Shown here in pieces: positions 1 through 64,000 of a stretch of 64,000 nt of DNA. Made by a program: the position numbers and the translations under genes. The notes under the pieces are model-generated. The model did not search any database, was not told where the DNA came from, and saw nothing but the letters and a program-made list of their open reading frames with translations. The first letter of the stretch is position 1, and each line of letters opens with the position of its first letter. The DNA is from Candidatus Omnitrophota bacterium (GTDB taxonomy: Bacteria > Omnitrophota > Gorgyraeia > Zapsychrales > JANLHA01): assembly GCA_022711395.1 (NCBI GenBank), contig JAKLFA010000002.1, positions 195,864 through 259,863 of the forward strand, written 5' to 3'.

Positions 1-687
1 CAATTCTTCGACTTCCGTCACCGTCAGTGTTGAGATCAATGACTCCGGGTTATTGGCGTCTTTTAACACGCCGGTCACATTGGTCAGGAAGACCAGTTTT
101 TCGGCGTTTAAAGAACCGGCGATCGCGCTGGCGACTTCATCGGCGTTGACGTTATGCGGTTGCTGCTGTTCCATATGGATCCCCATCGGGGAAAGGACTG
201 TGATGTGTCCTTTATGCAGATGCTCTTCAATGGCTTCGCGGTCGACTTTGGTGATGGTCCCCACAAAACCAAGATCCTGATCGGCCTGTTTTTTTTCCAC
301 GTGGATGATGTTCTCATGGCCTTTAAGACCGGTCACATCTCCCTTGGCGGCGCGGATCTCATTAACGATGCGCGTGTTGAGCTTCTCCAATTCTTCTTCA
401 ACGATCTCAAGGGTGTCCTTATCCGTGACGCGGATCCCGTTATGGAATTTTGCGGCGATCCCCCGTTCTTTCAATCGTCCACTGATGTGGGGCCCTCCGC
501 CGTGCACCAGGATCGTGCGAATGCCCACATAGCTTAGAAAGACGATGTCTTCCAGGACGTTCTTCCGGATGGTTTCATCTTCCAGGATACTGCCTCCGTA
601 TTTGATAACAAAAACCTTGCGACGGAATTGATGAATGTAGGGAATCGCTTCAACAAGGACACTGGCTTTTCGTATGTAGGTTTCCAT
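1..687 (-). CDS. argB: N-acetylglutamate kinase; N-terminal ~229 aa present, C-terminus lies beyond the window start
   Basis: Minus-strand ORF running off the window edge. Translation METYIRKASVLVEAIPYIHQFRRKVFVIKYGGS...ILVHGGGPHI matches the amino-acid kinase/ArgB N-terminus. Its ATG overlaps the argJ stop (TAATG), so the two genes are translationally coupled. Confidence 0.8.
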   Translation of the reverse strand, partial: METYIRKASVLVEAIPYIHQFRRKVFVIKYGGSILEDETIRKNVLEDIVFLSYVGIRTILVHGGGPHISGRLKERGIAAKFHNGIRVTDKDTLEIVEEELEKLNTRIVNEIRAAKGDVTGLKGHENIIHVEKKQADQDLGFVGTITKVDREAIEEHLHKGHITVLSPMGIHMEQQQPHNVNADEVASAIAGSLNAEKLVFLTNVTGVLKDANNPESLISTLTVTEVEEL

Positions 688-1832
688 TAATTGTACTTTC
701 CGTTAATTCGAATGTATTCTTCCGTTAAATTACAGCTGTAGACGGTCGCCTCAGCTTTGCCCATGTGAAGGTCGGCCTCAAGGCGTACGATGTTTTTTTG
801 GTTTTTGACGCTGATCTTGAGCGTCTCCTCATCGATCTTGATGCCGAGCGATCCGATGGCAGCGGCGATACGGCCCCAGTTCGGGTTGGGTTGGTCGTAG
901 TCCGCGGTCTTTACCAGGTTTGAATTCGCCACGGCTTTAGCGGCCTTCAGCGCTGTTTTTTCGTTGGGGGCTCCGCCGATATGAACTTCAATGAATTTGG
1001 AAGCCCCTTCTCCATCGAGAACGATCTTCTTGGCCAAATCAAGACAGACCACGATCAGAGCTTCACAGAAAAGTTTGAAATTTTTATCCTCTTTGGTGAT
1101 GAGGGCATTTCCGGCTGCGCCGTTAGCCATGATGGTCACCATGTCGTTGGTGCTCATGCATCCGTCGACCGTGATGCGGTTAAACGAAAGGTCCGTAGCG
1201 ATTTTTAATGCCTTTTTGAGCATGGTGGAATCGATCGCGGCATCGGTCGTCAAGAAGCCCAGCATGGTCGCCATATTCGGCTCGATCATTCCTGAACCCT
1301 TCGCGCAGCCTCCGATCGTGACGGTCGCGCCATCCAGTTCGACAGAGACGGCGATCTCTTTGGTCATCAGGTCCGTTGTCATGATCCCGAGCGCGGCGGC
1401 CGTTCCGTTGATGCGGCGGCTTCCTAAGCTGTGCACAAGAAGCGGGGCTTTGTCCGCGATCTTTGCAAATGGCAGCGGCTGGCCGATGATGCCGGTCGAG
1501 GCGACGATGACATCGGATGTCTTGATCTTAAGGAGCTTGGCAGTGATCTCCGCCATACGTTTGGCATAGATCAGGCCGAAACTTCCCGTAAAGCAGTTGG
1601 CATTGCCGCTATTGCAGATAACAGCACGGGCTGTTCCATCCTTCAAATGGCTTTTAGAAATGATCAGCGGTGCCGCCTTGACCGAATTTTGCGTATAAAC
1701 CCCGGCAGCAGAACAAGGGAATTTGCTATAGATCAACGACAGGTCTGGGCGCCCGGAACGCTTGATCCCGCAATAAATGCTGTTGGCTAAAAAGCCCTTA
1801 GGTTGAGTCACGCCTGCTTTGATGATTTTCAT
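687..1832 (-). CDS. argJ: bifunctional ornithine acetyltransferase / N-acetylglutamate synthase
   Basis: 381-aa ORF with the ArgJ autoproteolysis site context PNMATMLGFLTTDA (ATML motif); arg operon context. Confidence 0.9.
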   Translation of the reverse strand: MKIIKAGVTQPKGFLANSIYCGIKRSGRPDLSLIYSKFPCSAAGVYTQNSVKAAPLIISKSHLKDGTARAVICNSGNANCFTGSFGLIYAKRMAEITAKLLKIKTSDVIVASTGIIGQPLPFAKIADKAPLLVHSLGSRRINGTAAALGIMTTDLMTKEIAVSVELDGATVTIGGCAKGSGMIEPNMATMLGFLTTDAAIDSTMLKKALKIATDLSFNRITVDGCMSTNDMVTIMANGAAGNALITKEDKNFKLFCEALIVVCLDLAKKIVLDGEGASKFIEVHIGGAPNEKTALKAAKAVANSNLVKTADYDQPNPNWGRIAAAIGSLGIKIDEETLKISVKNQKNIVRLEADLHMGKAEATVYSCNLTEEYIRINGKYN

Positions 1833-1849
1833 AATGTCCTCGTATCTTC

Positions 1850-2893
1850 TTATGCTAATCCGGTTGTTTCAGGAACACCAAAAAGGATGTTCATGTTCTG
1901 TATGGCCTGACCCGCAGCGCCTTTGATCAAGTTGTCAATGGCAACGGTGATGATAAGCTGATGTTTTTCTTTACTAAAAGCTAAGCCGATGTCGCAGAAG
2001 TTCGTTCCGACCACATTCTTGATCTCGGGGGCTTCACCCAGCTTAAGAACTCGGACAAAGGGCTCAGTTTTATAGAATTTTTTGTATAAGTTGTGGATCT
2101 TGCTGGCGGAAAATCCATCCCCTGCCAGCTCTACATAGATCGTTTCATAAATCCCGGTCGTGATCGGAAGAAGATGCGCGGTGAACGTCGCGTCGATCTC
2201 CTTTCCGGCGATGATCGAAAGGTATTGATTGATCTCCGGCGTATGCTGGTGGCAGAAAATCTTGTAGGCTTTCAGGCTTTCATTGACTTCTGCGAACATC
2301 ATTGATGGCACAGCCTTCTTGCCGGCCCCGCTTACTCCGGATTTTGCATCGATGATGATCGAGCCTATGGCTTTGGTCTGCAGACCCACCAAAGGCGCCA
2401 GCCCTAAAATCGCAGCGGTCGGATAACAGCCTGGATTGGCAATAAGCGTTGCCTTGGCGATTTTGGCGCGGAAGATCTCCGGCATGCCATACACAGCTTT
2501 GGAAAGTCTTCGGGGGTCCAAGTGCTTCTTTCCGTACCATTTTTTGTAAGCGGCGGCTGAATGGAGACGATAATCCCCGCTTAAATCGATGACGGCGATT
2601 TTCTTAGCCAGCAATTGAGGCGTGATCTCCATGGAAACGCAATGCGGAACCGCCAGAAAGACCACGTCACACAGTGACGCAGCTTTGTCCGCGTTGAACT
2701 GTTCGCAGTATAGCTTTGTCTTCCCGTTTAATTGGGGCCAAATCTCCGCTAGTTTTCCCTGGGTTGTATTGGCGCTGACATAGGTCAATCGAACATTCGG
2801 ATGATTTAAAAGGAGTTTGATCGTTGCAAGACCTGAATAGCCGCTAATTCCGACAATACCAACACGAATATGCTCGTTCATGCGATGTTCCAT
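1850..2893 (-). CDS. argC: N-acetyl-gamma-glutamyl-phosphate reductase
   Basis: 347 aa with IRVGIVGISGYSG Rossmann N-terminus and the LIANPGCYPTA catalytic-Cys region; adjacent to argJ. Confidence 0.9.
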   Translation of the reverse strand: MEHRMNEHIRVGIVGISGYSGLATIKLLLNHPNVRLTYVSANTTQGKLAEIWPQLNGKTKLYCEQFNADKAASLCDVVFLAVPHCVSMEITPQLLAKKIAVIDLSGDYRLHSAAAYKKWYGKKHLDPRRLSKAVYGMPEIFRAKIAKATLIANPGCYPTAAILGLAPLVGLQTKAIGSIIIDAKSGVSGAGKKAVPSMMFAEVNESLKAYKIFCHQHTPEINQYLSIIAGKEIDATFTAHLLPITTGIYETIYVELAGDGFSASKIHNLYKKFYKTEPFVRVLKLGEAPEIKNVVGTNFCDIGLAFSKEKHQLIITVAIDNLIKGAAGQAIQNMNILFGVPETTGLA

Positions 2894-2929
2894 CCCTATT
2901 ATTGATATAAATATATATAAAATGAATGA

Positions 2930-2987
2930 TTAATATTAAAATAAAAAGCCTATCTCGTCAACTCTTTTCTCGAGGGAGATAGGCTTT
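2930..2987 (-). terminator. rho-independent terminator downstream of rpsI
   Basis: 12-bp perfect inverted repeat AAAGCCTATCTC/GAGATAGGCTTT (2945-2956 and 2976-2987), followed on the minus strand by TTTTTATTTTAATATT. Confidence 0.6.
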
Positions 2988-3013
2988 AAATTTACTAAAT
3001 TTGTTCGAAAATC

Positions 3014-3409
3014 TTACCGTTTAACCCATTGGAACTTCCTACGTGCTCCCTTCTGACCCGGCTTTTTCCGTTCTTTCATCCTAGCGTCGCGCCTGAGCAG
3101 GGTTGCTTTTTTGAGCGTGGGCTTAGAATCAGTATCAAAATTCACTAAAGCCCGGGCAAGGCCCATCTGAATGGCGCCTGCTTGGCCGGAAAGACCTCCT
3201 CCGGTCACACTGGCTTCAATGTCAAATTTACCAAGGGTGTTTGTTAACTTTAACGGCTCCAAGATCAGGATCCGGTCTGTTTCACGAAGAAAATAGTTCT
3301 CGAACGGACGCTTGTTGACATGAATAACGCCTGTTCCCGGGATGACATTTACTCGGGCGACTGAACATTTTCTTCTGCCTGTTGCGGCATATTTGACCAT
3401 TTCTACCAT
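3014..3409 (-). CDS. rpsI: 30S ribosomal protein S9
   Basis: C-terminal KKPGQKGARRKFQWVKR is typical of S9. ATG at 3409 with an AGGAG RBS 7 nt upstream; the ORF track's GTG at 3424 is less likely. Confidence 0.9.
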   Translation of the reverse strand: MVEMVKYAATGRRKCSVARVNVIPGTGVIHVNKRPFENYFLRETDRILILEPLKLTNTLGKFDIEASVTGGGLSGQAGAIQMGLARALVNFDTDSKPTLKKATLLRRDARMKERKKPGQKGARRKFQWVKR

Positions 3410-3432
3410 GAAAAAACTCCTCACTCAAAATG

Positions 3433-3870
3433 TTAAATATCTAATGGAACCGGTTTCTGCGCTGTATGGGGATGTGAATCACCCGCATAAACTTTGAGCC
3501 GGGTTCTTAAAGTGTTTCCTAATTTCCCCTTGGGAAGCATGCGGTCAACAGCCAGGCGCATTGCTTTTGCCGGGGCCTTCTTTATCATTTCTTCAAATGT
3601 AACGGTCCGTAAACCCGACGGATATCCGGAATATCTTGTATAAGTCTTTTGCTTTGTTTTATTTCCGGTAACACGAACTTTTCCGGCGTTAATGATGATC
3701 ACCCGGTCCCCCGTATCCAGATGGGGTGTGAAGATCGGTTTGTGCTTTCCGCGTAAAATTGTAGCCACGCGTGTTGCCACACGGCCTAAAATTTTATCCT
3801 GGGCATCCACAATAAAATATTTGTGCTCGATTTCGTTAATTTTTGGGATATATGTTTTGTCTTGTTTCAT
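3433..3870 (-). CDS. rplM: 50S ribosomal protein L13
   Basis: 145 aa; YFIVDAQDKILGRVATRVATILRGKHKP is the L13 N-terminal signature; classic rplM-rpsI pair. Confidence 0.9.
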   Translation of the reverse strand: MKQDKTYIPKINEIEHKYFIVDAQDKILGRVATRVATILRGKHKPIFTPHLDTGDRVIIINAGKVRVTGNKTKQKTYTRYSGYPSGLRTVTFEEMIKKAPAKAMRLAVDRMLPKGKLGNTLRTRLKVYAGDSHPHTAQKPVPLDI

Positions 3871-3966
3871 TTTTACACCTGTGTGTTATTTTTAAATAAT
3901 GAGCTAAAATTATAACATTTAACGATTGAATGTCAACTTTTTTTATTTATTGGCCAGGGCAGAATT

Positions 3967-4722
3967 TTAGTATACAACTTCCATCAAGCATAAACCATGG
4001 GCTGGGGCGGTGTCTCCAGCCATCGTGCGGTTTTTGGATTTTAAAATTACGGCAACCTCCTGGGGGGTGAGTTTTCCGCTTCCTACAAAAAGAAGCGTGC
4101 CGATGATGCTGCGCACCATCTTATACAGAAAACCGTTCGATTGAGCATCAATAAAAATGAAGTGCTTTTTTCGTGTGATCTTTAAGGAGAACAGATTGCG
4201 AACGGTGTCCTTTTCGGGGGGGGCCTTTCGCTGCCCCGGATCGCCGGTCATGAATGACCGAAAGTCATGGCGTCCTTCTAAAAGGCGGGCGGCTTCACGC
4301 ATTCTTGCGATGTTCAATTTATAGGGCACGTGAAGACAGAAATTTCGTTCCATTACGGGTGAAACGGCGCGATTGAGGATCGTGTATCGGTATGTTTTTG
4401 TTTTGACATGGAACTGAGCGTGAAACTTCGGGGACGCTTCTTCGATCTTGGTGATGCGGACGTCATCGGGCAGGTTGCCGTTTAAGGCGCATAAAAATTC
4501 CTGAAGTCCCATTTTGGTCTGGGACTTAAAATGAGCGACCTGCCCCTTAGCGTGGACTCCGCTATCCGTTCGTCCCGAACCAAAAACGCGCACTCGTTTT
4601 TGTGTGATCGTTTCGAGTGCGCGTTCAATTTCGCCTTGTACGGTCCGGGTGTTTTGCCCTTGGACCTGCCAGCCGCTAAAGTGGGTGCCATCGTATTCGA
4701 TGGTGATCTTGAAATTTTTCAC
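3967..4722 (-). CDS. truA: tRNA pseudouridine(38-40) synthase
   Basis: 251 aa; YDGTHFSGWQVQ and GSGRTDSGVHAKGQVAHF are TruA catalytic-Asp region motifs. Confidence 0.85.
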   Translation of the reverse strand: MKNFKITIEYDGTHFSGWQVQGQNTRTVQGEIERALETITQKRVRVFGSGRTDSGVHAKGQVAHFKSQTKMGLQEFLCALNGNLPDDVRITKIEEASPKFHAQFHVKTKTYRYTILNRAVSPVMERNFCLHVPYKLNIARMREAARLLEGRHDFRSFMTGDPGQRKAPPEKDTVRNLFSLKITRKKHFIFIDAQSNGFLYKMVRSIIGTLLFVGSGKLTPQEVAVILKSKNRTMAGDTAPAHGLCLMEVVY

Positions 4723-4723
4723 T

Positions 4724-5728
4724 TTACTTTAAAAGGTTCTGCCTGATCAGTTCTTCGGCGATCTGAATGGCATTTAATGCTGCGCCTTTGCGAATGTTAT
4801 CTGAGACGACCCAGAGATTCAGACCGTTATCGATGGTTTCGTCCTCACGAATTCGTCCGACGAAGGTCTCATCCTTGCCGGCCGCCAGCAGCGGCATCGG
4901 ATAGATATTTTTTTCCAACTCATCCATGACGATCACTCCCGGAGCTTTCGAAAGAAGCTGAATGGCCTTTTTGCGTGTGATCTTCTTTTCGGTTTCGATA
5001 TTGACGGATTCCGAATGGCCAAAAAACACCGGGCAGCGCACGCAGGTGGCCGTGACGCGGATATTATCATCATGCATGATCTTTTTTGTTTCCTTGACCA
5101 TCTTCATCTCTTCTTTGGTGTAGAGATTAGGCATGGTGACGTCGATCTGCGGGATCAGGTTGTGCAGGATCTGATAAGGAAAAGCCTTTGCCTTTTTGCT
5201 TCCTTTGATTTGGGCATTAAATTCATCGATCGCCGGTGATCCGGCACCGCTGACCGCTTGATAGGTCGATACCACGATTCTCTTGATGCGCGCATAATCA
5301 TGCAGCGGCTTAAGAGCCACGACCATTTGGATCGTTGAACAGTTGGGATTGGCAATGATTCCGTTATGTTTGGCAATATCTTCCGGGTTGACCTCCGGGA
5401 CCACGAGCGGCACATCCGGATCCATCCTGAAATGGCTGGTGTTATCGATCACCACCGCGCCGGCTTTCACGGCAGACGGTGAATACTCTGCTGAGATCTT
5501 CGCGCCCGGCGATGACAGGACGATATCGATTCCCTTAAACGCATCATGGTCAAGCTTCGAAAGTTTGAATTCGCGCTTGTTGATCTTATATGTGCGCAGT
5601 GCCTCATTGGGGTTAAACGACAGCAAACGTAATTCATTGAGCGGGAATTTGCGTTGTTTGAGGATCTCGAACATGCAATCTCCGACAGCGCCGCGAATCC
5701 CTGTAATAGCGACATTATATTTTTTCAT
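4724..5728 (-). CDS. asd: aspartate-semialdehyde dehydrogenase
   Basis: 334 aa; N-terminal VAITGIRGAVG Rossmann fold, IANPNCSTI active-site Cys region and SGAG motif. Confidence 0.85.
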   Translation of the reverse strand: MKKYNVAITGIRGAVGDCMFEILKQRKFPLNELRLLSFNPNEALRTYKINKREFKLSKLDHDAFKGIDIVLSSPGAKISAEYSPSAVKAGAVVIDNTSHFRMDPDVPLVVPEVNPEDIAKHNGIIANPNCSTIQMVVALKPLHDYARIKRIVVSTYQAVSGAGSPAIDEFNAQIKGSKKAKAFPYQILHNLIPQIDVTMPNLYTKEEMKMVKETKKIMHDDNIRVTATCVRCPVFFGHSESVNIETEKKITRKKAIQLLSKAPGVIVMDELEKNIYPMPLLAAGKDETFVGRIREDETIDNGLNLWVVSDNIRKGAALNAIQIAEELIRQNLLK

Positions 5729-5752
5729 CTTCCAATCCTTGTTTAAATAACG

Positions 5753-6808
5753 TTAGAGATGTTTTACGACAAGGTCTCCGACTTCAGCCGTGGAATATCC
5801 CATTTTTCCGGCAGCCACGCTTTTGAGTTTTGTGGTGACGACGGTCTTCACGGATGTTTCCACCTGCGAAGCAGCCCCTTCTTCCCCGACTTCACGCAGC
5901 ATCATCGCCATGGCGCAGACGGCAGCCAATGGGTTGATGACGTTCTTACCGGTATATTTCGGGGCAGATCCGCCGATCGGCTCGAACATCGAGACGCCGT
6001 TGGGATTGATGTTGCCACCAGCGGCCAGGCCCATTCCACCCTGGATCATGGCGCCCAGATCAGTGATGATATCACCGAACATGTTGTCGGTCACGATGAC
6101 ATCGAACCATTCCGGGTTTTTAACGAACCACATGGTAGTCGCATCAACGTGTGCGTAATCTGTTTTGATATCAGGATATTCCTTGGCAACTTCATAGAAC
6201 GTTCTTTCCCATAAGTCAAAGGCAAAGGTCAGGACATTGGTCTTTCCGCAGAGCGTGAGCTGTTTCTTTTTTCCGTAATTTCTCGCATATTCAAAGGCAT
6301 AGCGGATACAGCGCTCGACGCCTTTGCGCGTATTGTGGGAGACCTGGATCGCGACTTCTTCCGGGGTCCCTTTATTTTGGAATTCACCCAGCCCTTTATA
6401 AAGGCCTTCTGAATTTTCACGAACGACGACAAAATCGATGTCGGATGGTTTTTTGTCCTTAAGTGGACAGAAGCGTTCGTCAAAAAGCTGAACCGGACGC
6501 AAGTTGATGTACTGGTCCAGGTCAAAACGCAATTTCAAGAGGATCCCTTTTTCCAGGATGCCTGGTTTCACGTCCGGATGCCCGATGGCGCCAAGAAAAA
6601 TACTGTCGAATTTCTTGAGGTCTTCAACAGCGGTCTTAGGAAGGACTTCTCCGGTCCGCATAAAACGCTCGCCTCCGAAATCAAAATGCGTGGTTTCATA
6701 TTTGAAACCGTTCTTTTGGGCCACAGCGGCAAGGACCTTTAATCCTTCATTGACAACTTCCGGGCCGGTTCCATCACCGGGGATCACGGCAAATTTGTAG
6801 CATTTCAT
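5753..6808 (-). CDS. isopropylmalate/tartrate dehydrogenase family (LeuB/TtuC-type decarboxylating dehydrogenase)
   Basis: 351 aa; [30 protein letters not shown] and NMFGDIITD motifs of beta-decarboxylating dehydrogenases. It is closest in feel to the TtuC / Thermus-type LeuB group, so substrate is uncertain. Confidence 0.75.
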
Positions 6809-6843
6809 AACAACATCCCTTCCTTAGATATGTCTATCATCAA

Positions 6844-8091
6844 TTATTCAACAAACCGTTTCATAACGATCGTGGCGTTGTGGCCACCGAAACCCAAAGA
6901 GTTTGAAATGGCAACGTCAACTTTCATGGCCCGCGCTGTATTGGGAACATAATCCAGGTCACATTCGGGGTCAGGTGTTTCGTAATTGATCGTTGGCGGA
7001 ACAATATTATCTTGGATCGCCATAACGGAAGCTACAGCTTCGATCCCCCCGGCAGCACCTAACAGATGGCCGGTCATGGATTTGGTTGAGCTGATCGCTA
7101 CACGGCGCGCCTGTTCTTCCCCGAACGCGATCTTGATCGCTAACGTCTCGATCTTATCATTGAGGTTTGTGGAAGTTCCATGGGCGTTAATATAGGAAAC
7201 ATCCGCTGGAGTCAGTCCAGCGTCTTTTAAAGCGAAAATCATCGCGTCCGCCGCGCCTTCTCCACTGGGTTCCGGTGCGGTTGAATGGAACGCATCAGAT
7301 GTCCGGCCGTATCCGACAAGTTCCGCCAGGATCGTTGCCCCGCGCGCTTTTGCGTGTTCGAGCGTTTCCAGCAAAAAGACCCCGGCGCCTTCTCCCATGA
7401 TAAACCCATCACGGTTGAGATCGAACGGACGGCTGGCCTTTTCCGGTTCATCATTGCGCGTCGATAACGCTTTCAGTGAGGCGAACCCTGCAACAGCCAA
7501 AGGTGTGGTCGCATTTTCGGTTCCTCCAGCCAGGAGAATATCCGCATCGCCGTATTGGATCATACGAAGGGCCTCACCGATCGCATTGGTTCCGGTCGCG
7601 CAGGCCGTGACCACGCAGAGAGCGCAGTTACGGGCACCAGTGTCGATCGCGACTTGACCCGCGGCCTCATTGATAATGATCTTGGGGATCAAAAGCGGTG
7701 AAACACGGCTTGGGCCACGCTCCATCAATTTGGTGTGCTCCACTTCGATGGTATTCATGCTTCCGATCCCGGAACCGATTAGAACGCCAAAGCGTTTCTT
7801 ATCGACTTTTTCAAGGTCAAGTTTCGCATGGGCAACCGCTTCACGGGATGCCACAACGGCAAACTGCGTGAAACGGGCGATCTTGCGAGCTTCTTTGCTG
7901 TTGAAATAATCCTCGGGATTAAAATCTTTAACGCGCCCGCAGATTTTAGCATCAAAGGCCGATGCGTCGAAATGTTCTATACGGGCGATCCCGCTTTTTC
8001 CAGCCTTCAGGGATTCCCAGAATTTTTTTACCCCTGTTCCGACAGGAGAAACAACCCCCATTCCGGTGATCACAACACGACGTTTTTCCAT
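6844..8091 (-). CDS. fabF: 3-oxoacyl-ACP synthase II
   Basis: 415 aa; RRVVITGMGVVSPVG N-terminus, active-site ACATG Cys, HGTSTNLND and NSLGFGGHNAT His/Lys motifs. Confidence 0.9.
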   Translation of the reverse strand: MEKRRVVITGMGVVSPVGTGVKKFWESLKAGKSGIARIEHFDASAFDAKICGRVKDFNPEDYFNSKEARKIARFTQFAVVASREAVAHAKLDLEKVDKKRFGVLIGSGIGSMNTIEVEHTKLMERGPSRVSPLLIPKIIINEAAGQVAIDTGARNCALCVVTACATGTNAIGEALRMIQYGDADILLAGGTENATTPLAVAGFASLKALSTRNDEPEKASRPFDLNRDGFIMGEGAGVFLLETLEHAKARGATILAELVGYGRTSDAFHSTAPEPSGEGAADAMIFALKDAGLTPADVSYINAHGTSTNLNDKIETLAIKIAFGEEQARRVAISSTKSMTGHLLGAAGGIEAVASVMAIQDNIVPPTINYETPDPECDLDYVPNTARAMKVDVAISNSLGFGGHNATIVMKRFVE

Positions 8092-8135
8092 AGAATGCTC
8101 CCAACGATTTGGAATATTATGCCGCTATATATAGG

Positions 8136-8161
8136 ATTGCCCCGATGAATACCGGGGCAAT
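8136..8161. promoter_or_regulatory. stem-loop in the acpP-fabF intergenic region (possible attenuator or processing hairpin)
   Basis: 9-bp inverted repeat ATTGCCCCG ... CGGGGCAAT with an 8-nt loop. There is no clear T-run, so it is not a confident terminator. Confidence 0.3.
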
Positions 8162-8200
8162 CGTTATCCCACTTAACTTATCGTAAGACCGCTTTAAAGT

Positions 8201-8443
8201 TTAGCTTTTTGAGGCAGTCTTTTCATCAATGTATCGGATGGCATCACCGACGGTTGTCATCTTTTCCGCATCCTCATCCGGGATCTCGATGCCGAATTCT
8301 TCTTCCAAGGCCATGATTAATTCGACAGTGTCTAAGGAATCTGCTCCCAAATCATCAATGAATGATGCTTCAGGTTTTGCCTCTTCAACTTTGACACCAA
8401 GCTGTTCAGCGATAATTGATTTGATTTTGTCTTCAGCTGACAT
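8201..8443 (-). CDS. acpP: acyl carrier protein
   Basis: 80-aa product [17 protein letters not shown]...[22 protein letters not shown] with the phosphopantetheine Ser in DSLD. GGAGG RBS upstream; the longer 116-aa ORF in the track is an N-terminal over-extension. Confidence 0.9.
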
Positions 8444-8472
8444 AAAAGAGCCTCCTTTTAAAACTCTTTGGG

Positions 8473-9213
8473 TTAAATCCCCATACCCCCATCCACTAGG
8501 ATTGTTTGTCCGGTTATATAATCTGCATCTGATGATGCCAGAAACAGGCACGCATTGGCGATGTCCGCCGGTGACCCAAGTTTCTTTAAAGGAATCGCTG
8601 CTGCGAGTTCCTCTTTGACCTGGTCGGTCAATTTGTCGGTCATGGCGGTTTGAATGAACCCGGGAGCTACAGCATTGGCGGTAACCCCTCTGGAGGCGAA
8701 TTCCTTAGCGGTGGTCTTTGTAAGACCGATCAACCCTGCCTTGCTTGCGGAATAGTTCGCCTGACCGGCATTGCCTATGACGCCAACGATCGAAGCGATA
8801 TTGATGATCTTACCCTTGCGGGCCTTCATCATGCTTCGAACAACGGCCTTTGTGCAAATAAAAGCGCCTTTTAAGTTTACGTTGAGAACGGCATCCCATT
8901 CTTCTTCGCTCATACGAATCAGCAAATTGTCTTTGGTGATGCCAGCGTTGTTAACTAATATATCAATGCGGTTATGATTGTCAAGAATTTTGTCTACCAT
9001 TTCTTGGACGGCTTGGCCGTTTGTGACGTTGCAAGCCACGGCGTCCGCTGAGTAACCCTGTTTTTTGAGTTCTTCGGCGGTCGCCAGACACGCTTCTTGG
9101 CTGATATCAGAGATGATCACCGTTGCGCCTTCTTGGGCGAACTTTAGTGCGATCTCTTTGCCAATCCCGCGGGCGGAGCCCGTGATCAAGGCGATTTGGT
9201 CTTTAAGTTTCAT
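8473..9213 (-). CDS. fabG: 3-oxoacyl-ACP reductase
   Basis: 246 aa starting [22 protein letters not shown]; NNAG, YSASKAG and PGFIQT motifs of SDR FabG. The 358-aa track ORF is an upstream over-extension. Confidence 0.9.
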
Positions 9214-9280
9214 GCGATATCCTTTTTTTAAATTCAAGCTGTTCTTCATCTTAACAACTGGTTTTGATTTTTCAAGTGAA

Positions 9281-9315
9281 AAGTCAAAAAACAAGCGTCT
9301 CATTGAGAGACGCTT
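9281..9315 (-). terminator. rho-independent terminator downstream of the rlpA-like gene
   Basis: AAGCGTCTC-attga-GAGACGCTT hairpin, followed on the minus strand by GTTTTTTG. Confidence 0.5.
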
Positions 9316-9350
9316 ATTAAAAAAGAAAATTTGTCTTACAGGGCTGCTAT

Positions 9351-9794
9351 TTAGAGAAGCTCGAGCTGGACTTTGACCAGTCCCTTTTTTAATCCGGCGA
9401 TGGACTGGAATGCGGCTTTGGATAGGTCGATCACGCGGCCTTTTCTCACATATCGTTTGTGAGGACCCCTGTCGTTGACGCGGACGATCACGGATTTTCC
9501 GTTTTCCAGATTGGTGACCTTGATCTTTTGGTTGAATGGGACTCCCCACATGGCGCAGGTCAGCTCCCTGTCATTGAAGATTTCCATATTGGCGGTGTGC
9601 TTACGAACGCCCGGGGATTGTTGAGAATACCAAGACGCTTGGCCAATGATGAGATCCTCGTCATCAACATCCTTCTGGATGAGCGGCTGAGGGGTTATCA
9701 TGACATTGGCGGTGCTTTTTGCGTAGACGGCGTGAGTCAACGTTCCGCTGGCAAAGGCCATGATGAAAAGCATGTGAAGTTTTACGTTTCTCAT
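9351..9794 (-). CDS. RlpA-like double-psi beta-barrel (DPBB) lipoprotein / septal lytic transglycosylase-like protein
   Basis: 147 aa with a signal peptide; GQASWYS...TANMEIFNDRELTCAM...IKVTNLENGKSVIVRVNDRGP matches the RlpA/DPBB domain pattern. Confidence 0.7.
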   Translation of the reverse strand: MRNVKLHMLFIMAFASGTLTHAVYAKSTANVMITPQPLIQKDVDDEDLIIGQASWYSQQSPGVRKHTANMEIFNDRELTCAMWGVPFNQKIKVTNLENGKSVIVRVNDRGPHKRYVRKGRVIDLSKAAFQSIAGLKKGLVKVQLELL

Positions 9795-9989
9795 TTTCCG
9801 ATTTTCTCCTCATTGCCATGTGGAGTGATATTGACCTAAACCATAACATAAGTCGGATAGAAGTGGCAAGGTCTTACATGAATCCGGGTGTTTTATAACT
9901 TGTTGTGGATTGGCAATTTATGGAGAGAACAAAAATTTTTTTAATGATTTTTTTAAAAGAGGTCAAAAAACAATGCGGATGCAAAAAAT

Positions 9990-10436
9990 CTACTCTCGAA
10001 ATTCAGCATCTTCTGCCCCATTCACGAAGGTTGGACCATGCGCGGAAGGTCTTCTTTTATTGGCAGTTTGACCAAAGATCCGGAATTCGATCTTTTTCCG
10101 GACCCAATATTTGATGGGTTTGCGGGCGATTGGTATGAGAAACAGAAATCCTAACGAGTCGGTGATAAATCCCGGTGTTAAAAGAAGGATCCCTCCGATC
10201 AGGATCAAAACGCCATCTAACATATCTTCGGTCGGCATCTCTCCCCGTTCAAGACTGGTTTGGATATTGCGCACCACGATGAATCCCTGGAGTCTTGCCA
10301 AGTGCGCGCCGAATACACCGGTCATGATGATCAAAAGAATGGTATTCAGACTGCCGATATGTGATCCAACATGGATCAAAAGGGCCAGTTCAAGGGCCGG
10401 TAAAACGGTAAATAGAATGATCATGTAGGGCATCAT
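9990..10436 (-). CDS. fxsA: FxsA family membrane protein
   Basis: 148 aa; LPALELALLIHVGSHIG ... LLLTPGFITDSLGFLFLIPIAR closely follows the FxsA (UPF0716) pattern. Confidence 0.7.
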   Translation of the reverse strand: MMPYMIILFTVLPALELALLIHVGSHIGSLNTILLIIMTGVFGAHLARLQGFIVVRNIQTSLERGEMPTEDMLDGVLILIGGILLLTPGFITDSLGFLFLIPIARKPIKYWVRKKIEFRIFGQTANKRRPSAHGPTFVNGAEDAEFRE

Positions 10437-10446
10437 AAAGAAGTCC

Positions 10447-10830
10447 TCAAAATTTCATGTCCGGAAGAAGCTCGGAAATCTCTTTTCGGAGAAAATCACG
10501 GGTGTCAACATCAGGGTCAATAATAACATTATTCCATACTAAAATATCAAGGTCGATCGTCCGGGGTCCGAATTTCGGGGCGGAACGGTCACGCCTGAGA
10601 TCATCTTCGACCTTCTTAAGCAGTGAACGTAATTTGTTTTGCGAAAGGGATGTTTGGATCAGCCATGCCCCGTTCCAAAATTCCGGCTGATCCTTGATCC
10701 CAATGGGCGTTGTCCTTGAAATTCCGGATTCCGCAAGTAATTGAAACTGGGATACGATCTGAGTTTTGGCCCTGTGGATATTGAGCTCCGGTTCAATATT
10801 GGACCCAAAGCCGATGACAGCTTGATTCAT
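10447..10830 (-). CDS. folK: 2-amino-4-hydroxy-6-hydroxymethyldihydropteridine pyrophosphokinase
   Basis: 127 aa; IGFGSNIEPE N-terminus and GPRTIDLDIL motif typical of HPPK. Confidence 0.85.
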   Translation of the reverse strand: MNQAVIGFGSNIEPELNIHRAKTQIVSQFQLLAESGISRTTPIGIKDQPEFWNGAWLIQTSLSQNKLRSLLKKVEDDLRRDRSAPKFGPRTIDLDILVWNNVIIDPDVDTRDFLRKEISELLPDMKF

Positions 10831-11189
10831 GGCGTTTGGCCCCGGTGTTTACTGAGCTCAATGGAGACTGAATCGGCATAGCGTAAGGCGTTGGATTTGT
10901 CAATACGGACGCTGGCGAATTCGACCTTCGGATCCGCCATGATGAGGTCCAGGACTTCTGATGTCAGTCGTTCTAAAAGATGGAATTGGGAAGAATCCAC
11001 GAAATTCACGATCTCCCGCTTGATCTTTTTATAATCGAACGTGTGGGCCAGGTCATCCGTTTCGATCGCCATGGTCGCGTCAAAATCGATGATGATATTA
11101 AGCACGATATCCTGCTTGATCGTTCGTTCCCAGTCGTTCGCGCCGATGATCGTTCTGAGCTTTAAGTTCGTGATCTGAATCCGTGCCAT
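10827..11189 (-). CDS. folB: dihydroneopterin aldolase
   Basis: 120 aa; IQITNLKLRTIIGANDWERTIKQDIVLNI is the FolB N-terminal pattern; 4-nt overlap with folK. Confidence 0.8.
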   Translation of the reverse strand: MARIQITNLKLRTIIGANDWERTIKQDIVLNIIIDFDATMAIETDDLAHTFDYKKIKREIVNFVDSSQFHLLERLTSEVLDLIMADPKVEFASVRIDKSNALRYADSVSIELSKHRGQTP

Positions 11190-11204
11190 TGCATCAGCTC
11201 CTTT

Positions 11205-11936
11205 TTAAAGTAGATGGGCCCCCCCATCTTCAAAAAGCAGTTGCCCAGTCATATAGTTGTGATCAATGAGCATCTCCACGGCATCACAAATATCTTCAGG
11301 GCTTCCGGATTTTTGAAGTGGAACGGTCCGGGCAGCATTTTTAAGATAATCAGAAATCTTCCCTTCGGGAGCAAGGATCGGCCCCGGGCATACCCCATTG
11401 ACCCTGAAGGCTGGGGCCAGCTCAACGGCAGCCAGACGTGTTAGATCGGCCAATGCTTTTTTAAAGAGCAAATATGGAACATGCGTTACCGCATTTTGAG
11501 AGATCTTGGTGTCTAAGATGTTGATGATCTGTCCTCTTTTTTGCAGGGAGGCGAACTCTTGCATGAGGATATAAGGCGCGCGCAAATGGATGGCGTAACT
11601 CCGGTCAAGTTCGGAAACACGAGCGTCCTTTAAGGGGCCGGGCTTGAAAACAGAGGCGTTATTAATCAGGATATCCAAACGGCTAAATGTTTTTAGGACG
11701 CTTTTGATCAAACTGCAAACGGCAGCGGGGTCTGAGAGGTCGCAGCAGAACAGTTCACAGTGCCCTTGTCTTTGCCGGATCCTTCGCGCGGTCGCGGAGG
11801 CTTCAGCTTTGGAAGAATGATAATGAAGCGCGATCGCATAACCGCGGTTTGCAAGGCGTATGGCAATCGCTTTTCCGATGCGTTTGGCGCCTCCGGTGAT
11901 CAGGGCGACCGGCACTGTTTTTTTTGTCCGGGTCAT
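11205..11936 (-). CDS. short-chain dehydrogenase/reductase, pteridine-reductase-like (FolM/PTR1-like) by context
   Basis: 243 aa; [19 protein letters not shown] and YxxxK (YLLFKKAL) SDR motifs; sits between folE and folB. Confidence 0.6.
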
Positions 11937-12475
11937 GATTTGATCAGTGTAAGGAATTCATTGCGTGTTGAGTTATCGTTTCGAAAAGCCCCCAGCATGC
12001 AGGAGGTGATCATTTCAGAGTTCTGTTTTTCAACGCCTCTCATCATCATGCACAGATGCCGGGCCTCAATGACGACACCGACTCCTAACGCGTTGGTGTA
12101 TTTTTGAATGGCTTCAGCGATCTGCTGGGTCAGGTTTTCCTGGATCTGCAAACGGCGTCCGAACACATCCACAATACGGGCGATCTTGGAAAGCCCGAGC
12201 ACCTTACCGTTTGGAAGATAGCCGACATGGCACTTCCCGAAAAACGGCAGCAGGTGATGCTCACATAGCGAGTAAAGTTCAATATCCTTAACGATCACCA
12301 TTTCATCATTAGTGGTCTCGAATATCGCTTGATTGACGATCTTGTCAAGATCTTCATGATAGCCTTTTGTCAGGTATGAAAAAGCCTTGGCGGCTCGTCT
12401 TGGGGTGTCGATGAGGCCTTCACGGTCCGGGTTTTCACCGATATGGTGCAAGATGTGCTTGTAGAATTCTTCCAT
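11933..12475 (-). CDS. folE: GTP cyclohydrolase I
   Basis: 180 aa; [19 protein letters not shown] active-site Cys/His block. Confidence 0.9.
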
Positions 12476-12639
12476 GGGGCTGACTTCCTTTCGATTAATG
12501 CCTGCATCTTACCACAGGCGGCTGGTTATTGCAACGCGCCTAAATTTCCTAAAGGTCTTGCGAAAATCATCCTCTCAGGTAGAATGTCACTAGGTTGGGC
12601 CGACTCAATATTCAGTGAATAATTCAAAGTGAGGAATTC

Positions 12640-13446
12640 ATGAACCCATGGGTTGATTATCATATGCATACTCCCCTTTGCGGCCACGCATCGGGAGAAC
12701 CGCGGGAATACGCGCAACGGGCCCTGGATGTAGGCATCCGGGAGATCGGATTCTCGGATCACGCCCCTTTTGTGCGGGGACTTCTGCCCGGGATCACGAT
12801 GAGCGATGGCGAACTTCCACGATATCACGATATGGTGCGGACGGTGCAGAAAGAATTTAATGACCGTCTCACGATCAAGTTCGGGATCGAGGCGGATTAT
12901 ATTCCGGGGTATGAGGAAAAAACCCGCAAGCTCTTGGAGCGTTACCCTTTTGATTATGTTTATGGGTCCGTCCATTTTATTGATGGCTGGGGATTCGACA
13001 ATCCCGATGAACGTCGGGCCTGGTCCCAGGTTGATGTGGATGAAGTCTATCGCGCCTATTACCGGCTTTTAAGAGCTTCGGCTGAAACGGAATTGTTTGA
13101 CATTATCGCGCATGTGGACCTGGTCAAAAAGTTTGGCTACCGCCCCAGTGCTGACCTGACGGCCGACCTTAAAGAGACAGCGCGTGTGTTTAAAGCGCAC
13201 GGCCTTGCGATCGAGATCAATACCGCCGGCCTGCGCAAAGAGGTCAAGGAAATCTACCCGTCGTTGGATATTTTGAAAGCCTATGTTTCTGAAGGCGTGC
13301 CGGTGACCTTCGGTTCGGATGCGCATCTTCCTTCCGATGTCGGGGCTGATTTTGACAAAGCCCGCGATCTTGCCCTTGCCGCAGGATGTAAGGAATACGT
13401 CCTCTTTAAAGACAGAATGATTGAAAAGACAGTCTCTCTTCTTTAA
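12640..13446 (+). CDS. histidinol-phosphatase family PHP-domain protein (HisK/HisJ-type)
   Basis: 268 aa; DYHMHTPLCGHASG and GFSDH metal-binding motifs of PHP histidinol phosphatases. Confidence 0.75.
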   Translation: MNPWVDYHMHTPLCGHASGEPREYAQRALDVGIREIGFSDHAPFVRGLLPGITMSDGELPRYHDMVRTVQKEFNDRLTIKFGIEADYIPGYEEKTRKLLERYPFDYVYGSVHFIDGWGFDNPDERRAWSQVDVDEVYRAYYRLLRASAETELFDIIAHVDLVKKFGYRPSADLTADLKETARVFKAHGLAIEINTAGLRKEVKEIYPSLDILKAYVSEGVPVTFGSDAHLPSDVGADFDKARDLALAAGCKEYVLFKDRMIEKTVSLL

Positions 13447-13465
13447 GCCATGATCAAAGGAGGAT

Positions 13466-13939
13466 ATGATGGGTTTGATCCAAACGAATCAACCGGCGCC
13501 GGATTTTTCTCTTCAGGCGAGCACTGGCCAAGATGTTTCTCTCGCTGATTTTCGTGGTAAAAACATTGTCCTGTATTTTTATCCCAAGGATGATACCCCT
13601 GGCTGCACGATAGAGGCCTGCGGTTTTCGGGACGGATTTCAGAAGATCGAATCGACCGGAACATTGATCCTGGGTGTGTCTCCGGATGATGAGGCCAGTC
13701 ATAAAAAGTTCATTCAAAAATATAATCTCCCCTTCCTTCTTTTGAGCGATCCAGAAAGCAAAGTCTGCGAGCGTTATGGCGTTTGGGTGGAAAAGACCAT
13801 GTATGGTCGAAAATACATGGGCGTGGCGCGCACGACCTTTATTATTGATAGAAATGGAACGATCGTCCGGATCTTCGAAAAGGTCAAGCCTGAAGAACAC
13901 GCCGATGAGGTCGCAGCTTTTCTTAAAACGCTTTCCTGA
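13466..13939 (+). CDS. bcp: thiol peroxidase Bcp / peroxiredoxin Q
   Basis: 157 aa; FYPKDDTPGCT peroxidatic Cys motif. Confidence 0.85.
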   Translation: MMGLIQTNQPAPDFSLQASTGQDVSLADFRGKNIVLYFYPKDDTPGCTIEACGFRDGFQKIESTGTLILGVSPDDEASHKKFIQKYNLPFLLLSDPESKVCERYGVWVEKTMYGRKYMGVARTTFIIDRNGTIVRIFEKVKPEEHADEVAAFLKTLS

Positions 13940-15590
13940 TTTTTTGGCAGGCGTTTGCGGCAAGAGCCAAAGACATGGCCAGAAGAAAAATGGATGATCC
14001 CGCCAAAAGCCAGTTGGCGTTTTTGATATTTTCGATGAGAAGTTCGATCAACGCCCAGCCCGAGATCACCATCATGAACACGAACGGAATAAATGTTACC
14101 CAGAAGTTTTTTCGTTTATGGATCAGGATCACGGTTATCCCCAGAAGCGTCAGGGCTGCCAAAAGTTGATTGGATGCGCCGAAGACCGGCCAGATCCTTC
14201 CTGCGTCACCGGAAACGGTCAGATATCCAGCCAGGCTTAAAACGAGCACTGTTGCAAGATAACGGTTGCTTAAGACTTTTTGAAGAACATTCTTTTGTTT
14301 ATTTGAGCCGATCCTTGGGATCGCCAGTTCCTGAACTGTAAAGCGCGTCAAGCGCGTTGCGGTGTCGAGTGTTGTCAACAAGAATGCCGAAATCGTCAAT
14401 GAAATAAAAGTTTGCCCGCTTGTGATGGGCAGCCCGAGATGGACGCTAAGCGAGGCGATCCCTTTTGAGAACGCGCTCACGGGCCCCTCTGCTGAAAGCG
14501 TTTGGAGAAACTCACCTCTGTTCAAAATGGCCACGGAAATCAGCGCGATGATGGCGAGGATCCCTTCAAGCAGCATGGCGCCGTATCCGATCGGCAAGGC
14601 ATGGCTTTCGCGGTTGAGCTGTTTGGCAGTGGTCCCTGATGAAACCAGAGCATGAAAACCCGAACACGCCCCGCAGGCGATCGTCACGTAAAGGATCGGA
14701 AACAGAGACCAGTTCGTTAGTCCTTTGGTGGGCTCTGCCACAACGAATCCGGAGAAGGCCGGAAGTTGAATGGCGGGCGCCGTGACAAAGATGCTGGCTG
14801 CCGCCAAAATCAGCATCGCATACAACAAAAATGAGTTGAGGTAGTCGCGTGGTTGAAGCAGGATCCAGACCGGGGCAACGGACGCGATAAAAATGTAGAT
14901 GAATAGAAAACCGATCCATAAAAGGCGGCTTCCTTCCGCGGAAATTCCCAGAAGCGCAACCCAATCCAACGGCAGCGCGATTCCCGCATAGATGGCGGCG
15001 AACATCAGTGGCACGAAGATCGCTGAACGCACTTCAAGGCTTAGGATCTTTTGTCGCTCCATGAGGCCGAACACGAGCGCCAATGCCATAAACATCACCG
15101 AAGCTGACGCGACCGCCGGGTTTGTGATAAATGTTTGGGCGATCAGAAGCGCGAAGATCGCTATGACCAGGATCAGAGCGGCTGTGCTGAACAATAAGAA
15201 CATTTGGCGTCCGGAATAGGATAAATATCCTTCCAGGATGTGGCCGATCGAACGTCCCTCATGCCGAATCGAGATGATAAGTGAAGAGAAATCATGGACG
15301 GCCCCGATCAACGCACACCCCAGGATGATCCAAATTGCCACCGGGACCCATCCAAAAACAGCTCCCAGCACAGGTCCTACGATCGGCCCTGCGCCGGCGA
15401 TCGATGCAAAATGGTGCCCGAACAAGACCGGTGATGCGGTCGGGACATAATCAATACCATCTGTCTGAGTATGTGCAGGAGTTGGGGCGCTATCATTGAC
15501 CTCAAAAACCTTGGCAAGATAGCGCCCGTATATAGCGTAGCTTAAAAGAAGAAAAAGTCCGGAAGTAATTAAAAGCAGACTGCCGTTCAT
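13923..15590 (-). CDS. cstA: carbon starvation protein A family transporter
   Basis: 555 aa polytopic membrane protein; N-terminal LLSYAIYGRYLAKVF ... HHFASIAGAGPIVGPVLGA is the CstA signature. Confidence 0.85.
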   Translation of the reverse strand: MNGSLLLITSGLFLLLSYAIYGRYLAKVFEVNDSAPTPAHTQTDGIDYVPTASPVLFGHHFASIAGAGPIVGPVLGAVFGWVPVAIWIILGCALIGAVHDFSSLIISIRHEGRSIGHILEGYLSYSGRQMFLLFSTAALILVIAIFALLIAQTFITNPAVASASVMFMALALVFGLMERQKILSLEVRSAIFVPLMFAAIYAGIALPLDWVALLGISAEGSRLLWIGFLFIYIFIASVAPVWILLQPRDYLNSFLLYAMLILAAASIFVTAPAIQLPAFSGFVVAEPTKGLTNWSLFPILYVTIACGACSGFHALVSSGTTAKQLNRESHALPIGYGAMLLEGILAIIALISVAILNRGEFLQTLSAEGPVSAFSKGIASLSVHLGLPITSGQTFISLTISAFLLTTLDTATRLTRFTVQELAIPRIGSNKQKNVLQKVLSNRYLATVLVLSLAGYLTVSGDAGRIWPVFGASNQLLAALTLLGITVILIHKRKNFWVTFIPFVFMMVISGWALIELLIENIKNANWLLAGSSIFLLAMSLALAANACQKIRKAF

Positions 15591-15614
15591 GATTGAGGAA
15601 GACCACAGCCAGTG

Positions 15615-15905
15615 TTATTTTTTCGTGTTCTTGGCGATTTCAACCTGGCAAAGGGCCTGTTGAGCCGCAAGCTTCATTTCGAACGCGCGGCTTTTACCTG
15701 TCCCGTATCCGATCACGCCGCCGATGAGGACCCCGATCGAAATGATCAAGAAATCAAAATCAGTGACCAGGATCTCAGAGACCTTCCAAAAAACGAGCAT
15801 GCCGAGGAATACACCAATAAAAAAATAGCAAGTCACCACAGATTTGGATTGCTCATATAACCCTTTGGCGTATTCTTCGATGACGTTTGGATCATACCCT
15901 ATCAT
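15615..15905 (-). CDS. small hypothetical membrane protein (2 TM) downstream partner of cstA
   Basis: 96 aa with two hydrophobic helices; no family recognised. Confidence 0.4.
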   Translation of the reverse strand: MIGYDPNVIEEYAKGLYEQSKSVVTCYFFIGVFLGMLVFWKVSEILVTDFDFLIISIGVLIGGVIGYGTGKSRAFEMKLAAQQALCQVEIAKNTKK

Positions 15906-15920
15906 GCGTGTCTCCTTTGT

Positions 15921-17132
15921 TTAAGTTTGAAATCGTTTGGAAATATAATCATCCAGGAGCCTTAAAAAATCATTTTTTATGGCGGGCCCTTTCAGAACGC
16001 AAATCTGTTTTCCATCCATAAAAACCGGAGCTTGCGGCTCTTCACTTTTCCCGGGCAGTGAAATTCCGATATCGGCATCTCGGCTTTCACCAGGCCCGTT
16101 GACCACACAGCCCATGACAGCGATCTTTAAAGACTCCACTCCAGGATACTTTTTTTTCCACTCTTCAAGATTTTGTAAGATATAGTGATTAATGTCAAGC
16201 GCTAATTGCTGATAAAGAGTGTTATCTGTGCGCCCGCATCCGGGGCAGCTGGTAATCGTCGGGGAAAAATAACGTAACCCTAACGATTGCAGGATATTTT
16301 TGCAGATCTCGATCTCCCGGGTCCTTGGAGTTTCGGGGTCTGGTGTCAAAGAGACCCGGATCGTGTCCCCGATCCCTTGATTTAAAAGGATGCCCAGAGC
16401 GACGGAGCTTTTGACGGTCCCTTCTGTTCGTAGACCCGCCTCGGTGAGGCCCAAATGGATCGTCAGGCCTGAACGGCGGGCCAGTTCCTGATTGACATAG
16501 AGCAATTGCTGAAGATCGGAAAGCTTGGCGCTTAGGATGATGCGGTCCTCCGGCATGCCAAGATTTTGAGCGTGTTCAGCGCTTCGCAGGGCGCTTTCGA
16601 TCACAGCTTCGCAGAAGACCTTTTCGGGTGTGTTGGGGCGCGGATTTCTGGCATTGCGGTCCATCATGTCCTTCAAAAGGTCCTGGTCCAGGGAGCCTCC
16701 ATTCACTCCTATCCGAACAGGCTTTTCGTGTTCCAGCGCGACTTTGAGGAACATTTCAAAATGCTCATCGTGTTTCTGCCCATGTCCGATATTGCCGGGA
16801 TTGATCCGGTATTTCGCGAGGGATTTTGCCAATTCCCGGTAGCGGTTTAAAAGAATGTGGCCGTTAAAATGAAAATCACCGATGATCGGATTCGAACAGC
16901 CCCGGTCTTTTAGTTCTTTGCAAATTTCAATCGCCGCTTGGGCGGCTGCGTCATCATTGATCGTAATACGGACAAGTTCACTTCCTGCGTTCGCAAGTTC
17001 CAGCACCTGCTCAACAGTGGCTTTCACATCAGCAGTTGGGGTGTTTGTCATGCTTTGAATAACGATCGGATGGCCATACCCGATCTTGATATGTCCAATG
17101 GAAACCGTGGGAGTTGTTCGGCGTTTTATCAT
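15921..17132 (-). CDS. ispG: 4-hydroxy-3-methylbut-2-en-1-yl diphosphate synthase
   Basis: GcpE motifs VSIGHIKIGYGHPIVIQSMTNT and C-terminal CPGCGRT / GCVVNGPGE Fe-S Cys. The start is taken at MIKRRTT (17132); the track's 17225 start adds 31 non-conserved residues. Confidence 0.85.
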   Translation of the reverse strand: MIKRRTTPTVSIGHIKIGYGHPIVIQSMTNTPTADVKATVEQVLELANAGSELVRITINDDAAAQAAIEICKELKDRGCSNPIIGDFHFNGHILLNRYRELAKSLAKYRINPGNIGHGQKHDEHFEMFLKVALEHEKPVRIGVNGGSLDQDLLKDMMDRNARNPRPNTPEKVFCEAVIESALRSAEHAQNLGMPEDRIILSAKLSDLQQLLYVNQELARRSGLTIHLGLTEAGLRTEGTVKSSVALGILLNQGIGDTIRVSLTPDPETPRTREIEICKNILQSLGLRYFSPTITSCPGCGRTDNTLYQQLALDINHYILQNLEEWKKKYPGVESLKIAVMGCVVNGPGESRDADIGISLPGKSEEPQAPVFMDGKQICVLKGPAIKNDFLRLLDDYISKRFQT

Positions 17133-17246
17133 ATTTTGACGAGATTTTTTTAAAGAAGCTAGGATTTTCCTGTTGATAGTGCTATAACGTTTACATATAA
17201 TAATACGCCCACAACGCTCACGCAAGGGTTAACAGCGAATTTCATC

Positions 17247-18164
17247 ATGGAAATTTATCTCGCAAGAAAACAAGGCTTTTGTTCCGGAGTCGCATCCGCG
17301 ATCGAGATCGTTGAGCAGGCACTGGCCAAGTATGGACCCCCTCTTTATGTGTATCATGAGATCGTTCACAATACCTTCGTGGTGGAGTATTTCCGCAAGA
17401 ACGGTGTTTTGTTCGTGGAGAACCTGCGTGATATTCCGGAAGGCGGGCGGCTTGTTCTGAGCGCCCATGGGGTCGCTCCCTCGATCATGGAACAGGCCAG
17501 GAACCATGGGTTTACGGTGATCGATGCAAGTTGCCCACTGGTGAAAAAAGTCCATCGAGAGGCAATGGAATTCGTCCGGGAAGGCCGTCATGTGATTTTG
17601 ATCGGCCACAAGGGGCATCAGGAGATCATTGGAACGTCGGGTTATGTTCCGAAAGAAAAGTTGTCGATCGTTCAGACGGTCGATGATGTTAAAGCCCTTC
17701 AACTGTCTTCTGAGACGCCGGTCGCGTATCTGACCCAGACCACGCTTTCGATCGATGAGACCAGGGAGATCATCGCCAGCCTGCAGAAAAAGTTCGTCAA
17801 CCTTACAGGCCCCGCCCAGAAAGATATTTGTTATGCGACCCAAAGCCGTCAGGATGCGGTCAAGGAGTTGGCCAAGGTGTGCGATGTGATCCTGATTTGC
17901 GGTTCGCCAAACAGTTCGAATTCCAACCGGTTGCGTGAAACCGGAGATCGGGCCGGAGTGCCTTCTTATATCATCGATTCAGCGGATGAACTTAATATTG
18001 AATGGATCAGGGGGAAAGAACGCGTGGGGATCTCTTCCGGGGCTTCGGTCCCTCATTGCGTTGTCCGGGATGTGATCGAAAGGATTCGATTGATGTTTCC
18101 GGACAGCGAGGTCAAATATTTCAAGAATTTTGAAGTGCCGGACCAGTTCCCCAATAATCCTTAA
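17247..18164 (+). CDS. ispH: 4-hydroxy-3-methylbut-2-enyl diphosphate reductase
   Basis: 305 aa; MEIYLARKQGFCSGV, VYHEIVHN and SAHGV motifs of IspH/LytB. Confidence 0.9.
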   Translation: MEIYLARKQGFCSGVASAIEIVEQALAKYGPPLYVYHEIVHNTFVVEYFRKNGVLFVENLRDIPEGGRLVLSAHGVAPSIMEQARNHGFTVIDASCPLVKKVHREAMEFVREGRHVILIGHKGHQEIIGTSGYVPKEKLSIVQTVDDVKALQLSSETPVAYLTQTTLSIDETREIIASLQKKFVNLTGPAQKDICYATQSRQDAVKELAKVCDVILICGSPNSSNSNRLRETGDRAGVPSYIIDSADELNIEWIRGKERVGISSGASVPHCVVRDVIERIRLMFPDSEVKYFKNFEVPDQFPNNP

Positions 18165-18174
18165 AGGAGAATGA

Positions 18175-19101
18175 ATGGAAGCGTTGCGACAGCTGTGCTG
18201 CGAGCAGCACGCGCATTTTGAACACGACGTGAAACTTTCGGATTACACAACGTTCCGTATCGGTGGAAAGGCCCCTGCGCTCATTACCTGCCCCACGCCC
18301 CAGTCGTTGGAGGGCGTCTTGAGGGCGGTTTTAAGAGAGAAATCCGATTTTATTGTCTTGGGCGAAGGGTCCAACGTTCTGGTATCGGATCAAGGCCTTG
18401 ATACGCTCGTGGTCCGTGCGTTTGGAGAGCGCCCGGTCATCGAGCGTTCCAAAAATGTCCTTACAGCCTATGCGGGAACGCGCATGGACGATGTCGTTAA
18501 GTTCGCCATGGGATCGTCCTTAGAAGGGCTTGGTTTCGCAAGCGGCATCCCGGGCACGTTCGGTGGCGCGATCGTCGGTAACGCCGGCGCGTTTGGAAAA
18601 CAGATCTCAGACTGCCTTCTTGAGGTTGAGGTCATGGACCGGCAGGGGTGTAAAAAGCGGATACCTGGCCATGACTTGAATTTTTCTTACCGGGAGTCCG
18701 CGTTGAAACATTCGCAGGATATTGTGATCTCGGCGGCTGTTCAATTGAAGGATGGCGACTTATCCAAGCTGCGCTCCGAGCGTGAGGAGATCCTTGCCCT
18801 GCGCCATTCGAAGCATCCGGATTACCGCAAGCTTCCCTGCGCCGGAAGTTTTTTTAAGAATATTGTGTATCCGGATGGGACGCGCAAGGCTTCGGGGTGG
18901 TTCCTTGATCAGGTTGGATGCAAGGAGATCAGTGTTGGGGGTGCGGCGGTCTTTGAGGGCCATGCCAATATCATCATCAACCGCGGGCAGGCAACAGCGC
19001 GGGATGTCTATGAATTATCCCAGGTCATGAAACAGAAAGTTTTTGAGAAATTCCAGATCCGGCTGGAGCCGGAAGTGCGGATGCTGGGGGTTTTTAATTG
19101 A
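18175..19101 (+). CDS. murB: UDP-N-acetylenolpyruvoylglucosamine reductase
   Basis: 308 aa; FAD-binding FRIGGKA and LGEGSNVLV motifs; C-terminal MurB domain. Confidence 0.85.
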   Translation: MEALRQLCCEQHAHFEHDVKLSDYTTFRIGGKAPALITCPTPQSLEGVLRAVLREKSDFIVLGEGSNVLVSDQGLDTLVVRAFGERPVIERSKNVLTAYAGTRMDDVVKFAMGSSLEGLGFASGIPGTFGGAIVGNAGAFGKQISDCLLEVEVMDRQGCKKRIPGHDLNFSYRESALKHSQDIVISAAVQLKDGDLSKLRSEREEILALRHSKHPDYRKLPCAGSFFKNIVYPDGTRKASGWFLDQVGCKEISVGGAAVFEGHANIIINRGQATARDVYELSQVMKQKVFEKFQIRLEPEVRMLGVFN

Positions 19102-19413
19102 TCATTCGTTAAGATCGATCTCGATTCCCGCCTCCCCTTTGGCCTGCGCGACACCGTCACTTTCCCACTCTTCGAACATAACGGCGTTTTCAAGGAGAAA
19201 TGAGATCTCTCGGCGAGTATCGCCGTGTTTTGGGTGCTTAACGAGCATGTCGATGAGCTTCTCTCGGATCTCAGAGTGGAAATTGCCTTCCAGATAGATC
19301 CGGTAGTCACCGTATTCTTCTCGAAACACGACCCCTTCGACCGGGCGTTTGAGTTTGGTTTCCTTCGCGAATTTCAACAAATGATCAAGGACTTCTTCGG
19401 GATGATAAAGCAA
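19102..19413 (-). CDS. hypothetical protein
   Basis: 103-aa ORF convergent with murB; no recognisable motif. Confidence 0.35.
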   Translation of the reverse strand: MLYHPEEVLDHLLKFAKETKLKRPVEGVVFREEYGDYRIYLEGNFHSEIREKLIDMLVKHPKHGDTRREISFLLENAVMFEEWESDGVAQAKGEAGIEIDLNE

Positions 19414-19490
19414 CGGTAACTCTCTTTTTAAATTTAGTTTTTTGTATTATAAGCATAACCGATATGTGCTTCAAGGCAAAAGAGCGTTTA

Positions 19491-19961
19491 TTATTCCGTT
19501 GAAACGGATTCTTTTTGTTCCAGTGCGCCGGTCATCGTATGCCAGGATAGTGAAGCGCATTTGACCCGCGAAGGGTATTGCCAGATCCCAGCAAAGATCG
19601 AAAGCTTACCCAAATGATGGGGATCTTTTGCCGGATCAAGCTTCTTTAAAAGCATATCATGGAATTCATTGAAAAGTTCTTTTGCGGTGTTCAAAGGCTT
19701 TCCTTTGAGAGATTCTGTCATCAAAGAGGCGGAAGACCGGGAGATCGCGCAGCCATCGCCTTCAAAGCTCACATCCTGAATGATCTGATCGGCCCCAACC
19801 CGCAAATAGACGTGCAGGTGGTCGCCGCAAAGCGGGTTGTATCCTTCCGCGTGATGAGTGTAGTGCTCAAGTTTGCCGAAATTGCGTGGCTTTTTATGGT
19901 GCTCAATGATCGTTTGCTGGTAAAGTTCGTTAATGTCCGGCATGGAAAACCTTTCAGGCAA
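19491..19961 (-). CDS. sufU: SUF system Fe-S scaffold, NifU-N-like (SufU/IscU family)
   Basis: 156 aa; NPLCGDHLHVYL, GDGCAISRSSASLMTE and KCASLSW cysteine ligand blocks. Confidence 0.8.
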   Translation of the reverse strand: MPERFSMPDINELYQQTIIEHHKKPRNFGKLEHYTHHAEGYNPLCGDHLHVYLRVGADQIIQDVSFEGDGCAISRSSASLMTESLKGKPLNTAKELFNEFHDMLLKKLDPAKDPHHLGKLSIFAGIWQYPSRVKCASLSWHTMTGALEQKESVSTE

Positions 19962-21177
19962 AGATGGTTTTAACGGTTTTTAAGGCGCTGACTAGCTGAT
20001 CGATCTCGTCGTAGGTATTGTAAAAGGCCAGGGACGCTCGCGATGTCGCGGGGATCTGGAAATGCGCCATGACCGGCTGAGTGCAGTGATGGCCGGTGCG
20101 GATGGCGATCCCTTCTTTGTTGACGATCGTCCCAATGTCGTGCGGATGGATCCCAGGCAGTGTGAATGAAAGGATCGCTGCCTTCTGGGAAGCGGTCCCG
20201 ATCAGGGACAGGCCGTCGATCGTCAGAAGTTTTTCTGTCCCATATTCAAGAAGGTCCTGTTCGTATTTTGAAATGGCCTCAAAACCGATTTCTTTCACAT
20301 AATCCAGGGCTGCCCCCAGGCCGATGACTCCGGCGATGTGCGGTGTTCCAGCCTCGAATTTGTAGGGCAATGTGTTAAAGGTCGTTTTTTTGAAGGTGAC
20401 CGATGCGATCATGTCCCCCCCTCCCTGATAGGGCGGCATGGCCTCAAGAAGCTCTTTTTTGCCATAGAGAACACCGACACCGGTCGGGCCGAACAGTTTA
20501 TGCCCCGAAAAGACCAGGAAATCACAATTGAGGTCATGCACATCCACCGCAAAGTGATTGACGGCCTGGGCCGCATCCAAAAGGACCGGGACCTCATATT
20601 TGTGTGCTTCCTTGATCAGCTTTTTGACCGGGTTGATGGTGCCTAATGAATTGGAGATGTAGACCAGCGAAACAAACCGGGTTTTTTCATTCAGGAGTTT
20701 TTGGAATTCGCTAAAGATGATCTCTCCCCTGTCATTCATCGGGGCGACCTTAAGGACGCATCCTTTTCGTTCACATAACAATTGCCATGGAACGATATTG
20801 GAATGATGCTCCATTTCTGAAATGATGATTTCATCGCCAGCTTTAAGGAACGCTTCTCCGTAGGCGGATGCCACGAGATTGATCGCTTCGGTGGCTCCTT
20901 TCGTGAAAATGACCTGTTCCGACCGATGGGCGTTGAGGAAAGCCCGGGCCTTTTCACGAACAGCCTCATAACGGTCCGTGGCCTCTTCGCTCAAGGTGTG
21001 CACCCCTCGATGGATGTTGGACGTGAAGTTTTGATAGTAATCCATTTCAGCCGAAATGACCGTTTGCGGTTTAAGGGTGGTCGCGGCATTGTCCAAATAG
21101 ACCAACGGCCGGCCGTTAACCCTGCGCGAAAGAACAGGAAAGTCGCTACGGATGCTCTTTGGGTCAAAGGTATTCAT
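19954..21177 (-). CDS. sufS: cysteine desulfurase
   Basis: 407 aa; SGHKLFGPTGVGVLYGK PLP-Lys motif and RTGHHCTQP active-site Cys loop. Confidence 0.9.
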   Translation of the reverse strand: MNTFDPKSIRSDFPVLSRRVNGRPLVYLDNAATTLKPQTVISAEMDYYQNFTSNIHRGVHTLSEEATDRYEAVREKARAFLNAHRSEQVIFTKGATEAINLVASAYGEAFLKAGDEIIISEMEHHSNIVPWQLLCERKGCVLKVAPMNDRGEIIFSEFQKLLNEKTRFVSLVYISNSLGTINPVKKLIKEAHKYEVPVLLDAAQAVNHFAVDVHDLNCDFLVFSGHKLFGPTGVGVLYGKKELLEAMPPYQGGGDMIASVTFKKTTFNTLPYKFEAGTPHIAGVIGLGAALDYVKEIGFEAISKYEQDLLEYGTEKLLTIDGLSLIGTASQKAAILSFTLPGIHPHDIGTIVNKEGIAIRTGHHCTQPVMAHFQIPATSRASLAFYNTYDEIDQLVSALKTVKTIFA

Positions 21178-21180
21178 GGA

Positions 21181-22488
21181 TCAGCTCATATCCTCAAGTT
21201 TGGGTTGTAAGATTTTCATCAAATGCGTGCGTGCGTCTGGATGCCTCTGCGCCAGGATCAGGTCAAGGGCGAAGCCTTCCGCGAGCATGCGCACGGCGGA
21301 GCGTTTCGAAACGCCCCTTGAGCGTAAATAAAAAATATGGTCATCACTGAGCTGGCCCACGGTAGCGCCATGCGAGCACTTGACATCATCGGCCTCGATC
21401 TCGAGCTCCGGTTTGGTATGGACTTTGGCATCTTTTCCGAGGAGAAGATTTTTGTTCAGTTGATATGATTCCGTGCCCTGCGCCTGGGGGCTGACCCGGA
21501 TCTTGCCGTTAAAGACGGCGTTTGAGCTGTCCATCAGGATCCCCTTATACTCCTGCCGGCTGCGGCACTGCTCGACCGGATGCTGGATGATAGTATGGTT
21601 ATCGACCAGTTGATCCTTGTTCACGCAATAGAGTCCGTTGAGCAGGGATTCGGCGCGTGGTTCACGCAGCTGAACACACAAGTTATTGCGGGTCAACAGC
21701 CCTCCTGTAGAGAGGCAAAAGCTTTGGAAATGCGAATCATGATGAAGAACGGCGTTGATGCTGCTGAAATGAAAGGCGCCTGCGGGTTCGTTTTGAGCGT
21801 GGATAACATCAAGCGACGATTCATGCTCCAGAACGATCTCGGTCAGTGGGGCGTTCAAATAAACCGCGGATGGCTCTGTCGAAACACAGGTCTGCATGAT
21901 CTGGGCGCTTGAGTGCTGCTTGAGATGGATCAGGACGCGCGGAACGAGAAGGCGGTTTGGAATTCTTCCTGTTGAATAATGAACAATGTGGATCAAGGGC
22001 TTGATATGGGTATGTTCATTGACCTGCAAAAAAACACCGCTGTAGAAAAAGGCTTTGGCCAGGCTTGAAAAAAAAGTCTCTTGCATGCCATCAAACTTCA
22101 TCAGTGCCGAGGACATATCTTTTTGGTAGGTTTGCGCGCCTTGTCCCCATGAAATGATCTGAAGAGCGTCAAAGGCGACTTCCGGGAGGCGCTCGATCTC
22201 AACCAATTGGCCATCGCAGAAAATAATATTGATATCTGAAGGCTGGACCAGAGGGGTTTTGGCCCTATAGGGCGCCGTGCAAGATTCTGCGGGAGAAAGC
22301 CTAAAGGAGTTTTTAAGCACTTTATCAAGTGGGGTGAAACGCCAGTCCTCCTGTTTCGGGGATGGAATGGGTATTAAGGAAAATGAATGTCGAGCCTTGG
22401 CCCTCAAATCTTCGACCCAACTGGGAAATCCGGGAAGTGTTTCGCTTAAGTCCAGGAAGTTTTGGCTATGTGTGAGTGTGGAGTCCAT
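21181..22488 (-). CDS. sufD: Fe-S cluster assembly protein SufD
   Basis: 435 aa between sufC and sufS; C-terminal GATVGQLSDDHIFYLRSRG block shared with SufB/D. Confidence 0.8.
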   Translation of the reverse strand: MDSTLTHSQNFLDLSETLPGFPSWVEDLRAKARHSFSLIPIPSPKQEDWRFTPLDKVLKNSFRLSPAESCTAPYRAKTPLVQPSDINIIFCDGQLVEIERLPEVAFDALQIISWGQGAQTYQKDMSSALMKFDGMQETFFSSLAKAFFYSGVFLQVNEHTHIKPLIHIVHYSTGRIPNRLLVPRVLIHLKQHSSAQIMQTCVSTEPSAVYLNAPLTEIVLEHESSLDVIHAQNEPAGAFHFSSINAVLHHDSHFQSFCLSTGGLLTRNNLCVQLREPRAESLLNGLYCVNKDQLVDNHTIIQHPVEQCRSRQEYKGILMDSSNAVFNGKIRVSPQAQGTESYQLNKNLLLGKDAKVHTKPELEIEADDVKCSHGATVGQLSDDHIFYLRSRGVSKRSAVRMLAEGFALDLILAQRHPDARTHLMKILQPKLEDMS

Positions 22489-23237
22489 TATTTCAGCCAG
22501 TCGTAGCCTTTGTTTTCGACCGCCAAAGCCAGGTCCTTGTTCCCTGAGGAGACGATCTTTCCGTCCTGAAGGATGTGGACAAAATCAGGGACGATATAAT
22601 TCAGCAGACGCTGATAATGCGTGATCACCACAAAGGCATTGTTTTTCGTCCGCAGGGTATTGACGCCATTGGCGACGATCTTCATGGAATCCACATCCAG
22701 GCCTGAATCGGTTTCATCCAGGACGGCAAGCCTCGGATTGAGGATCGCCATCTGTAGGATCTCATTTCGTTTTTTTTCGCCGCCAGAAAAGTCGACGTTC
22801 ACGGCGCGGTTGATGAATTTATCATCCATGTCCAGAAGCTTCATTTTTTCATGCAGGTAGACATCAAAATCCAACGGGTCCATTTCATCGGCGCCCTGAT
22901 GTTTGCAAGCCTCATTATACGCGGCCCTCAGAAACATTGATGTGTTAACGCCGGGAATTTCCACAGGATACTGGAATGCCAGAAAGATCCCCTCCCGCGA
23001 GCGGGTCTCCGGCTCCATCTCGAGGATGTTGGTCATTTTGCCGTTGATGAGAAAGAGGATCTCCCCTTCGGTGACCTCATAATCAGGATGGCCCACGATG
23101 ATCTTGGAAAGGGTGCTCTTTCCTGAACCGTTGGGACCCATGATGGCATGGACCTCCCCGGGGTTGACCTTGAGGTTGATGCCTTTAAGGATCTTATGGC
23201 CATCAACCGTTGCGTGTAAATTCCGGATCTCAAACAT
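22488..23237 (-). CDS. sufC: Fe-S cluster assembly ATPase SufC
   Basis: 249 aa; GPNGSGKST Walker A, LSGGEKKR signature, LDETDSGLD Walker B. Confidence 0.9.
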
Positions 23238-23258
23238 AGTTCTTCCTTCGTATTGATT

Positions 23259-24725
23259 CTATCCTACACTATTTTCCAGTTTCATCTCCAAAAGGCGCAC
23301 GGCTTCGACCGCGAATTCCATGGGAAGCTTGGTAAAGACTTCCTTGCAGAACCCATTGATGATCAACGACACGGCGTGTTCCAGGTCCAGACCGCGGGAT
23401 TGCAGGTAGAAGATCTGCTCCTCACTGATCTTAGAGGTTGAGGCCTCATGCTCCGTGATGGCCGTATTGTTGCGCACGTCGATATAGGGATAGGTGTTGG
23501 CCTTGCAGCGGTTTCCCACCAGCATGGAATCGCATTGCGAAAAATTGCGTGCGTTTTCCGCCGACGGCAATATTTTTACGAGCCCGCGGTAATTATTGTT
23601 GGCCTCATCCGTTGAAATGCCTTTTGAAACGATGCGGCTGCGGGTGTTCTTTCCGATATGGATCATTTTCGTTCCCGTGTCGGCCTGCATGCGGTGATTG
23701 GTCAGGGCCACGGAATAAAATTCACCGATCGAATCATCTCCCATCAGAACCGTGCTGGGATATTTCCAGGTGATGGCGGAGCCGGCTTCCACCTGCGTCC
23801 AGGAGATCTTCGAATGCGCTCCTTTGCACAGCCCGCGTTTGGTCACAAAGTTATAGATCCCTCCGCGGCCGTCTTTGTCTCCGGCATACCAGTTTTGGAC
23901 CGTGGAATACTTGATCTCGGCCCTGTCGAGGGCGATCAATTCAACGACGGCGGCGTGGAGCTGGTTTTCATCGCGCATGGGCGCGGTGCAGCCTTCCAGA
24001 TAGGAGACATAACTGTCTTCTTCCGCGATGATCAAGGTCCGCTCGAACTGCCCTGTTTGGGCGGCATTGATGCGGAAATAGGTGGACAGGTCCATCGGGC
24101 AGCGCACGCCTTTTGGAATATAGCAAAATGAGCCATCCGTGAACACCGCTGAATTTAGCGCCGCGAAATAATTATCTTTAACAGGAACGACCGAACCCAG
24201 GTATGCCTTGACCAGCTCGGGATGCCTCTGGATCGCTTCAGAGATCGAACAAAAGATGATCCCCTGATCTTCGAGGATCTTTTGATGGGTGGTCCCGATC
24301 GAAACGCTGTCAAAGACCGCGTCCACGGCCACTCCGACCAGGCGTTTTTGCTCGCTTAAAGGGACTCCCAGGCGCTCGAATGTTTCAAGGATCTCGGAAT
24401 CCACTTCATCTAAAGATTTCGGTTTTTCCTTCGGCGCGTTAAAGTATGAAATTCCCTGATAGTCGATCGGAGGATGAACGATATTCGCCCACTTGGGCTC
24501 CTGGAGCGTCAGCCAGTGACGGTAGGCTGAAAGCCGCCATTCCGTCATCCAGTCAGGCTCGTTCTTTTTTTTCGAGATCATGCGGATGGTGTCTTCGTTC
24601 AGGCCTTTCGGAATGCTCTCGGACTCGATATCAGTGTAGAAGCCAAAACGGTAGTCCCGGGAGGAAAGTGCGTTTTCCTCCATTGTTTTAGCGTTCAGCA
24701 ATTTTTTTTCGTTCACCTGGGCCAT
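23259..24725 (-). CDS. sufB: Fe-S cluster assembly protein SufB
   Basis: 488 aa; SufB-type N-terminus ([19 protein letters not shown]) and C-terminal [21 protein letters not shown]. Confidence 0.9.
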
Positions 24726-24728
24726 GGT

Positions 24729-25199
24729 CTATCTTTCCGTGATACAGCTTAATTCTTTTTGAAGCGACGACCCGATCGATCTCGTGGGCGCTTCAGCCTT
24801 GATCAGTGACGAAATAAGGATCTGATCAAGAAATTTACTGACCCGTTCATTCAAAGCCAAGAGCGGGCTGATCATCGAGCAGTTCTCCGCAGAGGGACAG
24901 CTTAACGGCTTTCCGGTCAGGCAGTTGGTGATCTTTAACGGTCCGACCAGGATATCATTAAGGTCTTTCAGCGTCACCCTTTCAAGGTTTTTGATGATCT
25001 GATAGCCTCCATGCGCTCCCTGCTCGGCGTGAAGGATCCCGTGCTGGGTCATGATCTGCAGCGTCCGCGCCGTTGGATCAAAGGGAACTTTGTAGGCATC
25101 ACAGATCTCCTTGGCGGATGTCAGCTGGCCGGGTTTTTTCCCGGACATGTGCTTCAGCGCGATCAAGGCGTAACCGATCTTTTTATTGATCTTGAACAT
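24729..25199 (-). CDS. Rrf2-family transcriptional regulator (IscR/SufR-like)
   Basis: 156 aa; N-terminal wHTH KIGYALIALKHM... and Cys residues (CLTGKPLSCPSAENC) as in cluster-binding Rrf2 regulators; immediately upstream of sufB. Confidence 0.75.
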   Translation of the reverse strand: MFKINKKIGYALIALKHMSGKKPGQLTSAKEICDAYKVPFDPTARTLQIMTQHGILHAEQGAHGGYQIIKNLERVTLKDLNDILVGPLKITNCLTGKPLSCPSAENCSMISPLLALNERVSKFLDQILISSLIKAEAPTRSIGSSLQKELSCITER

Positions 25200-25210
25200 C
25201 GTTTTCCCTC

Positions 25211-25756
25211 TTAAGCCGGAATAACTGCCACGTCCGGGTCAAATTGCTCTTTGAGTATATTTTCGATCAGCTGCAGGGTGCCGAATGTGGCGCTCGGGCA
25301 TGAACCGCAGGCGCCTTGATAATTGATCCGCAGGATCTTGTTATGGTAATCCACGATCTCCAGGTCCCCGCCATGCATATTAAGCGCCGGCCGGATCGTT
25401 TGGTCAATGATCGCTTCGATCTTGGCGATATCCGGATTGTCGGAGTGATTGACCGTTGTTTCCTGAGTTTTAAAATTTGGGTTATGGAACTCGATCTCTG
25501 ATTCCAGGATCGCTTTGATCTGCTGTTCGAGCGCGTCCCAGTCATCCTTTCCATCCTGGGAAACGGTCACAAAATTCCCGGACAAACAAACTTCCACGAC
25601 ATGATCCAGGTCCAGGATCTTGGAGGCGAGCGGGATGTCTTTGCAGTCCGAGGAGGATTTATAAACGGCTTTTCCTTCAGACTTGACCAGAGTGTCTAAA
25701 ATGAATTTCACCGAGTGCGGGTTGGGTGTGTTTTGGATAAATATTCGGGCAGGCAT
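25211..25756 (-). CDS. nfu: Nfu-type Fe-S cluster carrier (Nfu_N plus NifU C-terminal CxxC domain)
   Basis: 181 aa; C-terminal GACGSCPSATFGTLQ CxxC motif; heads the suf operon. AAAGGAGAG RBS. Confidence 0.75.
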   Translation of the reverse strand: MPARIFIQNTPNPHSVKFILDTLVKSEGKAVYKSSSDCKDIPLASKILDLDHVVEVCLSGNFVTVSQDGKDDWDALEQQIKAILESEIEFHNPNFKTQETTVNHSDNPDIAKIEAIIDQTIRPALNMHGGDLEIVDYHNKILRINYQGACGSCPSATFGTLQLIENILKEQFDPDVAVIPA

Positions 25757-25905
25757 AATGATCTCTCCTTTGAGCGTTTCTTTTTTGTCTGGTTTACCAG
25801 TGATTTCTTACAAATGCTTTTATTTTTTACTTATTTAAGGAAAACTCCATATTAAAAAGCATAACCTAAAGATGGATTTTGTCAATAAATACTTCAAAAT
25901 TTAAC

Positions 25906-26865
25906 TTATATTGATGGCGTGAGCATCCGGCATCCTCCGCGGCATTTTTTGATCTCACGGCAGGAAGAGCATCGGGTGGGGATTTGCCGGACAAAGTCGC
26001 GGGTGGTTTTGGAAAAGGGTTTAAAAAAGAAGTTTTCAGTCCGAAGATCACCGTGTCTTTGGCTGCTTTGTTCGCACAGTCGTAAGTTGCCGACCGGATC
26101 GATGATGAACTTGGAGATCCCCCCCATGCACATCGTAAGCGGTATGTGTCTGGGCAATTGGTCCAATTCGCAAGGAGCGATCGGGATCCCGATCTTGATC
26201 GGGGTTTTGAGCTTAGAAGCGAGTTCATCAAGCTTTGACACGGCTGAGTTGATCTGCTGACGGCTTGGAAGCAAGGCGGATTGGCCGTTTATCTTTCCGT
26301 CGGTTGGCACGAAACGGTAGAGAATAAATTCATGCGCCCCCAGTTCAATGGCCTTGAGCGCGGTCTGAGGGGCATGATCGATGTTCTCTGCCGTGACGGT
26401 CATGGCGGCGCGCAGGAAAAGATTGCGTTCGCGCACGGCGGTGATCGCCCGGCAGATATGGTTGAAATTTTCCGGATCGCCGCAGGCCCGGCCATGGACT
26501 TCGGAGTTTGGCCCCAGAAGGGTCAGTTCAAAACGTTTGGCCCCGGCCTGAACAAGGCTTTCCAAACGCTTTTCCGTTAAAAGAGTTCCATTCGTGGAGA
26601 TGGCGACATAGATCCGTTTTTGCGTGAAATAATGGACGATCTCCTCTAAGTCTTCCCTTACCAGGGGCTCACCTCCGGTTAAATGAATGGTCTCGGTCGG
26701 TAAGCCAAAGAGGACCTTATTGAAGAGAGATCGGATCTGTTCGAGATTCAGTTCACCTTTGGGATAATGCGGATCGTGTTTCCAGACGTTGTAGCAGAAC
26801 CGGCAGTTGAGGTTGCATCGTGCGGTGACCTCAAACGAAAAATTGAAAAGGTTATTCCATCCCAT
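25906..26865 (-). CDS. radical SAM enzyme with C-terminal SPASM/twitch-like Cys-rich domain (peptide-modifying-maturase-like)
   Basis: 319 aa; CNLNCRFC (Cx3Cx2C) at residues 17-24, GGEPL and ISTNGTLL motifs. C-terminal Cys cluster CE...C..C.....C, consistent with an auxiliary Fe-S (SPASM/twitch) domain. Confidence 0.8.
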   Translation of the reverse strand: MGWNNLFNFSFEVTARCNLNCRFCYNVWKHDPHYPKGELNLEQIRSLFNKVLFGLPTETIHLTGGEPLVREDLEEIVHYFTQKRIYVAISTNGTLLTEKRLESLVQAGAKRFELTLLGPNSEVHGRACGDPENFNHICRAITAVRERNLFLRAAMTVTAENIDHAPQTALKAIELGAHEFILYRFVPTDGKINGQSALLPSRQQINSAVSKLDELASKLKTPIKIGIPIAPCELDQLPRHIPLTMCMGGISKFIIDPVGNLRLCEQSSQRHGDLRTENFFFKPFSKTTRDFVRQIPTRCSSCREIKKCRGGCRMLTPSI

Positions 26866-27415
26866 CGGGGGAAACCTGCCGAGGTTGGTCCTGAGTTTGG
26901 TTAAGAAGTTCCGGTGGAACCACGATCATGCGCGATGTTGTGGTGTCATAGTAGTAGGGTTCGTAACGGTAGCTATAGGATCCATCGGATGGATAGACCG
27001 TGCGGATCCTGGCGCGCAGGGCCCTTCGGCTATAGGTGACAACGGCCCAAAGGCCAACATTCCATAAAACAAAAAAGAGCCAGAAAAATATGAAAGCCGC
27101 TTTTTTCAGCAATCCCTCAGGCGCGATCTCGGAAGACAGGACGATGATGGACAAGGCGATCGCGGCTAGAATGCTTCCCAGTCCCAGAAAGGGAAGCGCG
27201 GTCGCGTTAAAGTGATAGAACAACGACCCATTCGCGGTATACAGAATCGTCAATAAACCAAACAGCGTGGGAACGGCTGCGAGAAAACAAATGAGATAAA
27301 CTTTGATCGGATGGTCTTTTTTGTGGTGATGGACAAGACCTGCCAGATACATCAGGATCTTGTAGAGGCAAAGGCCATAGATCAGCAGAAGAATTCCACT
27401 GACGATAAACGTCAT
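26852..27415 (-). CDS. hypothetical 4-TM membrane protein with Tyr/Ser-rich C-terminal tail
   Basis: 187 aa with four hydrophobic helices and an HHHKKDH loop. The hydrophilic C-terminal tail is SDGSYSYRYEPYYYDTTTSRMIVVPPELL. Its stop overlaps the rSAM start by 14 nt. Confidence 0.5.
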   Translation of the reverse strand: MTFIVSGILLLIYGLCLYKILMYLAGLVHHHKKDHPIKVYLICFLAAVPTLFGLLTILYTANGSLFYHFNATALPFLGLGSILAAIALSIIVLSSEIAPEGLLKKAAFIFFWLFFVLWNVGLWAVVTYSRRALRARIRTVYPSDGSYSYRYEPYYYDTTTSRMIVVPPELLNQTQDQPRQVSPDGME

Positions 27416-27465
27416 AGCATATCCTTTTTAAGTTCAACTTAGTATACGGAATGTGACGCCGGAAG

Positions 27466-28674
27466 TCAATTGACAGGTTCAAGAATGAACGACCGGCAAA
27501 CAAATTCCGCGAAAGGGAACGCGCATGTAAACGCCGGGGAAACGGCGTTCAGGACATGGATGGACCTTTTATCCCCTTCTATCACAAAATCCTGCACCAG
27601 TTCACGGGTCTTCAGGTTCAAAAGCTGCGCGCGGATACCCGGCCGGGTGTATTCCGTAAATCCTGCCGGATCGATCGATCCAACCATTTTTTGCGCCAGT
27701 CCGATGAAATAGGACTTGGAATATTTGCGCATTTCCTCAAAGGCCAGATCGCGGAAATGAAAGGAATTCATCAGAAAAAGCCTCGCCTCCTGCGAAAGGA
27801 TGGTCATGAATTCTGAAAAGCGGAAATGGTCCAGGTCGGAGGTGTAGTTCTCTCTCCAGAAGGCCGGGATCGCGGTGGGCCCGATCTTGATATGGCCGTC
27901 CACGGTCTTTGTGAAATGCACTCCAAGGAACGGATTTCGGAGATTGGGAACTGGATAGATGTTGGTGGAAATGTCGGTTGTGTTTTTGGTATATTTCAGG
28001 TATAGCCCTTTAAACGGGATGATCGTGTAATTTTTGCCGAAGCCGAAATCCCGGGCGACCTTATCCGCGTAGAGCCCGGCGCAGTTGATGATGCGCCCAG
28101 CTTTGAGCTCCCCTTGTGTCGTTGAGACCCCGTCAGGGATGTTTTTAAGATAACAGCAGTTGAATTTAAACTCAACGCCGGCTTTGATAAGGTCCTTTTT
28201 TAACGCCAGGCACACATCCAGTGGATCGACCGTGGCCGTGTCGGGTGAAAACAGGGCTTCCTTGAACGTCCGGACGTTCGGCTCAAGGCGCCTGGCTTGC
28301 TCTTCGGAGATCAAGGCGACATTCGAGCCGTTGCGCTGACCCCGGGCATGAAGTTCATGAAGAGCGGCAAGCTCATTTTGGTCCTGAGCAACGACGAGCT
28401 TTCCGCAGGCGTTGACCGCGATGCCTTTGGCCTGGCAATATTCCCTGAGGGCACGGTTGCCGCTGACCGTAAAGCGCGCTTTCAAACTGTCAGCGGTGTA
28501 GTAAAAACCGGCGTGCAGAACTCCGCTGTTGCGGCCGGACGAATGCTGGGCCGCTTCAGGTTCCTTTTCGATGATCAGAATGCTGGATCCGGGCTGATGA
28601 ACGCGGATGGCCCGGGCGATGGAGAGTCCCACGATGCCTGAGCCGATGATAAGATGATCGTATGACGGGCGCAT
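27466..28674 (-). CDS. lhgO: L-2-hydroxyglutarate oxidase/dehydrogenase family FAD-dependent oxidoreductase
   Basis: About 402 aa from ATG at 28674; the TTG at 28707 in the track is a less likely start. DHLIIGSGIVGLSIA dinucleotide fold and SGRNSGVLHAGFYYTADSLKARF closely parallel E. coli LhgO. Start lies 2 nt after the tautomerase stop. Confidence 0.8.
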   Translation of the reverse strand: MRPSYDHLIIGSGIVGLSIARAIRVHQPGSSILIIEKEPEAAQHSSGRNSGVLHAGFYYTADSLKARFTVSGNRALREYCQAKGIAVNACGKLVVAQDQNELAALHELHARGQRNGSNVALISEEQARRLEPNVRTFKEALFSPDTATVDPLDVCLALKKDLIKAGVEFKFNCCYLKNIPDGVSTTQGELKAGRIINCAGLYADKVARDFGFGKNYTIIPFKGLYLKYTKNTTDISTNIYPVPNLRNPFLGVHFTKTVDGHIKIGPTAIPAFWRENYTSDLDHFRFSEFMTILSQEARLFLMNSFHFRDLAFEEMRKYSKSYFIGLAQKMVGSIDPAGFTEYTRPGIRAQLLNLKTRELVQDFVIEGDKRSIHVLNAVSPAFTCAFPFAEFVCRSFILEPVN

Positions 28675-28676
28675 GC

Positions 28677-28856
28677 TTACCCTAAAAGATGGTCTCCGAC
28701 TCCCCAATTTTCACCGGCGATTTCATCAATGACCACGTAGGTGTGGTCCTTGGGTTTGTTGGCCACGCGTTCTAAAGTCGCGGTGAATTCTTTGACGATC
28801 TGTTCTTTTTGCGCGCGGGAGATTTTCCCGACCAGTTTCAGGTTGACGTAAGGCAT
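28677..28856 (-). CDS. 4-oxalocrotonate tautomerase family protein
   Basis: 59-aa ORF not in the supplied track: MPYVNLKLVGKISRAQKEQIVKEFTATLERVANKPKDHTYVVIDEIAGENWGVGDHLLG. It has the Pro-1 after Met and the typical 4-OT length. Confidence 0.7.
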   Translation of the reverse strand: MPYVNLKLVGKISRAQKEQIVKEFTATLERVANKPKDHTYVVIDEIAGENWGVGDHLLG

Positions 28857-28871
28857 AAAGAGCTTCCTCCT

Positions 28872-29480
28872 TTAAGATTCCAGCAAGAAGATCCCCAATA
28901 TCGCGAAAAGATTGGGAAATATGGAGACCCGCTTTGTGTTCCCGATTCCGATGAAATTTTTGATCCGGATGTTCTTTTTTTTGCAGAACGAACGGAAATC
29001 CTTCAAGCTGAAAAATCGCACGTTGGGCGTGTTGTACCATTCATAGGGAAGGCATTTGGTCTTGGGGACGCTGCCGCCGAAAAAGATCTGGAACCGCGCC
29101 GGTAAGAAGCAGAAATTCGGAACGCCGACAATGATCTGCTTGCCGATCCGCAGAGCTTCGGTAATGACCCTTTCGGCATTGACGACCTGCTGAAGGCTTT
29201 CGTTTAAAATGACATAATCAAAACGCTTGTCAGGGTAATGCGCAAGCTCTTCATTGATATCCGCGTGCGAAACGGTGATCCCCTTTTCGATGCATTGATA
29301 GATCGAGTGTTCATCGATCTCGATGCCGGAGGCGTGGCAGTTCTTTTTCTGTATCAGATGGTAGAGTAGTTCCCCGTCGCCGCATCCCAAGTCGAGCACC
29401 TTGGAGCGAGGCTCGATCAGATCGAAGATCGCCTGGGAGTCCGAAGCGAGTTTTTTAAGTTCAAAGTTCTGGTCGTTCAT
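28872..29480 (-). CDS. metW: methionine biosynthesis protein MetW
   Basis: 202 aa; KVLDLGCGDGELL SAM-fold motif and overall MetW pattern; immediately downstream of metX. Confidence 0.8.
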   Translation of the reverse strand: MNDQNFELKKLASDSQAIFDLIEPRSKVLDLGCGDGELLYHLIQKKNCHASGIEIDEHSIYQCIEKGITVSHADINEELAHYPDKRFDYVILNESLQQVVNAERVITEALRIGKQIIVGVPNFCFLPARFQIFFGGSVPKTKCLPYEWYNTPNVRFFSLKDFRSFCKKKNIRIKNFIGIGNTKRVSIFPNLFAILGIFLLES

Positions 29481-29481
29481 A

Positions 29482-30618
29482 TTATGAAACGCCTTTTGAG
29501 ATCCGTTTTAAAAAATGGCCGATGGCGTGCTCCTGCCGCTCTGTTTCGATCAAAAAGGCGTCATGGCCATAATCCGATTCGATAATGACGTTGGAAACAT
29601 CATGGTCATTGGCCTTTAAGGCCTTCACGAATGTTTTGAGCTGATGCGATGGATACAGCCAGTCCGATGTGAAGGAAATGACCAGGAATTTGGCTGACAC
29701 ATGTTCCAGCGCCTTGGCAAGGCTGCCGGCGTCCTCTTCCAGATCAAAATAGTCCACGGCCTTTGTTATATAGAGGTAGGAGTTGGCGTCAAAGCGTTCC
29801 ACGAAGCTGTCCCCTCTGTAACGCAAATAATTCTGCACCTCGAAATCCATGGAGAAGTCATAACCGACCTTTTCTTTCCCAATAAGCTTGCGGCCGAATT
29901 TTTCATCCATGGATTTTTCGCTCATGTAGGTGATGTGGCCGATCATGCGCGCTAATGCCAGCCCCTGTTTCGGGACTTTTTTGCCGTAATAATTCCCCTG
30001 CTGCCAATCAGGATCGGACATGATCGCTTGGCGTCCGACCTCATGGAGCGCGATCTGCTGGGCGTTATGGCGGTAATTGGTGGCGATCACCACTGCGGAT
30101 TGAACCATGTCCGGATATTCCACGCACCATTTCATGGCCTGCAGCCCGCCCATGGACCCGCCGGCTATGGAAAGCAGCCTTGTGATCTGAAGGTGGTCCA
30201 AAAGATGTTTCTGCACATGGACCATGTCATCGATCGTCACCACCGGAAAGCTTAAGCCGTAGGGTTCCCCTGTTTTGGGATTGATCGAAGACGGCCCGGT
30301 CGTGCCGCGGCAGCCGCCTAAGACATTGGAACAGATAACAAAATATTTGTTGGTATCGAAGGCCTTTCCCGGGCCGATCATGATATCCCACCAGCCGGGC
30401 TTTTTGTCCCCATCATGCCTTCCGGCGGCATGGGCGTCCCCGCTTAAGGCGTGACAAATAAGAATGGCATTGGATCGGTCTGGATTGAGCTGGCCGTAGG
30501 TTTCGTAGGCCACCGTGATGGGGCCCAACTTTTCACCGCTTTTAAGAACAAGTTCATGAGGCGGTTCACAGCAGGTGAAATATTGCGTGACGACGTTGCC
30601 GAGACCTTCCGTGCTCAT
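29482..30618 (-). CDS. metX: homoserine O-acetyltransferase
   Basis: Alpha/beta hydrolase with [23 protein letters not shown] and GGSMGG (nucleophile Ser) motifs. Start taken at MSTEGLG (30618) with an AAGGA RBS. Confidence 0.85.
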
Positions 30619-30711
30619 TTCCGGAAATCCTTTATTTTGATGAAACTTGAGAAAAATATTAACATAAACCCAGATGTCTTGCAAGAAACCTTATGGAAAG
30701 TCTCGACCTGT

Positions 30712-31740
30712 CTAATCAGAGAATTGGAACATGGCCTCGATGCTTTTCAGGGCTTTAAGGCGGAGAGATTCTTCGATGACCACGCGTTCATGAGGGGCAG
30801 GATCAGTCATGACGCGATAGATATCTTCTAAGGAGTTTGACTTCATAAAATCACAGATACGGCAGGTGCCGACCAGGTTTTTTCCCGGGTTCTCCACCTT
30901 GATCCGGTGGCCCAGCCCGCACTCGGTCAGCATCAGAAAATCTTTGGCCGTGGAATTTTTGATGAAGGAAAACATCTGCGCGGTGCTTCCGATGAAGTCC
31001 GCCTTCTGGCAGACTTCGGGCTTGCACTCAGGATGCGCCACAACGACCACATCGGGATATTCCTGGCGGATATGGTCGATCTCTTCGGCCGGGATCTCTT
31101 CATGCACCGTGCAGCTGCCGTGATAATACCGGATATCTTTTTTGACCCCGCGTCGGTTCATTTCAAAGATCAGGTTCTGCCCCATGTATTGGTCCGGCAG
31201 AAAATAGATCTTATCGCTGGGGATGCTGGCGACGATATTATAAACGTTGCTGGATGTCACACAGACGTCGCACTCGGCTTTCACGTCGACCGTGGTGTTG
31301 ACGTAGCAGACAAAGGTGTGTTCCGGGAACTGTTTGCGCAGTTCGCGGACCTTTTCGCCGTTGATCGAATCAGCCAGGGTGCAACCGGCGTCCCTTGCTG
31401 GGACAAGGACCTCTTTTTCAGGATTAAGGATCTTAGCGGTCTCTCCCATGAACCGCACAGCGACGAAAACGATCTTTTGAGCGGAGGTTTCACAGGCCTT
31501 TTTACTGAGGCCATAGGAGTCGCCGACATGGTCGGCCACGCCATAGATGATCTCAGGAGTGACATAGGTGTGGGCCAAAATGACCGCGTTCTGCTCCGCT
31601 TTGAGGCGGTTGATCTTATTAATAAGAGGAACGAGCTCTTCACACTTTTTCAGGGAATATTGGCAGCAGCTGGCGCCCAGCTTGATGTTCTTCAGCTTTT
31701 CGTAGAGGTCTTGGGCTGTGATATTCTTGATCGGCGGCAT
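30712..31740 (-). CDS. nadA: quinolinate synthase
   Basis: 342 aa; NAVILAHTYV, three conserved Cys (CYVNTT, HPECKPEVC, CRIC...) and overall NadA pattern. Confidence 0.85.
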   Translation of the reverse strand: MPPIKNITAQDLYEKLKNIKLGASCCQYSLKKCEELVPLINKINRLKAEQNAVILAHTYVTPEIIYGVADHVGDSYGLSKKACETSAQKIVFVAVRFMGETAKILNPEKEVLVPARDAGCTLADSINGEKVRELRKQFPEHTFVCYVNTTVDVKAECDVCVTSSNVYNIVASIPSDKIYFLPDQYMGQNLIFEMNRRGVKKDIRYYHGSCTVHEEIPAEEIDHIRQEYPDVVVVAHPECKPEVCQKADFIGSTAQMFSFIKNSTAKDFLMLTECGLGHRIKVENPGKNLVGTCRICDFMKSNSLEDIYRVMTDPAPHERVVIEESLRLKALKSIEAMFQFSD

Positions 31741-31879
31741 GATGCCTCCTTAAATAATGTTATCCACTATACTCCAAAAGATTTTAGAAATCAAGGGGCA
31801 TTATTGGGTCTTACCCGAGACAGTAGCCATCAATACAATAAATTTCAGATCAGACCTGAGGTGATCAAAATGATCCAAA

Positions 31880-32767
31880 TCATTGGATTATGGGCTGAAA
31901 TTCCGCGGTTCCGTAGAAGGCAAAATACTGAAGGTAATATCCGTCACACGAATTGAAATACAGACAAGGTTTGCAGCTAGGAAGCTTATGGCGCTCGAGC
32001 CTAAACCGGCTGCCCGGCTGAACCCGATCCGTATATTCTTTTTGAACACCAGGTATTCGCTTGTTACGGTGTATACAAGGAAGAAAAGGTTCCATATCGT
32101 TCATGACATCTAACGGGATGTCACTGAATTTAGCGGCGCACCGGTAATATTCAATAGCTTTTTCTGAGTCTGGATGCAAAAGATTGAATTCGAGCCGCTT
32201 TTTGAACGTGTCTCGACAGAATTTTTTAAGGTCGGGAAGATTGTGCAGGTTTTGTTTCAGAAGCAATGTGTGGATTGAAAATTTAATTTTTTGCTGGAAC
32301 AGGTTTTTTAATCCCAAAATGGTTTCGTCAAAGCTCCCCTTTGACTGTGTGATCTGGTCATGCAGATCAGCTGTGGTTCCATAAAGAGGGATCCGAAATT
32401 GAGTCACGCCGAGATCGATCAGTTCGGATAAGAAGTCCCCCTTGCTGAGTTTCCGGCCGGTTGTCTGGATATAGATATCATGAAAACCGCTGGCTTTTAG
32501 GTGGGAAACAAGCTCACGGATCTTTTTGTAGTTTAAAGGTTCATCAGACCCGATCTCAACGCAGTCATAGTTTTGCGCCGGGTACTTTTTGAGCTCAGAA
32601 ATGAGGCTTGAATAAGGGGTCTCCTCCTTTCCGGAAAGTTGGCTTCTTGAGCAAAAGATGCATTGGTTGCTGCAGGATGTTTTGACAGGGATCAACAGCG
32701 AGCGGGCGGTGTGGGCCGCAAAAGAAGATTGTTCGGGTTTTTGGGTCATTGGAGGTTTTTTTGTCAC
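31880..32767 (-). CDS. radical SAM domain protein, function unknown
   Basis: 295 aa; CSNQCIFC Cx3Cx2C motif near the N-terminus; no further family recognised. Confidence 0.6.
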   Translation of the reverse strand: MTKKPPMTQKPEQSSFAAHTARSLLIPVKTSCSNQCIFCSRSQLSGKEETPYSSLISELKKYPAQNYDCVEIGSDEPLNYKKIRELVSHLKASGFHDIYIQTTGRKLSKGDFLSELIDLGVTQFRIPLYGTTADLHDQITQSKGSFDETILGLKNLFQQKIKFSIHTLLLKQNLHNLPDLKKFCRDTFKKRLEFNLLHPDSEKAIEYYRCAAKFSDIPLDVMNDMEPFLPCIHRNKRIPGVQKEYTDRVQPGSRFRLERHKLPSCKPCLYFNSCDGYYLQYFAFYGTAEFQPIIQ

Positions 32768-32787
32768 GGCGTATTCCGGCAGTGTTT

Positions 32788-34191
32788 TTAAGGGTTCTTA
32801 TGGGAGTCCGCAAGACGGCATTTTAAAAGGTGCGGAGTCGCATCATGGATTTTGACAGAGAGTGTTTCTCCCAGTCGCAGTTTCCCTATTTCTGAAGTTT
32901 TTGCGGCGATCTGGGTCCGCTTATTATGAATTGTGCGTCCTTCCACCGCATTTGGCCTTATGTTGTCGATGAGGCTCTCAAGCGTTTTTCCGATCATGGC
33001 CTGATTGCGCTGCAGGGCAAATTTTTGTTGGAGATCATTGAGGAGCAAAATCCGCTCAGTTTTCACCTTTTCAGGGACATCATTTTTGTAATCGCGTTCG
33101 GCCTTGGTTAACTTACGCGGAGAATATTTAAAAATAAAAGCGGAGTCGTAGCCCACTTTGTTGTAAACATCGACCGTGTCTTTGAACTGTTCATCGGTTT
33201 CGGTCGGAAATCCCACAATGATATCCGTGGTGATGGCGATTTCGGGACAGGCGGCGCGCAGTTTATCCACGATTGTCAGATAGTGTTCTTTCGTGTAGGG
33301 ACGGTTCTTCTTTTTAAGGACTTCATTACTGCCAGCCTGCAGCGGCAGATGAATGTGTTTGCAGAGTTTTGGGTGACGGGCGATCAGTTCGATCAATTCA
33401 TCCGCAACGTCTTTGGGGTGCGGCGATGTGAACCACACGCGTTTGACTCCCTCCACATCGCAAACCTGCCTCACAAGGTCCGGGAAACGTGTGTCTTTGT
33501 AGCTGTAGGAGTTCACATTCTGCCCGAGGAGTGTGACCTGGGCGAAACCCTCTTTGACCAGCTTGCGTGTTTCATTGACGATTCCTTTGGGTGAACGGCT
33601 GCGTTCTCTCCCGCGGGTGTAGGGCACCACACAGTAACTGCAGAAATTATTGCACCCGCGCATGATGGCGATCCAGGCATTGGCCGCGCTTTCACGGTTG
33701 GGATAAATGTCCTCATAGGTCTCGGTATCGGAAAGCTGGATGTCGAAGGATTTTTCCTTTCCGGCCTTTTGGATCAGGTCAGGGAGCTTTTTATAGGAGT
33801 CCGGGCCGACGATCAGGTCCAGGTCCAAATGCGGGTCGCTGATGAGTTCCTCGCGCAAATTGGTCGCCATGCAGCCCAGGATGCCGAAGATCGCGGGAAC
33901 GCCCTGCCGGTCATGACGGATCCGGTGAATGAGTTCGAATATTTTGCGGTTGGCGTTCTCCCGCACCGAGCAGGTGTTAAGAAGGATCACGTCGGCGTCC
34001 TGTTCGCTGTCCGTAAACGTAAACCCCTTCTCCGCCAGGATCGACCGGATGAGCTCGGTGTCATACTCGTTCATTTGACATCCGAAGGTGACCAAAAGTA
34101 TGCGTTTTCCTGCTGAACCGGCAGGTAACTTCTCTTGGTCTTTTCCGTCGGAATCGCCGCTTTGCCCATCGTTTCGCATTTTTTCAGACAT
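32788..34191 (-). CDS. miaB: tRNA-2-methylthio-N6-dimethylallyladenosine synthase (methylthiotransferase family)
   Basis: 467 aa; MTTase N-domain FGCQMNEYD...NTCSVRE, radical SAM CNNFCSYC, C-terminal TRAM domain. The start is uncertain: the low-complexity N-terminus overlaps the recombinase gene. Confidence 0.85.
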   Translation of the reverse strand: MSEKMRNDGQSGDSDGKDQEKLPAGSAGKRILLVTFGCQMNEYDTELIRSILAEKGFTFTDSEQDADVILLNTCSVRENANRKIFELIHRIRHDRQGVPAIFGILGCMATNLREELISDPHLDLDLIVGPDSYKKLPDLIQKAGKEKSFDIQLSDTETYEDIYPNRESAANAWIAIMRGCNNFCSYCVVPYTRGRERSRSPKGIVNETRKLVKEGFAQVTLLGQNVNSYSYKDTRFPDLVRQVCDVEGVKRVWFTSPHPKDVADELIELIARHPKLCKHIHLPLQAGSNEVLKKKNRPYTKEHYLTIVDKLRAACPEIAITTDIIVGFPTETDEQFKDTVDVYNKVGYDSAFIFKYSPRKLTKAERDYKNDVPEKVKTERILLLNDLQQKFALQRNQAMIGKTLESLIDNIRPNAVEGRTIHNKRTQIAAKTSEIGKLRLGETLSVKIHDATPHLLKCRLADSHKNP

Positions 34192-35777
34192 TTCATCCCC
34201 TCTTCATAACAAATTTTCCAAGGCTCGTTAATATCAACCTTGACTATCTCCTGATTTTGAATGTAGACCGCCCTAAAAATAATCCGCATGAACGTCTTGA
34301 CCAGATAGTCCCTCTGCTCGTCCTTCGGATTACTGCGCAGGCGAACCAAGAAATCCTGCGTGGCCTTGACCAGATTAACCGAATTGCGACGCTCAAGCAC
34401 CTTTAACTGGATCGCCTTAACGTCCTGCTTTAACTTTTTCTCCTCGTTACGCAAAAGATCAGCGCGCTCTTTGTAGATATCGGCGTTGATCTTATCCTCC
34501 GAGAAAACCTCATACAGCACCTTCTGCTTCTCGATATTCTTGCCAAGCGCCTTCTCCTTCGCGTCCAGCTCGTCAATAAGATGCTGTTCCGGTTCGGTCG
34601 CGGTCATCTTGATCACGTCACCCAACTCCTCGATCACGTGAAGGTTTTTGCTGATGATATCAATAATATCCCAGACCTGCTTATTGACAGCGTCCGCCGT
34701 CACCGACTTATTACCGCATTTGACGTAAGACACGCCCACAGACGAACAACAATACCACGGCCTGCGCGCTTTCGTGCGATGATTGGCCGTTAGCGTCAAG
34801 CCCCGGTAATTCCGTCCGCAAAGGTTACACTTTAACACGCCGGACAAGTGATACACATTATTCCTGAACCGCACAACAGCATTCGTGCGATTTGTAGCCA
34901 GCCGCTTTTGCGCGGCATCAAACGTCTCTTGCGTGATGATGGACTCATGAGCGTTCGGCACCTCGATGATCTTTGACGGATCATTATGGACGTAACGATA
35001 TCCCTTGCCCTCGCCGTTCCTTGTCTTGGTCTTCATATCGTAATGCTTACGATTCCAGACGAGCGTGCCTAAATAAGTTTTATTGCGCAAAATATCGGAA
35101 ATAAACTTGCCGTAAAATCGTCCGCCCTGTCTTGATGGAATACCCAAGTGATAATAATGCCCGGCTATCTGCGCGGTGCTCTTACCGCCAAGATAGAGCG
35201 TAAAAATATCTTTAACGATCCTCGCCTCATCGGGATTCACTTCAAGCTTCTTGGCTTCTTTATTATAGCGGTAGCCATACGGCGCGTAGCGGGCTCCCTG
35301 CCAGTGGCCTTTCTTGACACCAACAATCATGCCCGGGAAAACACGCTCAACCAGACGATTGCGCTCAAACTCGGCGCAACTGCCGAGCATCTGAATCGCC
35401 ATCTTACCGGCGCTCGACGTTGTATCGAACGGCTCGGTCGCTGACTTATAGCCAATACCGAGTGCCTCAAATTCCTCAAGTAACCCCAACAGATCTTTAA
35501 GCCGACGGCTCAAGCGATCCTGTTTATATACCATGACCAGATCGAATTGCTTATTGCGAGCATCCAGCAATAACCGTTTAAGCGCCGGGCGATCCATATT
35601 CCCGCCGGAATACCCGTCATCCATATAAACGTCTCTGCCCGACATTGTGCAAATAACATCCCAGCCGAAATTCTTCGCATATTGCAAAAGATAATTTCTC
35701 TGCACCTCCAGCGAAAAGCCTTCGCGCGCCTGATCCTCTGTGCTAACTCTTGTGTATAATGCTACCTTCATTGTCAT
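34071..35777 (-). CDS. large serine recombinase (integrase)
   Basis: 568 aa; resolvase catalytic domain VALYTRVSTEDQ (nucleophile Ser), recombinase domain, Cys-rich zinc ribbon (CNLCGRN...CCSSVGVSYVKCGNKS) and coiled-coil C-terminal region. Confidence 0.85.
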   Translation of the reverse strand: MTMKVALYTRVSTEDQAREGFSLEVQRNYLLQYAKNFGWDVICTMSGRDVYMDDGYSGGNMDRPALKRLLLDARNKQFDLVMVYKQDRLSRRLKDLLGLLEEFEALGIGYKSATEPFDTTSSAGKMAIQMLGSCAEFERNRLVERVFPGMIVGVKKGHWQGARYAPYGYRYNKEAKKLEVNPDEARIVKDIFTLYLGGKSTAQIAGHYYHLGIPSRQGGRFYGKFISDILRNKTYLGTLVWNRKHYDMKTKTRNGEGKGYRYVHNDPSKIIEVPNAHESIITQETFDAAQKRLATNRTNAVVRFRNNVYHLSGVLKCNLCGRNYRGLTLTANHRTKARRPWYCCSSVGVSYVKCGNKSVTADAVNKQVWDIIDIISKNLHVIEELGDVIKMTATEPEQHLIDELDAKEKALGKNIEKQKVLYEVFSEDKINADIYKERADLLRNEEKKLKQDVKAIQLKVLERRNSVNLVKATQDFLVRLRSNPKDEQRDYLVKTFMRIIFRAVYIQNQEIVKVDINEPWKICYEEGMKCLKKCETMGKAAIPTEKTKRSYLPVQQENAYFWSPSDVK

Positions 35778-35949
35778 CTTTTAAAGTTGACCGCCATTTT
35801 TTGATCTCGGCGATGCACTCATCTGTAAACACCGGCCAGTTCCTGTAATCCCGCTTTGGCTTAATCCAGCCCTTGCGCACCCAAGCGAGCATGGTCTGCC
35901 GGTGCACGCCCAGTTTTTTTGCCGTCTCTTTCATGTTGTAAGTCTTCAT
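35743..35949 (-). CDS. excisionase/MerR-family HTH DNA-binding protein (Xis/AlpA-like, candidate RDF)
   Basis: 68 aa; MKETAKKLGVHRQTMLAWVRKGWIKP HTH pattern; overlaps the recombinase start. Confidence 0.65.
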   Translation of the reverse strand: MKTYNMKETAKKLGVHRQTMLAWVRKGWIKPKRDYRNWPVFTDECIAEIKKWRSTLKDDNEGSIIHKS

Positions 35950-35996
35950 ATCAGCACCCTCTATGATTGGGCTTTAGTATACCCTGATATACACCA

Positions 35997-36194
35997 TCAT
36001 ACAAGGTTTTTCTTCTCTTCCCCGTACGAGAGAAAAAACATTTTCGATAAGAGCTCAATGCCGGATTCAAAGGATTTTCGAGCGTCCGCTATCTCAAGTG
36101 CAGACAGACCCCGGGCTTTGAGCTTTGCTTCCAAAGCGTCCCAGCCCCGCGGCTCTGCCCTGACTTCGTTTAATATGCTCGATTCCTTTTCCAT
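35997..36194 (-). CDS. hypothetical small protein
   Basis: 65-aa ORF in the element, same strand as neighbours. Confidence 0.3.
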   Translation of the reverse strand: MEKESSILNEVRAEPRGWDALEAKLKARGLSALEIADARKSFESGIELLSKMFFLSYGEEKKNLV

Positions 36195-36235
36195 GTTCTC
36201 TTCCTGCTACGACTGACATACTGACATTCGGCGTG

Positions 36236-36547
36236 TCACTGAATGTCACTCAAATTCCCCTCATTCGTGCCTAAAACGCCCTGTTTTGAAGCGGAATCCG
36301 CCCCATTTGGCGCGTTTTCGCCATCCCACTGACACTGACACGAGTTTTTGAAATTGATATCACTGACAGACTGCGCCTCGGCTGACCCGCGCCAAAGCCC
36401 CTCCAGAAGGACCCACTGCTTAAAAGACGCCGGGGTCACATGCAGACGCGCGGTCACGCTCCGGCCATCGGGTGACGGAAAACGCACATACACCCAGAAG
36501 CCCGGCTTCCATTTCTTCTTCCTGTACTTAAAGCTGTACCATCCCAT
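36236..36547 (-). CDS. hypothetical protein
   Basis: 103-aa ORF with a basic N-terminus (KYRKKKWKPGFW). Confidence 0.3.
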   Translation of the reverse strand: MGWYSFKYRKKKWKPGFWVYVRFPSPDGRSVTARLHVTPASFKQWVLLEGLWRGSAEAQSVSDINFKNSCQCQWDGENAPNGADSASKQGVLGTNEGNLSDIQ

Positions 36548-36651
36548 GATTCACCTCGATTAAGAGATGGCGCGGAGCTGGGCGTGAAACCGCAGGAGGT
36601 TGCGAAAGACGCCCGGTACTTCATCGTTTGAACACTCCGCGCCAAATTGGT

Positions 36652-37290
36652 TCACTTTTTCACCTTGCGATGACGCTCAATCTTCGCCTCGAATTCCTTG
36701 TCCAGATCGAACTCGCGAAAGCGCAGGTGATAACTGTCCTTCTCAATTTCCTTTTCAAAACAAGTCGGATGCGTTAGCGCGCGCTCCGCCCGCTCCTTTT
36801 CAATCATAAAAATATGATTGGTTTGACTGTTAAACCGAAACAGTCTTCCGTCACTCATATAAGTGTCAGCAACGGCTCCGAGAAAAGACTGCGCGAACAC
36901 CAACAACCTCGCGTGCATGCGGGCAAATTCCTCGTCGCAAAACCTTCGTTCCGCGCATATTTCCTGATTCAATCTGTTTGCCTCTGTCTTTAACCCTTCC
37001 TTTTCTTCTTCAAGCGCCATCCGCAATTTATCTTTGAGCTTGTTGATGCTTTCAATGATCGCCTCATGATTAAGCGTGGCGTCTTCCATCCGCGCGTCCG
37101 CTTCTTTGATCTGATTTTCTCCTATCGGCTCTCCGCACAGTTTCTTCTGTCGCAGGCCTTTTGACACCGCGCGGAGCGCCTCTTTTTCTTTTGCCGCTTC
37201 TTCTTGCCTCGCTTCAAGAAGCACAATCTGCTCGGCAACCTCATCCGATGTGCTCTTGCGACTTAACACGTTCAAGAAATTGATCTTCAT
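36652..37290 (-). CDS. hypothetical coiled-coil protein
   Basis: 212 aa, heptad-rich (EARQEEAAKEKEALRAV...); no family recognised. Confidence 0.4.
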   Translation of the reverse strand: MKINFLNVLSRKSTSDEVAEQIVLLEARQEEAAKEKEALRAVSKGLRQKKLCGEPIGENQIKEADARMEDATLNHEAIIESINKLKDKLRMALEEEKEGLKTEANRLNQEICAERRFCDEEFARMHARLLVFAQSFLGAVADTYMSDGRLFRFNSQTNHIFMIEKERAERALTHPTCFEKEIEKDSYHLRFREFDLDKEFEAKIERHRKVKK

Positions 37291-37389
37291 TTTTCGTTCC
37301 TCCTGTTTTGTTAAATGATTTATCTTCTACCCATTGCCCTGCTTTTTTCGTCTACATCGCCTCACCTCCTGTTCCCTGAACGTTGTGAA

Positions 37390-37665
37390 CGTCGACTACC
37401 CTACTTTTTCTAAGCGCTCTTTATGTGCCTCTACGGAGCTTTTTCTCTCTCTTTTTCTTTCTTGGAAAAAGAAAGAAACGACATTCACAACATTCACAAA
37501 CCACATAACCTCTTGTGGATTATGCGGATAATCCGTGACCAGCGTTGTGAACGTAGCCCCTCGACAGTCACAATGGTCACGCCTTTTAATACGGCCTCGT
37601 GTCGTCTTCTTCACAGAATCCAGCCCCTTGTTCACGTTCGTTCACGCCTTCGTTCACACTGTTTT
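37390..37665. repeat. array of GTTCAC-type iterons (P4 ori/crr type-I-iteron-like TGTTCACC) overlapping the 3' end of the primase gene
   Basis: CGTTGTGAACGT occurs twice (37391 and 37543), ATTCACAACATTCACAA once, and TTGTTCACGTTCGTTCACGCCTTCGTTCACA (three GTTCAC in 32 bp at 37630-37662). Confidence 0.5.
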
Positions 37666-39961
37666 CAAAAAGCGAATTACCCTTCACCTTGCGTAAAATA
37701 ACCAGCTTCCTGCCTGTCCCGCCCTCCCGTTTTTCAGGCCGCAAAATATCGATGCCCACACTGCGCATGACCGGAGCGATACGCATAAGTTCTGAACCAA
37801 GCGCTCGGGCATTGCCGGGTATGGTCTTATCAAAACCCGTTTCCGGCTGAATGCACTCAAGAAGCGTGGTCGCTGATCCCTGCCACTCTCCTCCGTTTGA
37901 TTCCACAAGATAAACCAGCCGCTGGGCGAAGGTGCTCTCCTCGGCAGTGTCCTCCCATTTGTGATCAACGGATTGCTGATACCGCTTAAAGAACTCCTCC
38001 CGGGAAAAGCCTAAATACTCAGCCAGTGCCGCGCCCCACTGCGCGAAGTCCGACATCCGGAAACGCTCATGGCCGGACACGCCGTCAATAACCGCCATGG
38101 CATTTGAAATAGCCGAGAAGAATCCGCCGAGAATGCCGGGAAGCGAAGCCCGCCATTCATAAGCGATAACCTTCTCCGGACGGGTTTCTCTTAGGATTGG
38201 GATATCGAAGATAATCGAGCGGTCTAACAAGTCCGGGCGGCAAATAGAACTGCCGATCCCATTAAGAACAAAACACCGGCGATAAGTCCGGATGAACTCC
38301 TCATCATTGGTGTAAAGCGAACGCTTCATATCGCCTTCGCCAGTCACAGCCCGGCAGAGAAAATCGCTGAACCATTCGGACACCCGGGAAAGATTGTCAA
38401 AATTATTCACCCAGTGCTTGTCCGCGATCATCTGTGCCTGCTCCAAATCCTTGGGCACGGAAATGGACATCACCTTGGAAGGATCGCACAGACTTTTAAT
38501 GAGGCGTGAGTTATTAGATTTGCCTGTTCCCTGCTCGCCGATCTGCACCGGTATGACATGAGGAATATCGGGAATAAAGAACGTCGCGATAGCCATCATA
38601 AAAAGACAGGCATCGTTTTTATTGATATTGCAAAACTCCAAGAGCTTTTTGGGGTCAGAACCTTTGACCGGCAAAACCTGCTCTGCCTGATGCGAGTATC
38701 GCTTGAATATCGGCGGCAAGAAAACGACTTCCCAGCCGTCTTTGGTAATAACTATCCCCCGCCAGTCTTGGGTAGTGAGATCATAATAAATAGCCCCGTT
38801 ATGCCAGCCGACACGGTTATAAAGCTCGACCTGTCGCCCACTTTCGCACTTGGCTTCAATCTGGACTTTCGCTTGCTTTAAGGCTTCACTTCCCGGAGGA
38901 TGGCCAAAATCATGACGGTAGCGCATCGCGCAGTAATTCCTGAAACGGGAACTGCTGGTCTGGCAGACTTCAAGATGTTTATCAAACGGCAGAACAATAT
39001 ACGGATTCCCCTGCTGGTCGCGCAGATACTCGCTGATCGTCTCTTCGCAGTCGCGGGTAATGATCTCGCCTTGGGTGAGCTTCTTCTCTTTCGGGAATCC
39101 TGACGCTTCAAACACATTTTTGACATCTTTAACGGCCTTATCAATAACGCTTTGCCCATATGTCCTGCCATCACCGAAATGCTTCTCATCCCACTTTGGC
39201 CGCATGAGCCCGGACTGACGAAAAAGCAAATCCATCAGCCCGTCATCCTTTCCAGTCCAAAAGGCCAGCTTATTGCAAAGTGCCAAGTCAGCTTCTGATT
39301 GAGATGGATATGATTCCTGCCACCTGCCTTCATAAAGGGCGAAGAACGCCTCGCTGTCATTGCTCTTTTTTATCTTGCCAAGTATGCTTCGGACGCTCTT
39401 CTTTTCTTCCTCGGCCTGCTTCAATTCTTCAAACAGCTTCAAGAGCTCGTCTTCTCTTGCTTCGATCGTTCTTTTGCACCCCGGCACGATATCGCCTGTG
39501 ATCGTAAAGAACCTGCCTCCGGAATACATCTCAACACCAAGCTCGCTAAACTTGCGATCGTTGGGAAGCTCGCCTTTACAAAGGATATGAATACCGGTGC
39601 CGCTGGGAGAGAATTCGGTATAACTGTCCAGTACCGATATGATCTTTCGGGCATACGATGCGATAACGCCATTCATCACGCATCCGTCAATATCAATGCC
39701 GACGGTAGGCTTGGTTATTGCAAAGCCGATCGCGTCAAGGCCCAACGCTAAAGACCGGGCGATGACCTCACCAAGCGGCCGCCATGTTTTTGGATCATTG
39801 GACTTGGCATTGCCGCCGGTTGCGACATTGACCGGGACCTTTTTCGCCTTCTTGTCTTTTTGGGGGATGAATTTGAACCCAACGCCTATTGGCGGGCTCA
39901 TGATTTCCTGCGGGATATTCTTCTCTTCCCACCTCTTCACTTTTCTTCTCTCTTCGCTCAT
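37586..39961 (-). CDS. primase-helicase (prim-pol domain plus D5_N plus SF3 helicase; P4 alpha-like)
   Basis: 791 aa; archaeo-eukaryotic prim-pol motifs VGIDIDGC ... SPSGTGIHILCKG and SF3 Walker A GEQGTGKSN. The architecture is typical of phage/plasmid P4-family primases. Confidence 0.8.
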   Translation of the reverse strand: MSEERRKVKRWEEKNIPQEIMSPPIGVGFKFIPQKDKKAKKVPVNVATGGNAKSNDPKTWRPLGEVIARSLALGLDAIGFAITKPTVGIDIDGCVMNGVIASYARKIISVLDSYTEFSPSGTGIHILCKGELPNDRKFSELGVEMYSGGRFFTITGDIVPGCKRTIEAREDELLKLFEELKQAEEEKKSVRSILGKIKKSNDSEAFFALYEGRWQESYPSQSEADLALCNKLAFWTGKDDGLMDLLFRQSGLMRPKWDEKHFGDGRTYGQSVIDKAVKDVKNVFEASGFPKEKKLTQGEIITRDCEETISEYLRDQQGNPYIVLPFDKHLEVCQTSSSRFRNYCAMRYRHDFGHPPGSEALKQAKVQIEAKCESGRQVELYNRVGWHNGAIYYDLTTQDWRGIVITKDGWEVVFLPPIFKRYSHQAEQVLPVKGSDPKKLLEFCNINKNDACLFMMAIATFFIPDIPHVIPVQIGEQGTGKSNNSRLIKSLCDPSKVMSISVPKDLEQAQMIADKHWVNNFDNLSRVSEWFSDFLCRAVTGEGDMKRSLYTNDEEFIRTYRRCFVLNGIGSSICRPDLLDRSIIFDIPILRETRPEKVIAYEWRASLPGILGGFFSAISNAMAVIDGVSGHERFRMSDFAQWGAALAEYLGFSREEFFKRYQQSVDHKWEDTAEESTFAQRLVYLVESNGGEWQGSATTLLECIQPETGFDKTIPGNARALGSELMRIAPVMRSVGIDILRPEKREGGTGRKLVILRKVKGNSLFENSVNEGVNEREQGAGFCEEDDTRPY

Positions 39962-39963
39962 CT

Positions 39964-40194
39964 CTACACTCCGTTTTGAAATAAAAAGTCTTTAACCCTT
40001 CTGTAACACTGAAATAACTGCTCCTCTTGGGAGTTCCTGAAAAACTCATCCGCGAGCCTCTTTGTCTTTTCGCTGTCTTCAAAAAGCACCCGTTTCTGCC
40101 TGCCAAAGCCCGAGATGCCTTTCATGGCCAGCCCTTTTGACACAAGGTAAGCCGCCAGATAAATGTTACCCGCTTCAAAATACTGTTCTTCCAT
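39964..40194 (-). CDS. small phage-type protein (possibly DUF5659-like)
   Basis: 76 aa; YLAAYLVSKGLAMKGI...VLFEDSEKTKRLADEFF pattern reminiscent of small phage proteins; 2-nt gap to the primase. Confidence 0.35.
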   Translation of the reverse strand: MEEQYFEAGNIYLAAYLVSKGLAMKGISGFGRQKRVLFEDSEKTKRLADEFFRNSQEEQLFQCYRRVKDFLFQNGV

Positions 40195-40229
40195 CGTTAA
40201 CCCTCGTTTTCACTTCCCACAGTAGGTAT

Positions 40230-40720
40230 CACCTGTTTGCCTGTGAAATTTCGCATCTTTTTACTGCCCTCATATATGAACACGCAAAAAATTCGAAAGT
40301 GTAACACCCCTAAAGCATATATTCCGGTTTTTCCTGTAAAGTGTCGGATCATTACCCTCCCACAGGTGATTACAGGAAAATTCCGAAAGTGTCGAAGCCT
40401 TCAAGGCGTATATACAACTTTTTTTGCCAAACTGTCCCACCCCTAAGGCGTATATTCCGGATTTTTCCGGAAAGTGTCGGAACTTTCTTTCCCCTCATAG
40501 GTGATTACGCAAAATTTTCAAAAGTGTCGAAGCTTTTGGCCAACTTTTTTGCCCTCCCATAGGTGATTACAGGAAAATTCCGAAAGTGTCGGGGCTCTCT
40601 ACCATAGTTATTACGTTTTTAGGGTCAAAATTTCGCACCCTTACCGTAGTTATATGTATTCCGGGCCAAGATTTCGCACCCCTCAGCTATGAACACGCAC
40701 TATTTTTTAAAGTGTCGAAG
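40230..40720. repeat. dense non-coding iteron array (putative replication origin/operator region)
   Basis: Seven AAAGTGTCG(R) cores embedded in two alternating ~42-bp repeat types (CTAARGCRTATATTCCGGnTTTTyCnGnAAAGTGTCGGA and CCCAYAGGTGATTACrsrAAAwTTyCrAAAGTGTCGrrGC). Also TATGAACACGCA twice and ATTTCGCACCC three times. No ORF. Confidence 0.6.
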
Positions 40721-40721
40721 C

Positions 40722-40781
40722 CCAAAAATAAAAAAGCCACTTCCGGCCAATTGACTGGAAATGGCTTTTCCCGCACAGGCG
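40722..40781 (-). terminator. strong rho-independent terminator (minus strand)
   Basis: Minus-strand RNA AAAAGCCAUUUCC-loop-GGAAGUGGCUUUU (13-bp stem, one G-U) followed by UUUUUUAUUUUU. Confidence 0.65.
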
Positions 40782-40818
40782 GAACAGTGATCAGCTGTCC
40801 CGTAAGTCTATTTTTATT

Positions 40819-41030
40819 TTATAACAGCGCCAATCTTTCTCAAGATGGTCGTTACCAAAATATGGAATAAATCGCGCTTACGATTCCATCATATGACAAC
40901 GCCAATCTTTCTCAAGGGGGTCATTACTACAAAATAGCAAATCGCCCTCTCACGCTTTCATCATATAACAGCGCGAATCTTTCTCAAGGGGGTCTTTACT
41001 ACAGAATAGTAATAATTATTTGGGGTGTTT
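40819..41030. repeat. three tandem 72-bp direct repeats, non-coding
   Basis: Period of exactly 72 nt (AATCT anchors at 40832, 40904, 40976); unit is about TATRACArCGCsAATCTTTCTCAAGrkGGTCdTTACyACArAATAGnAA.... It lies between the PD-(D/E)xK gene stop and the terminator. Confidence 0.6.
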
Positions 41031-41142
41031 TGGAGGGCTAAAAACAAAAAATCGCCCAGGAGAGCGACAAATGAACTATTAAGTATTACTTACAAGTTGA
41101 ACTATTAGGAATTACCGAATAGTTCCCACATTCTCATCTATC

Positions 41143-42399
41143 CTATGCCTTTATTACCAGATCGATAAATGGCTTCAAAGATAAAAAGGCCTGTTCGAAT
41201 AGGTCAATGGCTTTAGGCGTATGAATCACTTTTGATTCCTGATATGGGATTTCGATGCCGATCTCAAACTGAATGTTTGACTTTTTGCCGGTCATTACCG
41301 TATATGTGGTCTCCAGCCATTCTGGTTGATATTTTTGAGATTTGCTATACCCATCGCGAATGACAGTGCGCAAATCATAACGCAACACAGCATCTTCGAT
41401 AGGAGGACTGCTTTGGCTGGGATAGTGCCGCTGGAGTACTTTCGCATAAGGCTGAACAGCTGGATCAATATGTATAACCTTATCGACTTCTCGTGCTATT
41501 GAAAATATCAATTCATTAAAAGAATCCTGCCCTTGTCCAAAAACTAATTTTCTGATTGATCGTTTAACTGCATTTGGCAAAGTAATCAGCGCAACTGCTT
41601 TATCAGCATGAATCACTACGGTTAAATGTGGATACTTCGTAAAATTTTGTGCATCCTTTGAAACCTTGAGCCGCATAAAATCCCATACGCTCCAGCCTCT
41701 ATACGCTTTTATTGCCCCTCGGCCGGGCAATGCGGGGTCAACCCCCAATTTATGGATGCTTTGTTTGCTTTTCAATTCATCCATGAGAAGCCCCAAAACT
41801 CTCTTGGCTTCCAGATAATTAAATTGATAATCCTTGCTAAACGGAATGCCAGCAAAGCGAGTTAGCGTTCCTTCTTTAAGATAAGCCTTTTGAACCATTT
41901 TTGCCTCCGCAACTTCCATATACGTCAAAATCTGCTTAGCCCAGTCAGAATGCGCAGACTGAACTGTTAGCCATTCATAGAGCCGATTCCATGGCAATCC
42001 CACGACATTTGTAGGCAAGCTCTTTAAATTATCTTCCGTAGCAAGCACCAATAACGTGCTATCAGGGAATCCGCGCCGACTTGCAATCTTAAGATGCCTA
42101 TCAAGCTGATGTAAATCAACCCGTGAAGCGACTTTGCTTTCAATCAGCAATGCCCATCCATCATCTGTAAAGATCCATGCATCTGGTAAACCGCGGTCGC
42201 CAACTTCAGCTTCATCTAACTCTATATCGCCCGGCAAAGTCTGCTCAACAATGTGCACTCTTGACGCCTTGCCGAGTCGCTTGCCAGTAACCCAAAGAAT
42301 AAACGCTTTTAGTAAACGTTGATCCTTGGTCAGACCAGAAACAAGTGCGTGAGTGAGCCGATTTTCTGGCTGTGAATATTGATCAAATATATGCCTCAT
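41143..42399 (-). CDS. PD-(D/E)xK nuclease-fold protein with unknown C-terminal domain (candidate defence effector)
   Basis: 418 aa; the N-terminal roughly 130 aa carry E...PDAWIFTDDGWALLIESKV (PD ... ExK); the remainder has no recognisable motif. Last gene of the hsdR-hsdMS operon. Confidence 0.55.
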   Translation of the reverse strand: MRHIFDQYSQPENRLTHALVSGLTKDQRLLKAFILWVTGKRLGKASRVHIVEQTLPGDIELDEAEVGDRGLPDAWIFTDDGWALLIESKVASRVDLHQLDRHLKIASRRGFPDSTLLVLATEDNLKSLPTNVVGLPWNRLYEWLTVQSAHSDWAKQILTYMEVAEAKMVQKAYLKEGTLTRFAGIPFSKDYQFNYLEAKRVLGLLMDELKSKQSIHKLGVDPALPGRGAIKAYRGWSVWDFMRLKVSKDAQNFTKYPHLTVVIHADKAVALITLPNAVKRSIRKLVFGQGQDSFNELIFSIAREVDKVIHIDPAVQPYAKVLQRHYPSQSSPPIEDAVLRYDLRTVIRDGYSKSQKYQPEWLETTYTVMTGKKSNIQFEIGIEIPYQESKVIHTPKAIDLFEQAFLSLKPFIDLVIKA

Positions 42400-42411
42400 T
42401 TGGAACCTGAT

Positions 42412-43125
42412 TTATTCTGTTTCTGCGACGTATGCTTCGTTGTATTTTTCTGCGATCTTGCGCAACAATCTTTTCTTTCCTTTTGCCTTCCCAAGGAATG
42501 ACTCAAAATCAAAAGCTGAACATGCTTTCAGATCTTGTTTCGAAAAATAATTCTTTCTCAATAGACAATCTTCAAAATGCTGATAGTCATAATCCTCTTC
42601 TTGCAATGCTCTCTCAAAAATAGACAACAATACAGTCGACATTCGTTGCTGAATTTCTTCGATATATGACAAGATTTCGTTAATTTTATCGTCGATCTGT
42701 TCTTGCGAATTCAAGTAGACATTACCATTAACGTGAGCACTATCATTGCGAAGCTTGATAATCTCTTTGTATTTGCCGATCCTATCCTGCAATCCGATGA
42801 GCCTTAAAAAACGAATGAATTGAGATTCACCAATAACCCAAAAGCCAAATGGATCGGACACTTTGGTCAGATCGGACTCATGTCGATCAATACAACCAAT
42901 CAAGCACTTTGAGAAATCTTCGTGCCGAACTGTTTTAATCTTCCAAACACAAAAATACGTAAAAAGCATAAACAGCATGTGATACGCAATGAACGCGAAC
43001 TGATATTTTCCGTTTTCATAATTACATTTAAATGAATCCCATAAAAAAAGAAGGTATTCTTGCTCTTTCTCGCTCCGAAAATAGCTTGGCAAATATTCTA
43101 AGATATGTTGGGCGTCATCGATCAC
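42412..43125 (-). CDS. HEPN-like (Rx4H) / DUF4145-like protein, candidate abortive-infection component
   Basis: 237 aa; KLRNDSAHVNG contains an R-x4-H motif as in HEPN/DUF4145 proteins often linked to Type I RM loci. Hydrophobic stretch FAFIAYHMLFMLFTYFCVW; start overlaps the hsdMS stop (ATGA). Confidence 0.5.
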   Translation of the reverse strand: MIDDAQHILEYLPSYFRSEKEQEYLLFLWDSFKCNYENGKYQFAFIAYHMLFMLFTYFCVWKIKTVRHEDFSKCLIGCIDRHESDLTKVSDPFGFWVIGESQFIRFLRLIGLQDRIGKYKEIIKLRNDSAHVNGNVYLNSQEQIDDKINEILSYIEEIQQRMSTVLLSIFERALQEEDYDYQHFEDCLLRKNYFSKQDLKACSAFDFESFLGKAKGKKRLLRKIAEKYNEAYVAETE

Positions 43126-45623
43126 TTTTCACCCCAAATCTTAGAAATACGCTCACAAATTTTTGTTGAATATATGTCTATAATTCTTCGATTCGAATTA
43201 ACAAGCTGTTCCGTTTCATCTAAAAAAGTCACTACTTTTTTTTGCGTATCAATATCGGGAAGTAAAAACTTTAGCTTATAAGCGTCATTACGATTGAGAC
43301 CAGGTACACCAGCTTGAGTATTAACCTTATCGAGCCGCATTGATAGCATTTGATAATAAGCGAATTTCAGATCTAAAGAATCTATCTTGTTGATTTTGAC
43401 ATAAAAAGTGGTATCAATTGGGTATCCTGATTTTTCTGAGTATGTAACAGCACCCGCTGTTCCTTTTCTCCCCACTACAACAAAAGGCCCATCCACTAAA
43501 TATTCATTATGCCAGCCGACTATGCCATTAGACCCAAAAACGGGATATTCACCAGCGATTCTATTTTCCTCTTTAAGTGGCTTCCCGTATTCCAAAGACA
43601 GAACATCTCCTAATTCTACAACTGGCCATTCGGGATCAGAGTCAATACGCGGATTATAATTATCAGTAACCTGACGAGCCCCCGCAACAATCTTTTGATA
43701 ACTACTTAATTCTTCAACTATTTCTTCCTGTACAGTCATCGACGGGAGTGGGATTTTGATTTCTTTGACCTCTAGGCTAATACCTCCGATAATTCCTTTA
43801 ATATACGGCTTCAATTTTTGTTGGAAATCATCCGACCTGATGATTGCATAAAGATATTCCGGAAGGATATTCTGCCGAGCCCTTAATATAAAAACATGTT
43901 CATTTACAGCGGCGGCTTCGTTGCAGTCAAAATATCCAGTCTTTCCAGTTGTTGCGCCATCTTTGACAATTAGAACATCTCCTTTTTTTAGAATACCTTT
44001 CTTCATCGATTGGAAATGTTCATTAGTGACATATTTCATTTTTTCAAACAGGATATCACCATGTTCATTTATCTGCTCGCCCCCGATGCTCGGAATGCCC
44101 GACGAAACCGCGCCTCCTTTTTGTCGTGATCCGCTTTCTATATCAACAACATCTCCTAATTCAACCATCGGCCACTTAACGTTAACATGAGTTTCCTTTA
44201 ACCCATATCGTTCGCCACTCAAGTTGTATGTGCCGCCTTTTGCGATCTTGCTTTTTTCAATTACCTTTATTTTTTGCCATGCGTCATCTTTAAATTTGCC
44301 TTCTGAAATAACGGCCTTCTTGTATTCCATGATTGCGCGATATGCATCCGGCAAGTCATTTTCTTGTATCGGACGCCTCTGCGCGCCAAGATCAAAGCCA
44401 TCGTTTTCGATCTTCACGAATAAAAGATTATCCGTTTTCTTAACAAGCTGTTTGTCGAGCCACAATATGGACGTCTTAACGCCAGAGTATGGATTAAAAA
44501 GTCCAGCTGGAAGAGAGATAACTCCAACCAGATACTCTTCAACAAGCATTTTTCTAAGCTGCCTATAGGCTGTATCGTTTTGAAATATTATTCCTTCTGG
44601 AACAATGATTGCGGCACGCCCCATTGAAGTAAGATGCTCAGCCATATAATCCACAAAAAGCACCTCTGAGCGCTTGGATTGGACAGAAAAACGCTTATGT
44701 GGTTTTATCCCACCTTTAGGCGACATGAATGGAGGGTTTGCGAGAATGACCTCTGCTTTTTCATCCCATTTGTCGTCTCGCGTTAATGTGTCATACTCAT
44801 AAATTTTTGGGTTGCTAAAACCATGGAGATACATATTCACCAAAGACAATCTAACCATATCCGGAGAAATGTCATATCCTGAAATATTATCAACAAGCCG
44901 TTTGCGATCGTCAGAGGTTAATTTTTCCCCACGGTATCCTTTGCCATTAATCGTGATCTCCGAAAGCTTGATATTTTGAAGCTCAAATGGCTTTGGATCA
45001 TTCTTAGGATCATAGTTCTTCGAGTTATGCTTAATAATATATTTGTATGCGGATATCAAAAACCCGCCCGTTCCGCATGCTGGATCCAATATCTTTTCGT
45101 TCTTTTTGGGCTCCAGAATCTCTACCATAAAATCAATGATATTTCGCGGCGTTCTGAATTGCCCGGCCTCGCCTTGACTTCCTAATATCGAAAGCAAATA
45201 TTCAAAAGCATCGCCAAGACGCTCAGAGTGATCGTATTCAAACTCATTAATTTCTTTTAGAAAACTTTTAAGCGTTTCTGGGTCCCGATATGGCAAATAC
45301 GCGTTCTTAAAGATATCCCTAAATAACTGCGGGACATTGGGGTTTTGATTCATATTCTGTATTGCTTCGCCATACAGATTTACAATGTCATAGCCGCTTT
45401 TTTGAGGTGAAAAAACGTTACGCCACGAATAATCTTTAAATTTATCGGTAAAGAATTTTGCCTTACCGCGAGGCAATAGCTCTGCCTGCCTGTCCATGTC
45501 ATCCATAAACTTATAAATTAGGGCAATTGTAATTTGCTCAACTTGAGATTTAGGATCAGGCAATTTACCGACTAAAATGTCTCGCGCAGTATTTATTCGC
45601 CTTTTTGTAATGTCATCTAGCAT
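43122..45623 (-). CDS. hsdMS: Type I restriction-modification HsdM-HsdS fusion (N6-adenine methyltransferase plus two target-recognition domains)
   Basis: 833 aa; methylase motif I LDPACGTGGFL and motif IV NPPF; C-terminal half has two TRD-like repeats (WPMVELGDVVDIESG... and WPVVELGDVLSLEYG...). Confidence 0.8.
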   Translation of the reverse strand: MLDDITKRRINTARDILVGKLPDPKSQVEQITIALIYKFMDDMDRQAELLPRGKAKFFTDKFKDYSWRNVFSPQKSGYDIVNLYGEAIQNMNQNPNVPQLFRDIFKNAYLPYRDPETLKSFLKEINEFEYDHSERLGDAFEYLLSILGSQGEAGQFRTPRNIIDFMVEILEPKKNEKILDPACGTGGFLISAYKYIIKHNSKNYDPKNDPKPFELQNIKLSEITINGKGYRGEKLTSDDRKRLVDNISGYDISPDMVRLSLVNMYLHGFSNPKIYEYDTLTRDDKWDEKAEVILANPPFMSPKGGIKPHKRFSVQSKRSEVLFVDYMAEHLTSMGRAAIIVPEGIIFQNDTAYRQLRKMLVEEYLVGVISLPAGLFNPYSGVKTSILWLDKQLVKKTDNLLFVKIENDGFDLGAQRRPIQENDLPDAYRAIMEYKKAVISEGKFKDDAWQKIKVIEKSKIAKGGTYNLSGERYGLKETHVNVKWPMVELGDVVDIESGSRQKGGAVSSGIPSIGGEQINEHGDILFEKMKYVTNEHFQSMKKGILKKGDVLIVKDGATTGKTGYFDCNEAAAVNEHVFILRARQNILPEYLYAIIRSDDFQQKLKPYIKGIIGGISLEVKEIKIPLPSMTVQEEIVEELSSYQKIVAGARQVTDNYNPRIDSDPEWPVVELGDVLSLEYGKPLKEENRIAGEYPVFGSNGIVGWHNEYLVDGPFVVVGRKGTAGAVTYSEKSGYPIDTTFYVKINKIDSLDLKFAYYQMLSMRLDKVNTQAGVPGLNRNDAYKLKFLLPDIDTQKKVVTFLDETEQLVNSNRRIIDIYSTKICERISKIWGEK

Positions 45624-45637
45624 GATAATCCCCTCTT

Positions 45638-48160
45638 TTAAATAAACGTGTTTAATGGCACGTAATCTTTGACGTATTCAATAACCGGATCCATCCACCC
45701 GTCTAAATCATGCAAATCTTGCATGTTAAAACGCGGATTCGTGGCAAGTGAACTGAATTCACCTGTCTCCATTATCTGCTGGATTTCCTTATCCAAAATA
45801 TATGCCTTCATGAAATGCCCGATAATTGATACAAACTCCGGCTCCGGGTGATATATGGAAATAAATTTCTGAACTTCTTCTTCAAGGAGCTCGTCTTTAG
45901 TCTTAAATTTTTTGATTTTGCCAAAAATCTTTTCAAGGATTTCTTTCAGGCTCAATCTGCGGTCGAGTTTGATAGATTTTCTCAGTTTATCCAGATTGAA
46001 ATAATCCTCGGGCTTATCAAAAACTTTGTCTTTGATATACGCCTCGGCTTCTTCGTACTTTCCCTCATAAATCTTATTCTTAATGTGCTCATCATGGCTT
46101 ACGATTTCCTCGAACTTCTCGAAGAACTTTCTGTCAATTCGCATCCCTTCATAGCCTATGGGCGTCTCATCGATCCCAACAAGCGGATCAGGATTCACGT
46201 TTTCATACTCTCTCGGATTGGGTGGCGGAAAAGGCCCGGGCCCCGTAGTTCCGGGAGTTGTGGGCGGTAACGCAATAACCTCGTCATAGGGATATTTTTC
46301 TTCAAAATATTCACAGTTCGCAAAGAAATCAAACAGCTTAAATCGCTCTTTTTCTTTTTGAACTTCGTCTATGCCCCCGATACCATCTGGCTGTTTATAA
46401 GAAAACGTGTATTTTCGGGTTCCTCGACCTTTCATTTGAATAAAATCGGTGGGCGAGAAAATAGGGCGCATTAAACACAAATTGAGGATATCTTGACAAT
46501 CATATCCTGTGGTCATCATTCCAACCGTTACACACACCCGCGTCTTTGATGAATTATACCCATCCAAGAATTTCGAATTACCGCTAAGGCGGTTATTGGC
46601 GAAATTGATGGCCATTTGTTGAGAACCATCGATATTTGATGTAACCTGTACCGCAAAATCAGAGTTATATTTTTCGGGGAAATATTTATGTGCAAGCTCA
46701 TTTAAAATTTGCGTAATCTTTGAAGCGTGATTTTGGCTTACACAGAAACAAATCGATTTTCCTATTTCATTTGTAAGGGGATCCTTGAGAGCATTGTCCA
46801 AGAATGTCTTACACAGGGACAAATTTGTTTCTTCCGAAAACAGCCTTCGTTCGAAATCTTTTCCGAAAAAGATCTTCTTTTCAGACTCCCCGTCCTCGTT
46901 CTCTATTAATACAGCGTACCCTTCTTCAGAAAGCAACTGGGTTGTAATTTCTGTTCTTGCATCAACCACGATGGGATTGATTAAGTACCCGTCTTTCACT
47001 CCATCTAAAAGGGTATAACGAAAAGTGGGATCGGTATCTTTACATCCGAAAGTCGTATACGTATCTAAGAGCTGGCGCCTTTCCAGCGCCCTTGGGTCAT
47101 GGTGCGCCAGCTGTTGCTCATCAACGTTTCGCAAATAGTTTTTCGGTGTTGCCGTTAATCCTAATTTATAGCCCGTAAAATATTCGAAAACTGCCCGGCT
47201 ATTCCCACCTATTGACCTATGAGCCTCATCAGATATGACAAGATCAAAGTCTGTTGGGCAAAATAAATCCTTGTATTTATTTTTAAATAACAATGACTGA
47301 ACCGTCGAAACTACAATCTCCGCTTTTGTCCAATCATCCTTGTTCTCTTTAAAAATGACACATTTAAAGTCTTTCTTGAGGTAGGCTACAAAATTCTTCC
47401 ATGCTTGATCTTCCAGCTCGAGGCGATCAACCAAAAACAACACCCTTTTTGCGTTACTTGTTCTTAAAAACAACTTAATCACGGCCGCCGAAACAAGCGT
47501 TTTTCCTGTCCCAGTAGCCATCTCAAATAAAAATCTGTCTTTCCCTTGAGAAACCGCTTCTTGTATCGAATGTATAGCCTTTAACTGGTACTTTCTCAAA
47601 AAACGAAGACCGTTATCTTCAACAAAAGATTTTCTTTGGCTGGGATCGACCCACCGTGGATCTTTTGAATAATTCTGGTTTTGAGTTAAAACTATATAAT
47701 CCTCATCAATCTGTTCTCGAACGATTGCGTCGGGATTAGGCTTAAAAGATTTCTTATGCGTTATAGAGGCCGCTGTAGGGAATGTTGTTATAACATACGG
47801 ATTGCCCGATTCTATGTCCCAGAAGTAATGAAGATTTCCATTTGAAAGAATAATAAAACGAACATTTAAAGAATTGGCATACTGCCGAGCTTGCTCTTTA
47901 CCATCCAAAGGATTTTTGCTTTCACTCTTAGCTTCAAGCACACAAAGAGGAAAAGAATTTTTATCCATCAAAAGATAATCAGCGTACCCTTTGCTGGCTT
48001 TTTCAAAGTCCTCCCCCAGCTCATTAATGGCGATTTCCGTGATTGGCGTATTTACCTCCAGCCGAATGTTTGCTTTACCATTCTGATCGTCAAAAAAACG
48101 CCAACCGGAATCTTCTAGTAACTTATTGATCTTGATTCGTGCTTTAGCTTCTTTCGCCAT
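45638..48160 (-). CDS. hsdR: Type I restriction enzyme R subunit (HsdR family, short EcoEI-like form)
   Basis: 840 aa; N-terminal PD-(D/E)xK nuclease (D...CVLEAKSE), SF2 helicase motif I MATGTGKT and motif II ISDEAH, C-terminal helical domain. Confidence 0.8.
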   Translation of the reverse strand: MAKEAKARIKINKLLEDSGWRFFDDQNGKANIRLEVNTPITEIAINELGEDFEKASKGYADYLLMDKNSFPLCVLEAKSESKNPLDGKEQARQYANSLNVRFIILSNGNLHYFWDIESGNPYVITTFPTAASITHKKSFKPNPDAIVREQIDEDYIVLTQNQNYSKDPRWVDPSQRKSFVEDNGLRFLRKYQLKAIHSIQEAVSQGKDRFLFEMATGTGKTLVSAAVIKLFLRTSNAKRVLFLVDRLELEDQAWKNFVAYLKKDFKCVIFKENKDDWTKAEIVVSTVQSLLFKNKYKDLFCPTDFDLVISDEAHRSIGGNSRAVFEYFTGYKLGLTATPKNYLRNVDEQQLAHHDPRALERRQLLDTYTTFGCKDTDPTFRYTLLDGVKDGYLINPIVVDARTEITTQLLSEEGYAVLIENEDGESEKKIFFGKDFERRLFSEETNLSLCKTFLDNALKDPLTNEIGKSICFCVSQNHASKITQILNELAHKYFPEKYNSDFAVQVTSNIDGSQQMAINFANNRLSGNSKFLDGYNSSKTRVCVTVGMMTTGYDCQDILNLCLMRPIFSPTDFIQMKGRGTRKYTFSYKQPDGIGGIDEVQKEKERFKLFDFFANCEYFEEKYPYDEVIALPPTTPGTTGPGPFPPPNPREYENVNPDPLVGIDETPIGYEGMRIDRKFFEKFEEIVSHDEHIKNKIYEGKYEEAEAYIKDKVFDKPEDYFNLDKLRKSIKLDRRLSLKEILEKIFGKIKKFKTKDELLEEEVQKFISIYHPEPEFVSIIGHFMKAYILDKEIQQIMETGEFSSLATNPRFNMQDLHDLDGWMDPVIEYVKDYVPLNTFI

Positions 48161-48177
48161 AGTGCTTCCTTGAAATT

Positions 48178-48885
48178 TTATTTGTTTAAAATCCCTATGT
48201 AATCCTCAAAACTATAATAATTACTGCCGCCAACTATTATGTGATCCAGTAGCCTTACTTGCATGGTCTTGCCAGCTTCGAACAATTGTTTTGTGAAGTC
48301 CTTATCAGGTGTGCTTGGTGTTGTGTCGCCAGATGGATGGTTATGAACGCAGACAATCGACTTGGCGAATTTCTGTAATGCGGCATGAATGATCTCCCGG
48401 ACAATCGGGAACGCCTGATCAACAGTACCGACCGAAGCGTCTGAAATATCAATGATGCGGTTCTTGTTATCAAGATAAATAACCTTGAACACCTCTGTTT
48501 TAAGGTCGCGGAGCTGGGGCAAAACAATATCCACAACGTCCTTGGCAGAGGCGATCTTCTGCTTCCCGGTGGACACATCGTCCTGTCGATAGCGCCGCCC
48601 GATTTCAAGCGCGGCCTGAATATGGGCGATCTTGGCCCCGCCCAAACCCTTGAATTCCTTCCAGTCGCGGGCGTCGGTGTGGGCCATACTCCTGAATGAA
48701 CCGAACTTTGCGAGGATCTTGCGGGAAAGGTCGATGGCGCTTGTGCCTTTGGAGCCAGTGCGAAGCAGAATGGCTAGAAGCTCTGAATTACTCAAAGCTC
48801 CCGCGCCCTTCTTGAGGAGTTTCTCTCTCGGCCTGTCATCCTCCGGCCAAGTCTTTATGCCTGTAGCTTTTCTTTCCTTCACCAT
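48178..48885 (-). CDS. radC: RadC-like JAB-domain protein
   Basis: 235 aa; LSNSELLAILLRTG HhH N-terminus and JAMM-like HNHPSGDTTPSTPD motif. Confidence 0.8.
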   Translation of the reverse strand: MVKERKATGIKTWPEDDRPREKLLKKGAGALSNSELLAILLRTGSKGTSAIDLSRKILAKFGSFRSMAHTDARDWKEFKGLGGAKIAHIQAALEIGRRYRQDDVSTGKQKIASAKDVVDIVLPQLRDLKTEVFKVIYLDNKNRIIDISDASVGTVDQAFPIVREIIHAALQKFAKSIVCVHNHPSGDTTPSTPDKDFTKQLFEAGKTMQVRLLDHIIVGGSNYYSFEDYIGILNK

Positions 48886-48912
48886 TCTTCTCTTCTCTGT
48901 TCTTCACTATTT

Positions 48913-48964
48913 CTGCAACCAGTGGTTGCAGATTTTGAGCCAATTCTTGCACCAATGGTGCAAG
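48913..48964. promoter_or_regulatory. pair of 8-3-8 inverted repeats upstream of radC (candidate operator); a third exact copy at 50152-50172
   Basis: CTGCAACC-agt-GGTTGCAG (48913-48931) and CTTGCACC-aat-GGTGCAAG (48946-48964). The 21-mer TTCTTGCACCAATGGTGCAAG recurs exactly inside the DUF1016 CDS. Confidence 0.45.
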
Positions 48965-48977
48965 AAACACATTACTT

Positions 48978-49433
48978 CTAAGGGCGCTTATTATCGCGTT
49001 TATTATCACGTTTACCTGACTTGTTATCAGGTTTGGACGCTTGCCCTGTCTTATACTCCAACATTTCAAGCATGATCTTCCGGCGTTTCCGATCAGGCAC
49101 CAGATTTGAATGCTCTCCAAGATGCCGATACTGCCGACCGGTACGGCCATGGCTTCCACCGATGTTATAGATACTGCACCAAACGCTCCCATCGCAACTT
49201 GATAAGGTGCATTCTTTAAATATGGGGCAATGACGCGTTTCATATCGCCTTACAGCGTCCAAAAGCGCAGGGGTCGATAGCGGAATATTCGTCCTCGTGG
49301 AAGCATCGCGCATTGCCAAAGCAATCTCGTGATCGTATTCAGGGCACGTTAAGATAGTCTGCGCCGCTTCAGGCATGCCGACCTTTTTGAAAAATTTCGC
49401 TATGAGATTCTGATGTTTAATCGTGTATTCCAT
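48978..49433 (-). CDS. hypothetical protein (Cys-containing; basic Lys/Arg-rich C-terminal tail)
   Basis: 151-aa ORF; no family recognised. Confidence 0.35.
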   Translation of the reverse strand: MEYTIKHQNLIAKFFKKVGMPEAAQTILTCPEYDHEIALAMRDASTRTNIPLSTPALLDAVRRYETRHCPIFKECTLSSCDGSVWCSIYNIGGSHGRTGRQYRHLGEHSNLVPDRKRRKIMLEMLEYKTGQASKPDNKSGKRDNKRDNKRP

Positions 49434-49446
49434 ATAACCTGCTGAA

Positions 49447-50469
49447 TCATATTTGATCTACCAATTCCTGAATCTGTTCCGGTGACGGTAATTGTTTCTT
49501 TAATTCTTTAGGCAATTTCGTTGTTATTTTATATTGCGCTACCGCGATCGGCTTGTTGCTTTCTTTTAGCGCGTATTCCACAATCGTCCGTTTCTTCTCC
49601 TTGCAAACGATAATCCCTATGGATGGATTTTCATATTTTTCTTTCATCTCGGCATCCAAGGCGGCAAGATAAAATTGCATCTTGCCAACATACTCCGGTT
49701 TAAACTCGCCGATCTTAAGCTCTATAGCCACCAGACAGCGTAATCTGCGATGATATAGCAGTATGTCGATAAAATATTCATTGCCCTCAATCTCAAGCCG
49801 GTACTGATTGCCCATGAAGGCAAACGCGCCACCCATTTCGATAAGGAAACGATTAACCTTAGCGACAATCGCGCGTTCAAGCTCCAACTCGCTATGCTCC
49901 TCTCCTAATTCGAGAAAGCCAAAAGAATACTCGTCTTTAACAGCCAGTTTTGCCTGCTTTTCTATCTTGGCCGGTAGGGTTTTGCCAAAATTAGTCTGGT
50001 TAACCATCGTTTTTTCGTACGTCTTATTTTCAACCTGATGGACAAGCACCTCTTTTGTCCAACCCATGCGTTTTGTCATGCGAATATAAAATTCACGCTC
50101 AAGGTCATCCTTACACTTCTCCATAACAACAATATTATGTGACCAGCTAATTTCTTGCACCAATGGTGCAAGTTTTGTGCTTTTCTCATAGCGAAGATAA
50201 AATTTACGCATTCTCCAGAGATTATCCTTTGAATATCCGGATACTCCCGGGAATTCCTTCTGTAAATCCTGCGCAAGGTTTTCAACCACAGATTTTCCCC
50301 AATTATGTCTCCCTTGCCTATCAACAATCTTTTTCCCGAGATCCCAATAAAGGCTTATAAGTACGCTGTTAACATTTTTCAAAGCATCATACTGAGCGGA
50401 TCTAATCCGCTCTTTAACTTCTCGCAAGAAATCCGAGTAATGTTTGTTATGAACCAAGCTCTGTGTCAT
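49447..50469 (-). CDS. YhcG-like PDDEXK nuclease (DUF1016 family)
   Basis: About 340 aa from MTQSLVHNKHYSDFLREVKERIRSAQYDALKNVN...LYWDLGKKI, which matches the DUF1016/YhcG N-terminal pattern. C-terminal restriction-endonuclease-like fold (IDILLYH...LVAIELKIGEFKPEYVGKMQFY). Confidence 0.7.
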   Translation of the reverse strand: MTQSLVHNKHYSDFLREVKERIRSAQYDALKNVNSVLISLYWDLGKKIVDRQGRHNWGKSVVENLAQDLQKEFPGVSGYSKDNLWRMRKFYLRYEKSTKLAPLVQEISWSHNIVVMEKCKDDLEREFYIRMTKRMGWTKEVLVHQVENKTYEKTMVNQTNFGKTLPAKIEKQAKLAVKDEYSFGFLELGEEHSELELERAIVAKVNRFLIEMGGAFAFMGNQYRLEIEGNEYFIDILLYHRRLRCLVAIELKIGEFKPEYVGKMQFYLAALDAEMKEKYENPSIGIIVCKEKKRTIVEYALKESNKPIAVAQYKITTKLPKELKKQLPSPEQIQELVDQI

Positions 50470-50485
50470 CTTTCTCCTCCAAAAT

Positions 50486-50671
50486 CTATTTTTTGGCCTT
50501 TGAGCGCTTCGTCTTGTATTCCTCAATCAACTCGCGCATGATCGCCGCGATGGAGGCTTCCTTGTCCTGCTTTTGACGCTCAAGAGCCTCCTGCTTTAAA
50601 AAGAAATAAAGGTCGTCCGGAATATCCAGCGTCGTCCGGTGCATTTTTTCATTGTTTCTCGTTACTCGCAT
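50486..50671 (-). CDS. ribbon-helix-helix (CopG/antitoxin-like) small DNA-binding protein
   Basis: 61 aa; TTLDIPDDLYFFLKQEA beta-strand/helix pattern of RHH proteins. Confidence 0.45.
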   Translation of the reverse strand: MRVTRNNEKMHRTTLDIPDDLYFFLKQEALERQKQDKEASIAAIMRELIEEYKTKRSKAKK

Positions 50672-50684
50672 GGTATTAACCTCG

Positions 50685-51431
50685 CTATTTAATGACTTTC
50701 CAGTTATTGAGGAAATATGTTACCTCGTGTTCCCGCCTGCCGAGATAGAGCTTATCAGCGACGAACTTCAAGGTCATACGATATGAATTCCCCTTGTTGA
50801 TCTCAAGAATCGCCCTCTCGTGCAGTTTCTGCTCTAAGACAAGATATGGGAATATCACAAAATCGGTTTTACTCTCGTCACGCAAAACACAGACGTAAAA
50901 AATATTGCTTGAATTAAACCGCTCAAACGATGTTCGTCGCACATCAAAAACGTAGGTATTATAACTATTGAGATTAGCGGTTTTAACCTGAATCTCAAAA
51001 CGTTTGTTATCCTTTATCGCCACGATATCAATGCCGGTATCCACGCTCATGATGCTGGCATTAAAACCCCTGAACAGAAGCTCACTGCAGACACGGAATT
51101 CTCCGCCTTTGCCGATAAAACCCGTCTCGACGGAATAGGTGTCCCCCTGCGCGGGAAGCGGAGCCGATTTTACTGGCACAGGTTCTTTATAATCCGGATT
51201 GATCGAAAAAGTGGCAGGCGATACTCTTTTGAATATTGACTTATCCCCGTAACGCTTTATATCCACAACGATTTGAGCGTTCATGGTCGCTTCGGGTGTC
51301 GCGCCTTGCGTCTCAAATAATCCTTCCTCTAACGCCTTGCGGGTGATCTCCCGATAATGAAGCGGTTCCTTGAACTTCTTGAGGATAGTAATCGCGGCCT
51401 GCTTAAAGGTATTCATGCCATATCCTTTCAA
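50685..51431 (-). CDS. HARE-HTH (Mrr-N-like winged helix) plus PD-(D/E)xK restriction-endonuclease-like protein
   Basis: 248 aa; N-terminal FKQAAITILKKFKEPLHYREITRKALEEGL... winged HTH; C-terminal GIDIVAIKDNKRFEIQVKT (D ... ExK). Confidence 0.55.
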   Translation of the reverse strand: MKGYGMNTFKQAAITILKKFKEPLHYREITRKALEEGLFETQGATPEATMNAQIVVDIKRYGDKSIFKRVSPATFSINPDYKEPVPVKSAPLPAQGDTYSVETGFIGKGGEFRVCSELLFRGFNASIMSVDTGIDIVAIKDNKRFEIQVKTANLNSYNTYVFDVRRTSFERFNSSNIFYVCVLRDESKTDFVIFPYLVLEQKLHERAILEINKGNSYRMTLKFVADKLYLGRREHEVTYFLNNWKVIK

Positions 51432-51517
51432 TTGGCTTTAATTATGGCATTATAGCATTTTAAGTTTTGAAAGGAAATGATTTTTTACGCTGATGCGGGT
51501 TTTGTTTTAAGGCGGGA

Positions 51518-51790
51518 TTAGAGGACGGATTCTTGAATCTTGCCGGTCGTGGCATCCACGATTCGGAAATGGGTCTTGCCGGTGCGGTCTTTCCACTGCT
51601 CTTCGATATTTAGGGTCCAGTCACCCAGAGGCATGACTTTCTGGATCTCCCGCAGGCGAAGCTTACCGGCCGGGACCGCACTCAAGAGATCGCCCTCGGT
51701 TGAGATGTTTTCCACATAAACTTCCTCACCAGCCAGCCGGACGCTGATATAGCGGGTTTTCTTAACCGATTGCTCGATAACTTTTGCCAT
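51518..51790 (-). CDS. hypothetical protein
   Basis: 90-aa ORF, first gene downstream of the palindrome-containing intergenic region. Confidence 0.35.
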   Translation of the reverse strand: MAKVIEQSVKKTRYISVRLAGEEVYVENISTEGDLLSAVPAGKLRLREIQKVMPLGDWTLNIEEQWKDRTGKTHFRIVDATTGKIQESVL

Positions 51791-51994
51791 ACGCCTGCCT
51801 CCCTTTTGGGGTCAAGTAGGCCATAGGGTCGAGCTATTGGCAAGGAATTTAATTGGGGTTGCAAGCCTAACCCCCTCATGTCAATAATATGTCACAACCT
51901 GATTTATTACAGATAGTTAGAAAGAATTTGGGAAGGCTGTTTTGTCAGAAATAATATATACTTTTTGTGACAAGATTAAATGTCTACTGGATGG

Positions 51995-52037
51995 AAATGT
52001 CCACTATTTAGTGGACATTTTGAAAAAGTGGACATTT
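51995..52037. promoter_or_regulatory. 26-bp perfect palindrome plus third half-site (candidate operator)
   Basis: AAATGTCCACTA-TT-TAGTGGACATTT (12-2-12, 51995-52020), then AAAAGTGGACATTT at 52024-52037. Lies in a 360-bp AT-rich intergenic region that also has a GGGGTT...AACCCC hairpin and TTGTCA/TGACAA elements. Confidence 0.45.
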
Positions 52038-52150
52038 ATGACCGCAAATCACTCCCCCACAATCGCAACGGCAAGCTCAGACATAGTGTTACGATAAATA
52101 GGCCAACCGCCATCCGAAGGTTTTAAGATAAACTTTGTTTGACATATTTT

Positions 52151-52849
52151 TCAGGCGTCTTTTTGGCAAAGATAAACAACGAAATTTGATGAAACAGATT
52201 TTTTTGATTTGATCGCGAAGCCGGCTCTGGTGAGCAAACCATCCATGATCCAATCATAGGTGCTAAACTCCTGCTTAACATGCCCTAAAGCTCCGGGGCG
52301 GACCTGCTCATTAAATGAATGAATAAATCTTTCAAAACACTGGTCAGGGGACTCGCCTTCCCTGAGGCTAAAGACCACATCCCTTAAAATAAACTTACCT
52401 CCGGTTTTAAGAACTCTTGAAATATTCTGCAAGGCGACAAGTTTCCAGGTGTCCGGCAGATGATGAAGCGCAGCGCCTGAAACCACAGCGTCGAATGACT
52501 CTGATGGAAAATCCGATGTCAGGAAGCCCGCGTGCTGCAGGATGATCGGGGATAAATTTTCTTCAGATATTTTTTTCTGGACATACTCCAGCATGATTTT
52601 TGACACATCCACAGCGCTGACCTTTAATCCAAAAGAAGCGGCGGCCCGTGAAAAGCGGCCCGTTCCACAGCCGATTTCTAAAACGGCCGATCCCTTTGGT
52701 AATTGAAGCATGGATAGCATTTCCTGATTTTCAAGATCAACATCACGAAAACTTTTCATGCGCTGGTCATACAGCTCAACTTCTTTCAGATCAGAATAAT
52801 CAGTCCCGATTTGGCGCATCTCGTCCCATTGCCATTCTGTTTTATGCAT
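52151..52849 (-). CDS. class I SAM-dependent methyltransferase
   Basis: About 232 aa from MHKTEWQW (GGAGG RBS); LEIGCGTGRFS motif I. The track's longer ORF overlaps the beta-lactamase gene and is rejected. Confidence 0.7.
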   Translation of the reverse strand: MHKTEWQWDEMRQIGTDYSDLKEVELYDQRMKSFRDVDLENQEMLSMLQLPKGSAVLEIGCGTGRFSRAAASFGLKVSAVDVSKIMLEYVQKKISEENLSPIILQHAGFLTSDFPSESFDAVVSGAALHHLPDTWKLVALQNISRVLKTGGKFILRDVVFSLREGESPDQCFERFIHSFNEQVRPGALGHVKQEFSTYDWIMDGLLTRAGFAIKSKKSVSSNFVVYLCQKDA

Positions 52850-52902
52850 CAGTTCCTCCCCCTTCAATCTGCATTCCCATATATTTTTCAAGAAATTCAA
52901 CT

Positions 52903-53694
52903 TTAGAGAAGCCCTTGCGACCGTAAAACATTTTCGACGATTGTTCTTGCGGTCCTGCCCGAGGGATTTTCCCCGCCGGTTATATTGCAGGCAAAGACAT
53001 ACGTCGTTCCTTCTGTTTCCAGAAACCCGACAAACCATCCTAAATTCCATTTTCCATCCGGCCCTGTGCCGGATCCGGTCTTGCCGTAAAGCGTTCCTTT
53101 GCCGGTCGTCTCTGTCTTCATAACATCGCGCAGTGTCGCGATATTCTTTTTCGAGAACGGAAGCTTGTCATCCAAAAGACTATTTAAAAGAGTGACCTGT
53201 TCATCCGCGCTGATCATGATCGGGACGCTGTCCGGCCTCGGAAGCCAGAAGGTATCGATCCCGGCTGAAATGTCCCGTGAACCATACCCGATCTTTTCAA
53301 TAAAGTCCTTCATCCGGTCTTCACCGATCTGCCGCGCCAGGATCTGATATGCAGGCACGGCCGACACCCGAAACGCCTCACGAAGCGTTAAATCCTGATT
53401 CCATCCTTCTATAGCTCGCGTCACCCCATCCCAGGTATACCACGGTTTGTCAGGCCCACTTATGAACTCCAGTTCAAGCCCGATGAGGGTATTGTAAATT
53501 TTGAATGTCGAACAGGGCGCAAAGCGTTGGCTGCTGCGCTCCGGATCAATGTTAATTGTCTCTCCGGTAACCCGGTTGTAGATCACCAGAGCTGTGTCAT
53601 ACCCCTGCAAAAGAGACTCGTCGATTTCTTGGGCGAAGGAAACAGCGGTGATCACAAGAAAGCTTAGAGAAAATACCAGCGTATTGAGTTTCAT
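52903..53694 (-). CDS. class D (OXA-family) beta-lactamase
   Basis: 263 aa with signal peptide; STFK (Ser-x-x-Lys), SAV, KTG and WFVG motifs in the canonical order and spacing of class D enzymes. Confidence 0.75.
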   Translation of the reverse strand: MKLNTLVFSLSFLVITAVSFAQEIDESLLQGYDTALVIYNRVTGETINIDPERSSQRFAPCSTFKIYNTLIGLELEFISGPDKPWYTWDGVTRAIEGWNQDLTLREAFRVSAVPAYQILARQIGEDRMKDFIEKIGYGSRDISAGIDTFWLPRPDSVPIMISADEQVTLLNSLLDDKLPFSKKNIATLRDVMKTETTGKGTLYGKTGSGTGPDGKWNLGWFVGFLETEGTTYVFACNITGGENPSGRTARTIVENVLRSQGLL

Positions 53695-53754
53695 GGAAGG
53701 TCCTTATTATTTCCCCGAAAGCGTTCGCTGAGTCCAAGAACGCGCACGGCTGCA

Positions 53755-54405
53755 CTATCGTTTTAAGCGGTCCTTTTTTCCGTATTCCTTCCCGGTCGAG
53801 CCGACAAACCATTCTTCCGGAAGAGATTCATCTTCCCACGGCGCCCGGGCAATATAATCACTCATGGTTCCATGCGCGCTGGGTCCGTAGTGAAAACCAT
53901 ACGTGAAATGAACTTCGTTCAATGTGCCGGGAATGGTGATGCGGCCTTGAGCGCTCTTGGATATCGAATCGATCCCGTTAAAGTTGGTCGCCTCCTCAAT
54001 AAATATTTTTGTCCCCGCGGGCAGCTGATGAACGCGGTAGGGCCCGCCGTAATTTTTGCGGTTGTCCCCTGCCCAGATCTCGGATTCGCGAAGACAGTAG
54101 ATCCGCTTGTGATAATCAGAAGCGGGGTACAGTTTTTGTCCCTGCTGATAACCATTTACAACGGTTTTCGCAGGCTTGGTCCACATCCGGTCATCATAAA
54201 CCAGATCGGTCGGCTGATCGTTTTCCCAGAAACTGTAAAGCGTCCCTTCATGATTTGCAATATACTCCTCCAAAACACAGGAACGCTTGAGCGTGACGTC
54301 TTGTCCGACATACCCGGAAAACGGCTTAAAGCGATTGAGCGATGTCGTGCATCCAGCCAGGAATACAACAAGCACCGCGATCCTGAGGATCGGGAGTTTT
54401 TTCAT
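53755..54405 (-). CDS. hypothetical lipoprotein
   Basis: About 216 aa from MKKLPILRIAVLVVFLAGC (lipobox LAGC); no family recognised. Confidence 0.5.
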   Translation of the reverse strand: MKKLPILRIAVLVVFLAGCTTSLNRFKPFSGYVGQDVTLKRSCVLEEYIANHEGTLYSFWENDQPTDLVYDDRMWTKPAKTVVNGYQQGQKLYPASDYHKRIYCLRESEIWAGDNRKNYGGPYRVHQLPAGTKIFIEEATNFNGIDSISKSAQGRITIPGTLNEVHFTYGFHYGPSAHGTMSDYIARAPWEDESLPEEWFVGSTGKEYGKKDRLKR

Positions 54406-54454
54406 GGTCTTTGCCTTCCGAAATATTTTCGATTCGAAGTGGCCGTTTCTTTTG

Positions 54455-55216
54455 TTATTTTTCCGCAATCACGAGCATTTCAAAATCTTCGGTCGTCAGT
54501 TTGTCGTTGCGCGAATAGGCGCCAAGTTTTGAGCCGAAGATCTCGATCTTTTTAAATCCAAGCGTCTTTAAAAGCCACGTGATCTCACTCGGCACATAGT
54601 AGCGCTCGTTGCAGTTCAATTCCTTTTTATTTCCAGCGTCATCTTCGAACACGACGGTGTTGTGATCGCGGAACGTCATCAGATCGAAAGAACAATTTTT
54701 ACATGCGGAATTGCCTTCTTTGGCGTTGGACTCATAAAATTCTTTGACTGAATGGAACAGCGGGAACAACCCGTTCAACGTTGTGAAAATGAATTTACCT
54801 TTATCTTTCAAGGCCCTGGTCGCGCTTTTGAGGATCTCGAAATTCATCTCATCGGTTTCCATCAAGGAAAAGCCGCCTTCGCAGAGCATGATCGCCAGAT
54901 CGAATTCGCCGTTAAAAGGAAGGCTCCGCGCGTCATGCCTCTGAAAATCGACCGCCACCCCTGTTTCAGTGGCTTTTTCTTTTGCCCGGGCAAGCTGTGA
55001 TTCGGATAGATCAACGCCGGTCACTTTATACCCTCTTTTCGACAGCTCGATCGAATGCCGGCCCGTTCCGCAACCGATGTCGAGGATCTTGAGGGATCTG
55101 TCATGGCCGATCTCAGCTTCAATAAAATCACATTCCCCGATCGTCCCCTGAACAAAACACTCGTTATCATACTTCCGCGCGTAATTTTCAAATAAGGACT
55201 CATACCATTGTTTCAT
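54455..55216 (-). CDS. class I SAM-dependent methyltransferase
   Basis: 253 aa; ILDIGCGTGRHS motif I and VDLSESQLARA post-I region. Confidence 0.7.
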   Translation of the reverse strand: MKQWYESLFENYARKYDNECFVQGTIGECDFIEAEIGHDRSLKILDIGCGTGRHSIELSKRGYKVTGVDLSESQLARAKEKATETGVAVDFQRHDARSLPFNGEFDLAIMLCEGGFSLMETDEMNFEILKSATRALKDKGKFIFTTLNGLFPLFHSVKEFYESNAKEGNSACKNCSFDLMTFRDHNTVVFEDDAGNKKELNCNERYYVPSEITWLLKTLGFKKIEIFGSKLGAYSRNDKLTTEDFEMLVIAEK

Positions 55217-55267
55217 TTCTAAAATTCCTTTTTATTTTTGATTTTTAGCGCGGCCCTGGCGCAGTCC

Positions 55268-56638
55268 TCAGACCACAACATCCTCGATCCACCCGATATC
55301 ATCCTGATGATCGTCCTTTTTTGGGAAAAGCGCGGCCCCGATCGACAGCGGCCCGATGCGGCCCAGCATCATGAGCGTGATAATAACGATCTTTCCCGGA
55401 GCAGTCAAGGTTCCGGTGATCCCCATGCTGAGGCCCACGGTCCCCAGGGCGGACGTCGCTTCAAAGATCACTTCAAAGAGCGGATGGCCGTCGGTCAGGC
55501 TCAAGGCGTAGATCCCGGCGGATAGGAGCACGATATAAAATGTGAAGTTGGCCGCGGCCATCCTCAAGCGGTAATTGGGGATCTGCTGCCCCAGAAAAAC
55601 GACATTGCTTTTGCCGCGGAAGGTGCTGAACATCTGAGCGAAGACCGCCACGATCGTTGTGGATTTGACGCCGCCTCCCGTCCCTGCTGGCGAAGCGCCG
55701 ATGAACATGAGAATGGTCAGCAAAAACAAGGAGCTGTGGGACATTTTCGCGATCGGAAATGTGTTGAAGCCCACGGTCGTCAGCGCGGTCATGGATTGAA
55801 AGACCGACATGGTCATTCTTGAACCCAGAGGGACATTTTCACCAAACGAATTGGTCATGAAGATCAGGACGGATCCCGCCGCGATGATAAGGATGGTCGA
55901 GGTCAGGATGATCCTGGTCGTGAATGTGGCGTGCTTTTTCTTGCCTCCGATCATATCCCAGAAGTCGGTCACAACAATAAAGCCGATCGCCCCCAGGAAG
56001 CTTAGAACAATGATGACGATGTTCAGCGCAGGGTCCACCGGAAAACCCTCGAAACTTGTGTTAAACAGGCTGAAGCCCGCCGTGCAGAAAGCGGAAATGC
56101 TGTGGAAGACCGCGTTCCAGAGAGGATCTTCAACCCCATGGCGGATGAACGCCAGATATAAAAACAGGGCCCCGATCACCTCCACGATCAGGGAAAAAAC
56201 GACCACGGAGGACAGGAAATCATAGATATTGAAATCATCCGGAAGGCCGAAGTCGTTTTTGACCAGGTTTTCATGGAGCTTTGAAAATTTCTTCCTTCCG
56301 ATCAGCAGGATGAGTGAGCCGAAGGTCATGTAATGCAGCCCGCCGATTTGGACCAGCAACGTGATAATGGACTGGCCGAAGAACGAGTAGTTGTCGCAAA
56401 CGCTGATGGATGTTAGTCCAGTCGTCGAAATGGCTGAGGCGGCTGTGAACAGGTTGTCTAAAACGCTGGTCGGAAGTTTTTGCGCGAACGGGAAGCAGAG
56501 CAGCAGAAATCCAGCCGCGGTCACCGAACAATACGTTAAGATCAGAAGGTTGACGGGATTCTGACGTTTTAAAAACGCAGAAACCGTTCGGATCTGGTCT
56601 GCCAGAGCGGAAGTTAAGGATCTTCTATTCATGGTCAC
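55268..56638 (-). CDS. trkH: TrkH/KtrB-family potassium transporter
   Basis: 456 aa polytopic protein with repeated selectivity-filter-like TTGL/TVGF segments (SAISTTGLTS, TALTTVGFN, ALGTVGLS). Confidence 0.75.
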   Translation of the reverse strand: MTMNRRSLTSALADQIRTVSAFLKRQNPVNLLILTYCSVTAAGFLLLCFPFAQKLPTSVLDNLFTAASAISTTGLTSISVCDNYSFFGQSIITLLVQIGGLHYMTFGSLILLIGRKKFSKLHENLVKNDFGLPDDFNIYDFLSSVVVFSLIVEVIGALFLYLAFIRHGVEDPLWNAVFHSISAFCTAGFSLFNTSFEGFPVDPALNIVIIVLSFLGAIGFIVVTDFWDMIGGKKKHATFTTRIILTSTILIIAAGSVLIFMTNSFGENVPLGSRMTMSVFQSMTALTTVGFNTFPIAKMSHSSLFLLTILMFIGASPAGTGGGVKSTTIVAVFAQMFSTFRGKSNVVFLGQQIPNYRLRMAAANFTFYIVLLSAGIYALSLTDGHPLFEVIFEATSALGTVGLSMGITGTLTAPGKIVIITLMMLGRIGPLSIGAALFPKKDDHQDDIGWIEDVVV

Positions 56639-56680
56639 CCCTTGTTTCAGCGATCTAACTGTTTCATTTAACGATAATGT

Positions 56681-57211
56681 TTAAAAAATAAAAGTCCCGA
56701 TCATTCCGCAAAGCAGGATGATCATAACAGGATGCAATTTCCGCTCGGAAATGATCAGTCCCAAAAATGCCATGACGGCAAGGGCCATATCCGTCCGGCT
56801 TTTGATCGCCCCCATTCCGAAAGACCCTATGGCAAAAAGGATCAGGCTCAATACTCCGAGCTGCAGCCCATCTCTGATCTTTCCGACTTTGCCGTCCGCC
56901 CTTCTGAATTTTTCCAACCAGGGCGTTAAGACGCTCAGGATCAGCAGTGAGGGCAATATAACCGCCGCGGTCGCCAATAGGGCCCCTGGAACTCCGCTTA
57001 AGCGATAGCCCGTGAATGTTGCCGCATTGATGGCGATCGGACCGGGTGTAATTTGGGCGATCGCGAGGATCTGCCCCATTTCATCGAATTTTAGCCATTG
57101 CCGGTTTTGGACCAGCTCATGCTGGATAAGAGGAATTGTGACCATTCCTCCGCCGTAAGCGCCGAGGCCGATCAGCATAAAGCTGACGGCCAGTTTAATC
57201 ATAAGCGGCAT
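56681..57211 (-). CDS. chrA: chromate transporter, short-chain ChrA (C-terminal-type half)
   Basis: 176 aa; ITPGPIAINAATFTGYRL CHR-family motif. Confidence 0.75.
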   Translation of the reverse strand: MPLMIKLAVSFMLIGLGAYGGGMVTIPLIQHELVQNRQWLKFDEMGQILAIAQITPGPIAINAATFTGYRLSGVPGALLATAAVILPSLLILSVLTPWLEKFRRADGKVGKIRDGLQLGVLSLILFAIGSFGMGAIKSRTDMALAVMAFLGLIISERKLHPVMIILLCGMIGTFIF

Positions 57212-57821
57212 CGCTGCCCTCCTCGCCTGATGTTCTGACCGGGGATAAAAGCCAATATCCCAGAACGCTTGTCAGTATGACCGAGCATATGGGATGAAGC
57301 CGGAGAGCCCCTACCGTGATGAGCCCTGTCGCGCAGATGACGCATTGCCGCCAGCCACGCAATAATTTTTTGCTGAAGATCAGGCCCGTAAAGGCCAGTT
57401 GCCCAACGATCGCGACCGTGCATCCTTTAAAGAACGCCACGGCCTTCGGGTGGTCAAAGAACCGGATCAGGGCCATGGCGATCAAAAGGATAACGCAGAA
57501 TGACGGAAGGACCGTCCCTAGAACCGCGGCCGCGCAGCCGGATCGTCCTTTCAGGCGTTTTCCTAAAAGAAAGGCAAGATTGACTGCGATCGGCCCCGGG
57601 ACGACCGCTGTCAGCGCCATGGTCGATATGAAATCTTTTTCCTTCATCCATTTTTTACGGATGACCAGTTCATGCCGCATGACAGACATCATGGCGAATC
57701 CTCCCCCCAGGGTCAGAAGCCCGATGCGAAAAAAGGTCCAGAACAGGCTTCGGGCTGAAACTTTAGAAACCGTTTCGAGAAGATGACCGGAATTGTTCTT
57801 TTCATAAATCATAGGCGGCAT
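57195..57821 (-). CDS. chrA: chromate transporter, short-chain ChrA (N-terminal-type half)
   Basis: 208 aa; LTLGGGFAMMSVMRHELV and VVPGPIAVNLAFLLG motifs; overlaps the partner by 17 nt. Confidence 0.75.
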   Translation of the reverse strand: MPPMIYEKNNSGHLLETVSKVSARSLFWTFFRIGLLTLGGGFAMMSVMRHELVIRKKWMKEKDFISTMALTAVVPGPIAVNLAFLLGKRLKGRSGCAAAVLGTVLPSFCVILLIAMALIRFFDHPKAVAFFKGCTVAIVGQLAFTGLIFSKKLLRGWRQCVICATGLITVGALRLHPICSVILTSVLGYWLLSPVRTSGEEGSDAAYD

Positions 57822-57872
57822 TATAAACCAGGATCGATCATAAAGCCAGGTTTACGGCGTATTCCTGAATGG

Positions 57873-58190
57873 CTATGCCATTTCGCTGGGGTTCGGGGTT
57901 TTTAGGACCAGGAAGGTCGCGTCAGTTGTTCCCGTATTTTTGATCGACATGGGCGTTTGAAAGGCGACCGGCAATAAGTCCCCCTCCTGGGCCGTATATT
58001 CGGTCCCGCGCAGGTCAACGCAGAGGTTCCCTCTCAGGATCAATAAATGCACGTTGGAATTCGCGTTATGGGATGGGACGCTTTGGCCCGGATGCAGGGC
58101 GATCTGCATGATCAGCAGATGCTTTTCATCGATGAGTTTGCGCTTGCCCAGCGTGTCGTTAGCGTATGGGATCTTTTCAAGCACGTTCAT
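57873..58190 (-). CDS. cupin-domain protein
   Basis: About 105 aa from MNVLEKIP; HPGQSVPSHNA...VHLLILRG two-His cupin motif. Confidence 0.55.
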   Translation of the reverse strand: MNVLEKIPYANDTLGKRKLIDEKHLLIMQIALHPGQSVPSHNANSNVHLLILRGNLCVDLRGTEYTAQEGDLLPVAFQTPMSIKNTGTTDATFLVLKTPNPSEMA

Positions 58191-58215
58191 GGGTCGGTCC
58201 TTTCGTGGTTTTATT

Positions 58216-59838
58216 TTAAAAAATATAGTCGGTCGAGAGGAAGTTGGATTTGTGTTCTTTGACGATCTCATCAATGATCGACTTGTTCGTATCGGTGTCT
58301 TTTGCTGCCACCAGAGAGCGGATCGAAAAGACCTTCAAGGCGTCCGACACCGAAAGGGTCCCTTCCGCTGAATCCTTGCGCCCTGTGAACGGGAAGGTGT
58401 CCGGCCCGCGCTGGCACTGGCTGTTGATATTGACCCGGCAGACCTGGTTGACCAAAGGATCGATAAGTTTCGCGATCACGTCCGGGTCGCTTCCGAAAAT
58501 ACTGACCTGCTGGCCGTAATTAGAATCGATCACGTATTGGACCGGTTCTTCGATCTTGTCGAACGCCACGACCGGGACCACGGGCCCGAACTGTTCTTCG
58601 CTGTAGAGGCGCATCTTGGCGTTGACCGGATAAACGACGGTCGGATAGAAGAAGGTCTTCTCTGAGAGCCCTCCGTGGCTGTTTAAGACGCGCGCGCCGT
58701 GGGCTTGGGCGTCTTCCACCAGGCCGCGCAGATAATCACTTTTTCCCGGTACAGGCAGGGGCGTGATCTGCGCGTCCTCCCAAGGCATGCCGCATTTGAG
58801 CTTTTCAACAGCTTCAACGAATTTTTTCAAGAACGCGTCAGCGATCTTGGAATGAACGAACAGGATCTTTAAAGCGGTGCAGCGCTGCCCGTTATAGGAT
58901 AAAGAACCCAGGACGTTCTCTTTGACCGCTATGTCGAGATCCGCGTCTTCAAGGATGATGGACGCGTTCTTTGCGTCCAGCCCGAGAACAAAACGGCAAC
59001 GGTGCGGTTTGGGGTGCTGTTTTTGAAGGATATTGGCGGACCGGCTTGATCCGATCAGGGCCAGCGCGCTGACTTTGCCTGAAGCCATTAACGGCCCAGC
59101 AACCTTTTCTCCCCGGCCATAGACCGTATTGACCACGCCTTGGGGAAAGGACTGCTGGAAGGCTTTCAAGAGCGGCTGATGCAAAAGGATCCCGAGCTTC
59201 GGCGGTTTGAAGATCACCGTGTTTCCCATGATCAAAGCCGGGATCAGCGTCGTAAATGTTTCATTGAGCGGATAGTTGTATGGCCCCATGCAGAGCACGA
59301 CCCCCAGCGGAGATCGGCGGATCTGACCGATCACCCCCTGTTCGATCGTGAATTTTGATGATGCGCGGTCCAGCTCTTTGAGCGCGGCGATGGTGTCTTG
59401 GATATAATCGACGGTCCGGTCGAATTCTTTTTGGGAATCGTTCAGGTTCTTGCCGATCTCCCACATCAGAAGATTGACGACCTCCTCGCGGACTTCTTTC
59501 ATTTTTTCGGCGAACTGCTCAAGATGTTCGATTCTTTTGGGGATCGAGCAGGTCGGCCAATAGCCCCGGCCGTTATTGTAAGCCTTGACGGCGGAATCCA
59601 AGGCTTCCAGGGCTTCTTTTTCGGCCATGAGCGGGTATTCGCCGATCACTTTTTGAATGGGCCCTTCTGAGGTCTGAAGGCAGATCGGAGAAAGAACCTC
59701 CTGAAATGGCCCATCCCAGGACCGGATCTCACCGTTTATGAGGTATTCCGTTTGCCGCAAAAAACCCTGAAGTTTCGCCTGCGGGGGGATCATATGTTCA
59801 TTCGGGAAAATAGAACCCATCGTGCCTTCCTTTCTCAA
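58216..59838 (-). CDS. aldehyde dehydrogenase family protein (GapN-like NAD(P)-dependent)
   Basis: 540 aa; FTGS/GPxNYP region (CMGPYNYPLNE), catalytic ELGGK-like and GQRCTA Cys motif. Confidence 0.7.
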   Translation of the reverse strand: MRKEGTMGSIFPNEHMIPPQAKLQGFLRQTEYLINGEIRSWDGPFQEVLSPICLQTSEGPIQKVIGEYPLMAEKEALEALDSAVKAYNNGRGYWPTCSIPKRIEHLEQFAEKMKEVREEVVNLLMWEIGKNLNDSQKEFDRTVDYIQDTIAALKELDRASSKFTIEQGVIGQIRRSPLGVVLCMGPYNYPLNETFTTLIPALIMGNTVIFKPPKLGILLHQPLLKAFQQSFPQGVVNTVYGRGEKVAGPLMASGKVSALALIGSSRSANILQKQHPKPHRCRFVLGLDAKNASIILEDADLDIAVKENVLGSLSYNGQRCTALKILFVHSKIADAFLKKFVEAVEKLKCGMPWEDAQITPLPVPGKSDYLRGLVEDAQAHGARVLNSHGGLSEKTFFYPTVVYPVNAKMRLYSEEQFGPVVPVVAFDKIEEPVQYVIDSNYGQQVSIFGSDPDVIAKLIDPLVNQVCRVNINSQCQRGPDTFPFTGRKDSAEGTLSVSDALKVFSIRSLVAAKDTDTNKSIIDEIVKEHKSNFLSTDYIF

Positions 59839-59847
59839 CGCGATCGC

Positions 59848-60234
59848 TTAAAGATATTTTTTTATCCGTTCCAGGATCGTTGAGGACGCTTCTTTATTTC
59901 CTTTTAGCCCGACACGGATCTCGACTTTTGATGTGGATGCGGTGAGCGGGCGCACGTCGATCCAGACCTCGCTCCCATCGCTGTATTGGCTGCGGAGCTG
60001 GGTCACTTCGGAGGACGTTGTCTCTTTGTTGATCTCCATATCAAGGGATTGGATTGCCTTTTTGGAGGCTTGGACGGTCTTTTCATAGGGTGCGCTGATT
60101 TCACTGGTCAGCTTTCCGGAAAGCCAGAACGCCGTTCCGGCTCCGCCGGCCACTCCAGCCACGAGCAGAATACATCCGGACAGGCTCATCACAAGAAACA
60201 AACCAAGGACCGAATAAAAAATATTTTTTAGCAT
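59848..60234 (-). CDS. hypothetical lipoprotein
   Basis: About 128 aa from MLKNIFYSVLGLFLVMSLSGC (lipobox LSGC). Confidence 0.45.
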   Translation of the reverse strand: MLKNIFYSVLGLFLVMSLSGCILLVAGVAGGAGTAFWLSGKLTSEISAPYEKTVQASKKAIQSLDMEINKETTSSEVTQLRSQYSDGSEVWIDVRPLTASTSKVEIRVGLKGNKEASSTILERIKKYL

Positions 60235-60256
60235 GTTTTTCCTTTCTGTGTCCGCT

Positions 60257-61504
60257 TCAGCTCTTTCCAGGAACATTCTGGGGCTCGGTGTCGATAATGA
60301 CCTCAAAAATATTGGAGCGGCGGATCTTGCGCAGGATAAATTTCAGGTTCTGATACGAGATCTTGTCCTCAACGGTAGGGATTTTGCCGGAAAGCTCCAG
60401 AAGCCATTCATTCAACGGTTTTTCAGATGCCGGAAGGCTGAGGCCGGTCTTTTCCGTTAAGTTCTCAAGCGTGATCCCGCCACCGGCCACGTATCGTTTT
60501 TCAGCGATCTGATAGACATATTGTGGCAACAGGTCATATTCATCCTCGATATCACCCATGATCGCTTCAATGGCGTCTTCCAGGGTCACCAGGCCGGAGA
60601 CGTTCCCCCGTTCATCCCGGACAATCGCGATATGCTGATAGCTCCTTCGAAGCCTGCCAAGGAGGGCGGACATCGGTTCGTTCTCCCTGGTCTCCAGGAT
60701 CGGCCGGCAGATGCCTTTGAGCGAGGCATCCTTTGGATTGGTCTGGAGTGCGCTTACGATGTCCTTGAAATTCACGTAGCCTGCGATCTCACCGGTTGCG
60801 GTATTTCGCAGCGGGAACCGCGTGTGATGGTGGATGTGGGCCTGGATCAGGGCGTCCATAAGAGACATATCCGTTGAGAAACATTTCATCTCTTCACTCT
60901 TGACCATCACATCTTTAACTTTGATGTCCGAAAGGCTGATCGTATGGGAAAGGATCATTTCCTGGTCCTTATTGATGATGTTCTTAAGCGCGGCGAGATG
61001 CGTCAAGACCGTGATGTCTTCGACCGGACCAGGTTCAATGGTCTTGCGTTTCCGATCTTCAAAAGGACGGTTCAAAAAATGGATGATGTTGATCAGCGGC
61101 GTGAAGGCGGCGATCAGAAATTTTAATGGTAAGGCGGTGAGCATGGCGATCGTTTTGTTATACCGGACCCCCAGTGTTTTGGGCAGGATCTCAGTCCATT
61201 GGATCATCGCCAGGGAAAAAACAACCGCGAATACGAAGATCCAACGGACACCGAAGATCTTTTCAAATTGCGCGCCTGAGAGTGAGGCTCCCATGGTATG
61301 GGAAAGTGTGTTGATGATCAAAATGACCGCGATAGGCCGCTCGATGTGTTTTTTGAAATTCTCCCAGGTCCGGGCCGCGGAAGGCTTTTTTTCCGCGATC
61401 CGTCCGATGTCGGCCAGGGACAGGCTCAACAGTGCCGATTCCAAAAGGGAGCAAAAAAATGAGATCCCCATGGTGATCACGATCGTAAGCACTAACACCG
61501 TCAT
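60257..61504 (-). CDS. HlyC/CorC-family transporter (DUF21/CNNM plus CBS pair plus CorC_HlyC)
   Basis: 415 aa; N-terminal 4-TM DUF21, CBS-pair region (DVMVKSEEM...) and C-terminal transporter-associated domain. Confidence 0.75.
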   Translation of the reverse strand: MTVLVLTIVITMGISFFCSLLESALLSLSLADIGRIAEKKPSAARTWENFKKHIERPIAVILIINTLSHTMGASLSGAQFEKIFGVRWIFVFAVVFSLAMIQWTEILPKTLGVRYNKTIAMLTALPLKFLIAAFTPLINIIHFLNRPFEDRKRKTIEPGPVEDITVLTHLAALKNIINKDQEMILSHTISLSDIKVKDVMVKSEEMKCFSTDMSLMDALIQAHIHHHTRFPLRNTATGEIAGYVNFKDIVSALQTNPKDASLKGICRPILETRENEPMSALLGRLRRSYQHIAIVRDERGNVSGLVTLEDAIEAIMGDIEDEYDLLPQYVYQIAEKRYVAGGGITLENLTEKTGLSLPASEKPLNEWLLELSGKIPTVEDKISYQNLKFILRKIRRSNIFEVIIDTEPQNVPGKS

Positions 61505-61602
61505 ACGCAGTTCTCCTTATTGTGTTGTAAATTTATCGGGTATTATAACGGATTTATATGGCCAGCACAATTGCGCAGATGCGCGCCGTGGCGGCCTGCG
61601 GG

Positions 61603-62664
61603 TCATGCCAGTTTATCCTTCGGCTGAGAAATGCGCTCTTGTTCTCCTGCCTTTGCCCATGGCTCCGGGGAGATCTGCTCAGGATCGAGCCAGGCGTTCT
61701 CGCGCAGCCTGTCGTGGTAGACAAAACACTGGGCACAGGGGATATCGGCGCGCGGGTCTTTTTTTCCGGTGAGCATCTCCCGGGCGTAATCGATCCGTTC
61801 ATTGTTCAGGCACGTTGCGACCCCCTCTTCGAAAACATTGCCGTAGTCGCCCCAATAGTTATTGCAGCAGCCCAGCATTTTACCGTCATAGTTGATCTGC
61901 GGGTGATTCCATAATTGGGAACAGACCCGGTCGCTGAGATAGCTTGCTTTATATGTTTGGGCATACTCCTCCCTGCTGCAGGCCCCCAGACCGGATTTTA
62001 TTCGAATCAGCTCTTTGTTCTTGATCGGGGAGAATTGGTCATCAGAGGCCAACTTGACCTGAAAGGTCATGCCGAGATCCGCCGCCATCCGTTCAGCGTC
62101 TTCGATCTGATGTTCATTGTGCCCAAACGCGATCAATTGCCAAGTCAGCCGCGGGAATTCAGAGCGATAGAATTTTTTATGCTCGTTGATCCGCTTAATG
62201 TTTGAAATGACACGGTTCAGATCTCCCCGGCGCCGGTAGATCTGATAGGTTTCCTGGGTGGTTCCGTCTATGGAACAGGTGATGCTGTGAAATTTGTATT
62301 TTACCAGGGCCTCCAGGATTTTCGGGGATACGGTATTCAAGTTGGCTCCATTGTAGGCTGTCAGCTGCACATTTTTTTGATGGGCGTAACGGATGATATC
62401 AAGCAGTTCGTTGTTCAAGAAGAGCTCCCCCCAGTTGGAGAGCTCAATGCCGCGGATAGATGGATTTTTATCAATAAATTTTTTGAAATGAGAAAATTTT
62501 AAAAATCCCTGGCCGATCAGGCGCCCCACGTCCCCTTTTGCTGTGGGACATAATGGGCAGTCAAGCTGACAGACCGTGGACGCCTCGATCCGGACATATG
62601 ACGGTCGGATGCGTGGGGACGGTTTATGCTTCCCTGGAATGAAAAGTCGCCATATGGAATTCAT
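61603..62664 (-). CDS. radical SAM protein with Cys-rich C-terminal SPASM-like domain, orphan
   Basis: 353 aa; CQLDCPLCP Cx3Cx2C; C-terminal CSQ...GCCNNYWGDYG...C...CAQC cluster. Confidence 0.65.
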   Translation of the reverse strand: MNSIWRLFIPGKHKPSPRIRPSYVRIEASTVCQLDCPLCPTAKGDVGRLIGQGFLKFSHFKKFIDKNPSIRGIELSNWGELFLNNELLDIIRYAHQKNVQLTAYNGANLNTVSPKILEALVKYKFHSITCSIDGTTQETYQIYRRRGDLNRVISNIKRINEHKKFYRSEFPRLTWQLIAFGHNEHQIEDAERMAADLGMTFQVKLASDDQFSPIKNKELIRIKSGLGACSREEYAQTYKASYLSDRVCSQLWNHPQINYDGKMLGCCNNYWGDYGNVFEEGVATCLNNERIDYAREMLTGKKDPRADIPCAQCFVYHDRLRENAWLDPEQISPEPWAKAGEQERISQPKDKLA

Positions 62665-62706
62665 GTTTACGATCAGAAGAGCTCCTTAGATCAAAAGGCG
62701 CGGAAT

Positions 62707-63753
62707 TTAAAAACAGCGCTTCCCCTCTTTTTTAAGACAGGTCGAATCGCATTGGTAACAGATCTCGTTTTTGAGGAATCCCCCGTCAAAGAATTCTTTG
62801 ATGTTGGTAAGCGTTGTTGTGGCAATGTTGCTTATGGCTTCTTTGGTGAAGAACCCCTGATGCGACGTGATCAGGACATTGGGAAACGTCAGGAGCCTCG
62901 CCAGGACATCGTCACTGATCATCTCGGATGAGAGGTCCTCAAAAAAGTATTCGCTCTCCTCCTCATAGACATCGAGGCCCGCAGCCCCGATCTGTTTATC
63001 TTTCAGGCCCTGGATCAGGCTTCCGGTCTCAATGATCTTCCCGCGGCTGGTATTGATCAGGATCACGCCTTTTTTCATCTGCCGGATGCTTTCAGCGTTG
63101 ATCAAATGATGGGTTTCTTTTGATAACGGGCAATGGAGCGAAATGACATCCGATCTTTGGTAAAGTTCGCTCAGAGCCACGTACTGGATATTTTTTTCTT
63201 TGGCATAGTCAAGGTCCGGGAATTTATCATAGGCCAGGACGTTCATTCCAAAGCCCAATGCGATATCGATGAGGCAGCGGCCGATCTTGCCTGTTCCTAC
63301 GATGCCGATGGTCTTTTGATACATATCGAAGCCCATAAATCCGTTGATGGAAAAGTTGCCGTCCCGGGTCCTGTAATACGCCTTGTGCGTTTTGCGGTTC
63401 AAGGTCAAGATGAGAGCGGCGGCGTGCTCCGCTACGGCATGCGGAGAGTATGCCGGCACGCGCACAACGTGGATGTTGCCGTAAGCGGCCTTGAGGTCTA
63501 CGTTGTTATAACCGGCGCTGCGCAGGGCGATGAGCGTCACGTGGCATTCCTTGAGAATACGGATCGTTTCGGAATCGACAGTGTCGTTTACAAAGGCGCA
63601 AATGACGGGGTATCCTGCGCTTAAACTGGCGGTGTTGGCGTTCAAGTGCGCAGGGCAATATTTTATATCGAATCCGAAGTTTGAATTCGCCTCGTCAAAG
63701 GCCTGCTGGTCGTAGGGTTTCGTGTCATAAAAAAATATTTTTGAAACGGTCAT
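62707..63753 (-). CDS. ldhA: D-lactate dehydrogenase / D-isomer-specific 2-hydroxyacid dehydrogenase
   Basis: 348 aa; GIVGTGKIG NAD-binding motif and catalytic R/E/H arrangement typical of D-LDH. Confidence 0.8.
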   Translation of the reverse strand: MTVSKIFFYDTKPYDQQAFDEANSNFGFDIKYCPAHLNANTASLSAGYPVICAFVNDTVDSETIRILKECHVTLIALRSAGYNNVDLKAAYGNIHVVRVPAYSPHAVAEHAAALILTLNRKTHKAYYRTRDGNFSINGFMGFDMYQKTIGIVGTGKIGRCLIDIALGFGMNVLAYDKFPDLDYAKEKNIQYVALSELYQRSDVISLHCPLSKETHHLINAESIRQMKKGVILINTSRGKIIETGSLIQGLKDKQIGAAGLDVYEEESEYFFEDLSSEMISDDVLARLLTFPNVLITSHQGFFTKEAISNIATTTLTNIKEFFDGGFLKNEICYQCDSTCLKKEGKRCF

Positions 63754-63769
63754 GGGTATCTCCTTCTTT

Positions 63770-64000
63770 TTAGTTCCAGACGCCGGAGATCACGGCCTGG
63801 CATTTTGTGCAGCGCCCCTGATGCAGCGAGATAGGGCCTGTCTTGTATCCTGAACGACGGATGAGCGGTTTACTGCAGCCCGGGCAGAACGTGTCGCTGC
63901 CTTCTGCGACATTTCCCAAATAAACATATTTCAGGCCCGCCTTTTTTCCGATCGCCAAGGTCCGCTCTAAGCTTGAAAGCGGGGTTGGCTCAGATCTGCT
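63770..64000 (-). CDS. PflA-like radical SAM activating enzyme, C-terminal fragment (gene continues past window end)
   Basis: C-terminal ...LERTLAIGKKAGLKYVYLGNV...CPGCSKPLIRRSG...CTKCQAV resembles pyruvate-formate-lyase-activating / AmmeMemoRadiSam-type radical SAM C-termini. Confidence 0.5.
   Translation of the reverse strand, partial: SRSEPTPLSSLERTLAIGKKAGLKYVYLGNVAEGSDTFCPGCSKPLIRRSGYKTGPISLHQGRCTKCQAVISGVWN

Follow-up and report, generated by a model that had tools for sequence, protein, structure and literature searches.

An 18-kb serine recombinase-driven integrative element in the start of miaB that probably repairs its target gene with a dual-coded 5' end

The window, a stretch of 64,000 nucleotides (64 kb) from a Candidatus Omnitrophota genome, carries an 18,032 bp element (34079-52110, one copy of an 11-bp core counted) inserted at codons 9-12 of the tRNA-modification gene miaB, with the minus strand as the coding strand of all its genes, in agreement with the initial annotation. 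The element is bounded by two direct-repeat copies of the core ACCTTCGGATG, namely attR at the element/chromosome junction (34079-34089, minus strand) and attL at the chromosome/element junction (52111-52121, minus strand), which places the att sites at ~34.08 kb and ~52.11 kb, within the stretches that had been proposed for them. These are the only two exact copies in the 64-kb window (expected count 0.06), and none of 100 shuffles held two or more. Judged from the junction sequences, the crossover must lie inside this 11-bp core; no clear dyad symmetry was found in attP or attB. Beside the far copy lies an orphaned native miaB 5' end (MSNKVYLKTFG; 52145-52111, minus strand), whose ATG (52145) is situated 5 nt past the stop of the upstream methyltransferase gene and whose reading frame continues into element sequence (MSNKVYLKTFGWRLAYLS, followed by a stop). 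Furthermore, four (A)ATGTCCAC-type repeats arranged in inverted pairs (51977-52038; inverted repeats I2 and I23) are located 70-130 nt inside attL; they are conserved in L091-L093 and are candidate operator or accessory binding sites. With respect to composition, the GC content of the element is 0.444 versus 0.50-0.51 in the flanks; the AT-richness described earlier applies to the cargo half (40.25-51.5 kb, GC 0.415) but not to the recombinase-to-primase module, which is flank-like (0.494). GC skew is the clearer signal of the element (-0.136 versus +0.04 in the left flank, with the sign flipping at 34 kb), and the break in composition and skew coincides exactly with the junction.

The attR end is occupied by a large serine recombinase of 568 aa (34071-35777, minus strand) with Resolvase (PF00239), Recombinase (PF07508) and zinc-ribbon (Zn_ribbon_recom, PF13408) domains, which matches a PHROG integrase at 2e-110, shares no more than 33% identity with any of the integrases in 50,697 phage records and presumably catalyses the recombination of the element. 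As had been anticipated for a zinc-ribbon serine recombinase ending some 120 nt inside miaB, its ORF overlaps that of miaB (32788-34191, minus strand) by 121 nt. It runs across attP to a TGA stop (34073-34071) that is chromosomal, past the core and within the miaB codons CAA-ATG-AAC, the host contributing only the last two recombinase codons and the stop in the integrated state; the predicted episomal isoform has 586 aa, with a tail 18 residues longer. Read in another frame, the last ~120 nt of the recombinase gene also encode a surrogate N-terminus for MiaB, together with its start codon and ribosome-binding site. This dual-coding stretch (34079-34205, minus strand), laid over the recombinase C-terminal codons, comprises the Shine-Dalgarno-like GAAGAGGGG (34205-34197, including GAGGGG), an ATG at 34191 and a leader of 37 element-encoded codons plus the TG of a Cys codon (MSEKMRNDGQSGDSDGKDQEKLPAGSAGKRILLVTFGC), which ends in KRILLVTFGC and continues in frame into the chromosomal QMNEYD, leaving MiaB complete. 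The UPF0004 and radical-SAM domains of the chimeric miaB product (467 aa; 32788-34191, minus strand) are complete, the Pfam PF00919 match spanning residues 31-128 (2-97 of the 98 profile positions). Since a sigma-70 scan identified no promoter for the chimeric gene (sites no more numerous than in shuffled sequence) and no terminator is present between the recombinase gene and miaB, the chimeric miaB is assumed to be expressed.

Upstream of the recombinase lies a module shared with related elements, with all of its genes on the minus strand. The Xis-like HTH of the initial annotation corresponds to a 68-aa MerR/HTH_17 protein (35743-35949; Pfam MerR_1, 7e-7; weak PHROG excisionase matches) that overlaps the recombinase start; a homologous small HTH is located directly upstream of the recombinase in L084, L087, L094, L095 and L097, and the protein is a candidate recombination directionality factor (RDF) or regulator. 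It is followed by three ORFs of 65, 103 and 212 aa (35997-37290), for which Pfam, PHROGs, NCBIfam and PDB all gave no match; the 212-aa product shares 32% identity with its L087 counterpart, and positions 36330-36583 share 87% nucleotide identity with L086-88. The replication gene (37586-39961), described earlier as a prim-pol/D5/SF3 primase, stands as an NrS-1-type primase-polymerase (PF22763, NrS-1 HBD, 3e-29; PHROG DNA primase, 6e-73; PDB NrS-1 primase 6a9w/7rr3, E 1e-35), while the D5/SF3 helicase part found no profile support, a Walker-A-like GEQGTGKS being visible by eye only. The NrS-1-type part is confined to the N-terminal ~300 aa, and the C-terminal half is uncharacterised with a P-loop-like motif. 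A small DUF5659 protein (39964-40194; profile match), found beside the primase in L097 as well, precedes a non-coding repeat region (40259-41124) with five ~50-nt copies, 2.7 copies of a 72-nt unit and two copies each of 41-nt and 26-nt units. The repeats of the proposed iteron origins are thus present, and their position adjoining the primase makes the region a candidate origin.

The cargo half, likewise on the minus strand, includes a type I restriction-modification (R-M) system recognised by Pfam and PADLOC, consisting of an 840-aa HsdR (45638-48160) and an 833-aa HsdM-HsdS fusion (43122-45623). Of two extra genes downstream (41143-43125), one encodes a 418-aa PD-(D/E)xK protein that includes a DUF1054-like domain and the other a protein of 237 aa with weak resemblance to HEPN; in a Thiohalophilus genome, a homologue of such an "extra" gene neighbours a type I R-M. 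Profile or PADLOC matches also bear out the RadC-like JAB protein (48178-48885) and the DUF1016/YhcG PD-(D/E)xK nuclease (49447-50526; PADLOC candidate system PDC-S02). Towards attL (50486-51431), the HARE-HTH domain of a 248-aa protein is well supported (3e-20) and its suggested PD-(D/E)xK part weakly so (PDDEXK_5, E 0.008), whereas the neighbouring 61-aa ORF (50486-50671), considered RHH-like by eye, has no profile match; a 90-aa ORF at the attL-proximal end (51518-51790) has no assignment. The R-M and nuclease-type cargo presumably has defence activity. In related elements the cargo varies and includes SIR2, UvrD, DpnI/Dam, HipBA and an RND pump. Capsid, packaging, conjugation or other transfer genes were not recognised in the element.

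The insertion is documented by an uninterrupted site, exactly as in the reconstructed attB, in the metagenome contig L081, which is only 1.7 kb long, derives from a sample different from those of the occupied copies and encodes a 99% identical MiaB. Here, the outer flanks are joined precisely and the 5' end of miaB is intact and shorter (MSNKVYLKTFGCQMNEYD), as had been expected at the outset of a related genome without the insertion, and the nucleotide alignment to the window (98.9%) begins exactly at 34089; the earlier claim that an element had integrated in the miaB 5' end and supplied its odd N-terminus is borne out by this site. In L082, a genus-level relative with an 81% identical MiaB, the gene order (methyltransferase - class-D beta-lactamase-like gene - miaB - nadA - ... 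- metX - metW) is the same and no element interrupts it. Of a former element L082 retains only ~200 nt, and its intact miaB is fused to a surrogate leader, with the relic of a native start (GTG-EKDTRKVFIRTLGC) also preserved; that the leader was kept after the loss of the element suggests that it probably works. In L091-L093, one element end (junction ACCTTCGGATG/GCGGTTGG) adjoins three different native miaB starts (MNVFLKTFG, MKHSHKLPAVYIRTFG and MKVFLKTFG), and is 86-98% identical to the window as compared to 73-77% for the adjoining host methyltransferase. An identical recombinase protein was found integrated in two more samples. A junction scan revealed no circular (attP) form of the 18-kb element, all three real matches being attL.

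The arrangement extends well beyond this strain. Of the 120 best-matching clusters of recombinase homologues (44-93% identity; most of those that carry a name are from Ca. Omnitrophota), 101 terminate in P(S/T)(D/A)(V/A)(R/K) followed by the miaB-derived stop, and ~15 are in the read-through (attP) configuration. At all the homologue loci inspected (75%, 65%, 50% and 44% identity) the recombinase abuts miaB, with a 4-nt (ATGA) overlap wherever miaB is called as a gene, and each possesses a Shine-Dalgarno sequence, a start codon and a second-frame leader ending in (K)LR(I/V/C)LLRTFGC or VVFIKTFGC. The same dual-coding arrangement is found in L083, L084, L086, L089, L094, L095 and L096.

Taken together, we consider it highly probable that an 18-kb element driven by a large serine recombinase has integrated in the start of miaB and repairs the gene with its own dual-coded 5' end. 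In the proposed mechanism, attP would recombine with an attB situated in miaB codons 9-12 (T-F-G-C), which encode the strand running up to the first cluster-binding cysteine. Integration would sever the native miaB start, its ribosome-binding site and the first 11 codons, and element sequence (GAGGGG, ATG and the surrogate leader, fused to the chromosomal part) would restore them. The recombinase would stop at the miaB-donated TGA when integrated and read on into the other element end in the excised circle. The small HTH protein, which is coupled to the recombinase in translation, is probably needed for excision; the NrS-1-type prim-pol probably replicates the circle from the repeat region, and the type I R-M and other nuclease/defence-type genes presumably pay for carriage.

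An ancestral arrangement without any insertion, with the long MiaB N-terminus native, might be argued from the long atypical MiaB N-termini of some relatives (P0002 and P0006), but in P0002 such an N-terminus occurs together with a relic native start. With a second orphaned miaB start 18 kb away and composition and skew breaking exactly at the junction, this possibility is practically nil, and it is refuted by the L081 empty site, the orphaned start and the occurrence of the core only at both ends. It is also very improbable that the region is a decaying prophage remnant or a fixed genomic island that is no longer mobile: structural genes are absent and decay scars exist in relatives, as the ~200 nt retained in L082 illustrate, but recombinase, HTH and the two att cores are all intact, near-identical strains include both empty and occupied alleles, and the same element end is present in three further host backgrounds with an identity higher than that between the hosts.

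How the mobile element spreads is a matter of two further proposals. A possibility we hold tentatively is that of an integrative plasmid or mobilisable element, which would alternate between the chromosomal state and a replicating episome and spread without capsids, through mobilisation, transformation or vesicles. It is favoured by the element's own replication module and iteron-like repeats, by the homologue clusters in attP form (which indicate that unintegrated copies are common in metagenomes), by L097, where an attP-form recombinase is followed by element-type genes, and by the Replic_Relax proteins and ArdA carried by the relatives L094 and L096. Nevertheless, relaxase, oriT, coupling protein and partition genes are not recognisable in the 18-kb element, and a circular contig was not demonstrated, L097 and L098 being without terminal overlap. 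Life as a phage satellite, in which helper infection would trigger excision, prim-pol replication and packaging in helper capsids as in P4 or PICIs, with the defence cargo protecting both host and element, appears unlikely. The element resembles P4-like satellites and PICIs in its small size, terminal integrase, small HTH, primase-type replication module with a repeat region, and variable anti-phage region without structural genes. Furthermore, a phage-like IMG/VR contig (L089), which encodes a T7 gp14-like protein and a small terminase subunit, has a recombinase of this family, implying that compatible helpers exist in these hosts, and the three conserved unassigned ORFs could be hijacking factors. 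However, these ORFs are poorly conserved among relatives, the recombinase is of the serine and not the tyrosine type, no hallmark that would bear out the earlier P4-like satellite label (Psu/Sid/Delta, TerS, Ppi/Cpm, capsid, terminase or cos/pac, with capsid-redirection or packaging functions) was found in the element, and neither a link between excision and phage infection nor any other sign of helper dependence was seen.

Large serine recombinases acting on short att sites within host ORFs are familiar from SPbeta in spsM, skin in sigK and A118 in comK, which split and inactivate their target gene until excision restores it; the miaB element, in contrast, is predicted to keep its target functional through a new 5' end. 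In this respect, it appears comparable to the dusA islands and prophages with DAI integrases, which likewise have one insertion site in a tRNA-modification gene, at its 5' end, and supply a 5' end of their own that keeps the gene open (Farrugia et al., 2015; PMC4482086). Both constitute large families defined by integrase and target with variable cargo, although the dusA integrase is a tyrosine enzyme; only thdF/mnmE, rimO and rluA, and not miaB, are named in that paper as other targeted tRNA/rRNA-modification genes, and a surrogate 5' end overlapping the integrase coding sequence, as present in the miaB element, is not described in the passages considered. The element also appears comparable to the int gene of myxophage Mx8, where attP likewise lies within the integrase coding sequence and integration yields a new gene 3' end and protein C-terminus (PMC6070905). 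Mx8, however, employs a tyrosine integrase with attB sites elsewhere in the host chromosome and not in miaB, and the functional effect of its C-terminus change is demonstrated, whereas the change in the miaB element is a predicted one. In mycobacteriophage BPs, attP lies inside the repressor coding sequence and integration alters the product, the truncation serving as an immunity switch (PMC4557955); in the miaB element the affected gene is the recombinase and not a repressor.

Directly observed are the junctions and the uninterrupted site, the dual coding together with its conservation in the family, and the recurrence of one element end in several host backgrounds, and the data show an integrative, probably self-replicating and defence-carrying element. 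What is new, as read from these genomes, is a recombinase gene whose tail doubles in another frame as the 5' end of miaB (ribosome-binding site, start codon and surrogate N-terminus) and whose stop is taken from miaB, the borrowed stop being common in the family. By the same reading, a large, previously undescribed family of elements would likewise supply miaB with a replacement start written over the tail of the integrase gene.

The insertion in miaB is an integrative element that uses a serine integrase, is specific for miaB and replaces the 5' end of this gene, with an overprinted surrogate leader and a stop codon borrowed from the host; its boundaries are now placed to the single base, and its description extends to a family. 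At the recombinase end, the minus strand reads ...GGAAAACGCATACTTTTGGTCACCTTCGGATG|TCAAATGAACGAGTATGAC, coding for ...GKRILLVTFGC|QMNEYD, while the far junction (ATGTCAAACAAAGTTTATCTTAAAACCTTCGGATG|GCGGTTGGCC..., minus strand) begins five bases past the stop of the chromosomal SAM-methyltransferase gene (52151-53050) and codes for MSNKVYLKTFG. The latter is a perfectly ordinary MiaB start, interrupted after the same 11 bases. The core ACCTTCGGATG occurs exactly twice in the 64-kb window (34079-34089 and 52111-52121; 0.06 copies expected), and since the two copies lie at both ends, the element measures 18,032 bp. Because the junctions share only these 11 bp, the crossover lies within 34079-34089. 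The element has displaced the native RBS, the start and the first 11 codons of miaB; the native protein start is MSNKVYLKTFGC..., whereas the chimeric protein reads MSEKMRND...RILLVTFGC.... Serine integrases act on short attP and attB sites (~40-50 bp) that need have little sequence in common, with recombination at a central dinucleotide. The predicted excision products are ...TTTTGGTCACCTTCGGATGGCGGTTGG... for attP (the excised circle) and ...CTTAAAACCTTCGGATGTCAAATGAAC... for attB (the empty chromosomal site); no standout centre of dyad symmetry was detected in either, with 9-12 matches among 24 arm positions where chance would give about 6.

The reconstructed attB exists in nature. A 99%-identical MiaB in the protein database (P0001) is encoded on a 1.7-kb metagenome contig (L081), which reads ...methyltransferase 3' end...ATGTCAAACAAAGTTTATCTTAAAACCTTCGGATGTCAAATGAACGAGTATGAC..., identical to the attB derived from both junctions, and which aligns to the window at 98.9% identity beginning precisely at 34089. 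As a source of an empty site, the GTDB representative genomes had been set aside, their best MiaB being only 55% identical and no close relative being included. The exact recombinase protein, integrated beside miaB, was found in two more samples (ENA ERZ27257480 and JGI 3300025902), the empty site coming from ERZ27257465. A scan of metagenome contigs for attL-type (P'-side) junctions returned three real matches (L091-L093) and one chance match (L090), and no attP (circular form) of the window element. In the three contigs, three native miaB starts (MNVFLKTFG, MKHSHKLPAVYIRTFG and MKVFLKTFG) are joined to one element end at the same nucleotide; the identity of this end to the window is 86-98%, compared with only 73-77% for the neighbouring host gene. 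The interior of L092 diverges from the window element about 1.6 kb inward, indicating different cargo. The element inserts site-specifically at one miaB position, is polymorphic in presence and absence, and has spread over host backgrounds. Integration in the miaB 5' end, as proposed in the initial annotation, is therefore upheld by two junctions with an 11-bp core and by the empty site in L081; among the relatives compared, a genus-level one (L082, MiaB 81% identical) likewise has the same neighbourhood without the element (methyltransferase, class-D beta-lactamase-like gene, miaB, nadA, metX and metW).

Integration leaves the miaB reading frame intact. The surrogate MiaB leader MSEKMRNDGQSGDSDGKDQEKLPAGSAGKRILLVTFGC starts at an ATG at 34191, is preceded by GAAGAGGGG, and is overprinted, in a second frame, on the recombinase codons ...YEEGMKCLKK...AYFWSPSD; the UPF0004 domain of the chimeric MiaB is complete (profile positions 2-97 of 98). 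The recombinase ORF crosses the core and ends at a chromosomal TGA (34073-34071) taken from the miaB codons CAA-ATG-AAC. The miaB ORF is repaired by the overprinted leader, and the host donates the recombinase stop. In the predicted excised circle, the recombinase would read on into the other element end (...PSDGGWPIYRNTMSELAVAIVGE, then stop), giving 586 instead of 568 aa. Scans for promoters and terminators around the junctions were uninformative, as their counts did not exceed those in shuffled sequence, and no promoter was identified for the chimeric miaB.

The same junction recurs throughout a large recombinase family. Homologues number in the hundreds, and those with a source name mostly bear the label Candidatus Omnitrophota. 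Among the 120 best homologue clusters (44-93% identity), 101 end in ...P(S/T)(D/A)(V/A)(R/K) followed by the stop, which is the recombinase-frame reading of the miaB codons T-(F/Y)-G-C-Q-M-N. A single miaB codon position is used in the window and in twelve further loci (L083, L086-L088, L091-L096, L099 and L100). At all loci fetched, at 84, 75, 65, 50 and 44% identity, the recombinase abuts UPF0004/radical-SAM (miaB) sequence, with a 4-nt overlap (ATGA) wherever miaB was called as a gene. All of them carry, in the second frame, a Shine-Dalgarno-like motif, a start codon and a leader ending in (K)LR(I/V/C)LLRTFGC or VVFIKTFGC (the signal in L096 being AGGAGG-N5-TTG); leaders with both Shine-Dalgarno motif and start codon represent eight distinct elements. 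The remaining clusters include 15 of the 120 with a read-through tail instead (PSDARWLRYSRTMERQKTC, PTDGRWLRYRGTMEKIAEAIIKWE and others), and where DNA is available (L084/L085, L089, L097 and L098) these are attP-type junctions. The motif RW..(Y/C) is present in 10 of the 15 tails, and the predicted episomal tail of the window has the same W..Y spacing. No overlap between contig ends was seen in the attP-form L097 and L098; L097 runs on into element-type genes such as HipBA. Replication modules differ across the family (NrS-1 prim-pol, DnaG/Toprim primase, Replic_Relax), as does the cargo (SIR2, UvrD, DpnI/Dam, HipBA, RND pump, type I R-M). The recombinase and its miaB junction thus form a portable integration module that serves several kinds of elements.

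Certain members of the family deserve separate mention. L089 (IMG/VR UViG_3300029286_003022) resembles a phage, encoding a small terminase subunit and an internal virion protein similar to T7 gp14; its recombinase is of the same family (72% nucleotide identity) and combines an overprinted miaB leader with attP-type read-through. In L084 (11600-11830) and L085, a recombinase 80% identical to that of the window is in the read-through (attP-type) configuration, and beyond it a 36.6-kb contig carries genes of chromosomal character (Fur, Nitro_FeMo-Co, ferredoxins, CbiA/MinD-like); the arrangement may represent either a large episome or an element that became fixed by other means. Downstream of the 84%-identical recombinase in L083 (11725-11800), the target reads TFGCQMNLRDSEFV instead of QMNEYD, and may be another methylthiotransferase paralogue or a miaB that has diverged.

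All sizeable ORFs between 34.07 and 51.9 kb lie on the minus strand. Counting from the miaB side, the first encodes the 568-aa large serine recombinase (34071-35777) with Resolvase, Recombinase and Zn_ribbon_recom domains: the catalytic domain (PF00239, 1.2e-33, residues 5-158) contains the serine motif YTRVSTEDQ and is followed by PF07508 (1.7e-22) and PF13408 (8e-9), with PHROG 95 integrase as a further match (2e-110). Its identity to integrases in phage and plasmid collections does not exceed 33%. Its start is overlapped by the gene of a 68-aa MerR/HTH_17 protein (profile search), and three ORFs without assigned function (65, 103 and 212 aa) separate the latter from a 791-aa protein that begins with an NrS-1-type primase-polymerase of ~300 residues (PF22763 3e-29; PHROG primase 6e-73; PDB 6a9w/7rr3 1e-35). 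Beyond it lie a DUF5659 gene and, next to this, a repeat-rich non-coding stretch of 870 nt (five ~50-nt copies and 2.7 copies of 72 nt). The cargo comprises a 418-aa PD-(D/E)xK-family protein (41143-42399), a weakly HEPN-like 237-aa protein beside it, a type I R-M system consisting of an HsdM-HsdS fusion (43122-45623) and HsdR (Pfam, PADLOC), RadC followed by a 151-aa ORF without assigned function, a DUF1016 protein (PADLOC candidate PDC-S02), a small RHH-looking ORF, a HARE-HTH protein and a 90-aa ORF. In PADLOC, the R-M parts matched REase_I (1.5e-67), MTase_I (3e-95) and Specificity_I with two TRDs fused to HsdM. The gene inventory of the initial annotation was essentially right (recombinase, HTH, prim-pol, repeats, type I R-M, RadC, DUF1016 and HARE-HTH); three more of its assignments, a D5/SF3 helicase, an RHH fold and a PD-(D/E)xK domain in the HARE-HTH protein, gave no significant profile match. 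Its claim of AT-richness is true of the cargo half (GC 0.415) and not of the recombinase-primase module (0.494 vs 0.50-0.51 in the flanks), and the skew plot it had suggested gives a sharper signal than GC content, flipping at 34 kb (-0.136 in the element vs +0.04 to the left).

Several features within the element stand out by themselves. HsdM and HsdS, the latter with two target-recognition domains, form a single polypeptide of 833 aa. The 418-aa protein belongs to a family of at least 1000 homologues of ~420 aa without Pfam assignment, with an invariant PD...E-x-K motif (GLPDAW...LIESK); its confident model (pLDDT 87.7) suggests an N-terminal PD-(D/E)xK domain joined to a DUF1054-like domain, the fold matches of the model being weak (DUF1054-like 2a8e, E 3e-4, and generic PD-(D/E)xK). 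In a Thiohalophilus genome (L101), a homologue adjoins a type I R-M system and an AAA/peptidase_S8 pair. The 212-aa ORF gave no PDB, Pfam, PHROG or NCBIfam match, its sole homologue being the counterpart in L087, and an Rfam scan of the element gave zero matches. A 257-nt stretch (36330-36583), spanning the beginning of the 103-aa ORF and the sequence upstream of it, shares 87% identity with L086-L088, where the surrounding element DNA is merely ~70% identical; it may encode a small protein under strong constraint or contain a cis-acting site, and short repeats of the TGTCAGTG / ACTGACAT type lie beside it (region 36212-36583). Two copies of a 17-bp palindrome (TTGCACCA-A-TGGTGCAA) are separated by 1.2 kb, one upstream of radC and the other within the DUF1016 gene (48941-48967 and 50151-50177). 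Furthermore, four copies of the motif (A)ATGTCCAC in inverted pairs (51977-52038), 70-130 nt inside attL and kept in the attL contigs L091-L093, are candidate operators or accessory binding sites.

As expected of serine integrases, the recombinase would catalyse attP x attB recombination at a dinucleotide within the 11-bp core; excision would require a directionality factor, for which the 68-aa HTH protein is the best candidate, as its gene overlaps the recombinase start and keeps this position throughout the family. From the anatomy of the element, the circle would replicate from the repeat region via the prim-pol, and the cargo would provide restriction or defence. Searches of its ORFs against Pfam, PHROGs and NCBIfam recognised no gene for packaging or a capsid and none for a relaxase or secretion, and two readings of how the element moves between cells are therefore retained. 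An integrative plasmid or IME is possible, albeit tentatively; Replic_Relax proteins are present in the relatives L094 and L096, but the element itself has no recognised relaxase, oriT or type IV secretion system. A phage satellite, the P4-like label of the initial annotation, appears unlikely. Neither packaging nor capsid genes were recognised; the P4 hallmarks Psu, Delta and Sid were matched by no element ORF (Pfam, PHROGs, NCBIfam), the recombinase is of the serine and not the tyrosine type, and a profile search of the ORFs found no Phage_integrase (tyrosine integrase) domain. The NrS-1-type prim-pol with its adjacent repeats is analogous, not homologous, to P4 alpha, and no helicase domain gave a significant profile match in the prim-pol protein. 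Similarly, the PICI packaging and capsid-remodelling module (TerS, Ppi, Cpm, capsid) had no packaging match in the element, the sole TerS-like signal being a non-significant one on the small HTH protein (E 0.009, PHROG search).

A regulatory reading of the junction must also be weighed, in which it acts as a three-way coding device or state switch, the same ~40-120 nt serving as attP arm, recombinase C-terminus and MiaB N-terminus. Integration would then replace the long episomal recombinase (586 aa, with an xxW..Y..(M/L)-type tail) by a shorter prophage isoform (568 aa, host-donated stop) with altered activity or directionality, as in myxophage Mx8, where attP lies inside the integrase gene and the new C-terminus alters integrase behaviour (PMC6070905). 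The integrated miaB would likewise fall under the transcriptional and translational control of the element, which, if true, would let it tune the ms2i6A tRNA modification of the host and hence translation. This reading, with its isoform switch and miaB control, is rather improbable, because the read-through tails (~10 to >40 residues) have, by a rough reckoning, about the lengths expected from read-through of random sequence; a selected function for the tail was set aside on the same reckoning.

Serine-integrase elements such as SPbeta, skin and A118 also reside inside genes; they inactivate the target, whereas the miaB element repairs it. Closest in logic are the dusA-specific islands, which enter a tRNA-modification gene at its 5' end and substitute for this end (PMC4482086), and with which the miaB element shares a single site in the 5' end of a housekeeping gene and an in-frame new 5' end. 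These islands use tyrosine integrases and the miaB element a serine recombinase, placing it outside the DAI-type integrases; miaB is absent from the targeted modification genes listed in that source for dusA-type islands. The BPs-type mycobacteriophages are described as carrying attP inside the repressor gene (PMC4557955) and, along with Mx8, are tyrosine systems, unlike the present one. No literature that connects miaB to serine recombinases or to the integration of prophages was found in a search of incomplete coverage, which amounts to absence of evidence only.

The locus also appears to retain traces of past occupation. In L082 (3249-3515), GTG-EKDTRKVFIRTLGC, three bases past the beta-lactamase-like gene, is a decayed native miaB start, and ~75 nt further a long leader MKKLFKETPNSKQRENLAPKTSATFSTPESGVTSKRLTVFLLTFGC is fused to an intact miaB, the element interior being gone. 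From its sequence, L082 looks like a family element deleted internally, with the surrogate 5' end kept as the working miaB start; such a scar supports functional repair of miaB by the surrogate leader. In the window, the stretch between the 253-aa methyltransferase (54455-55216) and miaB holds a lipoprotein gene, a chromosomal class-D (OXA-like) beta-lactamase/transpeptidase-fold gene (52903-53694, STFK motif, two genes upstream of the native miaB start; 85% nucleotide identity to L082) and a second methyltransferase. This stretch differs among relatives (window 52111-56000): the methyltransferase immediately precedes miaB in L091-L093, and the beta-lactamase-like gene intervenes in L082. GC skew stays slightly negative up to ~56 kb, and the variable region may represent older insertions at the same hotspot.

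The recombinases constitute a large, previously unreported serine integrase family whose highly conserved natural target is the TFGCQMN-coding stretch of miaB, and since real attL, attR and attB sequences (and attP in relatives) are known, they are usable for testing new orthogonal integrases. An essential-looking coding site is occupied at no cost, by overprinting a surrogate 5' end on the recombinase gene and borrowing the host stop. The odd long N-termini of some annotated MiaB proteins in databases are accounted for as element-derived leaders, including scars left after element loss. Furthermore, the family offers a way into the study of mobile elements and of the traffic of defence genes in Omnitrophota, a phylum for which nearly all knowledge comes from metagenomes.

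Follow-up and report, generated by a model that had tools for sequence, protein, structure and literature searches.

The analysed window, a stretch of 64,000 nt of Candidatus Omnitrophota DNA, contains an array of 72-bp direct repeats on the minus strand. It lies at the boundary between variable genes of the defence type and a set of origin and replication genes. The upstream cargo (41143..48160, minus strand; assigned by Pfam, PADLOC and homologue names) encodes HsdR (840 aa), an HsdM-HsdS fusion (833 aa), a 237-aa protein with a weak HEPN match and a 418-aa protein. Homologues of the latter are named PD-(D/E)XK nuclease; the protein itself gave no Pfam or PADLOC match. On the other side of the array follow a small RNA with a strong terminator, an iteron-like array which is a putative replication origin (40250..40720; repeat families D1, D3, D5, D6 and D8) and co-directional core genes (34071..40194, minus strand; Pfam, PHROGs and ORF list). 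These start with DUF5659 (40194-39964) and a primase-polymerase of the NrS-1 type (39961-37586) and end with a serine integrase (35777-34071). Between primase-polymerase and integrase lie a 212-aa gene, a 103-aa ORF containing a cos-like site, a 65-aa gene and a 68-aa excisionase-like HTH gene, all on the minus strand.

According to the original prediction, the repeats lie between the stop of the 418-aa gene and the strong terminator and are likely transcribed as the tail of the defence operon. However, they do not adjoin this gene: a 26-bp tandem/inverted repeat (41072-41125) is located between the stop codon of this gene (41143) and the array, as is a terminator-like hairpin with a T-run (41040..41068, minus strand; hairpin at 41051-41068; terminator scan, -9.7 kcal/mol, z = -2.2) that would close the cargo operon. 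Moreover, the upstream cargo differs in every related locus, and six other genomic contexts of 418-aa homologues contained no units, repeats, box or RNA. Judged by these contexts, the repeat-RNA unit does not include the cargo. The region was also thought to be without coding potential, and this nearly holds, except that one plus-strand ORF of 94 aa with a GTG start (40586-40870) clips the last unit.

Three tandem copies of a promoter-like unit

Tandem Repeats Finder reported the array at 40820-41009 with a period of 72, 2.7 copies, 81% matches and a score of 232, and a repeat search of the window placed the starts of three copies at 40812, 40884 and 40956, with a spacing of exactly 72 and 72 nt. 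What is exact is the period alone; the copies are no more than 70-81% alike, with 70-75% identity to the reference copy. With a profile search, three full 72-nt units were delimited on the minus strand, and homologous units were detected in 53 other loci, far beyond chance. A search of other genomes for the repeat had been proposed and was in this respect successful, but none of the units lay at the six other contexts of 418-aa homologues.

Unit C (40945..41016), farthest from the RNA and unit 1/3 of the profile search, consists of the box ATTATTACTATTCTGTAGTAAAGACC, a -35 element TTGAGA (40987-40982) and a -10 element TATGAT (40965-40960), the two hexamers being separated by a 16-nt spacer. 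Unit B (40873..40944) has the box GATTTGCTATTTTGTAGTAATGACC followed by TTGAGA (40915-40910) and TATGAT (40893-40888). In unit A (40801..40872), which adjoins the RNA, the box TTTATTCCATATTTTGGTAACGACC precedes TTGAGA (40843-40838) and TAAAAT (40821-40816). All three sites scored 10/12 in the promoter scan, at the exact 72-nt spacing.

As the pattern of a sigma-70-type promoter we took hexamers 16-18 nt apart whose positions are conserved among homologues while the spacer is free. The units show this pattern, and the phage copies described below match it as well. When 40 distinct units were aligned, the TTG of the -35 element, the TAnnAT of the -10 element and the distance between them were kept, whereas the spacer sequence was free to vary. 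The most conserved part of the unit is not formed by the hexamers, but by the box GTAAYGACC, which ends 3 nt before the -35 element. In the window, GTAAYGACCNNNTTG occurs in the three units only, plus one match with one mismatch at 29161 (0.41 expected by chance), and in 51 loci it is restricted to the module. Neither in the window nor in these 51 loci was the box ever found without promoter and RNA. On this pattern of conservation, each 72-bp repeat is a copy of one predicted promoter unit; the three stand in tandem, run in the same direction and point into the small RNA. From the -10 position of unit A we infer a transcription start near 40809.

While the promoter cores stay alike, the boxes have diverged between the units. 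In comparisons over 29 nt, the window boxes are 59-76% identical to one another and 79-86% identical to boxes of different phage lineages: the unit C box has its nearest phage counterparts in loci L058 and L046 (79%), the unit B box is 86% identical to those of L050 and L051, and the unit A box is 86% identical to that of L068. The three-copy array is shared with one other locus, L008, at 96% identity, and unit B is likewise 96% identical to its counterpart there.

The original prediction had offered, as a fallback, a protein-binding array that belongs to the neighbouring origin. It is true that the units accompany the origin and replication module, but they appear to be promoter copies rather than iterons. 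They are unrelated in sequence to the iteron families at 40250-40720, and the related loci L002, L005 and L022 have iterons without units, so that the units are not Rep-binding iterons.

A short structured RNA closed by a strong terminator

The three units are followed by a small RNA or leader, here called type A (40722..40815, minus strand; fold and covariance model), with a predicted transcript of about 85 nt from about 40809 to 40725. It comprises a short 5′ tail, stem-loop 1 (~40802-40780) with the loop CUGAUCA, a linker and the terminator hairpin (40769-40732), which is followed by a U-run as far as ~40722. A folding energy of -36 kcal/mol (z = -4.5) was calculated for the 91-nt stretch, and the phage versions of the RNA reach -45 to -47 kcal/mol (z = -6.2). 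Hence the strong terminator that had been noticed in this region is confirmed. A structured non-coding RNA closed by it also exists, but this RNA is encoded downstream of the repeats and does not consist of them. Folding of single units, which had been suggested as a check, gave a different fold for each of the three (z = -3.7, +0.2 and -1.6).

The structure is conserved among homologues. The covariance model scored 101.5 bits at 40730-40815, and across 37 distinct RNA homologues 99.4% of the pair cells were paired, compared to 42-61% when the partners were slid. For the 16-pair helix of the terminator this value was 99.7%. Changes from UA to CG were seen in 15 sequences, changes from U-A to U-G are numerous, the lower stem of stem-loop 1 has GC, AU, GU and UG variants, and the G-U and compensatory changes fit the minus strand only. 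Covariation is modest, with two pairs changed on both sides. In nine type-A loci that were found independently by protein search, the loop and the upper stem of stem-loop 1 do not vary. That ACAGCTGATCACTGT is invariant in the viral and metagenome matches is partly a product of the search pattern. With a G+C-rich hairpin, a U-run and pairing kept across homologues, the 3′ end has the features of an intrinsic terminator, at which transcription probably ends.

No match to Rfam 15 was obtained at the gathering threshold for the whole window, and only chance-level matches were obtained at E values up to 10 over 40150-41150. The small RNA and its dedicated promoter box would therefore constitute a new RNA motif with at least 37 distinct sequences, absent from Rfam and common to integrated elements and lambda-like phages of Omnitrophota. 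To our knowledge, this is a phylum with almost no experimental genetics.

There are two types of the RNA, A and B, which are exchanged between otherwise similar elements; L008 has the type that the window lacks. When viral contigs were searched for type B, the exact terminator pattern gave no match, and what a degenerate pattern matched, in G+C-rich contigs, was at chance level. Therefore no phage counterpart is known for type B.

We also looked for targets of the type-A RNA. An 18-nt complementarity between RNA positions 40791-40774 and the DUF5659 leader (40245-40228) was discarded, since this leader is also present in L008, whose RNA is of the other type, and different leaders are found in type-A loci. 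When each locus was searched for complementary 10-mers, one recurrent site was returned, located in the primase-polymerase gene, which reflects the coding motif YSGQW; this site is present in type-B loci too and absent from the window. Plain duplex folding gave loose, uninformative pairings only. Thus no conserved complementary target of the RNA was found in the elements.

Occurrence in integrative elements and lambda-like phages

The combination of box, promoter and type-A RNA was found in 50 other loci. About half of these are related integrative elements, mostly in Omnitrophota genomes, with different cargo and one, two or three promoter copies; the remaining loci are lambda-like phage contigs with one copy. 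Overall, one copy is present in 39 loci, two in 13 and three in 2, and the variation from one to three is confined to integrated elements. In 12 of 35 related genome loci the units and the RNA lie upstream of iterons and primase-polymerase, each time with different upstream genes. In the window, too, the RNA terminator is immediately followed by the iteron-like array and this in turn by DUF5659 and the primase-polymerase, and homologous arrays with the motif GACACTTT precede the primase-polymerase in related loci. Based on this distribution, the box-promoter-RNA-terminator unit is a conserved core component, and not cargo, of an apparent integrative-element family found mainly in Omnitrophota. 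What looked like the repeat RNA of a defence operon would accordingly be annotated as the regulatory front end of a mobile element. The unit is missing from the relatives L002, L005 and L022, in which iterons and primase-polymerase are the same, and is therefore not essential for replication of the element family. A BLAST search of 40200-41150 against cultured phages and plasmids returned two short chance matches only.

In about 20 viral and metagenome loci the unit is located between genes for TerL and an 84-aa Zn-ribbon ORF on one side and the gpW and portal genes on the other. These phages are lambda-like with a terminase of the gpA type, and they have a single copy of the unit directly upstream of gpW and portal. 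The distance from the U-run to the gpW start is ~20-30 nt and contains no other promoter-like site; in the two phage loci examined, the site in the unit was the sole promoter-like match around the module. As there is no room for another promoter, expression of gpW and portal from this position would be possible only if transcription passes the terminator. Neither the window nor the islands contain the Zn-ribbon gene. Its product carries, besides the Zn-ribbon, an AT-hook-like GRP motif, and it gave only sub-threshold matches to generic zinc ribbons and no solved relative. An assignment to Ogr/Delta was rejected, since five of the phage proteins reached E = 0.003-1.5 and 9-18 bits against PF04606 (Ogr_Delta), the cut-off of which is 26.3 bits. 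An assignment to Q was rejected as well, with the generic sub-threshold matches and no Q-family protein detected. No antiterminator or activator was identified by these searches.

A second segment is shared with phages. The putative cos site (36327..36414, minus strand) has a consensus of CGGGTCCTT, GGGTCGGGCGAGGCG, CAGTGAT and ATGTCAT in that order. This segment of ~85 nt is of the non-coding type and 78-80% identical to phage intergenic DNA, where the match lies upstream of genes for a ParB-methylase, TerS and TerL. It is kept in ~30 island loci, some of them without the RNA module, and BLAST against cultured phages gave no match. The segment may function as a cos site.

The gene set of the element, with serine integrase, excisionase-like HTH, primase-polymerase and iterons, is of the satellite type, and no structural-gene matches were found between 34 and 52 kb. 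Two shared cis elements, together with a core of integrase, primase-polymerase and origin and with variable defence cargo, suggest a phage-satellite family that has gone unrecognised. We know of no defence-carrying phage satellites in Omnitrophota. The cargo region might then be a defence hotspot comparable to those of P4 (PMC9122126). Satellites of the cos type that carry the cos site of their helper include P4, SaPIbov5 and PICIs of the EcCICFT073 type (PMC5052747, PMC10111431). Like these, the element in the window is integrated and has an integrase, primase and replication genes, an origin and no structural genes, and a short non-coding segment is common to it and a phage of the cos type (gpA terminase), where this segment lies upstream of packaging genes. 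It differs in that a serine integrase and an NrS-1-like primase-polymerase are used, in that cos function and packaging are putative, and in being new in sequence and host.

A possible regulatory gate and alternative explanations

The anatomy of the module, which includes the repeats, their promoter-type conservation, the RNA structure, the core membership and the sharing with phages, is well supported. As to its role, we favour a gate of promoter, leader and terminator of the phage type that is placed upstream of the replication and excision genes of a satellite and has its promoter triplicated, a reading to which we give about an even chance. By default the unit would yield a short terminated transcript. 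A phage-encoded factor acting on the box or the stem-loop would boost transcription or allow the terminator to be read through. In the phage, opening of the gate would turn on the head genes, whereas in the integrated element it would lead to transcription across the origin and switch on the replication and excision genes. The element would in this way respond to infection by a helper. The occurrence of the unit in lambda-like phages suggests that the element senses its helper phage through such a switch, and three promoter copies with three box variants may give more output or broaden the range of helpers sensed. If so, a satellite can copy and multiply a late regulatory cassette of its helper to time its own induction. 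One observation bears on the read-through step: the promoter scan found a separate promoter-like site inside the iteron region (40628-40601), and the replication genes may thus not depend on read-through.

The closest parallel is the late promoter PR' of lambdoid phages, which is controlled by Q antitermination and from which a short transcript is made that ends at a terminator (6S RNA; in Stx phages, StxS) (PMC7547250). The phage loci fit the order of a PR'/tR' cassette, with a promoter, a short structured RNA ending at an intrinsic terminator and, directly behind it, late genes that would depend on read-through. Further similarities are the small phage gene directly before the promoter and a short RNA by-product able to act in trans. 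On the other hand, no Q-family protein was detected and the upstream gene encodes the unclassified 84-aa Zn-ribbon protein; the phage unit lies between terminase and gpW/portal and not before lysis genes; and an extra copy, with its promoter triplicated, is found before the origin of a separate integrated element.

In the late promoters dependent on P2 Ogr and P4 delta, the satellite P4 and its helper P2 activate each other. The element resembles this system as a putative satellite whose promoters are of the late type of the helper and have a conserved element ahead of the -35 hexamer, and in having a small zinc-binding phage protein as candidate activator. It differs in the Zn-ribbon protein, which stays under the Ogr_Delta threshold, in the host phylum, and in the promoter, which drives a terminated RNA before replication genes and not capsid-size genes. 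The site bound by P2 Ogr is near -55 (PMC3152322). At this position, TTATTAC-N6-GTAGTAA was matched at 6/7 positions in 16 of 40 distinct units and was absent from the others; conservation of this inverted repeat does not extend to all units.

A more specific version of the gate model appears doubtful to us. Each box variant would be matched to a different lineage of lambda-like Omnitrophota phages and recognised by the regulator of that lineage, for which the Zn-ribbon/AT-hook protein always encoded beside the phage unit would be the candidate. Any of three helpers could then open the gate, after which the satellite would be packaged through the shared cos-like site. If this were true, the element would represent a new family of defence-carrying satellites in which helper range is widened by modular cis-regulatory elements.

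Among the alternatives, a free-standing gene for a trans-acting small RNA fares best, and we consider it possible, although clearly the less likely reading. Its tandem promoters would raise the dose and the downstream genes would not be gated; the RNA could, for example, confer immunity or incompatibility like P4 CI, or act as a mimic that interferes with the helper's own copy. A promoter, a short structured RNA and a strong terminator are the classic layout of a small-RNA gene, and the invariant loop and upper stem in the nine type-A loci would fit an RNA that acts in trans. The exchange of types A and B between similar elements is as expected of a specificity determinant, and the replication genes may have their own promoter. 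However, the search of the elements yielded no conserved complementary target: the best candidate, in the DUF5659 leader, also occurs in L008 with the other RNA type, and the primase-polymerase match is a coding motif that type-B loci have too. In addition, the phage RNA ends 20-30 nt before essential head genes, which is a better fit to a leader. P4 itself has the CI RNA and an immunity leader with seqA and seqC upstream of the operon of its alpha primase (PMC10111431). Common to both are a small RNA that lies in the leader of a satellite primase operon and is oriented like it, and an early termination that would keep the replication genes off, but no complementary target like seqA or seqC was detected downstream here, there is no sequence or Rfam similarity, and the RNA is shared with phages.

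It is improbable that the array acts at the DNA level as a set of protein-binding sites, be it an operator, a centromere or decoy sites, with the likeness to promoters being secondary. In favour of this, the box is more conserved than the hexamers, the copies vary from one to three in integrated elements only, each box in the window resembles that of another phage lineage, and the phage protein encoded beside the unit has a Zn-ribbon and the GRP motif. Against it, conservation extends to the -35 and -10 positions but not to the spacers, the box was always accompanied by promoter and RNA, most elements have a single copy, and the units are unrelated to the iterons.

Slightly less probable still, in our view, is a neutral tandem duplication of the promoter region that arose through recombination where cargo and core meet, the extra copies having no selected function. 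The array does lie exactly at the junction where cargo is exchanged, and most relatives manage with one copy. Moreover, the promoters of L020 and L027 are split by insertions, so the site tolerates disruption. Yet all three units in the window keep 10/12 hexamers at 16-nt spacing, the three-copy array is kept at 96% in L008 despite the different RNA type, and two-copy arrays recur in 13 loci, with boxes that have diverged and cores that are alike.

In Type III toxin-antitoxin loci, the toxin gene is preceded by nearly identical tandem repeats, all of which form one and the same antitoxin fold. By analogy with these (ToxIN, AbiQ/antiQ), the repeats had been proposed to be the 3′ tail of the operon, processed to 72-nt units that neutralise the adjacent nuclease. 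The likeness is limited to short tandem direct repeats by a terminator near a putative nuclease, namely the 418-aa protein with its PD-(D/E)XK homologues, and to the weakly HEPN-like 237-aa protein, neither of which matched ToxN or AbiQ in Pfam and PADLOC. We regard this explanation as highly improbable, since a terminator-like hairpin separates operon and repeats, the array is downstream and not upstream of the genes, the diverged, promoter-like units have no shared fold and are mostly single in relatives, the six 418-aa contexts elsewhere are without them, and in all relatives the units stand beside unrelated cargo.

Position and anatomy of the repeat array

The 72-bp repeats belong to an integrated mobile element that lies at roughly 34-52 kb of the window, in a region of lower G+C and inverted GC skew. 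Read on the minus strand, its cargo (41143-48160) comprises a Type I restriction-modification system (HsdR and an HsdM-HsdS fusion), a 237-aa protein with a weak HEPN match and a 418-aa protein that falls in no Pfam family, and is closed by the operon terminator. The latter, a terminator-like hairpin and T-run at 41068-41040 (minus strand, -9.7 kcal/mol), lies just past the 418-aa gene and upstream of the repeats. The core follows, with three 72-bp units, an RNA of about 85 nt, an iteron-like array, a DUF5659 gene and an NrS-1-like primase-polymerase gene. Past these lie a 212-aa gene, a 103-aa ORF, a 65-aa gene, an excisionase-like HTH gene and a serine integrase gene abutting a MiaB-like gene. 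The dense iteron-like array (40250-40720) contains several repeat families of 34-58 nt with GACACTTT-type cores and is placed directly between the RNA terminator and the DUF5659/primase-polymerase genes. Homologous arrays are present in related loci, and we consider it the probable replication origin.

Tandem Repeats Finder reported the 72-bp array at 40820-41009 (period 72, 2.7 copies, 81% matches), and a profile made from the copies located three full units on the minus strand, C (40945-41016), B (40873-40944) and A (40801-40872). The exact period that had originally been predicted was recovered, with start-to-start distances of 72 and 72, but in the repeat search the copies were only 70-75% identical to the reference copy. 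Each unit carries a sigma-70-type promoter-like site on the minus strand with a score of 10 of 12: TTGAGA, 16 nt and TATGAT in units C (40987-40960) and B (40915-40888), and TTGAGA, 16 nt and TAAAAT in unit A (40843-40816). Among 40 distinct units from the window and its relatives, GTAACGACC at 3 nt upstream of the -35 element, the TTG of the -35 and the TAnnAT of the -10 were invariant. The variants of the -35 (TTGAGA, TTGTCA, TTGAAA, TTGCAA) and of the -10 (TATGAT, TAAAAT, TAAGAT, TAATAT) all remained consensus-like, and the spacer sequence was free. The combination of box and TTG was found nowhere else in the 64-kb window, except for one match with one mismatch at 29161, nor elsewhere in the fetched loci, and is therefore specific to the promoter of the RNA and not a general host feature. 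The 72-bp units are predicted to be promoter copies of this RNA. When folded as RNA, the three units gave unrelated structures (z = -3.7, +0.2 and -1.6), unlike the repeated structured RNA that had been proposed.

In two related elements, L020 and L027, the promoter is split between box/-35 and -10 by an insertion, a 48-nt perfect palindromic hairpin (L020 5197-5245) and a stretch of about 135 nt with internal hairpins (L027 5020-5154), respectively. Both look like small mobile insertions.

The predicted terminated RNA downstream of the units

Directly after the three units lies the RNA of about 85 nt, a hairpin RNA with its own terminator. The strong terminator of the original prediction was confirmed: its hairpin occupies 40732-40769 on the minus strand, and the U-run after it reaches about 40722. 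For the 91-nt stretch 40812-40722 the predicted folding energy is -36 kcal/mol (z = -4.5). In a model-based alignment of 37 sequences, which had been fitted to the covariance-type model used, standard pairs made up 99.4% of pair cells compared to 42-61% when the partners were slid by 1-3 columns. Covariation was modest: one terminator pair is U-A in 16 sequences and C-G in 15, seven pairs change on a single side via G-U, and in the lower part of stem-loop 1 GC, AU, GU and UG pairs all occur. Since G-U pairs are valid on one strand only, the RNA strand is the minus strand of the window. The invariance of ACAGCTGATCACTGT among pattern-derived matches is an ascertainment effect. No Rfam family matched the RNA, a previously undescribed motif from an unexplored host phylum.

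The RNA occurs in two types of the same architecture but different sequence. The window has type A, and type B is found in L008, L029, L030 and L031, where the type-A model gives just 20-25 bits. Type B has a short form of 89 nt (L029 2094-2182) and a long form of about 145 nt (L008 5129-5272, L031 5149-5293) in which about 55 nt of structured sequence are inserted into the first-stem loop.

Relatives in integrated elements and phages

A genome scan with the primase-polymerase yielded 35 related loci, about two thirds titled Candidatus Omnitrophota or Omnitrophica and most others MAGs labelled Planctomycetia. In 12 of the 35, the DNA upstream of the iterons matches the units and RNA of the window, whereas L002, L005 and L022 have iterons with neither unit nor RNA, and L001 and L004 show a different arrangement. 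Most elements carry one unit, 13 loci have two, and three are found in the window and L008. The last unit and type-A RNA of L028 (222 nt) are 95% alike those of the window, while the primase-polymerase N-terminus is just 53% identical; L008 has the first two units of the window at 96% identity, yet a type-B RNA. The original prediction saw the repeats as the tail of the defence operon and expected them beside homologous genes in other genomes. Homologous units do exist, but their upstream neighbours are different cargo in every related locus, and in the window the terminator-like hairpin separates them from the 418-aa gene. As the upstream genes vary from locus to locus, the units and RNA are part of the conserved core, bordering variable cargo.

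A pattern search with the type-A RNA identified 12 viral and 30 metagenome contigs. Together, pattern matches, genome loci and the window gave 51 modules with 37 distinct RNAs, in two contexts: elements with iterons downstream and phage contigs without iterons. All phage loci have one unit. Upstream of it are a large terminase gene (with gpA ATPase and nuclease domains, and <42% identity to any from cultured phages) and an overlapping ORF of about 84 aa; downstream follow genes for a gpW-like head-tail joining protein and a lambda-family portal protein. The gpW start lies just 20-30 nt past the U-run, and the module promoter is the sole promoter-like site in about 740 nt around the module, from which we infer that the phage head genes would have to be reached by terminator read-through. 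The 84-aa ORF encodes a GRP (AT-hook-like) motif and a Zn-ribbon with four cysteines. Every phage locus has it, always immediately upstream of the promoter-RNA unit and overlapping the terminase gene end (for instance L037 9614-9868 and L039 7517-7801), whereas neither the window nor the elements do. Its product matched no family above threshold and no solved relative. The three 29-nt boxes of the window are 59-76% identical among themselves, but 79-86% identical to phage boxes, each to that of a different lineage, whereas the -35 to -10 cores are nearly equal. This may mean that the array brings together boxes of differing specificity.

In phage versions of the RNA (L037 9966-10026, L040 2911-2968), CCCAAUAG, which precedes the terminator hairpin, base-pairs with UAUUGGG just past the U-run, a clamp that lengthens the hairpin in read-through transcripts and is missing from integrated elements.

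Proposed function and further features of the element

The array is real but had been misassigned: it is a regulatory cassette of satellite or phage type that includes a leader RNA. We regard the anatomical reading, promoter copies followed by one terminated RNA, as very probable; a helper-responsive gate is a possible function that falls somewhat short of probable. In lambdoid late control, a promoter yields a short terminated RNA until a phage factor permits read-through (PR', tR', StxS; PMC7547250), and the likeness lies in a promoter and short terminated RNA gating the genes beyond the terminator. The unit may be a gate of this kind. Lying ahead of the origin and the genes for replication and excision, it would tie their expression to infection by a helper; three promoter copies would give higher output or a wider helper range. 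Activation of the Ogr/delta kind (PMC3152322) would be an alternative mode. Less probable readings are a purely trans-acting small RNA, for which no target was found, a DNA-binding or decoy array, and a neutral duplication. The Type III toxin-antitoxin reading, with the repeat RNA as antitoxin, was contradicted in every defining feature tested.

A second phage-shared segment, of about 85 nt, lies inside the 103-aa ORF (36236-36547) at 36414-36327 on the minus strand, with about 80% identity to phage intergenic DNA and the layout CGGGTCCTT, GGGTCGGGCGAGGCG, CAGTGAT, ATGTCAT. In lambda-like phage contigs it lies upstream of the ParB-methylase, TerS and TerL genes, with a small hydrophobic ORF on its other side. 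It matched nothing in cultured phages. About 30 element loci retain it, among them loci with no RNA module. Because of its position, and by analogy with PICI cos sites, which were inferred in a comparable manner (PMC10111431, PMC5052747), we propose it as a candidate cos site. In that case, the elements would count as cos-type satellites, with gpA-terminase phages as their helpers.

Throughout the element family, the DNA upstream of the promoter array acts as a hotspot for cargo. The 418-aa protein family has >1000 homologues, some named PD-(D/E)XK nuclease. A comparison of the window with L090 and L091 revealed a similar set elsewhere (HsdR, HsdM, HsdS, a 232-aa gene, an FRG-domain gene and a 421-aa gene), which suggests an accessory module that recurs with Type I systems. 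The stretch from the restriction system to the far end of the element (48178-51790) contains additional accessory genes, for a RadC-like JAB protein, a YhcG/PDC-S02 PD-(D/E)XK protein and a HARE-HTH protein that weakly matches PD-(D/E)XK, together with a 151-aa and a 90-aa ORF. At the other end of the element, the serine integrase gene shares its 3' part (34071-34191) with the longest ORF of the MiaB-like radical-SAM gene (32788-34191), which suggests that the element integrated at or within the 5' end of the MiaB-like gene. Repeat searches also found, between the 418-aa stop and its terminator-like hairpin (41072-41125), two 26-bp units, TGAACTATTAAGTATTACTTACAAGT and TGAACTATTAGGAATTACCGAATAGT, that form both a direct (tandem) and an inverted repeat.

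Follow-up and report, generated by a model that had tools for sequence, protein, structure and literature searches.

The two genes that follow the fused methyltransferase-specificity gene of a Type I restriction-modification (RM) operon in a Candidatus Omnitrophota bacterium, X237 and Y418, are likely to have separate histories: X237 (237 aa) as the third gene of the RM operon and a putative latent RNase, and Y418 (418 aa) as an independent candidate defense nuclease. The original prediction had joined them into a single two-gene module. This was not borne out, as the two genes differ in synteny and a mosaic joint separates them. Coordinates given below are those of the window, i.e., the whole 64,000-nt stretch of DNA that was analyzed, and all features described lie on its minus strand.

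Layout and conservation of the operon

The first gene of the conserved trio, hsdR (840 aa, positions 45,638–48,160), encodes an EcoAI-like Type I restriction subunit with the Pfam domains ResIII, HSDR_N_2, and SWI2_SNF2; its match to the NCBIfam model restrict_EcoAI (E = 1.3e-72) falls under the model cutoff. It is followed by hsdMS (833 aa, 43,122–45,623), which encodes a Type I methyltransferase fused to its specificity subunit and containing two target-recognition domains (TRDs). Pfam places N6_Mtase (4e-50) and two Methylase_S stretches in this protein, and PADLOC identifies it as MTase_I (3e-95) and also as Specificity_I. The third gene is X237 (42,412–43,125), which encodes a HEPN-fold protein. 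A 12-nt spacer (42,400–42,411) leads to Y418 (41,143–42,399), a stand-alone nuclease gene that is variable cargo outside the conserved trio. A hairpin with a T-run at 41,051–41,068, about 75 nt past the Y418 stop and recognized as terminator-like by a consensus scan only, is probably the end of the hsdR-hsdMS-X237-Y418 transcript. Between X237 and Y418, the same scan detected no such site on the minus strand, and an Rfam scan of 33–53 kb of the window returned no RNA family.

The two open reading frames predicted downstream of hsdMS on the same strand were confirmed at these coordinates, and homologues at E-values down to 1e-263 and 1e-155 show that they are real genes. The start of X237 and the stop of hsdMS share 4 nt, the length that had been predicted; the overlap itself reads GTGA (with a GTG start) rather than the ATGA originally given, a form that is present in some X237 relatives. 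The 12-nt distance to Y418 was correct as well. Given the overlap, the short gap, and the lack of a terminator-like site before 41,068–41,051 in the scan, the predicted co-expression of both genes with the RM operon is plausible, and transcription from the RM promoter probably continues into Y418.

The association of X237 with fused hsdMS genes extends to distant relatives. An X237 homologue stands directly after such a gene in 12 of 12 independent contexts (26–84% identity), and even at 26–29% identity the gene directly upstream is hsdMS-like (L096, L101). The complete order hsdR-hsdMS-X recurs at 36–84% identity in loci L006, L007, L088/L089, L090, L091, L095 (the Paracoccus plasmid pPZ02), and L100, as well as in a JGI contig; the hsdR orthologues upstream of hsdMS-X in the numbered loci (L006, L007, L088–L091, L095, L100) are 52–90% identical to that of the window. 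Across relatives, the hsdMS-to-X junction is usually a 4-nt GTGA or ATGA overlap, or else a gap of about 4 nt. An EcoAI-like hsdR, a fused hsdM-hsdS, and a HEPN gene make up this Type I-like RM operon, in which X237 is the dedicated third gene and is translationally coupled. Immediately upstream of hsdR is a gene for a RadC-like JAB protein (235 aa, 48,178–48,885; Pfam RadC, 1e-39, and UPF0758_N). It is a conserved upstream neighbor of the trio, with 78–81% identical copies preceding hsdR in L088–L091, and an HTH gene stands before it in L088 and L090. The hsdR-hsdMS-X operon is borne by integrative elements and plasmids, in most cases preceded by this HTH-RadC pair.

At the DNA level, blastn homology between the window and its relatives is interrupted within hsdMS only in the TRD region (approximately 44,150–43,160). 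Homology to trio-bearing relatives then stops at 42,398 (L088), 42,421 (L092), 42,422 (L090), or 42,441 (L091), and homology to Y418 relatives begins at 42,401 (L093) and 42,400 (L094). A mosaic DNA joint is present in or directly at the X237/Y418 spacer, so that these 12 nt contain or directly border the junction between the RM trio and the Y418 cassette. In sister elements whose X237 is 83–84% identical, the slot after X237 holds other genes, namely GajA of Gabija (2e-210), PycC and PycTM of Pycsar, or a gene for a GmrSD/NsnA-like protein, an Old-family nuclease, or a patatin effector. Y418 is independently mobile cargo in this variable slot just after the trio.

The predicted module, in which X237 as an RNase and Y418 as a DNase would cooperate in abortive infection while riding on the Type I system, is highly improbable in light of these data. 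It draws on the adjacency and probable co-transcription of the two genes here, on the nuclease-like character of both, and on the retention of the pair in near-identical relatives (P0001 and P0122, 90–94% identity, apparently the same 2.6-kb contig). The lack of co-occurrence in other genomes, which had been named in advance as grounds for refutation, holds for everything but those relatives. Y418 is absent from all 12 other X237 contexts (0/12), and X237 was found near none of 80 genome loci carrying Y418, nor at three viral loci, at L093 and L094, or beside the 78% and 68% identical Y418 relatives. The two families differ greatly in size and show no fusion or cross-match. We therefore reject the module on three grounds, namely the other X237 contexts without Y418, the end of homology at the spacer, and the presence of other defense genes in the slot. 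Given that the near-identical relatives retain the pair, a local functional interaction between X237 and Y418 may exist in this lineage.

Fold and motif of X237

X237 belongs to the HEPN proteins, and its RNxxxH site is intact. We base this assignment on the invariance of that site, on best fold matches that are mostly HEPN domains, and on weak profile matches to RiboL-PSP-HEPN. The fold is an alpha-helical up-down bundle, as in HEPN proteins. The predicted KLRNDSAHV stretch with its R-x4-H signature is present, and R126, N127, and H131 are invariant among 44 homologues; the longer motif RNxxxH(x)NG is invariant in the family, and R-[NDSTQ]-x3-H is kept in 82 of 83 full-length family representatives. 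Conserved residues of the N-terminal helices (K40, Q42, H49, and W61) are particular to this family, whose loci make up about 900 clusters.

The Pfam family HEPN_RiboL-PSP (PF18735) matches X237 with 19.1 bits (E = 1.3e-3), which is below its gathering threshold of 28.4 bits, and the match covers only the motif region (residues 112–160). It matches 26 of the 44 family members at E < 1 (best, 2e-6) and ranks best among Pfam entries for the family, followed by the Apea, Swt1, and MAE_28990 HEPN families. Judged by these profiles, the X237 family is related to PF18735 but distinct from it. The description of the protein as “HEPN/DUF4145-like” was accurate for HEPN and not for DUF4145, which matches none of the 44 members. 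PADLOC-DB v2.0.0 gave only weak Csx1/CARF-HEPN matches (E of 2e-3 to 5e-3), NCBIfam gave nothing meaningful, and sequence-level comparison with solved structures gave only noise. No ATPase domain was found in X237 with Pfam, NCBIfam, or PADLOC.

HEPN genes linked to RM operons are a known theme, and nothing here is categorically new: X237 adds a member to a class that has already been described, and PrrC is the analogue. No fewer than 16 HEPN clades show such a link, and for these the PrrC model has been put forward, in which the RM enzyme keeps a latent RNase silent until a phage disables restriction and thereby releases it (PMC3710099). PrrC, from the EcoprrI Type Ic locus, resembles X237 in being a HEPN-type Rx4-6H protein whose gene lies within a Type I RM operon. 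The two differ in that PrrC carries an N-terminal regulatory ABC ATPase, whereas X237 has only 237 aa and no ATPase; X237 also comes after a fused hsdMS gene whose stop it overlaps, and sequence similarity between them is confined to the motif. X237 shares with the RM-linked HEPN clades of Anantharaman et al. (2013; DUF4145, ApeA, and others) the form of a stand-alone HEPN gene in a conserved RM neighborhood, but differs from these clades and from PF18735 in its own N-terminal helices and its dedicated link to fused-hsdMS systems. The C-terminal HEPN domain of AbiA (PDB 8oz7) is 13% identical to X237; AbiA, a reverse-transcriptase-like polymerase of 597 aa, carries this domain as its tail, and the two do not have genomic context in common.

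The Y418 family

Y418 has two domains. The N-terminal domain (residues ~1–170) is PDDEXK_4-like, with a catalytic D...(D/E)xK motif on an alpha-beta-beta-beta-alpha-beta core. As predicted, it carries a PD...ExK signature, of which D73, E87, and K89 are invariant among 47 homologues. PDDEXK_4 (PF14281), which is listed as a family of unknown function (PMC3424549), matches 43 of the 47 family members at E < 1 (best, 1.6e-10) and does not match the window copy itself. The C-terminal domain (residues ~190–418) has the YktB/DUF1054 fold, and its polar residues K199, R200, H258, Q323, D336, N375, and Q377 are invariant. The likeness to YktB/DUF1054 is one of fold only, with 10–12% identity to YktB/DUF1054 (PDB 2a8e, 3mqz) and to P. 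furiosus 1yb3, and the DUF1054 Pfam model matches none of the 47 members. DUF1054 proteins stand alone and, unlike Y418, are not fused to nucleases; a literature search gave no functional study of DUF1054.

Comparison of a Y418 sequence profile with the PDB gave no match at E up to 1, and the fold search matched no solved structure that covers the full two-domain architecture. There was likewise no match in PADLOC-DB v2.0.0 at E up to 0.1 and nothing meaningful in NCBIfam. Compared with restriction-type PD-(D/E)xK nucleases such as R.BspD6I, NucS, the FokI cleavage domain, and Mrr, Y418 has neither a partner methyltransferase nor a known DNA-recognition domain.

The family is large, with at least 1000 homologues, and its distribution is sporadic: a search of approximately 185,000 species genomes yielded 187 matches, spread over many phyla. 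Identity across phyla is 42–50%, i.e., the family is strongly conserved. Plasmid and phage collections contained no match, and IMG/VR only three loci. We clustered all open reading frames of at least 100 aa within 4 kb of Y418 at about 80 loci and found no conserved partner gene, the largest neighbor cluster comprising six loci. With no conserved partner and no recurrent methyltransferase among the neighbors to serve as a cognate enzyme, Y418 appears as a solitary nuclease in the manner of Type IV (modification-dependent) restriction enzymes. Genes flanking it encode Type I HsdR (four loci and L093), Mrr (four), PLD/DISARM, DndE, Type ISP, and Cse1; Type I, Mrr, and DISARM loci repeatedly have Y418 at their 3' end. 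Many Y418 loci are flanked by housekeeping genes, and the gene also occurs inside a conjugative T4SS element. Neighbors of about 360 aa at L001 and L005 show no relation to each other and have no Pfam matches.

Proposed roles and alternatives

Judging by their motifs and folds, X237 and Y418 are probably both nucleases. By analogy with PrrC-EcoprrI, X237 would be a latent, metal-independent endoribonuclease whose synthesis keeps pace with that of the methylase/specificity subunit and whose activity the RM complex suppresses. A phage anti-restriction factor that disables the RM enzyme would then free X237 to cut host or phage RNA, as an abortive-infection backup. Such a PrrC-like role is a reasonable hypothesis that is already in the literature; the latency of X237 is proposed purely by analogy, as the ABC ATPase by which PrrC is regulated has no counterpart in X237. 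Y418, for its part, would act as a single-gene, restriction-like defense nuclease whose conserved C-terminal domain may recognize a substrate or a signal. The most specific form of both proposals, namely that X237 is a minimal, ATPase-less guard RNase that translation couples to a fused-HsdMS Type I enzyme and that an attack on this enzyme sets off, and that Y418 is, independently, a new and widespread single-gene defense nuclease in which the YktB/DUF1054-fold domain acts as a sensor not recognized before, is put forward tentatively. Confirmation of this role for X237 would make the hsdR-hsdMS-HEPN trio a compact and testable case of a PrrC-style “restriction enzyme guarded by a latent RNase” that dispenses with an ATPase regulator. 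Since 2013 the guard idea has been predicted for many HEPN clades, but demonstrations exist for only a very small number of them.

X237 could instead be a non-toxic RM accessory, similar to MtlR and not a suicide RNase, for example a subunit that binds RNA or nucleic acid, a factor that helps the enzyme to assemble, or a regulator of restriction versus modification. Its strict, stoichiometric-style coupling to hsdMS, the lack of an antitoxin-like partner or ATPase regulator, and the occurrence of MtlR-type non-catalytic HEPN proteins among its fold matches are all consistent with such a function. We nevertheless regard it as unlikely, since RNxxxH is invariant or nearly so over hundreds of family representatives while the motif is usually lost in non-catalytic HEPN proteins (PMC3710099), and since some family members are fused to TIR domains, which suggests an effector role. 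More unlikely still is a membrane-associated, Csx28-like HEPN effector whose hydrophobic helix would cause depolarization rather than RNA cleavage. The hydrophobic segment that had been predicted does exist (residues ~41–66), but its membrane-helix character is only borderline by hydropathy: residues 43–61 have a mean Kyte-Doolittle value of 1.73 in the window clade, and the maximum KD19 is at least 1.6 in 13 of 44 family members, against a family median of 1.53 for this maximum and polar N, K, S, and T residues plus an invariant His within the segment. The helix aligns with the HEPN core, and AlphaFold2 (AF2) places it second among the helices of a compactly packed bundle (pTM 0.89, pLDDT for the helix ~96).

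For Y418, the alternative is a mobile-element or DNA-repair/recombination nuclease that adjoins the RM operon by chance and is not an immune gene. A defense role is a matter of association, since so many loci have housekeeping flanks and the family is so strongly conserved; the occurrence inside a T4SS element, the repair nuclease NucS among the fold matches, and the lack of a PADLOC match also fit a non-immune function. That function seems rather unlikely when set against the sporadic distribution, the near absence from phage and plasmid collections, the recurrence at the ends of Type I, Mrr, and DISARM loci, and the defense genes that occupy the same slot elsewhere. As a large, conserved, and unannotated nuclease family that recurs at restriction-locus ends and shares its slot with Gabija, Pycsar, GmrSD-like, and Old genes, Y418 is for these reasons a reasonable candidate for a new single-gene defense system. 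Such a role, if true, would provide the first functional handle on the orphan YktB/DUF1054 fold, and searches for defense cargo could treat the variable slot behind X237 as a hotspot in its own right.

A type I restriction operon with a HEPN gene

Four consecutive minus-strand genes in the window encode an EcoAI-like HsdR (840 aa, 45638–48160), a fused HsdMS with N6_Mtase and two Methylase_S stretches (833 aa, 43122–45623), the 237-aa protein X237 (42412–43125) and the 418-aa protein Y418 (41143–42399). The start codon of X237 is GTG, which overlaps the hsdMS stop as GTGA, rather than the ATGA of the original prediction, and its stop codon lies 12 nt from the Y418 start. Because the sole terminator-like hairpin downstream on the minus strand (41068–41051) comes 3′ of Y418, a single transcript for all four genes is plausible.

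A fused hsdMS of ~815–860 aa lies directly 5′ of the X237 homologue in every readable context, in most cases with an orthologous hsdR ahead of it. Identity to X237 in these contexts is 83–84% in L088/L089, L091 and L092 and 51% in L090 (all loci on related, or sister, elements), 40–42% in loci L006 and L007, 37% in a JGI contig and in IMG/VR locus L100, 36.5% on plasmid pPZ02 of Paracoccus zhejiangensis (L095, where the product is listed as hypothetical), and 26–29% in the remote relatives L096 and L101. Across loci the junction with hsdMS is a 4-nt GTGA/ATGA overlap or a gap of ~4 nt, and none of these contexts holds a Y418 homologue. Judged from gene order, X237 goes with the restriction-modification (RM) operon rather than with Y418. 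HsdMS is itself a single HsdM-HsdS fusion polypeptide with two TRDs, paired with an EcoAI-like HsdR, and this two-protein Type I layout (fused HsdMS of 815–858 aa) is kept in all X237 contexts.

The AF2 model of X237 is a confident all-helical bundle (pLDDT 91, pTM 0.89), and R126, N127, H131, N133 and G134 (RNxxxHxNG) are invariant in full-length alignments of its homologues. The window copy scores 19.1 bits against Pfam HEPN_RiboL-PSP, under the 28.4-bit threshold; 26 of 44 relatives match that family (best E 2e-6), and a few match the Apea, Swt1 or MAE_28990 HEPN families. Searched with a profile, 1.84 billion representatives yielded 900 clusters (E up to 1e-3), and among the 150 best, 82 of 83 full-length X237-family clusters retain the motif. 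X237 is a HEPN protein. In the model its hydrophobic stretch is helix 2 of the bundle, with a hydropathy only borderline for a membrane segment. Some distant family members (P0220, P0303) carry C-terminal TIR domains, and the catalytic His is apparently missing from P0303. Another (P0277) has double zinc ribbons fused to HEPN, and P0177 has a ~540-aa unannotated extension.

Conserved RM neighbourhoods have been described for at least 16 HEPN clades, and PrrC-like action was proposed for these; PrrC is held latent by EcoprrI and released when T4 Stp inhibits restriction (Anantharaman et al., 2013; PMC3710099). X237 is a further member of this class of RM-linked HEPN genes. The motif and the operon logic are common to X237 and PrrC, but the ABC ATPase of PrrC is missing from X237. 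X237 falls outside the PrrC family and would at best work like PrrC. By this analogy, a latent guard RNase is the most likely function of X237, a reading to which we give nearly an even chance. Its main rival is that X237 is a non-toxic accessory subunit of the RM system.

A variable slot and a mosaic joint

The gene 3′ of the X237 homologue changes between loci. In L091 it is GmrSD/NsnA-like, followed by Pycsar PycC and PycTM and then Gabija GajA (E 2e-210; 6224–10965), and in L092 a GmrSD-like gene followed by a HARE-HTH nuclease-like gene (1030–3033). L090 has an Old-family nuclease and further ATPases (6961–12032), and L088/L089 two unknown genes and a patatin-type effector (L088:8784–11667). 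Directly 3′ of the HEPN gene lies a hotspot of variable defence cargo. A DUF4062-HATPase (pAgo-associated-like) gene is also found in this slot, as are unannotated genes of 201, 400 and 423 aa in sister elements, which may be unknown defence genes.

In blastn comparisons, the stretch from RadC across hsdR into the methylase-coding portion of hsdMS has ~76–80% DNA identity to the sister elements. Homology is absent across the TRD region of hsdMS (~44150–43160), which suggests specificity-domain swapping, as is usual for TRD regions. It resumes at the 3′ end of hsdMS, continues through X237 and ends at 42398–42441, while homology to L093 and L094, loci with Y418 relatives, begins at 42401 and 42400, respectively, and ends at ~41155. 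The boundary of two histories therefore lies in or beside the 12-nt spacer.

The original prediction, that X237 and Y418 form a two-gene RNase/DNase abortive-infection module, was correct in its domain calls for both proteins, and the observation behind it is partly confirmed; the module itself is not real, since outside near-identical relatives none of the loci compared has both genes and the DNA is joined in or beside the spacer. What emerges instead is two leads: X237 as a candidate minimal HEPN guard of the RM system, and the large, uncharacterised family of nucleases to which Y418, with its YktB-fold domain, belongs. A third outcome is one defence-cargo hotspot.

The Y418 nuclease family

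Y418 belongs to a family of at least 1000 full-length proteins (42–94% identity), and a species-genome scan gave 187 matches, which fall in Planctomycetota, Acidobacteriota, Proteobacteria, Nitrospirota, Chloroflexota and other groups. The AF2 model (pLDDT 88) has two domains, an N-terminal PD-(D/E)xK and a C-terminal YktB/DUF1054 fold, with which Foldseek concurs; Foldseek matched no solved protein with the whole architecture. D73, E87 and K89 (PD…ExK) are invariant among homologues, together with E12, Q98, H102 and numerous polar positions in the C-terminal half. Pfam PDDEXK_4, whose function is listed as unknown (PMC3424549), is matched by 43 of 47 family members, and a search found no functional literature on DUF1054.

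Across 80 genome loci, neither an X237-family member nor hsdR/hsdMS of this type occurs near Y418, and the largest neighbour family reaches only 6 of the 80. Both X237 and hsdMS are likewise absent upstream of the closest Y418 relatives (78% and 68%, a near-identical strain aside). Restriction or defence genes in the flanks are Type I HsdR (4 loci), Mrr (4), PLD (2) and single cases of Type ISP, DndE, Cse1 and NERD; the others are integrases and housekeeping genes. Y418 follows a DISARM-like cluster in L004, a Type I RM system in L005 and a HindI-type HsdR in L093, and lies inside a T4SS conjugative element in L001–L003. It was not found in plasmid and phage collections and is rare in IMG/VR. 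Same-strand upstream neighbours lie within 55 nt in 23 of 47 cases. These contexts mark Y418 as a gene independent of X237. Its product is most likely a restriction-like nuclease that acts alone, and the gene is prone to settle at the 3′ ends of other operons. Defence is a candidate role by association only, for which the strongest evidence is that known defence systems occupy the same slot in sister elements.

The surrounding integrative element

The four-gene block lies in a low-GC stretch (~0.40 vs. ~0.50) within an integrative element that also includes RadC (48178–48885), an NrS-1-type primase-polymerase (37586–39961) and a large serine recombinase (34071–35777). Upstream in the same element lie YhcG/DUF1016 (PDDEXK) and HARE-HTH nuclease-like genes (49447–50526, 50685–51431); the HARE-HTH protein has a weak PDDEXK_5 match and a 37%-identical homologue after the GmrSD-like gene in L092. 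Copies of the RadC-like JAB protein with 78–81% identity lie directly 5′ of hsdR in sister elements, preceded in L088 and L090 by a small XRE-type HTH gene, and the RadC-like gene seems to share a conserved backbone with hsdR, hsdMS and X237.

Between the Y418 terminator and the primase-polymerase gene are dense repeat arrays (40259–41027), comprising five ~50-nt repeats (40259–40721) and three tandem 72-nt repeats (40812–41027), each of the latter with a minus-strand promoter-like site (TTGAGA-16-TATGAT). The arrays resemble iterons, or a replication origin or regulatory region, of the element. As listed, the recombinase ORF and the start of a MiaB/RimO-like radical-SAM gene (32788–34191) overlap by ~120 nt, and GC returns to ~0.5 around these two genes. 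One of the element's ends probably lies here, with the insertion at or beside the radical-SAM gene.
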